Virus record (IMG/VR): IMGVR_UViG_3300032955_000003
Coordinates: 1 to 48,138 of that record
From: a virus
Lineage: Duplodnaviria; Caudoviricetes
Reading direction: 5' to 3' (one strand)
Length of the DNA: 48,138 nt
The notes under the pieces are model-generated. The model was not told where the DNA came from. It made no database searches and saw only the letters and a program-made list of their open reading frames with translations. The position numbers and the translations under genes are program-made. Shown here piece after piece: positions 1 through 48,138 of the stretch; positions within the stretch are counted from its first letter, which is position 1; the number at the start of each line of letters is the position of its first letter.

Positions 1-19
1 AATATATAATAAATTTTAT

Positions 20-86
<67 letters not shown>

Positions 87-147
87 ATTTCCCTTTCATT
101 TTATCAGGCAATCATTCCTTCTGAACGTCTAGCGCGAGCGCTACGGC

Positions 148-246
148 GCAGCCGCGCAGTTACCCAAGGCACGTGCGTGCCAGGGGGGGTGCCTCGCGAT
201 GCGCGGAGCATACAATAGCTATGCTATTGAAAACAAAGCACTTATA
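148..246. repeat. left arm of an imperfect inverted repeat (partner 47857-47955)
   Basis: GCGCAGTTACC (154-164), a G-run+TG and TGCGCGGAGCA (200-210) all recur colinearly as reverse complements near the right end. Confidence 0.75.
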
Positions 247-250
247 GTGC

Positions 251-279
251 TTGCATTTGTGTGTGCCTTGTAGCATAAT
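251..279 (+). promoter_or_regulatory. sigma70-type promoter
   Basis: TTGCAT-17 nt-CATAAT, 9 nt before ATG 289 (possibly a near-leaderless mRNA). Confidence 0.55.
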
Positions 280-288
280 TTAGCTACT

Positions 289-729
289 ATGCCTGTCATG
301 GACCCCATCAAACTAGAAGCTCCCGCGTGCGTGTGTGGTCGGCTGCGCGATAAGATCCATTGTCCTTCTTGCGGAAGCTACGTCGTATATGCAAGATCAA
401 AGCGTCACAACACGCGTCGGACTGATCAATCAGGAAACGACGTCGAGTATCAAAGCTATCGTTGTCGAAGATGTGGAGGCTATTTTGATGATTGGGAATG
501 GCGAAACGCTTGTGGTGCTACGCCCTACGTCACAATGGCGCGACAACTAAAAGACATCAAAGACGAGCGAGAAGCTCGGCAAAAAATCTCACCGAAATAT
601 TCTCATCTTGAGATAAAATCATTTTTGGCACTTATCAAGATATGTAAAGAAAAAGGAATGGTAATGCCTCAAAACGTAATCGATAAACTAAGGTCAATTG
701 GTCTTGATGAGGAGGGGAATCCGTTATGA
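289..729 (+). CDS. Zn-ribbon protein
   Basis: 146 aa; CxC, CPSC and CRRC motifs. Confidence 0.75.
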   Translation: MPVMDPIKLEAPACVCGRLRDKIHCPSCGSYVVYARSKRHNTRRTDQSGNDVEYQSYRCRRCGGYFDDWEWRNACGATPYVTMARQLKDIKDEREARQKISPKYSHLEIKSFLALIKICKEKGMVMPQNVIDKLRSIGLDEEGNPL

Positions 730-983
730 CAACCGAAGCAGACAAGGCTCGTCGAGAGCATTTCAATAGTATCGTACTCGAAGCAACAAGCGAGCTTCTT
801 GATCTTCTCGACATGTTCACAACGAAGTACGATCTCTCGGTCGAAGAGCTCGTCTATATGTTCAACGTTCTCCAAGAAGGAGACTTGTTGTGTCGTTCGT
901 TTGCGAAGGCGAAGATCGCGCTTCAGTCTCAAATACTTCAGTCTCAAAAAACAAACGACTCCACGAAGGACGTCCCTAAATGA
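726..983 (+). CDS. hypothetical protein
   Basis: 85 aa; GAGGAGG RBS; ATGA coupling to the upstream gene. Confidence 0.7.
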   Translation: MTTEADKARREHFNSIVLEATSELLDLLDMFTTKYDLSVEELVYMFNVLQEGDLLCRSFAKAKIALQSQILQSQKTNDSTKDVPK

Positions 984-1120
984 CACCAATATTTATGATT
1001 CGCTTGTTGCAATACTACTATAAAAATCGATCTAGCGCTGAGACTCTCGCGCTGCTCGATGCAATAAAGGCGGTAATTTTAGACACCAACAATGGTGAGA
1101 AATGGGGTGCATCAAAATGA
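980..1120 (+). CDS. small hypothetical protein (46 aa, not in ORF track)
   Basis: MTPIFMIRLLQYYYKN...GASK; ATGA overlaps at both ends. Confidence 0.55.
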   Translation: MTPIFMIRLLQYYYKNRSSAETLALLDAIKAVILDTNNGEKWGASK

Positions 1121-1248
1121 CACCGTCATCTTTCCTAGGACTTATCGTCTTGATCCTGTGGCTCTCCGACTTCCCCGACGAAGTCGCGCCGCTTGTGCGA
1201 GCCTGCGGCTACGCCGCACTGGCGTGTTTGATAGGAGCGCTGCTGTGA
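1117..1248 (+). CDS. small two-helix membrane protein (43 aa, not in ORF track)
   Basis: MTPSSFLGLIVLILWLSDFPDEVAPLVRACGYAALACLIGALL; ATGA and GTGA coupling. Confidence 0.55.
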   Translation: MTPSSFLGLIVLILWLSDFPDEVAPLVRACGYAALACLIGALL

Positions 1249-1451
1249 CAGAACTTCCCTTCGCCCGCGTCGTCCTTGATGAAAGCTCTTCGAGCTTGCT
1301 CATCTATCACGACGGTCGTTACGGTACCCTTCGGGTAACGCAGGTGTCGCTGACGCCGTCGGCGCTAGCCGCGCTAAAGCGGGCGTTCGCCGAGGCGACG
1401 GCATCTACGATGCCGGAGTGCTTGTTGAAAGCAGACCTAAGGTCAAAGTAA
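1245..1451 (+). CDS. hypothetical protein
   Basis: 3' part of ORF 1092..1451; GTG start in a GTGA overlap with GGAG upstream. Confidence 0.5.
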   Translation: MTELPFARVVLDESSSSLLIYHDGRYGTLRVTQVSLTPSALAALKRAFAEATASTMPECLLKADLRSK

Positions 1452-1456
1452 ACTTT

Positions 1457-1681
1457 ATGAAGATAACAAAAGGATTTTCCAAAAACTCGGGATATCCCTA
1501 TGAGATAAAAGAATTCACTTCTTGGGAAGAAGTCAAAGAATCTGATCTCATCAGTAATGAAGACAAACTCGCTTTTCTTAATTATGGATGGGGAATAAAA
1601 CAGCATCATACTCAGCGAGAAAGACATTTAGGAATTACAAAAGTGAAGGATCATCCCAATGAGCGAGGATCTACTAGATGA
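1457..1681 (+). CDS. hypothetical protein (AT-rich)
   Basis: MKITKGFSK...; fills the gap in the operon. Confidence 0.55.
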   Translation: MKITKGFSKNSGYPYEIKEFTSWEEVKESDLISNEDKLAFLNYGWGIKQHHTQRERHLGITKVKDHPNERGSTR

Positions 1682-2135
1682 TCTCATGAATGGTGAGCCA
1701 ATGCTTTTGAATGGAGAACGAGTCAGGTTTGTTCCATCAAAAAGGAGCATCTCTCAAATGCCAAAGCCAAAGCCGAAGGCTAAAAAGCCACCGACGCAGT
1801 CGTCCTGGGCGTCCCGCACTTGTAAGACGTGTGGGAAACGCTTTTCTTTGAAAAAACAACTGGAAATTCACTCAACAACCCACACAAAAGATGCTCTCGA
1901 CGCCGCAGCGGAGTCCCTCAAGGAAAGCGGTACGCCGTCGCTAACGCGACAGCCGCAGCCATCGCCGACTGCGTCGCCTGACGCGTCAGCGTCAGCGTCG
2001 AACGTCTCAGCTCAGCTTTACTCTCAGTCTCAACATATTCGTGACCTCGAAAACATTCTGCGCGACCTAAACCACAGGTTTGCCGACGATGTCGTCACGG
2101 CGATCTCGATCTTGACGCGCAACTTCCGCGCCTAG
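1659..2135 (+). CDS. C2H2 zinc-finger protein
   Basis: CKTCGKRFSLKKQLEIHSTTH fits C-x2-C-x3-F-x5-L-x2-H-x3-H; alternative start at 1758 with a GGAG RBS. Confidence 0.75.
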   Translation: MSEDLLDDLMNGEPMLLNGERVRFVPSKRSISQMPKPKPKAKKPPTQSSWASRTCKTCGKRFSLKKQLEIHSTTHTKDALDAAAESLKESGTPSLTRQPQPSPTASPDASASASNVSAQLYSQSQHIRDLENILRDLNHRFADDVVTAISILTRNFRA

Positions 2136-2153
2136 CCCCAGACATGAGAGTTT

Positions 2154-2339
2154 GTGGCTAATTCTAAGGAAGGTTACGACTTGAGCTTACTGATAAGCTT
2201 TTTACGAACTGTCTTACTCACGATAGCGGTGGACATGATTGCCAAAGGCCATTTCTGGCAAGGATTCGTCGGAATTGGCCTATCGGAAGTACTTTTGTGG
2301 TTGGAATCTCATGCGACGGTAGAATCAGACGCGCCTTAG
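2154..2339 (+). CDS. small membrane protein
   Basis: 61 aa with two hydrophobic segments. Confidence 0.55.
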   Translation: MANSKEGYDLSLLISFLRTVLLTIAVDMIAKGHFWQGFVGIGLSEVLLWLESHATVESDAP

Positions 2340-2441
2340 CCCCGAAGGGGCTGTGCAAAACCTGTGCAAACCTGCGGTTTTTTTAACACCGCGTAAGTCG
2401 TTGAAGCCGCAGGCTTTACAGGCTGTGGAAAAGCCTTCGGC

Positions 2442-2471
2442 TTGACGTGGCTTCGCCACTACGTGTATATT
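2442..2471 (+). promoter_or_regulatory. sigma70-type promoter
   Basis: TTGACG-18 nt-TATATT in the intergenic region upstream of 2611. Confidence 0.55.
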
Positions 2472-2531
2472 TGTTACGGTCTTTACATAGTAACGCTTCA
2501 GCGCTAGCTTCGCTAACCTTGCTGCGCAACC

Positions 2532-2560
2532 GACCTAACTTGCTCCCAACAAGTTCAGTC
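2532..2560. promoter_or_regulatory. 29 bp dyad site, copy 1
   Basis: GACCTAACTTG-CTCCCAA-CAAGTTCAGTC. Confidence 0.6.
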
Positions 2561-2610
2561 TCCCTGTGCCGCATCGTTAAATCCAACGTAGCTGCGCTAA
2601 GGAGTCTCAA

Positions 2611-3126
2611 ATGCAAAAAGAGCAAGTGACTTTCGTCAACTACACCTCAACAAAGCCGGACGGTACATCGGAGCCTTTTCAGTACGTCTCTGAAAAGCAA
2701 CTCGAAGCAGCTCAGAAAGAAGCCGCGGCTGCGCCTGACGCCGACCGACCCACCATCACCGTTACCAAGCAACAGACCTTCGCCGTGACACGCGCTGACT
2801 CGATCGACGAGATCCTTCAGGTCGTGCCGAACGCGGACGTCGCTCTGGACTATTTCAACTACGGCTTCACGCTCGCGCAGCACAACGTCAAGCGCGAGCT
2901 GATGAAAGACGCAGACTGGCCCGGCGTGGACGGCGTCTACGACCTCGTGAACGACGTCCAGACTCCGAAGGAAAAGCGCGTAGCGGACCCGCTCGCGGCG
3001 TCACGTCGTAACCTTAAGGCTCTCTTCGCCAAGTTCAATCCTGGCGCGCCGGAGCCCACGGACGACGAGATCAACGCAGTGCTGGCACAGTTTGCCGGTG
3101 CGGCGCAGCCGCAGACGGCGGCCTAA
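2611..3126 (+). CDS. hypothetical protein
   Basis: 171 aa; AAGGAG RBS; strongly coding codon pattern. Confidence 0.85.
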   Translation: MQKEQVTFVNYTSTKPDGTSEPFQYVSEKQLEAAQKEAAAAPDADRPTITVTKQQTFAVTRADSIDEILQVVPNADVALDYFNYGFTLAQHNVKRELMKDADWPGVDGVYDLVNDVQTPKEKRVADPLAASRRNLKALFAKFNPGAPEPTDDEINAVLAQFAGAAQPQTAA

Positions 3127-3420
3127 GACGCTGCGCGTCAACGTTTGTCGGGTTGGGTACCTCCCGCGTAAGGGGTATCTCATCTGACAATTGCTCGAAG
3201 ATCAGGGGCGTCCGCACGGGACTCAGTCGACGCTCCTGCCTTCGTAGCTTCGCTAGCGAAGCTACTTTCATCCACACTCACGCAACGACGCAGTCGCGTG
3301 GACGTCACGGTCATGCGTCACACGCCGACGGCCAAGGCCGTTGTCCTCCATCGCCGTGAGTGTGGATGAAAGTCACTTCGTGGCTTCGCCATTTTGTGAA
3401 GCAAAAAAGGACTAGTCGAC
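3127..3420 (+). ncRNA. candidate structured non-coding element
   Basis: perfect 19 bp inverted repeat (3264-3282 / 3355-3373) enclosing smaller hairpins; 22 bp palindrome at 3244-3265; further stem CAGGGGCGTC/GACGCTCCTG; strand is inferred from flanking genes. Confidence 0.45.
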
Positions 3421-3424
3421 AAAG

Positions 3425-4414
3425 ATGAATCATTCATCTCCACCACCGTCGTGTTATCACACACTTGACGATGGAATAGACTGTCCTCGTTGTAGCGATC
3501 AAAAAATAAAATTTCCTCTTCATCGACAGGATGATTCATTGTATCAAATGATACATTGGAAGTGTCCTTGTGGATATCGTTACCAAGAGACTTTTCATGA
3601 CTTCTCTTTGAGGTCATTCAATAGAATGACAGCTACTCCCTCAAAGCTTCCTCCTATCCAGCTCGGTCCTGACTGGGCGTGTCCTGTCTGTAAAACTGTC
3701 TGTAAAATAGGAAAGAATTTCCCAGTACAAGGCAATAGACCTCTTCTACCAATCCAAAAATATCCCAAAGTATCTTGGGAATGTGCGTCTTGTAGCTACA
3801 CTTACGAAGAGCTTGAGTCAGACTGGAGCAAGAGAATTCATCTCCACAACGCTCGATTTACAAGTGCATTTTTTGGTGGAGCTAGCGCTTGGGCGACCAA
3901 CGCGAAAATACCTACATCTCCTCCTCCGACAGGAGCCCCAGACATGTCTCAAACAACCGTTCGCATCTGGTGGGATGCAAGCATTCAAGCCTACCGACTG
4001 TCGTCGTCTTACAACAAAGACTTTGTCGACGCTCTCAAGAATCTCATCCCGGCGTCCGACAGAAGCTTCGATCCTCAATCGAAGATCTGGACCTTCGTCG
4101 AAAAATGGCTTGGACCGATTCAGTCATTCTGCAAGACAGCTCACGTAGTGCCCACGCTAATCACTCGTCAGCAGGCCGAACAAGCCGCGCAAGCGAGGCC
4201 GTCGGCTTCGCCGTCTACGGGCGTCTTGATGACCGATCCGAACGACCGCGACTTACTCGACTTTGCCAAGCTTTTGACCTTCGAGTCCGCTCAAGCCGCC
4301 TACCGCCGCGCGGCGCTCGCTCTCCACCCTGACAAAGGTGGCGACATGGCTCAGATGAGCAAGCTGAACGCTGTATGGCAACGTTTGGAGAAAAATCATT
4401 GGAGGCAGTCGTGA
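3425..4414 (+). CDS. J-domain (DnaJ-like) protein with N-terminal tandem Zn-ribbons
   Basis: C-terminal AQAAYRRAALALHPDKGGD...MSKLNAVWQRL (J-domain helices II-III with HPD); possible internal start at 3944 with AGGAG. Confidence 0.8.
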   Translation: MNHSSPPPSCYHTLDDGIDCPRCSDQKIKFPLHRQDDSLYQMIHWKCPCGYRYQETFHDFSLRSFNRMTATPSKLPPIQLGPDWACPVCKTVCKIGKNFPVQGNRPLLPIQKYPKVSWECASCSYTYEELESDWSKRIHLHNARFTSAFFGGASAWATNAKIPTSPPPTGAPDMSQTTVRIWWDASIQAYRLSSSYNKDFVDALKNLIPASDRSFDPQSKIWTFVEKWLGPIQSFCKTAHVVPTLITRQQAEQAAQARPSASPSTGVLMTDPNDRDLLDFAKLLTFESAQAAYRRAALALHPDKGGDMAQMSKLNAVWQRLEKNHWRQS

Positions 4415-4881
4415 CTAAATCGATCCAAAATGAGGTAATCGACGCGCGAACCGCTTATCACAAAGCGTGGGGCGTGCCGATCTCCGCGGAGTATACGCGA
4501 TTTCTTCAAGCCGTCGGGGAAATGCAGACTAACCATGAACACTGCTTGAAAGTGCTGGAGCAATTTGAAAAGCTCAAAGACTTCTTACTAATCGTTGGCA
4601 ACGACGGGGCGAATAAAGCCGCTGTTGAAGACCTTCGACTGTCGCTGGATGAACTTGTTTCGGCGGTCGAGGATGGCCTTCGCCGCTGGACTGCCGGGGA
4701 TTACAACGGCATCAAGTCTAGTCTAATTTCGGCGACTCTGAGACAGGCGAAATTAGCGATGCAGAAATCGCAACCTTTGTTGCGCATTCAGGCAGATGGC
4801 CCGCAAAAAGACGAAAGCATTTATGAGCTATGTAGGAAGGCCGACGCCGCCCTCCGCAAAGCCCGCGGCGAGAAAGGTTAA
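4411..4881 (+). CDS. hypothetical helical protein
   Basis: ORF 4375..4881; likely GTG start at 4411 (GGAGG RBS, GTGA overlap). Confidence 0.65.
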   Translation: MTKSIQNEVIDARTAYHKAWGVPISAEYTRFLQAVGEMQTNHEHCLKVLEQFEKLKDFLLIVGNDGANKAAVEDLRLSLDELVSAVEDGLRRWTAGDYNGIKSSLISATLRQAKLAMQKSQPLLRIQADGPQKDESIYELCRKADAALRKARGEKG

Positions 4882-4902
4882 AAAATAAGAAGGAGCAGAA
4901 AA

Positions 4903-5676
4903 ATGACCGACCAAAACAAAGACAGACTAAAACCCCTTAGCCCTTCGGGCTTGGCCTCGCCAGCGAAGCCCAATCGCATCGGAGGCCTGACAGGCCTCGC
5001 CGGACGCATCGCTGCACAGCAGTCTGCGAAGCAGACAGCGTCTATCGACGCCGCGGCGCTGCCTCACCGCATCGCGTTGATGCTGGACTCCTCGGGGAGC
5101 ATGTCGGGAAGCGCCGCTGCGGGCGAGGACGACTACGTCACTGGTGGTCTATCGAAGATAGAGCGCCTCCGCGAAGCGGTGATGCATTTTCTCCAGTCTT
5201 GCGACTTATCCACGACGTCGCTTGCGATAGAGACCTTCGGTGCCGATGGCAACGAGCACCTAGTCCCGCAGTCTACCGACTACGGTCTTTTGATGATGTC
5301 CATTATGGGCCTTCAGTCCTACGGCGGCACGCCGATGGCGCAAGCGATGGCTTACGTCTTGGCACACTACGCGATTACTCGCGGTATCATCGTCTCCGAC
5401 GGCCAAGCCGATTCGTCGACGGCGGCGCTCGAAACTGTTACGCAGTATGCCGAGGCACAGGTGCCTATCGACTGTGTCCACATTGGCTCTGCGAGTCACG
5501 GTGAAGACTTGCTTCGCAAGATCGCGGAGCTCACCGGGGGAATGTACATCAAGTTCACGAACGTGAGTAACTTCGCCAAAAGCTTCGCATACTTGACGCC
5601 CGCGAAGCGGAGCGAACTGATGTTACACGACGGCTCCGAGAGAGCGCGCCTGCTAGGTGCCACGGAGGTGAAATGA
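4903..5676 (+). CDS. von Willebrand factor A (vWA) domain protein
   Basis: MIDAS motif LMLDSSGSM, GGTP, IIVSDG, and LLRKIAELTGG. Confidence 0.9.
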   Translation: MTDQNKDRLKPLSPSGLASPAKPNRIGGLTGLAGRIAAQQSAKQTASIDAAALPHRIALMLDSSGSMSGSAAAGEDDYVTGGLSKIERLREAVMHFLQSCDLSTTSLAIETFGADGNEHLVPQSTDYGLLMMSIMGLQSYGGTPMAQAMAYVLAHYAITRGIIVSDGQADSSTAALETVTQYAEAQVPIDCVHIGSASHGEDLLRKIAELTGGMYIKFTNVSNFAKSFAYLTPAKRSELMLHDGSERARLLGATEVK

Positions 5677-5677
5677 G

Positions 5678-5860
5678 ATGAATCAATCACTATCATCAAT
5701 TCAGCTTCATCTTACTGAATACAACGGAGTGTTCAAGAAACAAGACAAAAAAGGAAACTGGCGCGATGTCTATAAAATTGGTAACGCTAATATGGCCTTA
5801 GATATCGCCAGGCTTCTTCAAAATCTTGGACACAAAGTCAAAGTTCTGGAGTCAAAATGA
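5678..5860 (+). CDS. small hypothetical protein (AT-rich)
   Basis: 60 aa; GGAGG RBS; ATGA coupling downstream. Confidence 0.6.
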   Translation: MNQSLSSIQLHLTEYNGVFKKQDKKGNWRDVYKIGNANMALDIARLLQNLGHKVKVLESK

Positions 5861-6174
5861 TGGACTCATCGAAGATGATCCCTTGCGTCCTACTCCCCGG
5901 CTCGGCGCTCCGACGCATCCGCGTCACCTGTCGCTGTCAACGAAGTTGGATCGAGGAGTTCCCCGCCGAGCTAGCTCACTGCACCGACATCGCTCCATTC
6001 TTCGAATGCACTTCGTGTCACACGTGCTACGCACTTATCTCGAACGTCTTGACGCGCGTCGAAGACGGTCTTCTAACGAAGTCCATCGAGGCTTCGCCTC
6101 TGGCGTCGTCGTCAGACGACAGATCGAAGATCTCCGACAAGTCGTTTGTTCATGACAAGGGAGGAAACGCCTGA
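5857..6174 (+). CDS. Zn-ribbon protein
   Basis: CRC...CTSC motifs; coupled start. Confidence 0.65.
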   Translation: MMDSSKMIPCVLLPGSALRRIRVTCRCQRSWIEEFPAELAHCTDIAPFFECTSCHTCYALISNVLTRVEDGLLTKSIEASPLASSSDDRSKISDKSFVHDKGGNA

Positions 6175-6718
6175 CGGCGCAGCCGTGCCTCGCTTACGCT
6201 ATCTCAAAGACCGTAGCTTCGCTAACGCACAGTCGCTATCGCGACAGCTAAAGCTATCAATGCAAGAAGACGAGGAGGAAAAAGTCGATGACATCGATCT
6301 CAAAAATAACGAAGTCACTGAGCCTACGGCTCAAAAAGGCTGGTGGTCTAACGACGCAGTCATTGCGTCTCTTCCTGACGACAAGCTTAGCTTGGCTATC
6401 GAACGTTACCGCGGCATTCTTGACATCTGTCTTGCAGAGCGTCTGCGACGCAGCCAGACGCCTACGGCCTCGGCGTCAAAGCGAAGCTTTTCCTCGACGC
6501 GTAGCGTCAGCGAGTTCGACATTACCGAAGGTAGGCGAGTCTGGCGACGCGTGCCGACTGGTGAGCTAAAGCCTGCGTCGCCACAGCGACGGCGAAGCCG
6601 TGGGAGCGGTTCAAGGAAAGCATCTTCGATGCAGTCAAAGTTAACGTTTGAGCAGACGCTCGAAGCATTGAAAATGCTTAACGATATCGTCAAGAAGAAG
6701 GACGAGACAGAAAAATGA
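6146..6718 (+). CDS. hypothetical protein
   Basis: 190 aa; start uncertain (6146, 6152 or 6260); weak resemblance to the C-terminal half of 8517..9251. Confidence 0.6.
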   Translation: MFMTREETPDGAAVPRLRYLKDRSFANAQSLSRQLKLSMQEDEEEKVDDIDLKNNEVTEPTAQKGWWSNDAVIASLPDDKLSLAIERYRGILDICLAERLRRSQTPTASASKRSFSSTRSVSEFDITEGRRVWRRVPTGELKPASPQRRRSRGSGSRKASSMQSKLTFEQTLEALKMLNDIVKKKDETEK

Positions 6719-6891
6719 CAACAATGCAAAAAATGTCTATCGAGATACTTTCTCTCGGAAACGACACTTTCAATCTTTTCATCAAAAGATTTAAAGGTCG
6801 TAAAAGGCAATCTTACCTCAAGATTACCAAGTCTGCGATTGACAAGATCATCAATCGGGAGCTTAAAGAGATCTTGAAAGAGATCAAATGA
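6715..6891 (+). CDS. small basic protein (58 aa, not in ORF track)
   Basis: MTTMQKMSIEILSLGNDTFNLFIKRFKG...; ATGA overlaps at both ends; AT-rich. Confidence 0.55.
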   Translation: MTTMQKMSIEILSLGNDTFNLFIKRFKGRKRQSYLKITKSAIDKIINRELKEILKEIK

Positions 6892-8006
6892 ATCCGCCAA
6901 CCGACATCCAAAAGACCGTTATTACCACGATCGTGACGAAGCTAGCCGCCCTCGGCCACGTCGTGACATGGCACGAGCCGATCTCGTCGGGCCCGCTCAT
7001 CACAACGTATCGTTTCTTGCCAAAAAATTCTTCCCGCGTAGCGCAGATAGCTTCGCTATCTAGCGACATCGCCTTGGCGCTCAGCGTCGAAGACGTGATG
7101 ATACAACGTATCGCCGGCGAAGCCTACATCGGCGTCAGCGTTCCAAACGCTACGCGTGAGCTCGTCCTCTGGCGTAACTTACTGTCCCCGCCGCCTTCGG
7201 CGGTAGCCATCCCGCTCAATTTTGGCGTCGACCAGTACGGTCATCCCTACATTGACGACCTAGTTACGCTACCGCATCTCCTGATCGCCGGCTCGACCGG
7301 CAGTGGCAAAAGTGTTTTCCTACGCAGCATCATCGCGTCAGCGATGTTTTGGCGCTCGCCGTCGCAGCTTCAATTCATTCTCTCCGACACCAAACTCGTA
7401 GAGCTCGGTATCTTCACAGGAGCCTCTCACATGACGTTCCTTGAGCCTGCCACGTCCGCCTTAGCGACATGCGAACGCATGGACTGGCTTATCGAAGAGA
7501 CCGAGAGACGCTTGCGTCTCTTCGAGACAGAAAAGGTACATAATCTACATGAACACAATCAAAGATTTGGTCATCAACTACGATCTCTTATCCCATACAT
7601 CGTTCTTATCATCGACGAAGTCGCGGACATTTTTCCTGAAGATGACCGAGCTCAATCGAAGATATCCTCAGCAAAGCTGGGAAAGATTGTACAAAAATCC
7701 CGCGCCAGCGGTATACACGTCATCGCTGCTACACAACGACCATCGGTTAACATTGTGTCTGGTAGCATTAAATCTAATTTTCCCGCAAGAATCTCTTTTC
7801 GCCTCCCTAGCGAGACTGACTCCCGGACAGTGCTTGGCTCCGGTGGTGCCGAGCATCTGCTCTCCCGCGGCGACATGTTCTTCTCCTCTCCCTCCCGTCC
7901 GAGCCTCTTGAGGCTCCATTCGGCGTTCGCCACGGACGACGACATCAAATACTGCATCGATGCTGTGGGCATGATGAATCGCTCAAAACAACATGTCCTG
8001 GACTAA
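6888..8006 (+). CDS. FtsK/SpoIIIE-family translocase motor domain (no membrane anchor or gamma domain)
   Basis: GPLITTY, PHLLIAGSTGSGKS (Walker A), IVLIIDEVAD (Walker B), RASGIHVIAATQRPS, RISFRL...SRTVLG...GAEHLL.RGDM. Confidence 0.93.
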   Translation: MNPPTDIQKTVITTIVTKLAALGHVVTWHEPISSGPLITTYRFLPKNSSRVAQIASLSSDIALALSVEDVMIQRIAGEAYIGVSVPNATRELVLWRNLLSPPPSAVAIPLNFGVDQYGHPYIDDLVTLPHLLIAGSTGSGKSVFLRSIIASAMFWRSPSQLQFILSDTKLVELGIFTGASHMTFLEPATSALATCERMDWLIEETERRLRLFETEKVHNLHEHNQRFGHQLRSLIPYIVLIIDEVADIFPEDDRAQSKISSAKLGKIVQKSRASGIHVIAATQRPSVNIVSGSIKSNFPARISFRLPSETDSRTVLGSGGAEHLLSRGDMFFSSPSRPSLLRLHSAFATDDDIKYCIDAVGMMNRSKQHVLD

Positions 8007-8180
8007 CATCAACACGAAGTGTCACTGTCGCAGACTTTACGTCCTTGAGCGTTTCTCGATGATCTGGGGAACGATTGTTTGGTATCGGTACACGTACCGT
8101 GCGGGACACAGAAGCTGTGTGCAACCTGTGCAAAACTAGGCTTTGCCTGTAACCCATTGAAAACAAGGCACTTATATGTG

Positions 8181-8210
8181 TTTACAAGCCCGCCTGCGGC
8201 GCGTTACACT
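8181..8210 (+). promoter_or_regulatory. sigma70-type promoter
   Basis: TTTACA-18 nt-TACACT, preceded by the same 21-mer found upstream of the promoter at 251. Confidence 0.5.
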
Positions 8211-8263
8211 CAGCTTCGCTTGTCAGCATCATCCTCCCTCAGATTCTCAAAGCTTTAGCTTTT

Positions 8264-8476
8264 ATGGACCGAGCAAACGTCTCCGTGACGGGATTTTCCT
8301 TGGCGAAGCCGCTCCTTGCGGAGCTCCGTCACCGATATCCACCGCAAGAGCGCTCACGTGTCGTGAATGCTTTGCTGGAAGCCTACTTTGCAGGACGAGT
8401 TCTCGACCGCCAAGGCCGACGCCTTGTCATCCCGACGCGCAAGCCCAAGACGCTACGCGTGGCGGTAACGACTTAA
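8264..8476 (+). CDS. ribbon-helix-helix-like small DNA-binding protein
   Basis: VTGFSLAKPLLAELRHRY...RSRVVNALLEAYF resembles the RHH strand-helix-helix pattern. Confidence 0.55.
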   Translation: MDRANVSVTGFSLAKPLLAELRHRYPPQERSRVVNALLEAYFAGRVLDRQGRRLVIPTRKPKTLRVAVTT

Positions 8477-8516
8477 CTTGCGGAGAGAAAGTTCAGTCTA
8501 AAGGAGGAAAAACGAA

Positions 8517-9251
8517 ATGACCGAAGAAAACAAAGATTTAGCCACGCTTTTAGACGAAGCCGCAGCCAAGGCTAGCGTCACAGACGTCGCAGACGCCGCA
8601 GGCGTCGTAGACAGCGACGAAAGCTGGCAAGCTAGCTCGGCTGTCTTGGCGTCACGCGAGGAGCTTGAAGCTCTTTCTAGCGAAGCTTACTCAGCTCTTG
8701 GCCCGTTGAGCATCCCTGCCGAATGTAAGTCTTGTGGCAAGCTAACGCGAAGCGTCTGCTCTACATGTCACGGCGCATTCTGCGACGCTCACGCCTCGCC
8801 TCTCGACTCGACTTTCTGCGACGTCTGTCTCAGCGTCCCCGATGCCGAACTAAAAGTCATGCCTTTGAAAGACGCCGACGGCGAGACCCACGAAGGCCGC
8901 GACTTGATCCCTGGCCCCGCTTACGCGACGTTCGCGACGCGCATCTCGAAGATGTCTCAGTACGAGCTTGAAGCTTACATCCATAAATACAAAGATCTTA
9001 TCAAGCAAGCTGAGACACTGCTCGACTTTCGCCGGGTCGCCAAGGGAATGCTCGAAGTGGAGAAGCGTCAGCGCGAGGACATTCAGCGCAGACGCTTGCG
9101 TGGCGTGAAAGTCCCACGACCGCAGGTCGCTAGCGCTAGCGCGACAGCGTCGGCGTCTGCGCCCGCAGCAAAGCCAAAGGCCAAAGCGTCTTTCGACGCA
9201 GCTACGCTGATGAAGATGTTGGAGGCCTTGAAAAACAAACAGAAGAAATAA
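8517..9251 (+). CDS. Zn-finger (B-box/AN1-like) and coiled-coil protein
   Basis: CKSC...CSTCHGAFCDAH...CDVC; AGGAGG RBS. Confidence 0.8.
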   Translation: MTEENKDLATLLDEAAAKASVTDVADAAGVVDSDESWQASSAVLASREELEALSSEAYSALGPLSIPAECKSCGKLTRSVCSTCHGAFCDAHASPLDSTFCDVCLSVPDAELKVMPLKDADGETHEGRDLIPGPAYATFATRISKMSQYELEAYIHKYKDLIKQAETLLDFRRVAKGMLEVEKRQREDIQRRRLRGVKVPRPQVASASATASASAPAAKPKAKASFDAATLMKMLEALKNKQKK

Positions 9252-9277
9252 ACGAAGACATAATAGAAGAGGATACA

Positions 9278-9478
9278 ATGAGCGTCGAAGATGATCTAAA
9301 AAAGATCGATCTCCAAGGACGTTTTCGTCTTTGGTTTGATTATGAACTTGGACATTTTCTTTTTGCTTCTCGATGGGGAAATGGTCATTCTCAAAAACGA
9401 ACTTTGACAGAAGATCAAACTGAGGTCTTGAAAAACATCTTGATGGGAGGTCATATCAAAACAGATGACAATTCCTAA
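9278..9478 (+). CDS. hypothetical protein
   Basis: 66 aa; GAGG RBS. Confidence 0.6.
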   Translation: MSVEDDLKKIDLQGRFRLWFDYELGHFLFASRWGNGHSQKRTLTEDQTEVLKNILMGGHIKTDDNS

Positions 9479-10538
9479 TGGACACTTCTTCGAAGTCTTG
9501 CCTGACGGTCGCTACCATTTTCGTTTCGACCATCATCTCATCAACGACTTCAACACATGTGACCGCTACTTCATGTTTCGGCATATGCCTTCGGCCGTCG
9601 TAGACGGGACTCCTAAAGTCTACCGACCGAAGGTCGGTGACAAGTTCAAGACGTCTTGCGGCTCATGGTGGTCTCGTGTGATGGAACTTTTTTATCATGA
9701 GATGTCTCATCTTGAGAGAGGCATAGCTCCGGGCTTCCAGTTAATGCAAAAATTCGCCTCCGACGCCTGGCAAGACCTTGACATGGAACGCTTCGCGTCG
9801 TTGCCTCCAGACGACAAACAACGTCAAAACTTTGACGCCTTTGGCGGCGCGACAGGAGCGTTGCAGATGGCTCTAGAATACTATCAAAGCTACGCTTTAG
9901 CGGACGCGTCCGCGTGGAAAATCATCTCCACGGAGAAAGGCTTCGGCTTACGCGACGAGGTCTTTCTCGGTGAAGACGACAAAGTCATCGTCCATTACAT
10001 GGGCAAGCCCGACATGGTCGTTTATGACTACGCTTCTAGCGAGATCGTTCCACTCGACTTCAAGACAAAAGATCGCATCCAGTCAAATGTCAATTCGCTC
10101 TGGAAGCCGCATCCGCAGACGACTGGCTACATCGTGGCGATCAATGATATCATCGACCAGATACAGTCTCCTACCTTAGGAGTGTCTATCAAACGTCCTA
10201 CGACGCGTTGCTTCATCCGCCTCTGCGCTCGTCTGCGGCCTACCGACAAGCCCCGCAACGGCGTCCGAGCCCCGCGTTTTGTGACGTGTTATCCTAACTA
10301 CTCTCTCGAAGAGCTCGAAGAGTGGAAAAAGACCATTCTGGCGAAAGCCAGAAGGCTACGCCTCGCCATCGAGTCTAACGAATTCATTCCGCGCGAGAGC
10401 GCTTGTCATCTTTTCTACAACGGCTGCGACTTTCGTCGAGTGTGCTCACTGTCTCCCTCGGTGCGTCACGTGGCGCTGAAAGCGGACTTCGTCCAAGTCG
10501 AGCCGTGGAAACCATATGAGGTAGATGATGACGACTAA
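9465..10538 (+). CDS. Cas4/AddB-like PD-(D/E)xK exonuclease
   Basis: STEKGF, GKPD, LDFKT, QTTGY motifs; one N-terminal Cys (TCDR) plus three C-terminal Cys (ACHLFYNGCDFRRVC), the 4Fe-4S staple pattern. Confidence 0.85.
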   Translation: MTIPNGHFFEVLPDGRYHFRFDHHLINDFNTCDRYFMFRHMPSAVVDGTPKVYRPKVGDKFKTSCGSWWSRVMELFYHEMSHLERGIAPGFQLMQKFASDAWQDLDMERFASLPPDDKQRQNFDAFGGATGALQMALEYYQSYALADASAWKIISTEKGFGLRDEVFLGEDDKVIVHYMGKPDMVVYDYASSEIVPLDFKTKDRIQSNVNSLWKPHPQTTGYIVAINDIIDQIQSPTLGVSIKRPTTRCFIRLCARLRPTDKPRNGVRAPRFVTCYPNYSLEELEEWKKTILAKARRLRLAIESNEFIPRESACHLFYNGCDFRRVCSLSPSVRHVALKADFVQVEPWKPYEVDDDD

Positions 10539-10875
10539 GATACTTCCTCTTGCTTACATAGCATCTCCATATTCACATATGGACTCTTCAGTAAGAGTTC
10601 AAAGATACTGGATGGTCTGTCAAGTCACGAAGCAGCTTGCCAAAGAAGGCAATTACGCTGTTTACAGTCCCATCGCTATGTGGCATCCAATAGCTCTTGC
10701 TCTCGGGCTTCCTACAAACGCGATTTTTTGGAAGCATCAAAACGAGGGGATCTTGAAAGCGTCCAAAGTTTTAATCGTGGTGAAAATGGACGGATGGGAA
10801 CAATCCACTGGAGTTCAGATGGAGATCGCTTTTGCAAAAGAACATAAGATAGAAATTATTTTTATGGATTTTTAG
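10525..10875 (+). CDS. DUF1937 / nucleoside 2-deoxyribosyltransferase-like protein
   Basis: YIASPYS...VYSPI...GWEQSTGVQMEIAFA. Confidence 0.8.
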   Translation: MMTTKILPLAYIASPYSHMDSSVRVQRYWMVCQVTKQLAKEGNYAVYSPIAMWHPIALALGLPTNAIFWKHQNEGILKASKVLIVVKMDGWEQSTGVQMEIAFAKEHKIEIIFMDF

Positions 10876-10879
10876 AAAA

Positions 10880-11236
10880 ATGACTAAGGACAAATCAAAA
10901 ATATGTAGCTTCTGTGGTCACAGTCTCGTCAACAATCCCCACGGCCTCGATCAGAACGATGTTTTTATGGATGGAGACAAACTAATTCATTCCGGAAGCT
11001 GTACTTACTGTAAGCACTGTCGTGCTGGCAATTATACATTGACTGAGACTCCTATCGTACCAAAGGATTTTGTTCCAGAAAAAGATTTTATCTATCGTTG
11101 GGTCATTTTTGATGACAGAGAGAATTATAATAATCATATCAGACATGGTTACGTAGAGGTTCATCCACAAATAAAATGTCATCTTCCTCTTGGAGATTTT
11201 GTTTTAATGAAAACTAAAAGAAAAGAGCTAACTTAA
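10880..11236 (+). CDS. hypothetical Zn-binding protein (AT-rich)
   Basis: CSFC and CTYCKHC motifs. Confidence 0.6.
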   Translation: MTKDKSKICSFCGHSLVNNPHGLDQNDVFMDGDKLIHSGSCTYCKHCRAGNYTLTETPIVPKDFVPEKDFIYRWVIFDDRENYNNHIRHGYVEVHPQIKCHLPLGDFVLMKTKRKELT

Positions 11237-11237
11237 A

Positions 11238-12059
11238 ATGCCCATTCAAAGCCACATCTTAGAGTCAGAGCCAGTCGACGAAGACCTCGCTATGATATTA
11301 GTAGGAGAGTCAAAGAGCGGCAAAAGTGAGCTTGCCTCGACGGCTCCTGACCCAGTCTTTTTCCTCGATTTTGACAAACGCCTCGGCGCCTTAAAAGGCA
11401 AAAAAGGCGTCTTCGGCTTGACTTTCAACGACAGCGAAGCCCCTGGTCAGATGCCTTCGGCGTTTAACGATATGCTCGGCGTCTTGACGAAGATCGAAAA
11501 GAGTCGCAGACTCGGCGACATCCACCCCGACTTTGCTGCGCAGTCAGCGATCGCCGACCTTCAGATCAAGACTTTAGTCTTCGACTCTATCCAGACAATC
11601 GCCAACAGCGCCAAACGTTTTGTCTTGTACTCAAATTCTGACATCGCCGCGTCGTTCGCCATTGGCGCTCGGACGTACCGAGTGCCGCGCTCGTATACCG
11701 CTTGGGGAGCCGAACAAGAAATGGTCACCGGCGCAATTCTTCAAGCTCGCGCGATCAAGGGAATCAACGTCATCGCTATCCTGCACGAGTGCATGGAGCA
11801 AGACGAGCGCTCTACGAGCGACAATCCTATCTACACCGGCAAGATCGAAGTTTTTCCTCGACGCTACAACTCGTTGCTCGTTTACTTCAACGAAGTTTGG
11901 CGTGTCATTCGCGAGACCGGCAAGACCCCACGGGTCGTGTGCGACCCTGATGGCAAATTTCTCCAGGCCGCTACGGCGCTCGGTATCGACAAGATTGACA
12001 AGCCTAACATTAAGTCGGTGCTGGAAGCAGCAAAGCTAAAGCGAGGTATCCAAAAATGA
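11238..12059 (+). CDS. Sak4-like (AAA_24) P-loop ATPase / single-strand annealing protein
   Basis: VGESKSGKSELAST, FFLDFD, LVFDS, IAILHE; lies between the exonuclease and the SSB. Confidence 0.8.
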   Translation: MPIQSHILESEPVDEDLAMILVGESKSGKSELASTAPDPVFFLDFDKRLGALKGKKGVFGLTFNDSEAPGQMPSAFNDMLGVLTKIEKSRRLGDIHPDFAAQSAIADLQIKTLVFDSIQTIANSAKRFVLYSNSDIAASFAIGARTYRVPRSYTAWGAEQEMVTGAILQARAIKGINVIAILHECMEQDERSTSDNPIYTGKIEVFPRRYNSLLVYFNEVWRVIRETGKTPRVVCDPDGKFLQAATALGIDKIDKPNIKSVLEAAKLKRGIQK

Positions 12060-12166
12060 TGTCTCCAGAAATGCAACAGGCTATTATTGATTTCTTAACT
12101 ACTGCTAAGACAGCAATAATTCTTGTCACTATCGTTTATTGTCTTAGTTGTATGCGTTTTTGTTAA
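12056..12166 (+). CDS. small membrane peptide (36 aa, not in ORF track)
   Basis: MMSPEMQQAIIDFLTTAKTAIILVTIVYCLSCMRFC; ATGA coupling. Confidence 0.45.
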   Translation: MMSPEMQQAIIDFLTTAKTAIILVTIVYCLSCMRFC

Positions 12167-12178
12167 AGGAGCTACTGG

Positions 12179-12379
12179 ATGAAACACCAAATCTTCATCA
12201 CTCTTGACGTCGAGACTCCCAATATCGACGCTTTTCTTATCTGTCTCGGCGCGATGCTTCACAAGCCTCTGCTCGACGGTACTGGCGTCATCAAAGAAGT
12301 TCATCTCGAAGCTACACATACTGTAAATCTTGAGCCTAAGCTCTCATTCTACACTCAAAAGAGAGAAAACGAAACTTAA
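12179..12379 (+). CDS. hypothetical protein
   Basis: 66 aa; AAGGAG RBS. Confidence 0.6.
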   Translation: MKHQIFITLDVETPNIDAFLICLGAMLHKPLLDGTGVIKEVHLEATHTVNLEPKLSFYTQKRENET

Positions 12380-12406
12380 CTCAAAAAAACGAAAGGACAC
12401 AATCAA

Positions 12407-12940
12407 ATGCCAAAGATGTCTATTCCCTCAAAGTCACTTCAGCCGCCCGATCCCATCCCTCCGGGGATATACGACGTGATGCTCACTGGCTTCAAGCCTA
12501 CTCTGTCAAAACAGAAGGAAGGCAAGACGCAGTCGATCAACCTTAACCCTCAGATGAAAATCATCAACTCGACGGAGACCGATGCCGAAGGCAAGTCGCT
12601 CAACGGCAAGCCGATCTTCGAGAACCTCAACATGCAAGCTGGATGGGTCATCAAAGACCTGATTCACAGCTTCGGCCAAGACTTCGTTCCCTCCCCGACG
12701 CCCGACGACCCTGATGCCAAGGGCGTCCCAGGCTTCGACATCTGGGACACCGCCGATATGAAGTCTCCCCAGACGTGGCCGCCCTACAACGGACCTCTTC
12801 TCAACGAAGTTGGTCGGTTGGAGATCGTCCAGGTGCCGGGGGCTACGGCTTCGGCGAAGCCTCGCTCGGCCGTGAAACGCTACTTCTGTCGAGTGCCGGG
12901 CTGTACTGAGCAGCATTCGGAGAATCTGGCGAAATCATAG
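12407..12940 (+). CDS. DUF669-like single-stranded DNA-binding protein
   Basis: PIPPGIYDVMLTG N-terminal motif; follows the Sak4-like gene. Confidence 0.65.
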   Translation: MPKMSIPSKSLQPPDPIPPGIYDVMLTGFKPTLSKQKEGKTQSINLNPQMKIINSTETDAEGKSLNGKPIFENLNMQAGWVIKDLIHSFGQDFVPSPTPDDPDAKGVPGFDIWDTADMKSPQTWPPYNGPLLNEVGRLEIVQVPGATASAKPRSAVKRYFCRVPGCTEQHSENLAKS

Positions 12941-13040
12941 CCAACCGAAAAGAGCAGGCTGACTGTGCAAGGTTATCGCCTCGCTTAGATCGGACCTGAT
13001 ACAAGGCACAGCGTATCAGGGATATTTTAGGAATCACAAA

Positions 13041-13433
13041 GTGATCATCATCTCCTGCCAAAACTGTGGCTTCGCTATCATCCCTCAAATCTCGCGCAAG
13101 CGTGATCCTTCGGACAACACTGTCGACTGCGAAGCAGCTTGTCCTCAGTGCAAGTCAATCTACCGATTGACAATCGTGGAGCTCTACAAAGGCATCGAGA
13201 TCGACAAGTCAAGCTTGTCTTACACATACGACGAAAACGACGACCGCATCTTGATGAAAGATTTTCGTGCGAAGCAGCAAGCGGAGCTTGACAAGAAAAA
13301 ATCTTACGAAAAGCCTCAGCTGAAAGTTCTCGATCCTAAAACGACGTATTGTATTCACGACAAGCTTCTAAGCGAAGCTTGTAACGACTGCATGAACAAG
13401 TCCGCCGGACTGGGAAGGCAAATCAAGAAATGA
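13041..13433 (+). CDS. Zn-binding protein
   Basis: CQNC...CPQC and a C-terminal CIH-x7-CNDC. Confidence 0.7.
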   Translation: MIIISCQNCGFAIIPQISRKRDPSDNTVDCEAACPQCKSIYRLTIVELYKGIEIDKSSLSYTYDENDDRILMKDFRAKQQAELDKKKSYEKPQLKVLDPKTTYCIHDKLLSEACNDCMNKSAGLGRQIKK

Positions 13434-14866
13434 CCTCTTCGAGCACCGCCGAAACAATCAACATCGCAGACATCGTCTGCGACGATCGCGTCCGTGAGGA
13501 CATGGGAGACATTGATGCACTGGCTAAAAGCATTAAGACCTACGGTATCATTCAACCGTTGGTCCTTTCCAAAAGAGAAGCCTCAATCGTCCTTGTCGCA
13601 GGTGGCCGTCGTTTGGCTGCACTTAAAGCTCTTCATTACACTCACGTCGTCCATGGACTCGGATTCGTCTGGAGAGATGAGGATTCGGGACAAAATGGTC
13701 AGCTTCGGCTTCAGGCGGTTGAGCTGGAAGAAAACCTACGCCGAAAAGACCTCCACTGGAGCGAAGCTCTCTCAGCAAAGCTAAAGCTTCTGCGTCTGAT
13801 GGAAAGCATCCACGGCATCGGTGGAAAAGGCCGCGCTAGCGGCTTCACTCAACGCACTTTAGCTTCGATGCTCAACGAGAACGAAAGCGTCACAAGTCGC
13901 GACTTGGAGCTCGCTGGCTACGTCGAAAAGTTCCCCGCTCTAGCGAAGCTCCCCTCGAAGAGCGACGCTCAGCGCCGCCTCGGCGTAGCCGTCACGGTCG
14001 CCGCCATGCAAAGCATGGCCAAAAAATCTGGAGGAGCCTCACTTGGGCGCCAAGTTGAGCCTCCAGTAGAGGGAGACGTCGTGGCTGAAGCCAATGCCGC
14101 TTGTCACGGCACGACGCAGACGACGTCTCCCTCGCCGGTATCTTCGATACAAGCTTCGCTTCCATCATCTTCTCCGAAGGAGTGGCTTCTCTATGAAGGT
14201 CGTTTTCAAGACAACATTTCGCTCGTTCCTGCGGATAGCGTCGATCTCGTCCTTACTGACTTGCCTTATAACATTGGCCTCGGTGACTCAACCGCTTCGC
14301 ACTCGGCTGGTCTAAGCAGCTTTGCTGACAGCGATCTCGATATTTCTGAGCTTTGTGCTAGCGTGGCTGTTGAATCATGGCGAGTCTTGAGAGACAACCG
14401 CTTTGCGGTCTTTTTCTATGGTATGAATTACCATAAGGAGCTCAAAGATGCTCTCGAAACTATTGGCTTTATTGTCGATCCTTATCCTTTTATATGGCTC
14501 AGAGATCGAACGGCTCCTCCCGATGGCTTTGCCCGATACAGCAAGACGTTCGATCCAGCCTTCATAGTATCAAAAGGAAAACCTCGTTTCATAAGACCAA
14601 ACCAAGGAAACTCAATTGCAATTCCATCCGTTCGTGGTCCAGAGCGACTCCATGCTGCTCAGAAGCCATTTGCTCTAATGGAAAAGTTTATTCTTGATAC
14701 CACCACGCCTGGATGTGTTATCCTTGACTTATTTGCTGGTAGTGGAACCACAGGTGAAGCTGCTTTAAAAAACAACAGAAAGACAATCTTATTTGAAATC
14801 GAACCATCAAGCTGTGCAATTATAAAAGCGAGATTATCAATATGCAAAGGTTTTGGGACAAAGTAA
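13430..14866 (+). CDS. ParB-like N-terminal domain fused to an N6-A/N4-C DNA methyltransferase (beta order)
   Basis: LAKSIKTYGIIQPL, VAGGRRLAA and ENLRRKDL (ParB); VDLVLTDLPY, HAAQKP and ILDLFAGSGTT (MTase). Confidence 0.9.
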   Translation: MTSSSTAETINIADIVCDDRVREDMGDIDALAKSIKTYGIIQPLVLSKREASIVLVAGGRRLAALKALHYTHVVHGLGFVWRDEDSGQNGQLRLQAVELEENLRRKDLHWSEALSAKLKLLRLMESIHGIGGKGRASGFTQRTLASMLNENESVTSRDLELAGYVEKFPALAKLPSKSDAQRRLGVAVTVAAMQSMAKKSGGASLGRQVEPPVEGDVVAEANAACHGTTQTTSPSPVSSIQASLPSSSPKEWLLYEGRFQDNISLVPADSVDLVLTDLPYNIGLGDSTASHSAGLSSFADSDLDISELCASVAVESWRVLRDNRFAVFFYGMNYHKELKDALETIGFIVDPYPFIWLRDRTAPPDGFARYSKTFDPAFIVSKGKPRFIRPNQGNSIAIPSVRGPERLHAAQKPFALMEKFILDTTTPGCVILDLFAGSGTTGEAALKNNRKTILFEIEPSSCAIIKARLSICKGFGTK

Positions 14867-15324
14867 ATAAAAACGGAGCTATTCCTAAAAAATGCCCTGA
14901 CTTAGGACCATGCTGGATTTGGCTATCAAATTCGCGTGGAGGATACGGCCTTTTTAAAATCAAACAAAAGAACAAACAAGCTCATCGTGTAGCGTATGAA
15001 CTTTTGATAGGACCTTTATCCCAAAACGATGATCTTCATCATATTTGTGAAGTCAAAATCTGTTGCAATCCATATCATATGCAAAAAGTGAGACCAATAA
15101 ATCATCCGGGAGCTGGTCCAGAATTTCAGAGATCTAAGACTCATTGTCCACGAGGACATGAATACACAGTCGAAAACACATACGTTTTTGGAAATAATTT
15201 TAGAGCTTGTCGTATTTGCGCAAAAGAGAGGTCTCAGAAAAGGTATTCAGACCTGAAAAATATGGGAATGACATACACAGAATATCTTGAGGCTCGCCGA
15301 CAAGGAATGATTGATCCTGTATGA
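14842..15324 (+). CDS. HNH homing endonuclease
   Basis: RFWDKV, GPCWIW, GYG, AHRVAY, HHIC...CCNPYH, plus KTHCPRGHEY...RACRIC; AT-rich. Confidence 0.9.
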   Translation: MQRFWDKVNKNGAIPKKCPDLGPCWIWLSNSRGGYGLFKIKQKNKQAHRVAYELLIGPLSQNDDLHHICEVKICCNPYHMQKVRPINHPGAGPEFQRSKTHCPRGHEYTVENTYVFGNNFRACRICAKERSQKRYSDLKNMGMTYTEYLEARRQGMIDPV

Positions 15325-16490
15325 CTAAGACCGAAGAGCTCCAACAAGAGCTACAGAAACGAGGTTTACGATATGTCGGTACACGAGGAGATACTTCTGC
15401 GCCTGTTTGTCTGGTTGGCGAAGCGCCTGGAGCGGACGAAGATCAACAAGGTTTGCCCTTTGTGGGTTCATCCGGACGGGAGCTCGATCGTATGCTGGAC
15501 GAAGCTGGGATCGGGTCGGGAAGCTGTTGGTGGACAAATCCGTATAAAACAAGACCGCCTGACAACAAGTTGGATCGTTTACACGAACTCGGTATCGGAC
15601 TGAAACTTTATGAAGAACAATTCTTCGAAGAACTCTCGCTTTTCAAACCTTCCATCATCATTCCTTGTGGAGCGACTTCCCTCGGACTTCTGTGTCCCGA
15701 GACTCGGGATCGCAAAACTGGGCGGGGCCAGATTGGCAAATACCGTGGTTCGATCTTACAAAGTCCACTACTCGGATGGCCGCATTATGTTGTGGCGTCT
15801 CTTCACCCGGCCTACATCTTGCGGGCCTGGGACGAACGCAGCATAGCTGTGCTATGTCTAGCTAAAGCTAAAGAAGAGCTAGACTACTTGCGCCAGCACG
15901 GGACGCTTCAGCCGTTGCCTCAACGTAAGCTAATCGCTGACCCTTCGGGTCAAGACGTCATCGACTACTTGCGTAAGCTCCTTGTCGAAGACAAGCCTGT
16001 CTCGGTAGATATTGAAAATATCGGTATCTACCGAGGCAAAAAGACCGAAAAGACCGCAAAGCGCGAGCGTTTGCCCTACGTAGTAGGCGTCGGCAACGAC
16101 ATTAGCGAAGCTATGTGTATCGAGCTCGTAGGCTTTGAGACGCATTTTCAGACAGTCATCTGGCGCTTACTCGACAAGGTCTTGCAGACCAAAGTCTTGG
16201 TCGGTCAGAACGCTTATACTCACGATCTTCCGTGGCTCGAATATATCGGCTTTTCGCCGAACATTGCCAATCTCCACGACTGCATCGTGATGCATCACAT
16301 TCTGTATCCAGAGCTTTCTCACAAACTAGAGTTTCTAGGCTTTCAGTTTACACGCTGCTCGTATTGGAAAGATGAGGGGAAGGCGTTTAGTCTCAAGGAA
16401 AAAACGAGATTCAAAAGATACAATTGTCTCGACGTCGCCATTACACTTGAGTGTTTTTATGCGATGCAGAAAGAGCTCCAGGGATGCTAA
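15321..16490 (+). CDS. family-4 uracil-DNA glycosylase-like domain fused to a 3'-5' exonuclease (N-terminal part of a split PolA)
   Basis: VGEAPGADED..G.PFVG.SG and HPAYILR (UDG4); SVDIE (ExoI), GQNAYTHD (ExoII), YNCLD (ExoIII). Confidence 0.9.
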   Translation: MTKTEELQQELQKRGLRYVGTRGDTSAPVCLVGEAPGADEDQQGLPFVGSSGRELDRMLDEAGIGSGSCWWTNPYKTRPPDNKLDRLHELGIGLKLYEEQFFEELSLFKPSIIIPCGATSLGLLCPETRDRKTGRGQIGKYRGSILQSPLLGWPHYVVASLHPAYILRAWDERSIAVLCLAKAKEELDYLRQHGTLQPLPQRKLIADPSGQDVIDYLRKLLVEDKPVSVDIENIGIYRGKKTEKTAKRERLPYVVGVGNDISEAMCIELVGFETHFQTVIWRLLDKVLQTKVLVGQNAYTHDLPWLEYIGFSPNIANLHDCIVMHHILYPELSHKLEFLGFQFTRCSYWKDEGKAFSLKEKTRFKRYNCLDVAITLECFYAMQKELQGC

Positions 16491-16637
16491 CAAAAACTTG
16501 TATTCATGGATAGCAACTGGCGAAGTGGGCCGATTTTCTTGAAAACTTGTCAGGTGAGTAATCGCGAATTTAGTTCTGCTGGTGAGAGTACAGCGGGTGT
16601 CCCTACCCGCGATCTTCTGGAAAGGTGGTGAGGGGAG

Positions 16638-16997
16638 ATGGCTTCTAAAAAGTGGCGCTGTTTTTTCTGTGACGAAGTGTTCACCGATCGGCGTTCGGCA
16701 TGGTTACATTTCGGAGAGGAAAATTGCGAATCCGATCCGCCCGCCTGCATTGATCCCCTACGAGCCGACGAAAAGGCGCGACTCAGTGAACTCCGGGAGG
16801 CTCGTGAATATGCCATGCAGTGTCAGCGCGAAGCGCAAAACGCGGATGAAAAACTGGAAGGTCTGCAAGCCGAGCATGACAATTTCTTCCGTCACTTCGG
16901 CAAAGACGTGGGAAGTATGTGGCAGGCGGGTGACCGATACAGGAACGCGCTCTACGAAATTGAACTTTTGCGGAAGCGGTTGGCTGAGGCCGCATGA
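16638..16997 (+). CDS. Zn-finger/coiled-coil protein inserted between the polymerase halves
   Basis: WRCFFCDEVF...WLHFG; GAGGGG RBS. Confidence 0.7.
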   Translation: MASKKWRCFFCDEVFTDRRSAWLHFGEENCESDPPACIDPLRADEKARLSELREAREYAMQCQREAQNADEKLEGLQAEHDNFFRHFGKDVGSMWQAGDRYRNALYEIELLRKRLAEAA

Positions 16998-17067
16998 CCA
17001 ACCTCTACCTCTTCGCCCTGGCCATCCTGCAAGCTTCCCTGCTCTGCGGGAGAGAGTGAGCGCTGGA

Positions 17068-17145
17068 ATGAAGCCGTACTACGAGCACGCGGGCATCGCC
17101 ATATTCCACGGAGACTGCCGAGAAATATTGCCGCAGCTGCGATGA
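17068..17145 (+). pseudogene. truncated N-terminus of a DNA methyltransferase
   Basis: MKPYYEHAGIAIFHGDCREILPQLR*, the typical start of phage beta-class MTases, stops before the DPPY motif. Confidence 0.6.
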
Positions 17146-17218
17146 TCGCTTGGTATCAAGACCGTGGTCTTCTGAGCACGGACCCAAAAAATGACTTCCT
17201 CTTGGAAGGTAAAGAAAG

Positions 17219-18769
17219 ATGAGTTTGAATTTTCATGATCCTGGCAAATTAACACCATATCAGTTCTACGACTGGTATGAGATGCCACTTGCCCGCGCGT
17301 TTTACGCAATCAATCAACGTGGCATCATGACCGACTCCGTCAAGCTCGAAGAGCTGCGCTCTTTTGTCACGAAAGAAATCGAAGACTGCGTTCAACGTTG
17401 CTCAGCGCAGCTGGGTCAGAAAGTCATCGCCCAAGCTCCAGACGGCCCCAAAAACAAAGCTCAGCAAGCTGCCTTGGCAGGGACGCTAAACTTGTCCTCG
17501 CCGAAGCAGCTTGCTGACATCCTAAGGAAAGCCAATGTCAAAATACCGAAGAAAAGACGTCCCGGCGGCGCGTACACCGAGTCGCTCGACGAAGAGTCTC
17601 TCAACGAACTCTATGCTGAGACAGGAAATCCTTTCCTTAAAGAGCTCCTTCGGATACGCGAACTTAACAAAATGCTTGGCACTTATGTTAACGTCGATCT
17701 GGAAGCTGGAATTTTCTACTCGGCGTACTTTGTTACTGGTACAGTCACTGGACGCCGGTCGTCAAGAGAAAATTTCCTGGGACTCGGATCTAACGGACAA
17801 AATAAACCAAAGCATAGCGACCTTGGAAAAAGATTTCTCGAATGTTTTAAGGCGCGTCCGGGACGAATCTTCGTCAACTGCGACCAGGTCCAAGCCGAAG
17901 ACTGGATAGTCTCGGGGCTTATCGCTGACATCGGCGGAGACCGTACCGGCCTGGACGAGCTCCTCAACAAAGTCGACCGCCACCGCCGTCTCGCAGCGTT
18001 TCTTTTCTCAAAGCCTGAGGCTGAGTGCGGCAAAGATACACAGTATCGTTTTATGGGCAAAAAGACTCGCCACGCTGGAAACTACGACATGCGGGCGTTT
18101 CGCTTCGCGGCGGAAATGGCTAAGGAAGGCTTTCTCGTTAAGGAGGACTTTTGCGAATGGCTTCTAACGAAGTTTCATCAAGCTAATCCCGGCATTAAAA
18201 AAATCTTTCACAAATACGTCCAAGACGAGCTTACTCAAAAACGCCAGCTTATCACACCGTTTGGTCGCTTGCGACAATTCTTTTCGTTGAGGGACTACAG
18301 TGACAACTCGAAGGTCTTCAAAGAAGGCTACGCCCAGATCCCCCAATCCACCGTCGGCGACAATACAGGTATGGCTGTTTTATGGATGGAAAATTTTCGT
18401 CCTGGTCTGGTCGTTGCGGATGGGCATGATTCCGTCACTCTCGAAGTCCGAGATACAATATCTTCTGTCATTGATGCGGTCTCGTGGCTTAACGAAGCTT
18501 TCAATCGAATTGTGCGTTTTCCCAACGGCCTCGAAATCATCATCCCAATCGAGTTCGAGATAGGCTATAATCTAAAAGATCTCATCTCATGCAAGGCAAC
18601 AGACGAAACTTCATTGACGACTACTTATCAGATGCTTCCAAGACCTCAGAGTCCCCTCAGAGCTTCAACATGTGGTCAGCCATCACCGTCGTCGCCGGAG
18701 CGCTCAAGCGACACGTCTGGCTCCAGCATGGGACAAGAACCATCTATCCCAATCTCTACACAGTCTTAG
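17219..18769 (+). CDS. family A DNA polymerase, polymerase domain (C-terminal part of split PolA)
   Basis: NLSSPKQL, TVTGRRSS, motif A DQVQAE, motif B RFMGKKTRHAGNY, TPFGR, PQST, motif C GHDS. Confidence 0.92.
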   Translation: MSLNFHDPGKLTPYQFYDWYEMPLARAFYAINQRGIMTDSVKLEELRSFVTKEIEDCVQRCSAQLGQKVIAQAPDGPKNKAQQAALAGTLNLSSPKQLADILRKANVKIPKKRRPGGAYTESLDEESLNELYAETGNPFLKELLRIRELNKMLGTYVNVDLEAGIFYSAYFVTGTVTGRRSSRENFLGLGSNGQNKPKHSDLGKRFLECFKARPGRIFVNCDQVQAEDWIVSGLIADIGGDRTGLDELLNKVDRHRRLAAFLFSKPEAECGKDTQYRFMGKKTRHAGNYDMRAFRFAAEMAKEGFLVKEDFCEWLLTKFHQANPGIKKIFHKYVQDELTQKRQLITPFGRLRQFFSLRDYSDNSKVFKEGYAQIPQSTVGDNTGMAVLWMENFRPGLVVADGHDSVTLEVRDTISSVIDAVSWLNEAFNRIVRFPNGLEIIIPIEFEIGYNLKDLISCKATDETSLTTTYQMLPRPQSPLRASTCGQPSPSSPERSSDTSGSSMGQEPSIPISTQS

Positions 18770-19782
18770 TCGGTAGACCCGGCGTCGGGAAAAATGGGGC
18801 GACCGGACCGTGTGTAGACTTGTTGATAGAAAGTGGATCGGCTAACGTGATCAACGGACGCGTGACTATACAACACGTTCTTGACAAGTTAGCCAAAGGC
18901 TTTGGCTCGGCTCAGATAAACAACGGCAAGCTGGCACTTGTCAATGACTCGTCCTGTTTTATCGCGGCGGCGGAAATGAACGTCTTCCTTGAAGCAAGCG
19001 ATGTGTCGTTCTATTCCATCATGAACGATCTCTGGGACGGTGGAAACGTCCCGATCGAGTACGGCACCAGAACCAAAGGTTCTGTCATCATCAACAAGCC
19101 TTGCCCAACTTTGTTGGGCGGAATTACTCCAGGACAACTAGCCAAGGCTATGCCTTCGTCAAGTATCTACGGCGGCTTTACTCGACGCACAAACTTCGTT
19201 TACTCGAACGATTCCGGCGCTCGTATTCCTTTCCCACCGAAGGTGCCGTTCATCAATCAAAAGCTCGTCAACGACCTGCGTAGCATGTCGCAGCTCATTG
19301 GCGAGTTCACCTTCACGCCTTCGGCGCTAAAGCTCTTCGAGGAATACTACATGCGTGACATGATCGACGAGTTTGACGACGAGATCTCGCAGAGCTACGC
19401 CACAACGAAGTGGGTCCACGCCACCAAGGTGGCAATGTCGCTCTGTTGCGCCCGTAGTGACGATCTTACGATCATAGACGATGACTTCAAGCAAGCGACG
19501 TCTCTAGTCGACATTTGTAGCGAAGATCTCCAAAAAGTCTTCCGCGCCGTGGGAGACAGCGAGCTCGTCACGGCGACCGACAAGGTACTTCAGTACATCG
19601 AGTCCAAGCCGGCCTGCGTTCGCAGCGAGATAATGCAGCGGTGCTGGAGAGACGTTGGCTCGACTCAAGTCCTCGACGTTATCTTGGCGACTCTTGAGTC
19701 AGGCAATCTCATCACGACAATGCAGGTAGGAATGAGAACGATTTATAAATTCAATCCAAAGGGACAGAGAGGTCAACCATGA
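18589..19782 (+). CDS. DUF3987/YfjI-like P-loop protein (putative replicative helicase) with C-terminal wHTH-like region
   Basis: IYPNLYTVLVGRPGVGK, DLWD, TRTKG, GGITP, GGFTRR. Confidence 0.75.
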   Translation: MQGNRRNFIDDYLSDASKTSESPQSFNMWSAITVVAGALKRHVWLQHGTRTIYPNLYTVLVGRPGVGKNGATGPCVDLLIESGSANVINGRVTIQHVLDKLAKGFGSAQINNGKLALVNDSSCFIAAAEMNVFLEASDVSFYSIMNDLWDGGNVPIEYGTRTKGSVIINKPCPTLLGGITPGQLAKAMPSSSIYGGFTRRTNFVYSNDSGARIPFPPKVPFINQKLVNDLRSMSQLIGEFTFTPSALKLFEEYYMRDMIDEFDDEISQSYATTKWVHATKVAMSLCCARSDDLTIIDDDFKQATSLVDICSEDLQKVFRAVGDSELVTATDKVLQYIESKPACVRSEIMQRCWRDVGSTQVLDVILATLESGNLITTMQVGMRTIYKFNPKGQRGQP

Positions 19783-20255
19783 CAAAAAAGCTTGAAAAGC
19801 TTCAAAAGAAAAAGCCTCGCTCAAAACGAGACGAGGAAATCGCTGACCTGCGGTCAGACTACCAACGTAGCGTCGCTAAGATGCTTGAACGTGTCGACCG
19901 CACGGCGAAGCCTCGTTACACCTCCACGAAGTGCCCTATGATTCCCACCGCCAACCGCGTCGTGATGCGCCGCGACGAGGCCAAGGGAATGTCGAAGATC
20001 ATTCACACCCCTGACAACCGCCGCGACCAACCGACGACCGGGACGATCGTCGCTGTGTGTCCTGCGCAGCAAGCTGACCTTGGCCACCTTGTCGGCAAAA
20101 GATATCTTTTTCCGCGCTTCGGCGGGACCGAGGTCGAGTTCAAAGGCCAGCCTTTGTGGGTCGTTTTACAAATCGAAGAGCTTCTTGCAGAGATCACGGT
20201 CGCGGACCTGGAGCTTGAGCAAGATCCTCTAGAAAGTATGGTACCGCATCAATGA
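19779..20255 (+). CDS. groES: GroES-like co-chaperonin with N-terminal extension
   Basis: PTANRVVMRR...IIHTPD...PTTGTIVAV...VGKRYLFPRFGGTEV...EELLA. Confidence 0.8.
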   Translation: MTKKLEKLQKKKPRSKRDEEIADLRSDYQRSVAKMLERVDRTAKPRYTSTKCPMIPTANRVVMRRDEAKGMSKIIHTPDNRRDQPTTGTIVAVCPAQQADLGHLVGKRYLFPRFGGTEVEFKGQPLWVVLQIEELLAEITVADLELEQDPLESMVPHQ

Positions 20256-20464
20256 CATATCATCCTCTCTCGTCTGATACTGGAGGAACCGCCGACGATC
20301 GCGTATCTGAAAAGAACACTATCGTCAAAATCATCGAAGAAGCTGGTGTCTTTGACGCAATGACATCTAAAGAACAAGATTTCCTTGCTGACATCAGTGA
20401 TGCTCAACAAGTTTCACCGAAGCAGCTTTTTTGGCTTCGAGATATCAAGGACAAATATCTCTAA
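20252..20464 (+). CDS. hypothetical protein
   Basis: 70 aa; ATGA coupling; ends SPKQLFWLRDIKDKY. Confidence 0.7.
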   Translation: MTYHPLSSDTGGTADDRVSEKNTIVKIIEEAGVFDAMTSKEQDFLADISDAQQVSPKQLFWLRDIKDKYL

Positions 20465-20478
20465 AGGAGCTTTAGCTC

Positions 20479-20766
20479 ATGACCAAAACTCTCGACCGCG
20501 TCGGCAATCCACTTACCGAAGGTGACCTCGTCGCCATCGACATCTCCACCCTTAGCTCAGTCCTCATCGGCATCGTGACGTCAGTCAAGGAGCCTTCTAT
20601 CTTGACAGTAGGTGGACAACGAGGTGGTGACAAGCCTCACATCAATCCTGGCAAGATATATGTCTCTTGTGAGTTTGTGTTTCAACCAGGACTTAACATG
20701 CTGAATCTTCTCAAGCTGACCGTCCCGCCAGGACTCTCCATCAAAAAGACCGAAGGTAACGCATAA
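20479..20766 (+). CDS. hypothetical protein (possible SH3/KOW-like fold)
   Basis: DRVGNPLTEGDLV; AAGGAG RBS. Confidence 0.7.
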   Translation: MTKTLDRVGNPLTEGDLVAIDISTLSSVLIGIVTSVKEPSILTVGGQRGGDKPHINPGKIYVSCEFVFQPGLNMLNLLKLTVPPGLSIKKTEGNA

Positions 20767-20817
20767 AAAGAGCCGACTAAACTTGCTCATAACAAGTCTA
20801 GTCGGCTCGGTTTTTCT
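20765..20817. terminator. bidirectional intrinsic terminator containing 29 bp dyad copy 2 (20775-20803)
   Basis: AAAAA-GAGCCGACTA...TAGTCGGCTC-GGTTTTT between the convergent early and late units. Confidence 0.75.
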
Positions 20818-20838
20818 AGCTAGCTAGCTACGCTAGCC

Positions 20839-21033
20839 CTACCTCATCTTCCCGGTGTGAAGCTCTCCGGTCTTCATCTTCCCCGCCGACGCCTCGGCAC
20901 CCGCGGCCATTCTGAGCTTGCCGCCTTTGGCCGTCCCGCCATAGTTCGACGTTGTCTGTTTGCAGGATGGAGACTTCTCGAGCTCGTTACACACCGACTT
21001 AACCGCCTCGATGTTCATCGCTTCGTTTGCCAT
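20839..21033 (-). CDS. small Lys/Gly-rich late protein
   Basis: 64 aa; AAGGAG RBS; repeated GK(L/M)(R/K) units. Confidence 0.65.
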   Translation of the reverse strand: MANEAMNIEAVKSVCNELEKSPSCKQTTSNYGGTAKGGKLRMAAGAEASAGKMKTGELHTGKMR

Positions 21034-21061
21034 AACTTCGTTGCTCCTTTTGTGATAAAGT

Positions 21062-23257
21062 TTACTTCTTTTGTTCTTTCAAAAACTCCAAAGCCTCAGC
21101 CAAGGCTTGCACTTGCTGCTCCGCAGGAATGTTTTGCTGAATCGCTTGCGACCACTCCTGCCCGCCGGGATATTTCGACATCTCTTTGTAACCTTGCTCC
21201 AAGAGCATCACCCGTTGCTCCGGTGACATTGCCGACGAGGCTACGTCTCCAGGCGACGCCTTTGGCGTTGCGCTCGAAGAGCCTGGCGTTTCGGCCTTAG
21301 CCTTGGCTCGATGCTTTGCCTGACGCTCCCGCGAGCCGATGCGCTCCTCGATGAGCTTACGCTCCTCTGGAGGAGTGTCTTTTGAGAGAGCTTTTTTGAT
21401 GTCGCTTAGCTCTCTGTCGAGAGCAGTTTTAGGAATGTCTTTTCTAGCTAAAAGTGTATCGACACGATCGAGCATGGCTTTTGTCTTTGGCGACACCATC
21501 GACGTCGCAGACGTTGTAGACGTCGCTCGTCTTTCTGGTCCCTTGTATCCTCCCTGCGGCGTCCCGACGCGGCGTTCGACATCGCGGTTGATCGTTGCCA
21601 TGACGTCGGCGTCGTTTACTGTCCCGCCACCGCCGAGCATCTTTTGCACCGGAGGTAGTTCCGGCAACGCCGCGCTTTGGCCAGGCGGCATGGCCGTGGG
21701 CGGTGCTTGCCGTGGCACGGCTGTAACTCCCTGTGGGAGTGCCACTTGTGGCGTGCCTTGCGCCCCTGTGGGCGCTGGAGCACCTGTCGGTGCCTTTGGC
21801 ACCGTAGGCGGCGCAGCGGGACCGCTAGGCCCGGCCTTGGCCGCCGAGGGCCCAGACGGCCTCGGCCGTACCGTCACAGCTTTGCTGGGATTGTCAAGAA
21901 AATCCGCCACACGATTAGCCAGCGCCATACGTTGCGTGACGGTCAGTGGCATCTTGTCGAGCATCATCATGCCATAGATCGTCGCTGCTGAGGCAGCGTA
22001 GTCGCTGCCAAGGCCTCGCAACGTAACGTAGACCGCGAGCGGCCCCGCCGAGCGCCATATCGCCATTGACGCTTTGCGTAAGCCTTTCGCGCCTTGCGCG
22101 TACTGCTCTGAAAGAGCACTGTCAGCTTCGATAAATGAACTCTCTGTTGAGCGAAGCTTCGCAGTTCCAGGAGCGACTTGGTCGAGCTTCGCTCCAAGCA
22201 TCTCACGAGTCTTTATCAAAGCGTTCTTCGACGTGGGCGAATGAGCATCGCTCATGATCTCGCGATTGAGCGTCTGAGTCAGCTCGTACGCCTCTGTAGC
22301 TGAAAGCTGAGACATATTCCGAGGAACGACTTTACCGCTCGCCGGATCGACTTTGTTCTCAACGTCAAGGAACGCCTTGCGTAGCGGTTTTACTTCCGAC
22401 GGCTTGACACGCTTTAGCGCATCATTATAAATCGACGCCATTTCTTGTCCGGCGTCTATCTTGACGCCAGAGGCGTCCGCTTGCGCCAAGCCTCTAGCAA
22501 TCTGAGGCTTTAGCCTCTGCTCAATAATCTGCCTAAACTGTCCCTGAAGCTTCGCTTTGCTGACAGGATCGACTCGCGTAGCCAACGACTTCGTCGTCCC
22601 GACAATACGCTCGCGTCCGATGTCAGCCGCGGTCTTTGGCTCGACATGAAGCCGCTTCGCACCCATCTCGGCGGACTTTGTCCTTAAAAAATCAGCCATG
22701 GCAGGAGCGACTTTTGGAGCAACTTCACCAATCTTTTTGGCAATCTCAGGAGCCATTAACATTGCAGCACCCTGACCCCCAGCGCGAGGCATCGTCGCAG
22801 CCAAGGCTGCCAAGCCTGTATCGCCTTGTTGATATAAATCTTTGATAGCCTCTGGAACCTGACCAGTTTTTGTTAAAGGCTCTATCATTGACTTTCCCAT
22901 TCGATATAATGGGATCTGAGTCAAAGCGTTTTCGCCCGGTTGACGTCTTGGATCAAATGTTTGACCTATACCTTTAAGAAAATCTCCGACGCCCTTAGCG
23001 GCTTCGCCTATACCGTACTTCGTAGCTTCCCATTGACTTGTCAACGGAGGCAGACCAAGATCGCCAGACTTGACCGACGGCTGCGCCGAAGGCTTCACTG
23101 ACGCAGTCGCGCCGATGCCTCGCTTACGAAAGTAAGCTATCGCTTGCGGCTTCGTCGTTCCTGCCGGGAAGCTATACGTCTTTTTGTCCGGCCCGATGAC
23201 CGTGACGAAGTCGTTCACGCTTCCGTCGGCATTGACGTCTTGAGCTTGAGGAGACAT
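21062..23257 (-). CDS. putative internal virion / DNA ejection protein
   Basis: 731 aa, Ala/Gly/Lys-rich and helical; N-terminal VTVIGPDKKTYSFPAGTT; near the end of the tail operon. Confidence 0.65.
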   Translation of the reverse strand: MSPQAQDVNADGSVNDFVTVIGPDKKTYSFPAGTTKPQAIAYFRKRGIGATASVKPSAQPSVKSGDLGLPPLTSQWEATKYGIGEAAKGVGDFLKGIGQTFDPRRQPGENALTQIPLYRMGKSMIEPLTKTGQVPEAIKDLYQQGDTGLAALAATMPRAGGQGAAMLMAPEIAKKIGEVAPKVAPAMADFLRTKSAEMGAKRLHVEPKTAADIGRERIVGTTKSLATRVDPVSKAKLQGQFRQIIEQRLKPQIARGLAQADASGVKIDAGQEMASIYNDALKRVKPSEVKPLRKAFLDVENKVDPASGKVVPRNMSQLSATEAYELTQTLNREIMSDAHSPTSKNALIKTREMLGAKLDQVAPGTAKLRSTESSFIEADSALSEQYAQGAKGLRKASMAIWRSAGPLAVYVTLRGLGSDYAASAATIYGMMMLDKMPLTVTQRMALANRVADFLDNPSKAVTVRPRPSGPSAAKAGPSGPAAPPTVPKAPTGAPAPTGAQGTPQVALPQGVTAVPRQAPPTAMPPGQSAALPELPPVQKMLGGGGTVNDADVMATINRDVERRVGTPQGGYKGPERRATSTTSATSMVSPKTKAMLDRVDTLLARKDIPKTALDRELSDIKKALSKDTPPEERKLIEERIGSRERQAKHRAKAKAETPGSSSATPKASPGDVASSAMSPEQRVMLLEQGYKEMSKYPGGQEWSQAIQQNIPAEQQVQALAEALEFLKEQKK

Positions 23258-23260
23258 CGG

Positions 23261-24562
23261 TTATTTCTCCATGTCCTCTGGATCTACGATAATAGGCTGG
23301 TCAGGCGAGCCGGAGGCTCCGGTATCGTCCTGAGCCGTAGGCTCTGGAGGCAAGGCTCCATACTGAAGCGCCATCTGATGCTTCTGCTGAAGCTGATCCA
23401 TCTGCTTCTGCAAAGTCACCATCTGAGTCTGAAGACCTTTAAGCTGTTCTCCCTTTTTCTTGCCTTCATCTGTAAACCAATTTGTGATGTCCCAGTGCTT
23501 GTCGAGACTGCCCTGGATGTCTTTCGCCTGCGAAGCAAGATTTTTGTACTGCTTCGCAAGAGAGTCGTATTCTTTCGAGAAAGAGTCGGCGACTTTGTTT
23601 TGCTGAGGCGTCCGTATGGACGCTGACTTCGTCAAGGCGTCAGCTCGGATACGAGCTACACTGATGGCCGTTTTGGCCTGAGTCTGTACAGCGTTCGCTC
23701 TCTGCTGCATCTGCATCTTGATACGATTTGACGCTCCCTGCTGCTTCGCAGCTAAAGCTGGAGTGACCTGACCTTCCTTAGCCGCTTGTGTCTGATACAG
23801 CTTCGCATGAGCCGCTTCTTGCTGCGCCCGAGCTTGCTCCGCAGCTTGCTGAGCTCGTTGAGTCTGAATCTTCTGAAGCTGCTCTTCAAGCTGCGCTTGT
23901 TGCATTGCCTCTTGCTTCGACATCTGCATTGCTCTTTGCAAGCCGACGCCCGCGGCGGACGTAGGATCGCTGTGAGCTTTCTCCAAGAGCTTCGAGTTTT
24001 TCTTTCCCTCCGGCGTCGCCGGATCAAACATCGCTTGAATCTGTTGTTGTATCGCCTGTTTTTGCTTCGGATCTTGAGCGTCGCTCGCGGCCTGAGTCAA
24101 GGCATTATACGACGACCAAAGCTGTTCAGCCTGCGAGGCTTGCTTTTGCCAAGCTTTCTGTTTTAGCTGTCCGGCGAAGCCCGCAAGCGAGTTGATCGCG
24201 TTTGTCGTGACCGCCGCGCGCATCCCAGCTCTAGTCTGAAACTCGTATGGACCTCCAGTCATAGGCGACTGCATTGGAGGTCGTGGACCTGTCGTTGACA
24301 ACGACGTCATGTTCGGTTGCGACGACTGTCCCGGCATCCCTGGAAGCTGTGGCATCGTCGGAGACTGTCCCGGAAGCTGTCCCACGATCGCCGGGGACAC
24401 TTGCTGTGGCCCCGACGCTCCCTGAACTCCCAACCCCGCCGCGGGCGCGAACATTTTCGACATCATTGCCATGCGTTGCATGACTTGTTTGAGCTGGTCG
24501 CTTCCTGTAACGTCGTTTGGAGGCTGAGCTCCTGAAGGTTGAGGAATAGGTAATGCTCCCAT
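23261..24562 (-). CDS. putative ejection protein (Gln/Ala-rich coiled coil)
   Basis: 433 aa; composition and position. Confidence 0.65.
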   Translation of the reverse strand: MGALPIPQPSGAQPPNDVTGSDQLKQVMQRMAMMSKMFAPAAGLGVQGASGPQQVSPAIVGQLPGQSPTMPQLPGMPGQSSQPNMTSLSTTGPRPPMQSPMTGGPYEFQTRAGMRAAVTTNAINSLAGFAGQLKQKAWQKQASQAEQLWSSYNALTQAASDAQDPKQKQAIQQQIQAMFDPATPEGKKNSKLLEKAHSDPTSAAGVGLQRAMQMSKQEAMQQAQLEEQLQKIQTQRAQQAAEQARAQQEAAHAKLYQTQAAKEGQVTPALAAKQQGASNRIKMQMQQRANAVQTQAKTAISVARIRADALTKSASIRTPQQNKVADSFSKEYDSLAKQYKNLASQAKDIQGSLDKHWDITNWFTDEGKKKGEQLKGLQTQMVTLQKQMDQLQQKHQMALQYGALPPEPTAQDDTGASGSPDQPIIVDPEDMEK

Positions 24563-24571
24563 AAAGTCTCC

Positions 24572-25519
24572 TTATAAAGCGAACAAAGCCGCCAAACCAC
24601 CAGCGTCGCTTGCGGCCGTGCCGAGATCACTTATACCACCAAGTAATCCACCGATACCACTCAAAAGACCGCCAGTGGCTCCAGCTCCAGAACCTTTCGA
24701 TAAGACCGGCGCGAACGTCGTTCCTAGTCCGTAAATTTCCTGATTCAGTGGATTATATTGCGGCAGCAGACTTTGCCCAAACTGTCCCATCTGCGTAGCT
24801 CCGCCAAAAAGCGACGACGCCGCTGGCAACTGCCCCTGCAAAATATTTTGTTGCTGAAGCTGTCCCAGCAAAGCGTTCTGATCCGCGGTCGTCTGCGACG
24901 CGTAGTTTGACATCGCCGTCCCGAAGGGACTCCCGGCCAAGCCGCCCATCGACGCGAACTGCTCTCGCAGATTTGCCTCGTTTTGACCGATGTTCTGCTG
25001 TTGCGCATTGATCATCGCTTGCCATTCAGGCAATGCCGAGATGCCTTGATTAGCAATCGTTGACAGCGTCGACGCTCCAGGAACGTTTTGTCCACCTTGG
25101 CCAGTCTGAAAAAACTGCATCAATTGCGATAGCAGTGGATTCGCTCCGGTGCCTTGACCAATCTGAGATTGCAGATAATAAGCCAGGTTTTGCGTCAGCG
25201 CTGGGTCAAGTGACGACGCCGTATAGAATCCATGCCCTTCGGGCGTCACGACCGGCGAGTTGGTCGTTCCCTGAGGGTTGGGCGTCGTAGACGGCTGGAA
25301 GATGCTTGTAGGTTGGCTGTATCCGTTTCCCCAAGCATTCGACGGCATCGGCCCGTAGGGATTACTCTCCGACCCAGTCGCCCCAAAAAGCGTCGTTCCT
25401 TGAAAAGGCATCGCCCCGCTTTGCGGAGCTCCAGTCTGAGGCATCGCCGACGGCATCATTGGAAAAAACTGATTCGACGCCTGCGGCATCGTCCCGCCTT
25501 GAAGCGATGATACTGGCAT
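24572..25519 (-). CDS. putative pilot / ejection protein
   Basis: 315 aa, Gln/Gly-rich with a Gly-Leu-rich C-terminus; GGAGG RBS. Confidence 0.65.
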   Translation of the reverse strand: MPVSSLQGGTMPQASNQFFPMMPSAMPQTGAPQSGAMPFQGTTLFGATGSESNPYGPMPSNAWGNGYSQPTSIFQPSTTPNPQGTTNSPVVTPEGHGFYTASSLDPALTQNLAYYLQSQIGQGTGANPLLSQLMQFFQTGQGGQNVPGASTLSTIANQGISALPEWQAMINAQQQNIGQNEANLREQFASMGGLAGSPFGTAMSNYASQTTADQNALLGQLQQQNILQGQLPAASSLFGGATQMGQFGQSLLPQYNPLNQEIYGLGTTFAPVLSKGSGAGATGGLLSGIGGLLGGISDLGTAASDAGGLAALFAL

Positions 25520-25558
25520 AATGTTCCTCCAAAGCTCAAAAGCTTTTAGCTTGGCTCG

Positions 25559-25637
25559 TCCGTAGGAGACTCTCTCGTCGCGCTTTAATCTGTGTTTTTG
25601 ACAGGAGTCAACAGAGCCGACTGGAGTCTCCTACGGA
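25559..25637. promoter_or_regulatory. long intergenic hairpin
   Basis: perfect 14 bp arms TCCGTAGGAGACTC/GAGTCTCCTACGGA with further inner pairing. Confidence 0.6.
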
Positions 25638-25657
25638 AAAGCCCCTAGCTTCGCTAG

Positions 25658-26404
25658 CTAAGACGACCCCCATCCATATCCCATAATCACCGGACGCAAT
25701 GGAATCGTGTCACGCCAGTTTTCACGCTTGCGCAACTTTTTGATTCCGTCGATCAGTCCGGGCTTTCGGACGTTGTCTTTCATCTGTCCATAAAGCATGT
25801 CTCGAATCTCCCCGGCTTTTTCGAACTCAAGCAACTCCATGTATCCACGCATCGCCGCGGCCCAGATGAGCACTTCGTTCCACTCCCTCGGAGTAAGTAT
25901 CTGCGTCGCGGTCAGATTCGAGTCGTTGATAGGCTGCATCTGCAAGATACGAGCCTGTGTCTGAAATGGCTTGTTAGGCACCGGATTGTATCCAATGTTG
26001 TTCGCAAAGCGGTACCACTCGGTCGGCAAACTCATAGCTTGCTGGAAGCGATCGCTGTCTTGATAATGCGTAGGATTCAGCTTTCGCCGGATCTGATTGT
26101 TAGGATAGTCCGTCCAGATGAAGACATCGAGCGTTGACATATTAATACCGCTTTGCAACGGCAACGACGTCGGAGGAATCAAGTTCTGAAAATCGTATTC
26201 TTGCACTCCTGTCGTTAAGTTGAAAAGCGGCCCCAAGACTTCAAGCTGAGCAAAATCGTCGCGGTAGTCAGGATTCCCGCTGATTTCCAGCATCGCATCA
26301 CGCAGCCAGATCGCCGCGCGGTCAGCATCCGTCGTGCGATTCTCGACTCTAAGAATGACCTCTGGAACAAGATCATTAATCGTGAATGTGGCTTGTTGAG
26401 TCAT
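25658..26404 (-). CDS. tail adaptor / tubular protein A-like
   Basis: 248 aa; GVQEYDF, P.EWYR, NPVP, EVLIWAA pattern; position in the podovirus-like tail module. Confidence 0.6.
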   Translation of the reverse strand: MTQQATFTINDLVPEVILRVENRTTDADRAAIWLRDAMLEISGNPDYRDDFAQLEVLGPLFNLTTGVQEYDFQNLIPPTSLPLQSGINMSTLDVFIWTDYPNNQIRRKLNPTHYQDSDRFQQAMSLPTEWYRFANNIGYNPVPNKPFQTQARILQMQPINDSNLTATQILTPREWNEVLIWAAAMRGYMELLEFEKAGEIRDMLYGQMKDNVRKPGLIDGIKKLRKRENWRDTIPLRPVIMGYGWGSS

Positions 26405-26410
26405 AATTTG

Positions 26411-26734
26411 TTATCCAATCACAATCCAGTCTGTCCCGTCGTATCGCAAAAGCGCTCCTGTACCAACTCCGACGGCGACGCTTCCCCATGTGGCTCCGTC
26501 CTGCGGACCTTGAGCATCGGTTGCGAAAACGACGTTTCCATTGGCCGTGGCTGTCAAGCTAGCAAAGACCGTCGTCGAAGGCACTAGATAAGGACTGTAA
26601 TTACTCGCTATCAAATTCAGCGACCGAGCAAGCTGCTCGTAGAGCCTTCTCCAGGCAAGCCAGTTCTTCTGACAATCCGGCGCTTTGACAGGAACGTTTT
26701 GTGTAGTCGGAGCGATAGCTGGAATCTGCGTCAT
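26411..26734 (-). CDS. putative tail protein
   Basis: 107 aa ending LLRYDGTDW. Confidence 0.6.
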   Translation of the reverse strand: MTQIPAIAPTTQNVPVKAPDCQKNWLAWRRLYEQLARSLNLIASNYSPYLVPSTTVFASLTATANGNVVFATDAQGPQDGATWGSVAVGVGTGALLRYDGTDWIVIG

Positions 26735-28332
26735 TGATCCACCGTCCCGGCCCTGACCTCGCCGCCAGTGTTGTAGTTAGGAGTAATCTCTGTCAACGTA
26801 AGCTGCTGACCAGCGTCGCCTGACAAGACCCACTGGAGATACACTCCAGAGATGCTTGGTTGAAAAGGAACTATGACCGTCAGCGGCAGCCCTGACCCAG
26901 TCCCTACGGGACCAATGGTCTGCGTCTGCGACAAGCCTTTATTGTTTGACAACGTCAGTTGACACGTGAAATCAGCCTGGTTATCAATGAAGACAAGCCT
27001 GATACTGTCTACAGTATGCTTATGCTTATAGTCACCAAAGACAAGACTTCCCGACGTGATCGTCCACCCAATCTCACTCGTTCCAGTGAAGTCCATATAC
27101 GCAAGCGTATCATCGGCGAAGCCGATCAGCATATCGTCGAAAGGACTTCCTCCGACGAGCGTAGCTGGCGACCACTCCTGTGCCAAAATCTGACCAACAA
27201 GATCTTTGATCCGAGGGATCTGGTTTTTGTAAAAGTCTCCTGCCACGGTCGGAGTCGCTGCGAAAGTCTCCCGAGTCCAGCTTTGCTCATCAAAGTGATA
27301 GACCCAAGCCTGCTTAAGCTCCGGCATGAAAAGCCAGTACGATTGATAGTCGTTGGCATTGATCGTCGTGGATATGTAGCCAGAGACTGTGTCGAAATTG
27401 CAAGCTAGCAAGTCCGCCAGGATGCGCTTCCGCGCTCCGCGAGCGTAGCTCGATCCGTCGATACGCATGTCCCCGATGGGGACCGAGTAGTTCCCATCAA
27501 ACGAGTAGATATTGTTTTTTCCGACATAGCACGCCATTTCTTCACCGAAGGTGGCGAGCGAGTACGGGATGACGTTACCTTTGCATTTCGCCCCCATCGG
27601 GATAAGCTGCCACGGCGCGATGCCGATTCCCGTCGGGACGATCTGCGTGATGCCAAAATACTGAAACGCAAAGCCAGACTGATAAAGCTTGCATCCTCCA
27701 GTGACAGGTCCAAGGTCGTTGAGAAGATCTTCCTGCCCGGCGTCCGGCGACGTCCAATCGGTAGGATCTCCGGCAGCCGTCCAGCGCAAGCGCTGTGTCG
27801 CAGCGTTGCCTCCTTCGATTGTATACAAAGCCATCAAATGAAAGTTTAGCTCGAAGAGATACCTCGCCGGGACAGCGTCGCCTGAAACAGGTCCAAAGCT
27901 CGACGCCATCCCGTCCCATGACTGGACGACATCGACTCCTTGATCAAAAAGCAACAGATTATTGACGACAGTCCAACTATAATAGTCCAGCGGCCCACCT
28001 GTCAAGGTGCCGGTGATCTCGACCCACGTCCCTGACTGCCACTCCCACAACTCCGTCGGAGTTATCACAACTTGATGTCTGTCACCTTTGACATCGAAAA
28101 AGTCCGCGATGCCCACAACTGCATCCGTAAACGGAGCCGTCATGGCATCGAAAAAATAAAGCTCTGGCCTCGTCATTGCGAGGCCCTTTCGGAAAAAGAT
28201 ATTCTTCGCGTCAAGAAAACCGAAGGTTTCGATGCGCTCCGGCGGAGCTTCGCTCTGAATGCCGCCGAAAGGTCCCGTCAAGGAGAACTCGTTATCTTCG
28301 TCTTGACGCTTCGGATTTTGAGTTTGAGGCAT
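26731..28332 (-). CDS. tail nozzle / tubular protein B-like (P22 gp10-like stabilisation protein)
   Basis: 533 aa, beta-rich and acidic; FGGIQS, RLRWTAAGDPTDW, WVYHFDEQSW. Confidence 0.7.
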   Translation of the reverse strand: MPQTQNPKRQDEDNEFSLTGPFGGIQSEAPPERIETFGFLDAKNIFFRKGLAMTRPELYFFDAMTAPFTDAVVGIADFFDVKGDRHQVVITPTELWEWQSGTWVEITGTLTGGPLDYYSWTVVNNLLLFDQGVDVVQSWDGMASSFGPVSGDAVPARYLFELNFHLMALYTIEGGNAATQRLRWTAAGDPTDWTSPDAGQEDLLNDLGPVTGGCKLYQSGFAFQYFGITQIVPTGIGIAPWQLIPMGAKCKGNVIPYSLATFGEEMACYVGKNNIYSFDGNYSVPIGDMRIDGSSYARGARKRILADLLACNFDTVSGYISTTINANDYQSYWLFMPELKQAWVYHFDEQSWTRETFAATPTVAGDFYKNQIPRIKDLVGQILAQEWSPATLVGGSPFDDMLIGFADDTLAYMDFTGTSEIGWTITSGSLVFGDYKHKHTVDSIRLVFIDNQADFTCQLTLSNNKGLSQTQTIGPVGTGSGLPLTVIVPFQPSISGVYLQWVLSGDAGQQLTLTEITPNYNTGGEVRAGTVDQ

Positions 28333-28338
28333 CTTCGC

Positions 28339-28995
28339 TTACGCTACAGTGACCCACATTCCGGTTGGGCTTATCGAGCCAGCACCACTTTGTGTGACGA
28401 CGATATTGAGTCCGGCCGTCACATCTGAGACTCCGCCTGTAACTACGTTGTTAGAGATCGACGCCGTGGCGTACTCATTGATGAGACATTTCAAGGCGGT
28501 CGTCGTCGAAAAGTATCCTCTGATCTTGGCCGCAAACTGAGTGCCGTTGAGAAGAAACGTCAATCCTCCACCGACAACAATCAACGCAGAGGCTCCTCCG
28601 GAGAGCGAGAATCCGTACTCAATGTCGATGACATTTCCCACGTTCAAGATTCCAGCCGGAATAGCTATTGAGAAAAGAGTCTGACCATTTCCAGTCGTGG
28701 CCGTTCCAGCCGTTGTGTATTTTGTCCCGCCTCGTCCTACCGAAGGTGTCACGTCTGTCCACGACGGATTATTAAACTGATACACTTTGCCAGTGTCAAT
28801 TGCAAAGAACAAAATACCGTCCCAGTCGTCAGGCTGGGCGTCAGATCCAAAATCCGGCTTTGACGCATCTAAGCCCGATATCGCCGCCATGCGTTGCTGT
28901 ACATCGACGCGAAAGTTGCGGAGGTCTTCGCCCAACAAGTTGGCTAACTGAGTATCAGGAGGAAATGTGTCGTCCCATATGTTTGTAAATGCCAT
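28339..28995 (-). CDS. putative tail fibre/needle protein
   Basis: WDDTFPPDT...LRNFRVDVQQRM anchor-like N-terminus, FFAIDTGKVY, beta-rich C-terminus. Confidence 0.6.
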   Translation of the reverse strand: MAFTNIWDDTFPPDTQLANLLGEDLRNFRVDVQQRMAAISGLDASKPDFGSDAQPDDWDGILFFAIDTGKVYQFNNPSWTDVTPSVGRGGTKYTTAGTATTGNGQTLFSIAIPAGILNVGNVIDIEYGFSLSGGASALIVVGGGLTFLLNGTQFAAKIRGYFSTTTALKCLINEYATASISNNVVTGGVSDVTAGLNIVVTQSGAGSISPTGMWVTVA

Positions 28996-28996
28996 C

Positions 28997-30334
28997 TTAA
29001 ACCTCGACGACCGAATTGGTCAGCATGTCTAGCTTCGCTAACTTTTCGAGATCTTCTTCGAAGCGCTTAGCTAGATCGGTACGATATTGCTTGTTTTTGA
29101 TCTTCAGATCCTTGGCTCTTCCTTGAAGATGCGTATAAATACGCTTCAAGTCGGTGCCTTGATGCGTCAGCAAAAGCAAAATACCCCACGCTCCCGCGCT
29201 CACAAGCGAAGCTTCGCTATCGTCTTTAGACGCCTTGACGTTGTACACGTAAGTGTCATGTTTCCAGCGTTGCTCCGACTCATCGAGTCCCCTGATCGGG
29301 ACGTTTTCCTCGGCTTGATACTTTTCCGAAGGCCACGGCGGAAGCGTTACGCGAAGCGCTCCGGCGATCACGCTGTCGCGCGTGGAGATCTCTTTCAACA
29401 TTCCGTCAGCAAGCTTAGCAAAGACATCTCCGATATCATCTTCGATGAGCTCCCAGAAGAACGTCGGTGTGGCGTCGTAGCCGAATCTTGGAGTAAACTC
29501 TAAGCCAAAGACGCCTTTAGGTGACGCTATCGCGTTCAGGTCTAGCATCCCATGATATCGTTCACGCTCGGCCCACTTCGTAAGGCGTCCAGCAACTTGA
29601 CAGAGAGGACACCCATCGCAAAGCCAAACAATGTTGCCAAGACAGCCGCCCGACGGCCCAAGATCATCATTCATTAGCTCCTTACGCTCTAGCGTGTGAT
29701 TGGTCAGCGGCGAGATTAGCTCGCCGTTTTGAAACCACAGTTCGGTCGACACAGCCACGCCAGGCTCGAAGAGCTGAAGCTCAAACTGAGGATCTTCGAT
29801 TTCGACGTCTTTCTCAATGTTGTGAAGCATCTCGATGAGGTCTTCTGCATCATAGCTGACGTGGCTGGGCGACAGGTCACCAAGTTGTTTTGACGGCTTG
29901 TATACCCAGCGCTCGTCGTTGTGCTTCTCAACAAACTTGACGCCTTCGGCGAAGCTATCAAAACTGAAAGTTTCAGGAACATCGATCCCAGCGTCCTGCA
30001 TCACTTGTTTGCCGAAGGCCCGGTCACGTTCTAGATGGTCGGCAAGCGAACTTCCTGCCAGAACCGCAAAGCCGCGGTCACGAAGTAAATCAGCGACAAG
30101 ACCATTACTAGTAACATCAAAAACGAAAATATCCTCTCCCGCAACGGCGTCATTGACAAGGTCCTCCAGGTCTCCGACTTTCTCGACAAGCCCATCTCCT
30201 ACGCTCTTGGCGTTCTGGTCGCGTATCCAGACACGCACAACGTGGCCATCTTGACGCAGTCTTACAGCGAAGCCGATACCGTCGCCGGTCTCGCTAACAA
30301 AGTTAAATCTGCGTTTTTTGCTTATCAGCGACAT
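28997..30334 (-). CDS. PurD-like ATP-grasp ligase
   Basis: LERDRAFGKQVM..AGI.VP, WVYKP, ERKELMNDDLGPSGG, LEFTPRFGY. Confidence 0.8.
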   Translation of the reverse strand: MSLISKKRRFNFVSETGDGIGFAVRLRQDGHVVRVWIRDQNAKSVGDGLVEKVGDLEDLVNDAVAGEDIFVFDVTSNGLVADLLRDRGFAVLAGSSLADHLERDRAFGKQVMQDAGIDVPETFSFDSFAEGVKFVEKHNDERWVYKPSKQLGDLSPSHVSYDAEDLIEMLHNIEKDVEIEDPQFELQLFEPGVAVSTELWFQNGELISPLTNHTLERKELMNDDLGPSGGCLGNIVWLCDGCPLCQVAGRLTKWAERERYHGMLDLNAIASPKGVFGLEFTPRFGYDATPTFFWELIEDDIGDVFAKLADGMLKEISTRDSVIAGALRVTLPPWPSEKYQAEENVPIRGLDESEQRWKHDTYVYNVKASKDDSEASLVSAGAWGILLLLTHQGTDLKRIYTHLQGRAKDLKIKNKQYRTDLAKRFEEDLEKLAKLDMLTNSVVEV

Positions 30335-31398
30335 TCTGTGTCAAGCTTCGAGAGATTGGCTCCGTCGTTTAGATCGAGGATTCCATTGAAGTTATCTTTG
30401 TTAAGCGTAGCGCAGACGGACGTCACGTTGCCTTGATACTCCGCCTCAAAGACAGCCTTCCCGGCATTCACAAAAGGCGTCAGATTCGAGCACTCGTTAT
30501 ACTGAACACATTGCTCGTTGATGTCAAAATCAAAAAACGACAGCAACGATCCGACTTGATCGCCGTCGTTTTTCAACGCGACGCTTAGGCCGAGGCCGTG
30601 GACAGTCGTGGCAATCCACTCGTTGTAGACAAGCTGATCCGACGCTTTCAGCGGAAAGCCAGTCGAGTTGGTGTATCCATCGATGTTGTCCGGCTCGACC
30701 GCGTCAAAACCTTTGGCTTTGCACATCGCAAAGCGAGCGGCCATGATTGGCCGAATCGCCGCGTTACGAATGTCGAGCCATTTCTCTCCAGGCCAGCCGT
30801 TCGACTTGCCGAGCGCCGCAGCAGGAAACTGACTATAGTCCGGACGGAAGTTCTCCGCCGTTCCGGCATCGATATAACAAATCGCGTGTTTGCCGACACT
30901 GTGAACAGTGTTCACCAGAGAAGCTGTCCCGTCAAAACCGTCAAAGTCCCATACGGTCGCCGAGTTGCTTGTAATCTGTGACGCCGTAGGCGTCACGCTC
31001 AAAAGCCACTGCCACTCGCTGACAAGCGGAGGCTGCCAATTCCCCGGCGGTGGAGGCGGTGCAGGCGAGACGACGAGACTAAAAGTCTGCGTCACCGACG
31101 CTTCGCAGTTAGACGCCGTGAACGTCAAGATGTAAGGGCTAGCCGCTGCCGAGCCTATCACAGGCGTCCCCGTCAAGACGCTATTCACAAATGTGACTCC
31201 AGAAGGCAACGCTCCTGTCTCAGTGATAACTGGCAATGGACTTCCACTCGTCACAAGCGAAAAAAGCCCAGGCTGATTCTCCACGAACGTCGTCGTATTG
31301 TTACTAACGATCTGAGGAGACGTGTTTGCTGGACAAGATTGAGCCAAAGCTATCGCTGAGGCAAAAAACAACGTCAAAAAGGGGAGGAGCTTACGCAT
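30325..31398 (-). CDS. secreted GH114 endo-alpha-1,4-polygalactosaminidase-like hydrolase with an Ig-like domain
   Basis: signal peptide MRKLLPFLTLFFASAIALA/Q; ICYIDAGTAENFRPD, WPGEKWLDIR, GFDAVEPDNIDGY, LKND, NEQC, EAEY. Confidence 0.88.
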   Translation of the reverse strand: MRKLLPFLTLFFASAIALAQSCPANTSPQIVSNNTTTFVENQPGLFSLVTSGSPLPVITETGALPSGVTFVNSVLTGTPVIGSAAASPYILTFTASNCEASVTQTFSLVVSPAPPPPPGNWQPPLVSEWQWLLSVTPTASQITSNSATVWDFDGFDGTASLVNTVHSVGKHAICYIDAGTAENFRPDYSQFPAAALGKSNGWPGEKWLDIRNAAIRPIMAARFAMCKAKGFDAVEPDNIDGYTNSTGFPLKASDQLVYNEWIATTVHGLGLSVALKNDGDQVGSLLSFFDFDINEQCVQYNECSNLTPFVNAGKAVFEAEYQGNVTSVCATLNKDNFNGILDLNDGANLSKLDTECR

Positions 31399-31454
31399 TG
31401 AAATGTCCTTTCTTGCTACTGTCTTTTCCAACAATCAAATATCATTCGATATCG

Positions 31455-31535
31455 CTAGATATCGAAAGGGCGGTGTACGGAAAGCAGGCCGATGACGACG
31501 GTGTAGGGCGTGGTCAGGGTGAGGGTGATGGACAT
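31455..31535 (-). pseudogene. probable truncated gene remnant
   Basis: MSITLTLTTPYTVVIG... 26 aa with an AGGAG RBS, ending at the hairpin TTCGATATC-GCTA-GATATCGAA; start position approximate. Confidence 0.35.
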
Positions 31536-31543
31536 ATGAACTC

Positions 31544-33526
31544 CTAATTGACGTGTCGGATCTCCCAGTACACGTTTGACGCATCCGCTATGTTGGTCGA
31601 GTTGATGACGAAGCTTGTCCCGGCGGTGACGGTGCCGACCGAAAGAGTTCCACAGGTGGAGCAATTCTGCAGAGTCAGGGTGACGACATCGCCCGATCCG
31701 CCAGCGGTAGCCAAGGCTGCAATGGCCGTAGTGGAGACGGTGACGGTGCCACCGGAGAGGGTGGACACGCCAGCGGTCGCGTTCGACCCGTGCGTGGTGG
31801 TAAACTTTGCTCCGAGGGATTCGGTCACTGCGCCAGCAGCCGTAAGGTTGGTGAGACTAAGCGACCCCAGCCCGTTGCCAGCGGCAGTAGTGTCAACTGA
31901 AAGTGTGTTGGTTGTTTTACGGCTTAGTGATGTGTCGCCGGCGGTTCCGAAAATAAGCCATGCTGGATTGAAATTGAGATTGTAATAGGAACTGCCAAAA
32001 AAGTGAGATGACGAGCCGCTGCTGGGGGACAAGACAAGCGACCCATCGCCCTGAAGCCAGAGAGCGCTACCTATTCGCAACATCCCCATGTTCGCATCAC
32101 CAGTGAAGGAATACATCGGTGCGTTCAGTGCGCCGTCAGGTGTAAGTATCTGAAAGTTTCCAGTTGATCCTGTTTTGGCTATGGTAAGAGAGGTTGCCGC
32201 ATTGGTGCCGTTCCCGGTTTTGGCTTGCAATGTAACGGTTCCCGCGGCATCTGCCGCTCCCGTCCAGAAGCGATATCCCCAACTCGCAATCGGACTCGAC
32301 TGACTTGTCCCGCTGGTCGCCGCTGTCGTATTCGACATGGAGAAGTCGGTGTTGGCGGCGGTGTCGGTCAGGGTCACTGGCCCGCTCAGGAAAAGCTGGT
32401 TCCAGCGGAAGCTGGAGCTGCCGAGGGCAATGGAGTTGTCTACTCCCGGAAGCAACGCGGTGTTGATGGCTACCGAAGCCAGATTGGAAAGAGCGGTGTT
32501 GGCCGATCCAGCGTTGCATGTTCCTACCGACCACACGCCTGCACTTATACTTGGACATCCTGTTGATGCGCTACTGTTGATGCCGGTGCCGCCTTTGCTG
32601 GCTGGGATGGTTGGAAGGTCGGTTGAAGTGATAGATCGCAACTGCATCGGCCCTGCACCAGCATTCTGAGTTCCAAAAAATAGATTTGGCGTGTTTTGCC
32701 AGAGCTGTGGGGCAGTAAAACTGGTGAACCAATTCGTTCCGTCGAAGCGTAGCAGCACTGTCGTCGGGCGGTCGCTAGATGTTGAGAAGAAGTTAATACT
32801 AGCTTGCCCATCAATCGTTCCTGTGGCTGGAGACAACACCCAAGGGCTGCTGGCACTGAGTTGCTTGAGATAAACCTCGTACCCAGAGACAAACCCCGCG
32901 CCACTGGTGGGCAGAGTTAAAGTGAATCCTCCTATGCCACTAAGCTGAATTGCTTTTCCCCGGTCGCTGGCCAGCAACGAGGTATTCGTTGTTACCGTTC
33001 GTGCGACTAGCGTTCCCCTGACCACGCCGGAAGTGGTGATCGCTCCCGGCGTGTCGCCTGATTCAGTTTCCACGCCGTTTTGGCCGGAGCCATCGACCGA
33101 GGTCACCGTTCCAGTACTACCGCCCGACGGATTATACGCCCATCCTTTATAATAAACCGTGACTGTCCCAGTCCCCGTCAGCGCCGTGACGTTGACGCGT
33201 ACATATACAGCTATCCCGGCCGTCACAGATGAGCTATTGTTAGACGAGCAGTCCTGCGTCGTGATGATGCCGCCCGACGTCCATGTCACGCCGTCAGGCG
33301 ACGAGTCAAGCTGCACCGAGCAGGCCAAGACCGTTCCGTTCGTCACCCACGACAACTGATGATACAAAATCGCCGTGCGTTGCAGAATCGGCGTAGCCGT
33401 CGTAGCGACCGAAAAAATCGTCGTTTGAAACGAATTTATCCCACTCTGAGCCAGCGCCAGAGGCGCCAATATCAGGATCGTCGCTAGCGCGAAGCGCAGC
33501 TTACAAAGAATTGATTTTGTCTTCAT
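31544..33526 (-). CDS. tail fibre-like protein with an N-terminal signal peptide
   Basis: 660 aa, Ser/Thr/Gly-rich with fibre-like repeats (LASDRGK...TLTLP, SKGGTG); N-terminal MKTKSILCKLRFALATILILAPLALA/Q. Confidence 0.75.
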   Translation of the reverse strand: MKTKSILCKLRFALATILILAPLALAQSGINSFQTTIFSVATTATPILQRTAILYHQLSWVTNGTVLACSVQLDSSPDGVTWTSGGIITTQDCSSNNSSSVTAGIAVYVRVNVTALTGTGTVTVYYKGWAYNPSGGSTGTVTSVDGSGQNGVETESGDTPGAITTSGVVRGTLVARTVTTNTSLLASDRGKAIQLSGIGGFTLTLPTSGAGFVSGYEVYLKQLSASSPWVLSPATGTIDGQASINFFSTSSDRPTTVLLRFDGTNWFTSFTAPQLWQNTPNLFFGTQNAGAGPMQLRSITSTDLPTIPASKGGTGINSSASTGCPSISAGVWSVGTCNAGSANTALSNLASVAINTALLPGVDNSIALGSSSFRWNQLFLSGPVTLTDTAANTDFSMSNTTAATSGTSQSSPIASWGYRFWTGAADAAGTVTLQAKTGNGTNAATSLTIAKTGSTGNFQILTPDGALNAPMYSFTGDANMGMLRIGSALWLQGDGSLVLSPSSGSSSHFFGSSYYNLNFNPAWLIFGTAGDTSLSRKTTNTLSVDTTAAGNGLGSLSLTNLTAAGAVTESLGAKFTTTHGSNATAGVSTLSGGTVTVSTTAIAALATAGGSGDVVTLTLQNCSTCGTLSVGTVTAGTSFVINSTNIADASNVYWEIRHVN

Positions 33527-33884
33527 ATTCCTTCCAAGATAGTCCCAGCGTAGCTACGACGATCCTCTCGATGCCAGTCGCCAAGCAATGCTCGCGAGCA
33601 TAAGGCGCCTTCGGCGAATCACCAGGCTCGCTCACGTCGCCGCTCTGGCGAGCGCGCTCGAAAGCTTTGTCAAACTCATCGACAGCCTCTTGAGAGATCC
33701 CTCCATAGCGACACGCGGCCGACTCAAAGAGTTCGTGTATCGCAATAGCGGTCTCCATCCGCCAGTTGCCGAGATCGCTGACGTAGACTCGAAGAGTCCC
33801 GTCAGGACGAACATACCAATCCCCCACGGTCGCGTAGCGCTGCTTGTCGTGAGGGATTGTCTCGATCTCGATACGAAGTGACAT
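33501..33884 (-). CDS. hypothetical protein with a possible metal-binding HE...H motif
   Basis: QRYATVGDW...AIHELFE...EPGD...PYAREH. Confidence 0.75.
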   Translation of the reverse strand: MSLRIEIETIPHDKQRYATVGDWYVRPDGTLRVYVSDLGNWRMETAIAIHELFESAACRYGGISQEAVDEFDKAFERARQSGDVSEPGDSPKAPYAREHCLATGIERIVVATLGLSWKEYEDKINSL

Positions 33885-33907
33885 AAAGCCTTCGGCCAGC
33901 CTTCGGC

Positions 33908-34678
33908 TTAGTTAAAGTTGAACGTCACTTTCGCCCGGAGACCATAAAACTTGTAGTCATTGGCCTCCGCCGCCGAGGGCGTCGCAATGGTGCGGAACCA
34001 GTACTCCTGCAAGTCTGCGACTTGATACACCTGAAAAGACGCAGGCATCGGGACTTCCACGACGACGAGCGTCGCAGAGACCGCCGTCGTCAAGCCATTG
34101 GCTCCGTTGGCCAAGATGTTCGTCGGTGCAAGAGGCAACGCAGCTCCGTTGACAAGACTCGACTGGTCGAGCTGGCAGGTGTGGGCTGTCAAGGCGTTCG
34201 TGGTGATCGAGTAGATCACAGCGATGCTGTTGATGGTAATACCTTTGACCTTGAGCAACGTCCGCGGAGTGATCTCCGCGAGCGTCCCTTCGTAGAGGGG
34301 ACCTGTCGGTCCGAAAAACGCTCCAGGACGACCTTGTACTTCTGCCGAGGCCGGGATGCCCGACCCGGCGTTCCCCGAAGGGCCAGCGGCTCCGGAGGAG
34401 CCAGAGCCAAGTCCGGCGCCGAAGGTAGACCCGAACTGGTTTTGGGTATCCTCGAAAAAGCCCGTCCGGAAGATAATGCCTGAGCCAAGACACACATCGA
34501 GGTTGATCGCCGTCGTATCAGCTTGGTTGTTCCACGACCAGTCGCCTGCGGCGTTCGTGTTGTTGTTGGTGAGGACAGCGACGTTAGTGCCTGAGGTCTG
34601 GACGCGGGCGGGACCGTAAACGATGATTCCGTCCGAGAATCCATGATCTTGCTGGTATCTTGAGTGCGTATGCGGCAT
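33908..34678 (-). CDS. putative virion structural protein
   Basis: 256 aa; GAGGAGG RBS; beta-rich; in the head module. Confidence 0.7.
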   Translation of the reverse strand: MPHTHSRYQQDHGFSDGIIVYGPARVQTSGTNVAVLTNNNTNAAGDWSWNNQADTTAINLDVCLGSGIIFRTGFFEDTQNQFGSTFGAGLGSGSSGAAGPSGNAGSGIPASAEVQGRPGAFFGPTGPLYEGTLAEITPRTLLKVKGITINSIAVIYSITTNALTAHTCQLDQSSLVNGAALPLAPTNILANGANGLTTAVSATLVVVEVPMPASFQVYQVADLQEYWFRTIATPSAAEANDYKFYGLRAKVTFNFN

Positions 34679-34735
34679 TGACTTAAACCTCCTCGGTTGC
34701 GGACGCCGAAGGCGGCGTCCGGCTAAAGCTACGCT

Positions 34736-34993
34736 TTACATATCTCCAGTATTGTCCTGAGTCTGCTTCAAAATCTCAGCAAGCTGAGGTTCTTCTCCAG
34801 GCTCGCTCAGTACCTGAGCGATTACTGTCTGACGCCGGTCTACCGTCAATGTGCGTTGAGGATTGTCAAGTCCCAACGGACATTTGATCATCCCATCTTG
34901 ACGCGTAAGCTGGCTCGTGGGCCATTGCCATTGGTGACAATCGCAATAGACCCACGGCACTCCACTCCAGCCAGAATGGCTTTGAAGAGGCAT
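34736..34993 (-). CDS. small Cys-containing protein
   Basis: YCDCH...KCP..LD.P. Confidence 0.65.
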   Translation of the reverse strand: MPLQSHSGWSGVPWVYCDCHQWQWPTSQLTRQDGMIKCPLGLDNPQRTLTVDRRQTVIAQVLSEPGEEPQLAEILKQTQDNTGDM

Positions 34994-34997
34994 CAGA

Positions 34998-35750
34998 CTA
35001 TGTCCCCCAACAAATCCAGTTGAATACGTCGCTCGACGACGCGGTCGTGATGGTGAACGCTGAGGAGCTCACGTAAGTGATCTTGAAGGCGTTGGCCGTC
35101 GTTGCGTCACTTAGCGTACAAAAATAGCTCGAAGAGCTCGTAAACGCCGGAGCGATTCCTGTCTGAGCACAGGTAGTAGCTGACGACGCCGTACATGTTC
35201 CGTAGACAAACCGAAGGTTCGGCACCGACACCGGCGTTGCACAACTGTTGCTCACGCCGCAGTTGGTCACCGATCCCACGGGAACGGGTCTCACGTTGCC
35301 CGCGTAGCGTATCGTCACGCCGCCGGAGCCTGTCGTTGTCAAAGATAACAGATTCATTCTGACATACTTGGCCGCTCCGCCTACGAACGTATACGCACCG
35401 CTCGACGTACAAGTCTGAATCGCCGAGCCACTCATCAAGACGTAAGTCACGCCATCGCTCGATGTCTCAAGCTCCAGCGTACACGCTGACGTAGTCGCCA
35501 CGGTGACCCAGGACACCGAGTGAACAGTGATGTTACTGTTCTCTAGCATCCCGGTCAAGCCGCCACAAGGCGTTGTCGTCGAGACTTTTGTCTGTCCCGC
35601 CGTGGCCGTACAGGCTGCCGAGGACACTTTGCCATAGGTTTGATTGAACTGCGCTTGCGCCTCAGCCGCTTGCGGCTGTATCACAAACGCCTGTGCAGCA
35701 ATCAAGACCCACATCGAAAAGACAGCCAGAAACTTGTTTCTCCACTTCAT
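34998..35750 (-). CDS. signal-peptide, Cys-rich protein paralogous to the N-terminal domain of 31544..33526
   Basis: MKWRNKFLAVFSMWVLIAAQA...; shared H.xSWVT...AC...SSDGVT...YVR domain. Confidence 0.75.
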   Translation of the reverse strand: MKWRNKFLAVFSMWVLIAAQAFVIQPQAAEAQAQFNQTYGKVSSAACTATAGQTKVSTTTPCGGLTGMLENSNITVHSVSWVTVATTSACTLELETSSDGVTYVLMSGSAIQTCTSSGAYTFVGGAAKYVRMNLLSLTTTGSGGVTIRYAGNVRPVPVGSVTNCGVSNSCATPVSVPNLRFVYGTCTASSATTCAQTGIAPAFTSSSSYFCTLSDATTANAFKITYVSSSAFTITTASSSDVFNWICWGT

Positions 35751-35779
35751 CTTCGAATCCTCTCCCGCGCGCACGGCGC

Positions 35780-35808
35780 GATTAAACTTGTTAACAGCAA
35801 GTTAAAAC
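35780..35808. promoter_or_regulatory. 29 bp dyad site, degenerate copy (opposite orientation)
   Basis: GATTAAACTTG-TTAACAG-CAAGTTAAAAC just downstream of the major capsid gene. Confidence 0.45.
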
Positions 35809-35829
35809 TTGAGCACAAAACGCCCAAGT

Positions 35830-36780
35830 CTACGGCCCGTTACTACCCCATGTCCCGAGCCAATTCGTGGCGCCCGTCGAGAACCGCATCGACGCGATCT
35901 GTTTCACGGTCTTCGTGTCGAAATCATCCGCGAAGTCCTCTTCGAGCGACTCACGGTTCATGAACTTCAGTGTGTGACCATCTTTGTCGGTGATGAGGAA
36001 CCAGGCCGAGGCTGACGTCAGATAGTGCGACACGAAATAGACGAGGTCTTCTTTGATTAGCGAGTTGATCTCGTTGTCAGCCGTGTACGGCTTGTGAGGC
36101 GAGCCCAGGATCTCCCGAGCGATCCATTTGAGCTCCGGCGGGATGACGAGGAACTTCGGCTTCGTCGTGATCGGCAAGCCTTGGCTATCGATCAAGCGCT
36201 CAAACATGTTGATCGCTAGCTGGATAGCTGTGAACGACAAGTCGACGTCCGTCGAGGGACGATTAGGATACGTCCCCGCGGCGGAGATGATGTTCCCGAC
36301 GCCGGGGCCGATGTTGGTCGCCTGCGTCCCACCTAGCAAAGGATGCTGAGTGTTGAACAACGACACACTGTCGATCGTTGTCATCGTCGTGAAGCCCAGG
36401 TTCAGGACATTCCAGAACTGAATCTCTCTCACGAAGTGAGCGCTTCGTGCCAGGCACTTGGGCGCCTGATTGATGAGCTTGTACTGATCGTCTTTGATAA
36501 GCTCCCAGCTTGCCCTGATGCCCAGTGCCCACGGCAGATGCAGATACCGATAGGTACCGCCTTGGATGATATCCTGATACTGCACCGGAGTGCCTTCAGG
36601 CTTCGGCACCATCGGGCCAAGGCCGCTGAACTCGACTTCGTCTTCGAACGCAGCGTCGCTCTGCTCGATGTTTGCGATGTAGGAATACTCTTCTTCGCGT
36701 TGCTTCAGGTCGAGGAAATGAACGAATAAATCGTGCAGTCCTGCGGCCATGAGCTGGAAGTACTGCCCTCTCACCATCAT
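35830..36780 (-). CDS. major capsid protein (HK97 fold, Mu gpT-like)
   Basis: 316 aa; SGLGPM..KPEG, SWELIKDDQY, SLFNTQHPL, LVIPPEL, YLTSASAWFL; follows the scaffold genes. Confidence 0.85.
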   Translation of the reverse strand: MMVRGQYFQLMAAGLHDLFVHFLDLKQREEEYSYIANIEQSDAAFEDEVEFSGLGPMVPKPEGTPVQYQDIIQGGTYRYLHLPWALGIRASWELIKDDQYKLINQAPKCLARSAHFVREIQFWNVLNLGFTTMTTIDSVSLFNTQHPLLGGTQATNIGPGVGNIISAAGTYPNRPSTDVDLSFTAIQLAINMFERLIDSQGLPITTKPKFLVIPPELKWIAREILGSPHKPYTADNEINSLIKEDLVYFVSHYLTSASAWFLITDKDGHTLKFMNRESLEEDFADDFDTKTVKQIASMRFSTGATNWLGTWGSNGP

Positions 36781-36848
36781 GACGTTGTATTCTCCTTTTC
36801 TTTGAAGGAGCTTTTAGGGCTCCACGATTTTGCGGCTTTCGCCGTTTA

Positions 36849-37394
36849 CTACGCCAATCCCGCCGACGCCGAGGCAAGGAACACAAAAATCACGCCACGA
36901 GCGGTGTCCCAGTAGTCAAGCTGAACGACTTCACAGACAGCATCGACGCCAGTCTTTGTGAAATCGACATACCAGTGGCCGTCGGTGTCGAGCGTCATGC
37001 CGTATTGCTGGCCGACGTTCGCGGCAGACGTCGTCTGCGCCGGTCCGCACTGAGCATAAAAGACGTTGTCCGTATTGGCCACGATGATGCCAGTCTGGCC
37101 GTCGTTGAAATACGGACGAGAATAGTTCTTGGCCAGTGTCTCGTTAGGCACTGAGCCGAAGCTTTGCTGTTGGGCTGTGCCGGTCGTCGTCAAGTTCGCT
37201 CCGAACTCTTTCGATATTCCGGCGATGCCGTTGGCGATTGTCAAGCCATCCCACGCCTGCAAGGCGCCGGTGACGTTGTTAAGCATCAACGGAGTCCCTT
37301 GGAGAAAGCTTTGTCCGGCTTGCTCGATGATACGACGCGTCCGCCACTGATTTCCACTTACAGTCGAACGTTCCTGAATTAGCGCTGAAGCCAT
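36849..37394 (-). CDS. putative capsid decoration / minor capsid protein
   Basis: 181 aa, beta-rich, directly upstream of the major capsid gene. Confidence 0.6.
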   Translation of the reverse strand: MASALIQERSTVSGNQWRTRRIIEQAGQSFLQGTPLMLNNVTGALQAWDGLTIANGIAGISKEFGANLTTTGTAQQQSFGSVPNETLAKNYSRPYFNDGQTGIIVANTDNVFYAQCGPAQTTSAANVGQQYGMTLDTDGHWYVDFTKTGVDAVCEVVQLDYWDTARGVIFVFLASASAGLA

Positions 37395-37487
37395 TGAGTT
37401 GGCCCTCCTAGGCGATGAATCATGCCTCGTCGCCGATGGCGACGTCTGTGAGAACTGCGTTAAACTTCGTTTGCTAGCCTAGCAAAG

Positions 37488-38102
37488 CTAGCGGTTGAGG
37501 ATCTCCGGACCGCCTTCGTGAGACAAACGACTTACCTCGCCGCCCGGCGGCATGTGTGACAAGTCGGTGCCGTCCGGTGCGAAAGCGACCATCTTCGGTT
37601 GGCCGAAGGCATCCAGGCCAGCTCGACCGGCTCCGGCGTTGCCAAGAGCGGCTGCTGCTTGCTTCGCAGAGATCGTGTTGGCGACTCGCGAGTCGGCGAG
37701 CTTCGCAGCCACTTCGTGCTTGTAGCGCAACGCCCCGAGGTAAATCTCGCGCTTGATACACATCAAGATGAGATCGCCGTTGAGAAACTGGGCTCCGCCG
37801 TTCTGGACATAAGGCGAGAGCTGTCCCTTGTCAACGTCAGCCGACGTCGCCACGCGCCAGCCTTGAGCTTTGCATTGGCTAACACGACGAATGTCGTTGT
37901 AGATCCAACGAAAGCTCAAGTCTTTGGCCGTCGGAGCTGGCCTGATATTGATAAAGTCCGGCATCACAAGAGGCCGAGCGATGATATCTGCCCCAAGTTC
38001 CTCTGGAACGCCAGGACTAACACTCGCTGGCGCGATGGGAGGAATGACACTCTGCGAGGTCATTGTCGGAACCGGAGGTTGAGCTAGAGGTTTTGTTGAC
38101 AT
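37488..38102 (-). CDS. head-module protein
   Basis: SFRWI...AQGWRV...GDLILM; lies between scaffold and capsid genes. Confidence 0.7.
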   Translation of the reverse strand: MSTKPLAQPPVPTMTSQSVIPPIAPASVSPGVPEELGADIIARPLVMPDFINIRPAPTAKDLSFRWIYNDIRRVSQCKAQGWRVATSADVDKGQLSPYVQNGGAQFLNGDLILMCIKREIYLGALRYKHEVAAKLADSRVANTISAKQAAAALGNAGAGRAGLDAFGQPKMVAFAPDGTDLSHMPPGGEVSRLSHEGGPEILNR

Positions 38103-38111
38103 GATGTCTCC

Positions 38112-38870
38112 TTAATTCCCCACACTAAACCGAGCGTAAGCTCCTTTGGAGCTCGAAGCGATGACCATCTTCTTTTTCTGCTCCAGGTAACGCTTCGGGT
38201 CCCAATGGAATTTGCTACAGGCTTCTTCCTCTTCGGGAGTGAGCTTGTCGTTGCTGACGTCCTCCGCAGGAGGTGGAGGATTCCCGCTCCCGCCACTCTC
38301 CATAAAAAAGTCCGTCTTCTCACGCTCGGCTTTCGCGATGTCCACGTCGTGATGACCTTTCACGAGCGTCAAAGCCATGAGCCAGTTTTGCGGGACGATA
38401 CGCTGCGCAGGCTGGTAGCCTTCCATGACTTTGTCGATTTCTTTCTCGTAGTTGGTCCATATCTTTGCGTCTCTCGTAGAAAGCTGACTCTTGGCGTACA
38501 TCTTAGCCGTCATGATCCCAGACACGATGGCCACGTCGGTCACGGGCTTCATCTGTGAAGCGATGAAGGCGTTCGGGTCAGTCCAGATACTAGGAGCATC
38601 GTCTTGCGACTGATCCTTCGGAGTCTTCCCGGCTGAGGCTTCCAACTCGGCCAAGCGCTGCTTCGTCGTGTTGAATTCGGTACTGAGGTCGGCGACTTTG
38701 CGGTCGGACTCAAGCTTTTCAGCTTCAAGCTGCTGAAGCTTCGCCTGAGCCGCCTCGGCGGCTTTCAGTGCTTCGACGACCTGTTCCGGAGTCTTTCCTT
38801 TCAGCTCCGGTGGAAGATTGGCATCGTCGTCTTGATCGTTATTTCCTTGACTTCTCTTGCCCCATAACAT
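38112..38870 (-). CDS. scaffolding protein
   Basis: coiled coil; LPPELKGKT; C-terminal LTPEEEEAC..F..DPKRY; start at 38870 has an AGGAG RBS. Confidence 0.75.
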   Translation of the reverse strand: MLWGKRSQGNNDQDDDANLPPELKGKTPEQVVEALKAAEAAQAKLQQLEAEKLESDRKVADLSTEFNTTKQRLAELEASAGKTPKDQSQDDAPSIWTDPNAFIASQMKPVTDVAIVSGIMTAKMYAKSQLSTRDAKIWTNYEKEIDKVMEGYQPAQRIVPQNWLMALTLVKGHHDVDIAKAEREKTDFFMESGGSGNPPPPAEDVSNDKLTPEEEEACSKFHWDPKRYLEQKKKMVIASSSKGAYARFSVGN

Positions 38871-39075
38871 TTTGCAACTCCTGTCTGAGATTAAAAATCC
38901 GCTTGTAAGCCTCGATTCGACCCTGACATCTACCGATGTCAATCGGGTCACGAGCGCTCTCAAGAGAGCGTTGCTCGTTTTGAACCATATTGGAGACTCC
39001 ACTAAAAAAAGAAGACGCTTGAGGAAGTCTCATCCATGACTCTAAAGCCTGAACGTTTTCGTGCCAGGGATTCAT
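38839..39075 (-). CDS. small protein downstream of the portal
   Basis: 78 aa; RCQGRIEAYKRI. Confidence 0.7.
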   Translation of the reverse strand: MNPWHENVQALESWMRLPQASSFFSGVSNMVQNEQRSLESARDPIDIGRCQGRIEAYKRIFNLRQELQNVMGQEKSRK

Positions 39076-39084
39076 AAGCTTCGC

Positions 39085-40983
39085 TTACATGACCCTCCCT
39101 GACTGCGCTGCAGGCGGAGTCATCATAGGAAGAGTCCCTCCTGGAGGCAAGCCTTGAAGCTGTCCCTGAGCCGCTTGCGGCTGAGCCGAAGGCTGCGGCG
39201 CAGCTTGCTGAGGAGGTTTCACCTCAGGCTTCGGCGCGAGCGTATCGACTTCGTCATAGCCAAAATGACGATACACGGCTTGCATAAAGATGTTCTGCGA
39301 CAAGATCGCCTTCGTGATGTAGTTACGAACTTCCTCCGGAACCATTGGATTCGCCGCGGCGGTGAGCATCTGTGTGATGCTTTGATGATAGCGTTCGCTG
39401 ACGCCGGCGAGCATCAAATCGTTTTGCTTCTCGACCTCGCGGTTGATGCTAGCCGTACTGGCGTAGACAGGCAGCGTGATCTTCCTGTCGCGCATCGCGT
39501 CGAGAGCCTGCTCAATAAGCGCGCCTTTTTGGCCGAAAAGCGCTTTGCGCTCGCCGAGGCCAAACTCCGCAAAGAGCGAGCACAACAAGTTGCCTAGCTG
39601 AGTGTGAGCGTAGCGGATGTCTGTGATGTTAAGATCGGTACGAGTATTACCTTCCTGCATCACACTCAGCGTACCCATCGCCGTGTAGATACCGCGCTTT
39701 GTCTGGGTGCCCGACCCGGCGCCCTGCATCGGAGCGCTAACTCCGCTGCGCTTGTCGGCGTATTCGAGGGTCATTCTCTCGGAGTCGATTTCGCCCGCCA
39801 CCGGAGTCCCGAACTCGAGAGCCTCGATTTCGCCTTCTTTGCCCGGCAACATTGCTCCGGGATAAATCCTGTAACCTTTGTTCAGCGGAGAGTCAGGATC
39901 AACACGCCACATTTTCATATTGGCGATCGTTGAGTTGTCACGACGACCGTTGTGAATCTGACTGAGCTCTTCCTGAATCGGCAACATCACCTCAGCCATT
40001 CCCATTCCAGGAAACATGTCGTCTCTATAAAACAGACGAGCGACCGTGAAGACCTCGCCAGGATAGTAGTAATAATAAGATCGCAAGATCTGGTTGGTCT
40101 TTTCGTGGTACGTCGTGATAAGCTTGACGTAGCGACTACCGTCACGATATTTGTAATGACACTCGTAGAGATCCCACTCCGCCCAGCCATAGCCCGAGGC
40201 CGTGACGGCCTTAGCGTCCATCTCTTTCTGAGCCTGGACTACGTCGGGAGACGTCCTATCGGGAGATCCAAGAACGATCTTAGTGGCCATCTTGTCGTAG
40301 ATGCCTTTGAAAGACCGCTCTTCGAGCTCCTCACGCTGAAGCCGCACGATGTGATACTTAAAGTCCATCGCGTCGACGGTGGGGACAGACACCGGATACT
40401 TGAAGTCTTCGTAACGAACTTTCTCCGGCCGAGGCCCGTCGTAGAGGGTCTTCGAGACGAAGTCTGGCTTCGCCGAGCCATCACCTGAAGATATCGCCTG
40501 ATCTATCACGGACTTTGTCCATGGCGTCTTCAAGACGCCAGTGCCTAGCTTGATCGTGTCCGAGAACCAGTCCCGCTCGACGCGATACAGATCAAGCTCT
40601 TCTTTCTCTAGAGCCGCCCACTGAAGAAACTCTTCGAGCGAGTCTTTCAGTCCCGGAGGAGCCTCGTTTGAAAAGTCTCCCATTAGCCTCGACACCCACA
40701 GCGGCCGCGTCTTAAAAACCGCGGCCATCACTCGGGCGAGCAGCGTATCGCTATGAATCGCGGCGATCGGCGTCACGAGGTTCGAGGCATTGTGCCAAGG
40801 CCATTCACGAATCTCCTCGGCAGGCTTCGCCTCGTAGATTTTGCGCCAGCGGACTACGCCGTTAAGACCGTGAAGCTGACTTAGTCCCTCGCGCAGCGCG
40901 ACAGTCTTTTTCCGCAGGAAAGCGCGCAGGCGCATGTCTCCATCGGAGCCAGGCGACATCGTGAATGGGATAGGCTTAATCAA
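39085..40983 (-). CDS. portal protein (podovirus-type)
   Basis: 632 aa; WHNASNL, GTGVLK, FPGMGMAE, SGVS...G; Gln/Pro-rich tail; position after terL. Confidence 0.85.
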   Translation of the reverse strand: MIKPIPFTMSPGSDGDMRLRAFLRKKTVALREGLSQLHGLNGVVRWRKIYEAKPAEEIREWPWHNASNLVTPIAAIHSDTLLARVMAAVFKTRPLWVSRLMGDFSNEAPPGLKDSLEEFLQWAALEKEELDLYRVERDWFSDTIKLGTGVLKTPWTKSVIDQAISSGDGSAKPDFVSKTLYDGPRPEKVRYEDFKYPVSVPTVDAMDFKYHIVRLQREELEERSFKGIYDKMATKIVLGSPDRTSPDVVQAQKEMDAKAVTASGYGWAEWDLYECHYKYRDGSRYVKLITTYHEKTNQILRSYYYYYPGEVFTVARLFYRDDMFPGMGMAEVMLPIQEELSQIHNGRRDNSTIANMKMWRVDPDSPLNKGYRIYPGAMLPGKEGEIEALEFGTPVAGEIDSERMTLEYADKRSGVSAPMQGAGSGTQTKRGIYTAMGTLSVMQEGNTRTDLNITDIRYAHTQLGNLLCSLFAEFGLGERKALFGQKGALIEQALDAMRDRKITLPVYASTASINREVEKQNDLMLAGVSERYHQSITQMLTAAANPMVPEEVRNYITKAILSQNIFMQAVYRHFGYDEVDTLAPKPEVKPPQQAAPQPSAQPQAAQGQLQGLPPGGTLPMMTPPAAQSGRVM

Positions 40984-40993
40984 AGGCTTCGCC

Positions 40994-41179
40994 TTAAAAA
41001 GTGGCCTTTACTCGAAGTTGCTCAAGTTGTGAGTAAGTTACGTCGCTTCCTTTAACTTTCAAAAGAGCGTCTACCGCAGCCTGAACATCTACTGCGATTT
41101 CCTTAGGAAGCTTGTTTGTGGTGACTTCTTCCAAGACTCCCTGCAAAAGCTGAAGTGCCAAATCGATTGCCGAAATCAT
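40994..41179 (-). CDS. small hypothetical protein (lysis module?)
   Basis: 61 aa; ATGA coupling. Confidence 0.6.
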   Translation of the reverse strand: MISAIDLALQLLQGVLEEVTTNKLPKEIAVDVQAAVDALLKVKGSDVTYSQLEQLRVKATF

Positions 41180-41547
41180 TTGATCACTCCTTTCAGTTCC
41201 GTAATGAATGTGTTAGCGTTCGTGATAGCAGTTTGAAGACCTGCGGTAGCCGAGGCTACTGAAACGCACTTCGCCGATGGATCTCCGGGAGGAGTCGTCG
41301 CAGACCATCCACAATAAGCCTCGGTCGCTGTAACAAGGGCATTCTGAGCAGCGATGCCTTTGTCAATCAAAACACAAACACTCTGTGTCGCATCAGCTTG
41401 ACAAGCTGACTGGTTTTGTGTCTGAGCAGCCGCCAAGAGACCTCCAAGAGCAGCAGCAGTATCACGAGCAGTCGCCTCTGGAGGCTGACACGAGGTCATC
41501 ATCAGAGCGATACTCAAAAGAAAAAGACAACAAAGAAATCTTTTCAT
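41176..41547 (-). CDS. lipoprotein (spanin-like?)
   Basis: MKRFLCCLFLLSIALMMTS/C lipobox-like signal; AGGAG RBS; further Cys residues. Confidence 0.7.
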   Translation of the reverse strand: MKRFLCCLFLLSIALMMTSCQPPEATARDTAAALGGLLAAAQTQNQSACQADATQSVCVLIDKGIAAQNALVTATEAYCGWSATTPPGDPSAKCVSVASATAGLQTAITNANTFITELKGVIK

Positions 41548-41978
41548 GATGCATCTCCTTGTGGCGGCGTCAAAGCCGCCATTGGTTTCAAAGGCGGTGG
41601 CATCTGGGGAAGCCAGTCTTTGATGTAGGGAATCTTTGTTACAACGAAGTCGACGATCGAGTCCACGCTCAAGCCCATCAGCGCAGCGACGACGCCGTAT
41701 TGAGGCAACGGAGAATGAAGCTGAAAGTCGATATGCAAAGCCGACAAAAGCCCGTTGAAAACATCGGGATAGAAAGTCAGCCAGTAAATCATGCTGTCGC
41801 CAAACGCCCGTGTGAGCAGCGGAATCCAACAGCGTTCCACGAACTCACCGTAGGTGTTAGCGACGGGATTGGGTCCTGTCACAAGATAGTAGGCTCTCTT
41901 GAGCATGTAAATAAACATGCCCATCAAGAACCACATCCATAGCCACAAGTGTAACAAGACGATATTCTCCTGAAACAC
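41544..41978 (-). CDS. holin-like membrane protein
   Basis: 144 aa with about three hydrophobic segments. Confidence 0.6.
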   Translation of the reverse strand: MFQENIVLLHLWLWMWFLMGMFIYMLKRAYYLVTGPNPVANTYGEFVERCWIPLLTRAFGDSMIYWLTFYPDVFNGLLSALHIDFQLHSPLPQYGVVAALMGLSVDSIVDFVVTKIPYIKDWLPQMPPPLKPMAALTPPQGDAS

Positions 41979-42021
41979 GTCTCTCTCTTTTCTCGGGGGA
42001 GAGGCGCTAGCGCCAAAGGCG

Positions 42022-42174
42022 CTATTTTTTCTTTGAGCTCTTCGAGCCAGAGGTTTTATGCTCCGGCTTCAGCCCAGTCGATGCGACGCAGACCGCAAAA
42101 GGATTGACTTTCTTTCTCCTAGCACGATTTTGCGCTTTAACATCCGCTACACAGTCCATCAGTTTCTTAGGCAC
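42022..42174 (-). CDS. small basic protein (50 aa, not in ORF track)
   Basis: MPKKLMDCVADVKAQNRARRKKVNPFAVCVASTG...; GGAGG RBS, GTG start. Confidence 0.65.
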   Translation of the reverse strand: MPKKLMDCVADVKAQNRARRKKVNPFAVCVASTGLKPEHKTSGSKSSKKK

Positions 42175-42186
42175 GATGTGCCTCCG

Positions 42187-42741
42187 TTAGCTCTGCTGGT
42201 CGATCTCAAACGACGCAGGCGCCGGTGGAGGAGGTGGAGGCGGCGGTGGTAGGATAGGCACCGTGGCCGTTCCGGTGATGACTGTCGTACCATCCGGCAA
42301 CGTCGCTGTGACCGTCAGGTCAAAGTCCCCGCCGACGGCATCCGCCGCCACGTTCACCGTGGCTGTCAGACCATCTGCTGACGCCGTGACTGGCGCGTTC
42401 GTCGGGTCGCTCGATGTCCACGTCGGGACGGACGAGCCTACCGGCAAAGCCACTGTCGTGACGCCGTCCGGCGCCTTCGGCGTGGCCGTGAACACTCCCG
42501 CTGCTCCTGGTAAAACTCCTTTGATTGCCATTGATATTCCTCCTTCGGATGTGATAGAAATTTGTTTGATCTTGAAATTCGTCGGAGCAAGAATGACTTG
42601 CCCGATCGTGCGAGCGAGCTCGGCGATCGACACCGCGAGCGACATGATAGCTCGGCTATTGGCCTTCTCGGCCTCGACGTTCATAGCCTCGACCTGCGTC
42701 AAGCGCTGAACTGCGTTCGTGAGCTCGCTTGTCTTAAACAT
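42187..42741 (-). CDS. Ig-like domain protein with a poly-Pro tail
   Basis: PTWTSSDP...VTASADGLTATV...LTVTA; second in-frame start at 42531 with AAGGAGG. Confidence 0.7.
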   Translation of the reverse strand: MFKTSELTNAVQRLTQVEAMNVEAEKANSRAIMSLAVSIAELARTIGQVILAPTNFKIKQISITSEGGISMAIKGVLPGAAGVFTATPKAPDGVTTVALPVGSSVPTWTSSDPTNAPVTASADGLTATVNVAADAVGGDFDLTVTATLPDGTTVITGTATVPILPPPPPPPPPAPASFEIDQQS

Positions 42742-44429
42742 CAGTTATGTCTCGCCATTCCATAGGAATACGGCGTCCCGATGCGCTGCATCGCTTCTTC
42801 GTTCGCCTGCATCAGCGCTGACTGAGTCGCCCAGTCGACAGGCTTGCGTAGCATCTGAGGAGCGTACGCGAACACATCGATCTGATCGCAAAAGCGTCCC
42901 CGGGGAAACGTCTGATATTCCGTGACGAAGTCTTGATGTTTGCGCTGGACCCAAAGCTGTCCGCGCTCGGCGATCGGGCCGATGACGTTTCTGATACGCC
43001 ATTCTTTTTTTCGAGAAAGCGTTCCGTCAGGAGCCTCGACTTCGCCTTTGAGCTCATCGACGCGCAGCGTCTGGCCTTTCAGTCCGCCGAGGAACTCGAT
43101 GTGATGTTTCACATAACGCTGAGCGCCTACGGTCTCGCAGCCGACTCGCCGGAGCTTAAACTTAGCGGCCATCTCAAAGATTTTGTTATAAAAAACGTCG
43201 TAAGACGTTCCCTGCGCCCAGGCGTCGAGGACGTAGTAGTCACCTTTGTCGCTCTCGCCTACGACGAGAATCGCGTGGCGACACCGGCCTGTGCCAGCCT
43301 GACCGCTGTGATTGGGATCTACGACCTCGGCCAAGGCCAAGTGGCCTATCTTGATGTCCTCGCGAACAATCCCGTCACGCTCTTCGTGACGTATAATCAT
43401 GCGACCTTGCTCGTCGTGAGCAAGCTCAAAATAGTTCAGCCACTCGACTTGAAAGTCGGCATCTTCCGGTGCGCAGGGCGAATTTAAAAATTGACAACTA
43501 AAGTTGTAGCTTCCAAGGCGCTTGCGAAGCTTTTCGAGCTTCTCGAAGCTAAACTCTTCAGGAAAGATCGGCACCCCCGAAGGATGCGCATCACAGCACC
43601 CTCCCATCGCGCTATGCGACGCCACGCGAAACCACGGCTCGTGTTCACGAATGTGGCTATTGAGGTCGGTGTATCCCCACCGATTTCCGATGATAAGCTC
43701 GTCGTTTTCTTGCTTGTTGTTGTCGCCCATCTCGAAGATGCCTACCAGAAGCTGGTGGTACTCGATGGACTTGTCCATGATAGACGGCGACTCAGTCGCT
43801 TTGCGACCAATCAAGTCATCTTCGATGATAAGGCCGGTGTAGTGACGAGACTGGACCGCAGAGCCTACTCCAAGAAAATCAAACGTACCTTCACCATGAG
43901 CACCACCGGCGGTATTCTTCGGGCGTTTGACGTGCAGCGAGTAGTCTGTCCATGTACACGACGTATCTGGCAGGGTCTCCGGAAAGAGCGAGCGGTAAAC
44001 CGCGTTAGACTCGTAATGCCAGCGAATCCTTCGACCGAGCTTCGCCGCGTTGGTGATGTTTTCGGAGATGAGTAAATTGCGTAGGTCTGGATTGTGTACA
44101 TACAACATCCAACGAATAAATTCGTTCGAGTAGCCGAGCTGGAAAAACTCGTCGATGTCTTGCTGCGAAATCGGCAGCACTCGCCACATCGTCAAGCCCT
44201 CTGGACCGCAGGTGCTTTTGAAATGATCCCGCGGAATCTCGATAACATCTTTCAGATGTTTGCGCTCCAGCGTTCGACAGAACGGCTCGTGAAACGACTC
44301 CGTCAGGCGCTTGCGTCCAAGGGCGTGCTTGATGAAGTAGAAAAGATTCCCGAGACAGTTGACGCGCAGCGCTCTCATGAGCGCCGCAGGCGGCAAGCCC
44401 TTCAGCGAGATAGGCTGAAAACGTTCCAT
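42741..44429 (-). CDS. terL: terminase large subunit
   Basis: IPRDHFKST (Walker A), IIEDDLI (Walker B), IGNRW, FSCQFLNSP, VVDP, FPRG..CDQID. Confidence 0.9.
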   Translation of the reverse strand: MERFQPISLKGLPPAALMRALRVNCLGNLFYFIKHALGRKRLTESFHEPFCRTLERKHLKDVIEIPRDHFKSTCGPEGLTMWRVLPISQQDIDEFFQLGYSNEFIRWMLYVHNPDLRNLLISENITNAAKLGRRIRWHYESNAVYRSLFPETLPDTSCTWTDYSLHVKRPKNTAGGAHGEGTFDFLGVGSAVQSRHYTGLIIEDDLIGRKATESPSIMDKSIEYHQLLVGIFEMGDNNKQENDELIIGNRWGYTDLNSHIREHEPWFRVASHSAMGGCCDAHPSGVPIFPEEFSFEKLEKLRKRLGSYNFSCQFLNSPCAPEDADFQVEWLNYFELAHDEQGRMIIRHEERDGIVREDIKIGHLALAEVVDPNHSGQAGTGRCRHAILVVGESDKGDYYVLDAWAQGTSYDVFYNKIFEMAAKFKLRRVGCETVGAQRYVKHHIEFLGGLKGQTLRVDELKGEVEAPDGTLSRKKEWRIRNVIGPIAERGQLWVQRKHQDFVTEYQTFPRGRFCDQIDVFAYAPQMLRKPVDWATQSALMQANEEAMQRIGTPYSYGMARHN

Positions 44430-44484
44430 TTTTGCTACGCAAAGAAGTCGGGAGGGGAGGAGATGAAGCTAAAGCTTAACTTCG

Positions 44485-44760
44485 TTACTCAACATAAACC
44501 AACACCGTTCCGGCGTCAAGAGTATCGAGGATCAGGCCGTCGATCCAAGAGACTTTCCCTGAGCGCACCTCGCTAAGATCAAACGCGCCTGTCGGCGCCC
44601 AGACAATCCGCCCGTTCTGGTCTTTCAAAATACACACCTGTCCCTGAGCGCTGTATCCAGACCACTCAAAATGTGCGGTCTTGATCCATCCCTCCCAAAG
44701 GACGACGCTAGAACTGGGAGTATCAAGCTTCCACGGACGTCCTGCAACGTCGTTAGCCAC
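44485..44760 (-). CDS. hypothetical (structural?) protein
   Basis: 91 aa, beta-rich. Confidence 0.65.
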   Translation of the reverse strand: MANDVAGRPWKLDTPSSSVVLWEGWIKTAHFEWSGYSAQGQVCILKDQNGRIVWAPTGAFDLSEVRSGKVSWIDGLILDTLDAGTVLVYVE

Positions 44761-45001
44761 GTTTTGAGGCTCCTTTTTTTACCTCGCGGTATCGCGGAGC
44801 TCCGAGTCTCTGCATCTGTCGCTCAAGTATCACGATGCGTTTTTCGAGATCGGGATCATGCTCCGACGCCAGCCACAGAGCTCCTTTTGCTTGACGCTCG
44901 ACCTTCAGAAAACGTTCCCAAGGAACTTTCTTGACACGTTTTGTCGTTTTTGCCTTTGGCAGAGACATCTGTGAGCTCGTTCCCACGGCTGACGCCGTCA
45001 C
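44753..45001 (-). CDS. hypothetical basic protein
   Basis: 82 aa; within the late operon. Confidence 0.55.
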   Translation of the reverse strand: MTASAVGTSSQMSLPKAKTTKRVKKVPWERFLKVERQAKGALWLASEHDPDLEKRIVILERQMQRLGAPRYREVKKGASKRG

Positions 45002-45011
45002 AGCGAAGCTG

Positions 45012-45557
45012 TTAGCGACCTAAGATATGACGCTGTAAATGATACAAAACACCCGACACGGCTTCGTCTTTCGAGTGCGGAGCACTCGTTTGCCAACCGC
45101 ACTTGAGGCATACGCCTCTAAAGAGGAAATATGTTTTGTCCTGAGACTCCTGAACAAAGACGTAGTCCAGGACATTGTCCTTGGTGACGTTGCCATTGAG
45201 CTTGAATACAGGCTGCGTCTGCGCCGAGACAACGTTGACTTTCTCCGATATCGAAGATATTGTCATCCTTGAGAGGTCCGGCGTCGCGGCGATGTGAGGA
45301 GCAAGCTGGGCGTCGCTGAGCGATGGCTTCGCCAGCGGAGCTGGTGGCTTCGCAGAAGCCGTAGGCTTCGTCTGACCTTCGGTCCCTGGGATGACTCCTG
45401 TGATAATCTTGGGATTGGGATCGACCAGCGAAGCTGGGGCGGCTGTGACAACTGGATTGATAGGCGTCTTGTTTTGCTCTTCGAGCTTCGCCGCGGGCGA
45501 CGCCGCAGGCGCGGCTGTCGCGGCATTCGGTGGCGCTGGTTTGTTTACGACTGGCAT
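45012..45557 (-). CDS. Pro/Ala-rich protein with a C-terminal C2H2-like finger
   Basis: CLKCGWQT...HLQRH; GGAGG RBS. Confidence 0.7.
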   Translation of the reverse strand: MPVVNKPAPPNAATAAPAASPAAKLEEQNKTPINPVVTAAPASLVDPNPKIITGVIPGTEGQTKPTASAKPPAPLAKPSLSDAQLAPHIAATPDLSRMTISSISEKVNVVSAQTQPVFKLNGNVTKDNVLDYVFVQESQDKTYFLFRGVCLKCGWQTSAPHSKDEAVSGVLYHLQRHILGR

Positions 45558-45558
45558 C

Positions 45559-46056
45559 TCATGCCTCCGCTGGTTTTGACGTCGAGATCGGGGCTCTCAG
45601 TAAAACGTCCCGCGTAGCGTCTGCTTCTTTCACCAAGGTGTCTAAGACCGAGTTCGGCAAGTCCGGCCGTGACGCTGTCGCGTTGGCGTCTTCGCTCCGC
45701 GCGGTGCTTCGTGTAAAGATTCGGCGTGGGTCACGGTCCAAGACCTCGCGCGCCGCGGCAAGCTGCATTCGCAGGTCTTTTTTCTGCTTGACAGCATCGA
45801 TAAGCGCCTTCATGGCGTCCGGGACGGCGTCTTCGAGCTCTTTCGTGAGCTTCGCTCGCTCTGCAAGAGAGGCGTCCATTTTGTTAAGATTGTTCCGGCG
45901 GACGTCATCTTCGATGAGTTTGTATTCTGGGCAAGCCAAGACACGCTGCAAGCCGCCGTAGGACATGTTCATGTCCAAGGCGATTTGCGTGGCCTTGCGC
46001 CCAGCGATAATCATCCGGGCGATCTGTTCGGCTTTGATCTTGACTTGACTATTCAT
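45559..46056 (-). CDS. putative terminase small subunit (N-terminal HTH)
   Basis: IARMIIAGRKATQIALDMNMSYGGLQRVL (HTH); QLAAAREVLDR; first late gene. Confidence 0.7.
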   Translation of the reverse strand: MNSQVKIKAEQIARMIIAGRKATQIALDMNMSYGGLQRVLACPEYKLIEDDVRRNNLNKMDASLAERAKLTKELEDAVPDAMKALIDAVKQKKDLRMQLAAAREVLDRDPRRIFTRSTARSEDANATASRPDLPNSVLDTLVKEADATRDVLLRAPISTSKPAEA

Positions 46057-46361
46057 CTACTCGCAGAGCCAAGACACCTTCGGTGTCTCCATCCTCGACG
46101 TCTTCGCCACGCCTAAGACTTCCTCACCGAAGGTGTCCCTTCCCAGGCCAGCCGAAAGGCTGCTTCGTTTCGCGTCACTTCTCGCTTGCTTATTTGACGT
46201 TAAGGCTATCACGCCAGGGGCGCGGAAGTCAAGCTAAAAAATGTTTGTAACATCTTTCTATCTAACTGAAAACAAAGCTTTTACAAAAGCTTCGCTTTTA
46301 AGCGTTTACAACATTCTTTTAGGTGCTACGTACCTACTTGACACAGCGTAGCTGTGGCTGT

Positions 46362-46390
46362 GACTAGACTTGCTCTTAGCAAGTACAGTC
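46362..46390. promoter_or_regulatory. 29 bp dyad site, copy 3
   Basis: GACTAGACTTG-CTCTTAG-CAAGTACAGTC. Confidence 0.6.
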
Positions 46391-46733
46391 TTGTATGCTA
46401 AAGCATTATGACAAGATCAATTCAAAAAGACGGAAAAAATTTTTCGAGTGGCCTCGACCATCTCAGTCTCAATCTCAATTTTTGGCCCCGGCGGGCATGC
46501 CTTCGGCATGAAATGGCCGTCGGACTGCAGCTGCAGGCGTGACACTACTAGTGTAAGCGTTGTGTTAGGTTTACCTGCAACCGTGGACTGTAGCAACCGC
46601 TCATTATATGGATAGCGGCGCTACAGGGCAAAGCGGATGGCGTGCGCAAGCGCCAACATATACAGCTACGCTGGGGCTGCGAGCCCATGCTAACAGCACG
46701 GCTGTCAAGAGCTAACGCTATGTGGAGGAGCTA

Positions 46734-46955
46734 ATGCAACAAAACAGTCCACACAGCAAATGGAGACGTCGGCGTATAAAAGTCTACACGGTGTGTCCAT
46801 GTTGTAATGAAAAAGCATGGCAAAGGCCTGTAACCGCAAGGCAGCTGACGCCAAGCAATACACGTACAGAGGAAAGTTACAATCTGTATTACTGTACAAC
46901 ATGTGGCGAGGCCTATGTCACTGATCCAACCTACAATGATTACGTGCAGCGTTAG
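46734..46955 (+). CDS. Zn-ribbon protein
   Basis: CPCC...YCTTC; GGAGGAG RBS. Confidence 0.65.
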   Translation: MQQNSPHSKWRRRRIKVYTVCPCCNEKAWQRPVTARQLTPSNTRTEESYNLYYCTTCGEAYVTDPTYNDYVQR

Positions 46956-47083
46956 CTGCTGCACATAGCGTTAGCTGAAGCTTTGTAATCCGCTCGTCTG
47001 TGGCATGGGTGCTACACTGGCTGCGCCAGGCTGCGCCAGTGACTTGCGTAGCAAGTGTAGCATCTAGCTACAGGAGGATTACA

Positions 47084-47512
47084 ATGACCGAGGAAACAAA
47101 GAAAGCTATCGCTATCCTTAGCAGCGATGCTATGGATGAGTTTGGCAGGACGGAGTCCGAGCGCACAGTTGTGCTAGACAGTGTCTTCGCCGACAAGATC
47201 AACACGGAAGTCGGTGACGGCGGGCATGACACTTACGTGGACGCGCTGAACTATATCTTGACGAGAGGCTTCGCCGAGATAGAGCGCTCACGCGCATCGC
47301 AGGCGAAGGCCGAGGCGGCACGCAAAGACGCCAAAGCGTTAGCTACGCTGAACGACGTTCTGGCCAAGACTCCCACGCTCGCAGCCAATCCGCAAGCTTT
47401 GCTTGCGACGCTGAAAGCGCTAGGCGCCTTGACATCACAGGTAGCGACTGTACTGAAAGCATTCGGCGTAAACGCGCCGACGGCTGAAGCCGACAAGCCA
47501 AAGGCTGCCTAG
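47084..47512 (+). CDS. hypothetical protein
   Basis: AGGAGG RBS before ATG 47084; Ala-rich and helical. Confidence 0.75.
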   Translation: MTEETKKAIAILSSDAMDEFGRTESERTVVLDSVFADKINTEVGDGGHDTYVDALNYILTRGFAEIERSRASQAKAEAARKDAKALATLNDVLAKTPTLAANPQALLATLKALGALTSQVATVLKAFGVNAPTAEADKPKAA

Positions 47513-47553
47513 GCACGTAGTGCCCGGTCACAGACGAGCGGAGGACAAAGCCG

Positions 47554-47829
47554 ATGAGCGATGCTATGCACGAAGTGCATCTGCGATTACAGCGACTAAA
47601 GTTGTCAGCGACGGGTCGCTCGATTGACAACATCAACGAGTCTGTCCGCCGTGGCGATCATTTCGTTCTTCCTCAGTCCGAGACCTATGTGAAGCATCAC
47701 GGAACGTGGCGACCTGACGGCTACTACCGTATCTTCTGTGCTCACGACCGACCGTATTATCAGACGTGCTCTCAATGTAGGCGGACGCAAAGTGAAGCTA
47801 ACGACTGGTTGCTGCGCAAAAGCGGCTAA
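47554..47829 (+). CDS. small Zn-binding protein
   Basis: CAH-x7-CSQC; GGAGG RBS. Confidence 0.65.
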   Translation: MSDAMHEVHLRLQRLKLSATGRSIDNINESVRRGDHFVLPQSETYVKHHGTWRPDGYYRIFCAHDRPYYQTCSQCRRTQSEANDWLLRKSG

Positions 47830-47856
47830 AAAGGGACGCACACATACGCCAAAGGC

Positions 47857-47955
47857 ATAAGCCGTTGCTGTGCAAGGCTTTAGCCTTTGTGTGCTCCGCG
47901 CACAAAACACCCCCCCCCCGTGTGGCATGTTTGAGAGGTAACTGCGCAATGCTGC
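47857..47955. repeat. right arm of the imperfect inverted repeat (partner 148-246)
   Basis: TGCTCCGCGCA (47892-47902), a C-run, and GGTAACTGCGC (47937-47947). Confidence 0.75.
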
Positions 47956-48035
47956 ACATTTGTCATAAAGCTGTAGCTTTATCTTGACAAGCTGAGATAT
48001 GTGTGTCAAGGCTAAGACAGCTATAGGACAAGTTA

Positions 48036-48138
<103 letters not shown>

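Follow-up and report, generated by a model that had tools for sequence, protein, structure and literature searches.

Gene content and organization

The window is the whole 48,138 nucleotide stretch of DNA analysed here, which comes from an uncultured tailed phage. Its plus strand encodes an exonuclease (positions 9465-10538), a Sak4-like single-strand annealing protein (11238-12059) and a family A polymerase whose gene is split by an insert (16490-17218) that was likely acquired recently. In brief, the first part of the split gene encodes a uracil-DNA glycosylase and the 3'-5' exonuclease half of the polymerase (15321-16490), and the second part encodes the polymerase half (17219-18769). A DUF3987 protein with the predicted fold of an MCM-like helicase is encoded at 18589-19782, also on the plus strand, and a primase domain was not found in it. 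N4-like and SP15-like phages carry UDG-fused family A polymerases together with a DUF3987 helicase (PMC13697223, PMC4889955). The window resembles this module in encoding UDG-exonuclease, PolA, DUF3987, Sak4 and exonuclease, and differs from it in having no fused primase domain.

The DUF3987 protein is labelled a primase in PHROGs. Because its predicted structure is that of an MCM-like helicase and the fold matches listed include no primase, we agree with the first-pass annotation that the window has no recognisable primase. A scan of 65 ORFs found no primase or RNA polymerase that could read hairpins, and no virion RNA polymerase was found among the window ORFs. A fold search with the HARP-like/J-like protein as query found nothing at E <= 0.001, and two conserved early proteins could not be assigned to a family with the ESM Atlas.

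Hairpin excess in the window

Hairpins were counted on both strands when the stem, including the closing pair, was at least 4 bp. The window holds 190 dispersed C-GNA-G (or C-TNC-G) hairpins. Their stems are 4-8 bp long, they lie between positions 147 and 47812 on both strands, and they are not copies of one repeat. A Markov model of order 5 predicts 14.6 +/- 3.4 (maximum 23 in 60 simulations), a model of order 4, which preserves all 5-mers such as CGAAG, predicts 13.7, and permutation of the arms among the 777 C-GNA-G cores gives 15.9, a 12x excess. In coding DNA we found 146 hairpins, against 14.65 +/- 3.8 after synonymous shuffling within genes (maximum 28 in 100 shuffles) and 14.8 when the shuffle also preserved the next base (maximum 25 in 100 shuffles). 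The excess is real and large.

The first-pass annotation had proposed an enrichment of GNA loops beyond codon usage and word frequencies, and its claim survives both the Markov and the codon-preserving shuffles. All eight hairpins that it cited as examples lie exactly where it had placed them. It had counted more than 30 copies of the heptamer GCGAAGC or GCTTCGC in the first 16.2 kb; these words occur 34 and 43 times in the window, respectively, and 35 of the 77 fall within that region. A search of mostly open-access literature found no published report of such a signature.

The GNA loop lies on the plus strand in 93 hairpins and on the minus strand in 97, and relative to the genes 76 are sense and 75 antisense. 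Genes (42.2 kb) contain 147 hairpins and the 5,928 non-coding bases contain 43, so that density is higher between genes. The densest early region is at positions 1-10000, where 67 of 198 cores have a stem of at least 4 bp. A second dense region at 44000-48138 (28 of 71 cores) includes the intergenic stretch separating the divergent late and early genes. Examples are a 7 bp GAA hairpin within the exonuclease gene (9622-9638, plus strand), an intergenic 7 bp hairpin with its GAA loop on the minus strand (46072-46088), and the longest GNA hairpin, 8 bp with a GTA loop, in frame within the GH114 gene (30978-30996, plus strand). The insert in the polymerase gene is hairpin-poor (1 of 14 cores), as are the GH114 and tail-spike genes on the minus strand (30325-33526; 1 of 12 and 3 of 14 cores). 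The major capsid gene (35830-36780, minus strand) is hairpin-poor in the window, with 1 of 18 cores, but not across the clade (15 of 188).

Loop rule and stems

Among GNA cores, a stem of at least 4 bp is found for 108 of 326 with a GAA loop (0.33), 30 of 130 with GTA (0.23), 39 of 176 with GCA (0.22) and 13 of 145 with GGA (0.09). The GNA class recognised in the first-pass annotation stands, but two further classes had been missed: C-AAA-G triloops (32 of 215 cores) and C-GNNA-G tetraloops (63 of 503, 6.2x). The remaining C-NNN-G loops reach 143 of 2964 (0.05), which is still a 2.5x enrichment. The share of cores with stems is 0.245 for a C-G closing pair, 0.056 for T-A and 0.041 for G-C; T-GAA-A cores give 14 of 120. 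The RNA-type cUUCGg hairpin was found at 0 of 72 cores in the window. The rule for loop and closing pair is thus of DNA type and agrees with the Hirao-type mini-hairpin criterion, GNA or GNNA closed by C-G. The published order of melting temperatures (GAA > GGA > GCA > GTA) is not followed, as GGA is second in that order and last here; it ranks higher in relatives G008, G009 and G013 than in the window. The DNA parameter set of ViennaRNA assigns identical energy to all 64 triloops.

The stems saturate, with a cap at about 5 bp. For GAA loops the probability of extension over successive pairs is 0.67, 0.77, 0.64, 0.43, 0.28 and 0.23, and no triloop stem exceeds 8 bp, a length attained by only four. 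Extension of 4 bp stems drops with rising GC (0.50, 0.54, 0.47 and 0.34, from small numbers). The outer stem trimers use 50 of the 64 possible words, the commonest being found in 12 of 190 hairpins. This diversity and the equal use of the strands bear out the earlier suggestion that structure is favoured and not a linear site. No flank trimer survives correction for 2,816 tests, and spacing is clumped, not regular.

Distribution among relatives

The excess recurs in 15 of 16 relatives, at 2.2-9.4x, and these 15 make up a single clade. The one relative that lacks it, G014, is basal and has the same replication genes. Across homologous genomes the trait spans 0.8x to 12x, which makes the question testable by comparison. 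We found no excess in 13 other DUF3987/PolA phages, with or without a UDG domain, nor in N4, T7, phi29 and 66 distant viral loci. Since the excess is absent from G014 and from these other DUF3987/PolA phages, the trait does not track the UDG-PolA/DUF3987 module, contrary to what had been envisaged.

The sites turn over between relatives (shared cores 5 of 75 versus 24 of 340), with no positional conservation. Rare and core genes of the clade have an equal hairpin share, 0.072 each, which weakens a reading by amelioration. A left-right asymmetry in genome coordinates was not found, and the arm bias described below follows the GNA strand. We found no close cultured relative, the best phage matches having <30% identity, and no close strain in collections, where the nearest loci have ~65-76% DNA identity. 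A terminase scan gave no match.

Substitutions in relatives

Substitutions were polarised in 17 triplets of relatives, not all of them independent, giving 7,817 changes; these rate tests describe relatives with 2-5x enrichment and not the window's own lineage. Losses of stem and closing pairs numbered 64 against 103.6 expected (0.62), with 31 against 52.9 on the 5' arm and 33 against 50.6 on the 3' arm. Three pseudo-pairing controls gave 77 losses against 77.0 when pooled, and one of them taken singly gave 0.76. Gains of GNA hairpins were as expected (25 versus 26.8). Nine roughly independent triplets gave 38 losses against 60.9 (p = 0.001) and 13 gains against 12.0, and one larger triplet showed no reduction (17 versus 15.4). 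Every mutation class was reduced in stems. Unpolarised pair counts, which suggested doubled gains and unchanged losses, were set aside because their controls were unmatched for context and the polarised tests gave the opposite.

At fourfold sites both arms are pulled well above 0.25 (0.74 and 0.65), and the pull persists where the partner is an invariant residue. Synonymous changes creating a GNA loop within an existing stem numbered 20 against 12.1, and changes towards GNA stood at 1.47 in stems, not clearly above the 1.17 found without a stem. A comparison of loop optimisation at invariant residues gave 91 of 248 versus 128 of 515 in one contrast, from a small, pseudo-replicated sample in which other contrasts were null or reversed.

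Origin of the hairpins

We suggest, with a probability of roughly 0.45, that the hairpins are kept by weak selection in single-stranded DNA, and favour this over template switching and mutational shielding. The excess, the loop rule, the cap at about 5 bp, the limits of the clade, the turnover and the reduced loss of stem pairs are established observations; the benefit to the phage is what we infer. From its gene content (helicase, PolA, exonuclease and Sak4, with no primase found), the phage may replicate by strand displacement and annealing, and both strands would then be single-stranded for part of a primase-less replication. The exposed strands would snap into mini-hairpins, and these putative structures, by resisting exonucleases and binding SSB poorly, may protect or organise the strand. 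A review states that only GNA triloops form mini-hairpins, that these resist 3' exonuclease, and that a tandem mini-hairpin fragment binds SSB poorly (PMC13037366). With both strands exposed, weak selection would be likely to keep hairpins. Each would confer a small benefit, like codon bias, at hundreds of interchangeable sites, so that synonymous and tolerant amino-acid sites would drift into paired states while single sites come and go.

Weak selection is supported by the reduced losses on both arms, the saturating stems, the pull at fourfold sites, the DNA-type loop rule and the lack of sense bias. Several observations count against it. The loop G and A, which selection for stability should protect, are no better conserved in stems (33 changes versus 36.5) than outside (109 versus 127.6), G-T wobbles are not preferred over A-C mismatches (125 versus 124), the pull at fourfold sites in the clade is stronger on the 3' arm than on the 5' arm, and GGA ranks last. 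The larger triplet without reduced loss and the control at 0.76 point the same way, and hairpin density is uncorrelated with protein conservation (rho -0.02, 23 genes). Furthermore, the replication mode is read from gene content, and the signal is missing from G014 even though its replication genes are the same.

The first-pass annotation had proposed a dispersed structural code. In a fuller form of this reading, the clade would have evolved hundreds of sequence-free mini-hairpins on both strands, placed at synonymous and tolerant coding positions, which a phage or host protein would recognise by shape. They might act as priming or loading points for replication without a primase, guard displaced strands against host nucleases and sensors, or mark self. 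We consider such a code doubtful. A role as priming or loading sites found no positive support, there being no flanking motif, clumped spacing and sites unshared with relatives.

In template switching, the phage polymerase or its repair machinery would occasionally fold the growing 3' end back as a mini-hairpin and copy one arm from the other, and stems would accumulate without benefit by this quasi-palindrome route. The process is well established for T4 and E. coli (PMC5941160), and a stable fold-back hairpin is extended by human Pol theta (PMC13037366), which belongs to the family A polymerases (PMC12040184). We regard it as an unlikely origin here, since the footprint that had been proposed is mostly contradicted by the substitutions in relatives. 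There is no rise in total gains, losses are reduced on either arm, and long perfect stems are absent. Among 384 distinct comparisons of homologous stems with a GNA loop, none showed a loop inversion, while 46 otherwise differ at both loop ends, and adjacent double changes completing stems show no overall excess (44 of 487, versus 40, 35 and 18 for pseudo-pairings). Some support remains. In run X2, four of nine isolated variant events in a near-identical strain touch a triloop stem of at least 4 bp (chance 0.15 each, p = 0.037; a cluster of eight changes at 32996-33065 excluded), and a double change at 39627-39628 completes a 5 bp stem, on contigs of depth 2-6 that may contain errors. A further run, X1, may be the origin of the window and does not count as independent, and the listed runs included no RNA run. 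The loops are unconserved, wobbles are not preferred, and seemingly recently acquired genes are hairpin-poor. Fourfold sites in the clade show a bias to the 3' arm (539 of 994, against 423 of 953 on the 5' arm), with the same direction in a second analysis, and gains in the stable-loop set favour the 3' arm (37 versus 24.5, against 21 versus 22.7 on the 5' arm). Gain ratios are 1.30-1.51 on the 3' arm and 0.58-0.93 on the 5' arm, but the window leans the opposite way: where its sequence departs from the clade consensus, the 5' arm is over-represented (1.33) and the 3' arm is not (1.01).

Mutational shielding, in which paired bases on exposed single strands mutate less, would make hairpin states act as sinks that build up neutrally. 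It agrees with the rates in stable-loop hairpins (stems 0.66 of expectation, loops 1.00, gains near 1) and with the faster change at the loop ends of other C-G-closed stems (74 versus 53.1), and by arithmetic 0.62 over three pairs gives about 4x, as in the relatives. However, protection on one strand at most halves a rate, whereas the extension probabilities in the window imply, by the same kind of arithmetic, a ~4-5-fold bias per pair. Moreover, C-to-T on the GNA strand, the change expected to drop if shielding acts against deamination, is not reduced in stems (25 versus 28.0), and it is G-to-A that is reduced (12 versus 26.2). We judge shielding improbable.

RNA structure or terminators, codon usage, restriction-site bias, a mobile repeat (REP, RPE, GC cluster) and an assembly artefact are largely refuted and together very improbable: density is higher between genes and some intergenic hairpins, though few, may have a role in transcription, but there is no sense bias, no cUUCGg and no Rfam match, the tenfold excess survives codon shuffles, 4-mer palindromes in the window are at expectation or mostly below, 50 different stem trimers are used and flanks are not shared, the reading frames show no disruption and the trait recurs in independent genomes.

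A dsDNA phage whose coding sequence obeys single-stranded DNA folding rules is unexpected, and a genome favoured to fold when single-stranded would be an undescribed structural layer over the protein code. If selected, the hairpins would constrain the whole genome through shape, much as codon bias or Chi sites do through sequence, and would point to a novel step in replication or defence evasion in a large uncultured clade. If mutational, they would record in nature, and with unusual strength, mutation that depends on hairpins, and would provide a polymerase for studying it.

Comparison with known systems

Lavi et al. (2018) attributed a genome-wide excess of short perfect inverted repeats to template switching (PMC5941160). 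As in the passages describing those repeats, the hairpins are dispersed, unrelated, above chance and conserved in their arms between relatives. The same passages concern E. coli non-coding DNA, with arms of at least 5 bp separated by as much as 70 bp, and state no loop rule (PMC5941160), whereas the window has a roughly tenfold excess inside genes, DNA-stable loops of 3-4 nt closed by C-G, the cap at about 5 bp, a restriction to one phage clade and neither inversion nor multi-base signatures.

GNA and GNNA mini-hairpins are described from the origins of phages G4, St-1 and alpha3, from RSF1010 ssiA and from the N4 virion RNA polymerase promoters, as few fixed cis sites in conserved context, and the same review puts mini-hairpin frequency in natural DNA below chance (PMC13037366). 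The window has the chemistry of loop and closing pair and the similar stem length described for these sites. Unlike them, its hairpins number hundreds and have no flanking motif or positional conservation; the N4 genome itself has no significant excess (6 versus 3.3, counted over 50 kb of its 70 kb).

HIP1, Chi and DNA uptake sequences are likewise many interchangeable intragenic sites, shaped at synonymous positions and turning over between relatives. These are linear words, whereas in the window the stem sequence is free and only the pairing, the loop and the closing pair are kept.

Size and rules of the hairpin excess

We found a stem of at least 4 bp, closing pair included, on 190 of the 777 C-GNA-G cores (triloop plus closing pair) on the two strands of the window, against 14.6 +/- 3.4 expected under a fifth-order Markov model and 15.9 with arms permuted among cores. 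In coding DNA only, 146 hairpins compare with 14.7 expected from synonymous shuffling and 7.5 when codon order is shuffled. The excess is about tenfold, and words or codons do not account for it; the enrichment claimed in the first-pass annotation thus persists under codon- and word-controlled shuffles. All eight hairpins listed there were found in the sequence, and GCGAAGC and its complement occur 77 times, 35 of them within the first 16.2 kb, where a hand count had given more than 30.

By loop, the stem fraction in the window is 0.33 for GAA, 0.23 for GTA, 0.22 for GCA, 0.15 for AAA, 0.12 for T-GAA-A and 0.09 for GGA. The cTTTAg/cTAAAg tetraloops carry stems in 13 of 30 cases, the top fraction among window loop classes, and are weak in most relatives; cGNNAg, cCNNGg and gCTTGc tetraloops are likewise enriched in the window. 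AAA triloops and these raised tetraloop classes are stable in DNA. For triloops, a GNA rule for stable DNA mini-hairpins is given in the available text of PMC13037366.

The closing pair is predominantly C-G. Pairing is elevated over about four positions outward of the core and is random past the first mismatch, and no triloop stem in the window exceeds 8 bp. The outer stem uses 50 distinct trimers while loop and C-G closure are retained, which bears out the proposal that structure rather than a linear site is favoured. GNA loops lie 93 times on the plus and 97 times on the minus strand. Spacing is clumped (CV 1.35 vs null 0.94-1.26; widest gap 2.4 kb), with density peaks in the first 10 kb and last 4 kb and minima in the polymerase insert, GH114, tail spike and capsid genes.

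Distribution among phages

Fifteen relatives were taken whole, two of them partial at 62% and 89% completeness; in 14 the excess is 2.2-8.3-fold (p <= 2e-4 each), and an 11.8-kb fragment, G016, shows 9.4-fold (p <= 2e-4). The basal relative G014 has 0.8-fold despite the same replication genes. In a quick tree from portal, terminase and capsid, the 16 enriched genomes form one clade (SH-aLRT 100) with G014 outside, and the three strongest are not each other's nearest relatives. Four capsid relatives without this polymerase gave 0.6-1.4-fold, and 13 other records found via DUF3987 or related genes, ten of them covered by their first 39-40 kb, gave 0.2-2.0-fold (smallest p 0.02). Hairpin counts were not significant in N4 (50 of 70 kb), T7 or phi29. 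Across 66 distant UDG-bearing viral loci there were 162 hairpins vs 156.7 expected, with p < 0.001 in none, and 90 kb of bacterial contigs held 29 vs 22.3. One 51-kb contig binned as bacterial (G022 C125, L378-L380), with a capsid match at 33%, is mildly enriched, 26 vs 15.1.

The trait is confined to one subclade, its strength is quick to vary, and its presence does not go with the polymerase module; G014 and the DUF3987-type records speak against the suggestion that it tracks UDG-PolA/DUF3987. A host effect may lie behind the excess.

The signature is real, strong and clade-specific, and apparently new: in the openly accessible main-text literature we came across no phage described as having a loop-specific hairpin excess throughout its genome. 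It is a variant form of the short inverted-repeat excess described for bacteria in the accessible part of PMC5941160; the other nearest kind is the individual mini-hairpins known from origins and N4 promoters. According to the available text of PMC12019632, invertiaDB covers only arms of at least 10 bp and so would miss these hairpins. UDG-fused polymerases are described in PMC13697223, whose available text nowhere uses the word hairpin.

Turnover and origin of the hairpins

Hairpin sites are not kept in place between relatives. Where the window has a hairpin and only its core is required to be common to a relative, the relative has a stem in 5 of 75 cases; for shared cores without a window hairpin the count is 24 of 340. 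These unshared sites, and the lack of any flanking motif found around the hairpins, lend no positive support to the proposed priming or loading sites; for a priming role, G4-type origins offer a precedent (PMC13037366, available text). Compensatory stems occur in 19 of 99 same-loop comparisons of divergent pairs.

In 17 polarised triplets, drawn from lineages less enriched than the window, stem and closing-pair losses number 64 vs 103.6 expected, equally on both arms; pooled pseudo-pairing controls lost 77 vs 77.0, and gains were 25 vs 26.8. Nine roughly independent triplets gave 38 losses vs 60.9.

We rank first, at a probability of about 0.45, weak selection that would keep hairpins forming in single-stranded DNA, since the two-armed conservation, the stem-length cap and the effect size in the window all fit. 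Their benefit is suggested by gene content and by in vitro properties in the available text of PMC13037366. Against clean selection, loop ends are not conserved, wobble pairs are not favoured, the pull on the 3' arm somewhat exceeds that on the 5' arm, gains appeared raised in an earlier unpolarised count, and in the low-depth X2 run of a sister strain 4 of 9 variant events hit stems, one being a double change. Another X2 observation, at depth 2, is a variant at 21734 by which a 6-bp stem changes between a non-GNA and a GNA loop.

The X2 events in stems and the 3'-arm pull lend some support to the proposed template-switch footprint. Among relatives its usual marks are lacking: loop inversions were absent and stem-completing double changes were not in excess. 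We regard template switching as a less likely source of the stems. That paired bases are simply shielded from change agrees with change rates in relatives but mismatches both the window's magnitude, by our own arithmetic from stem-extension data, and the C-to-T count, and is unlikely. RNA-level or artefact readings are highly improbable, with stems on 0 of 72 cUUCGg loops in the window and GNA loops 76 times sense and 75 antisense to genes. Selection and these alternatives can act together.

Genome and replication genes

The window resembles a nearly complete genome of a podovirus-like phage, with early genes on the plus and structural genes on the minus strand. Replication genes encode exonuclease, Sak4, ParB-methylase, UDG-exonuclease, PolA and DUF3987, plus an SSB-like candidate that is our own reading without a family match. 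Judged from sequence, the exonuclease motifs look intact. Among the 65 ORFs scanned we found neither a primase nor an RNA polymerase nor an integrase; for DUF3987 (model pLDDT 87.9) all 41 fold matches listed are MCM helicases, in agreement with the available text of PMC4889955, so the earlier remark that no primase is recognisable stands.

A 730-bp insert (16490-17218) separates the exonuclease and polymerase domains of the polymerase gene; it has ORFs of its own, e.g. 16638-16997, and no Rfam intron match. The gene is a single long frame in three relatives (G006, G010, G012) and split in 11 others. Motif B of PolA (17219-18769) has His at the position that we take to be Phe/Tyr762, as in G014 and a Desulfofustis phage; in the window, motif A has Trp instead of the usual Arg. 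The polymerase end and the DUF3987 frame share 180 bases (18589-18769), an overlap that may be real, as DUF3987 homology begins near residue 5. The first UDG motif is degenerate in G014 (C1 35191-36291), the one clade-adjacent genome that lacks the excess, is retained in enriched genomes, and is also intact in other phages without the excess.

A two-domain protein (3944-4414), conserved in 16 of 17 genomes compared, has a weak HARP-like N-domain (Pfam E 0.018, short of the cut-off) and a J-like domain whose HPD is invariant. HARP domains bind DNA junctions; the protein alone does not explain the trait, since G014 has it too. A Cpn10-like co-chaperonin (19779-20255), a vWA protein (4903-5676) and a stand-alone FtsK (6888-8006) are common across the clade. 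The DUF1937 gene with its neighbour (10525-11236) and an HNH gene (14842-15324) have 39% GC and nearly no GNA cores, and therefore look recently acquired.
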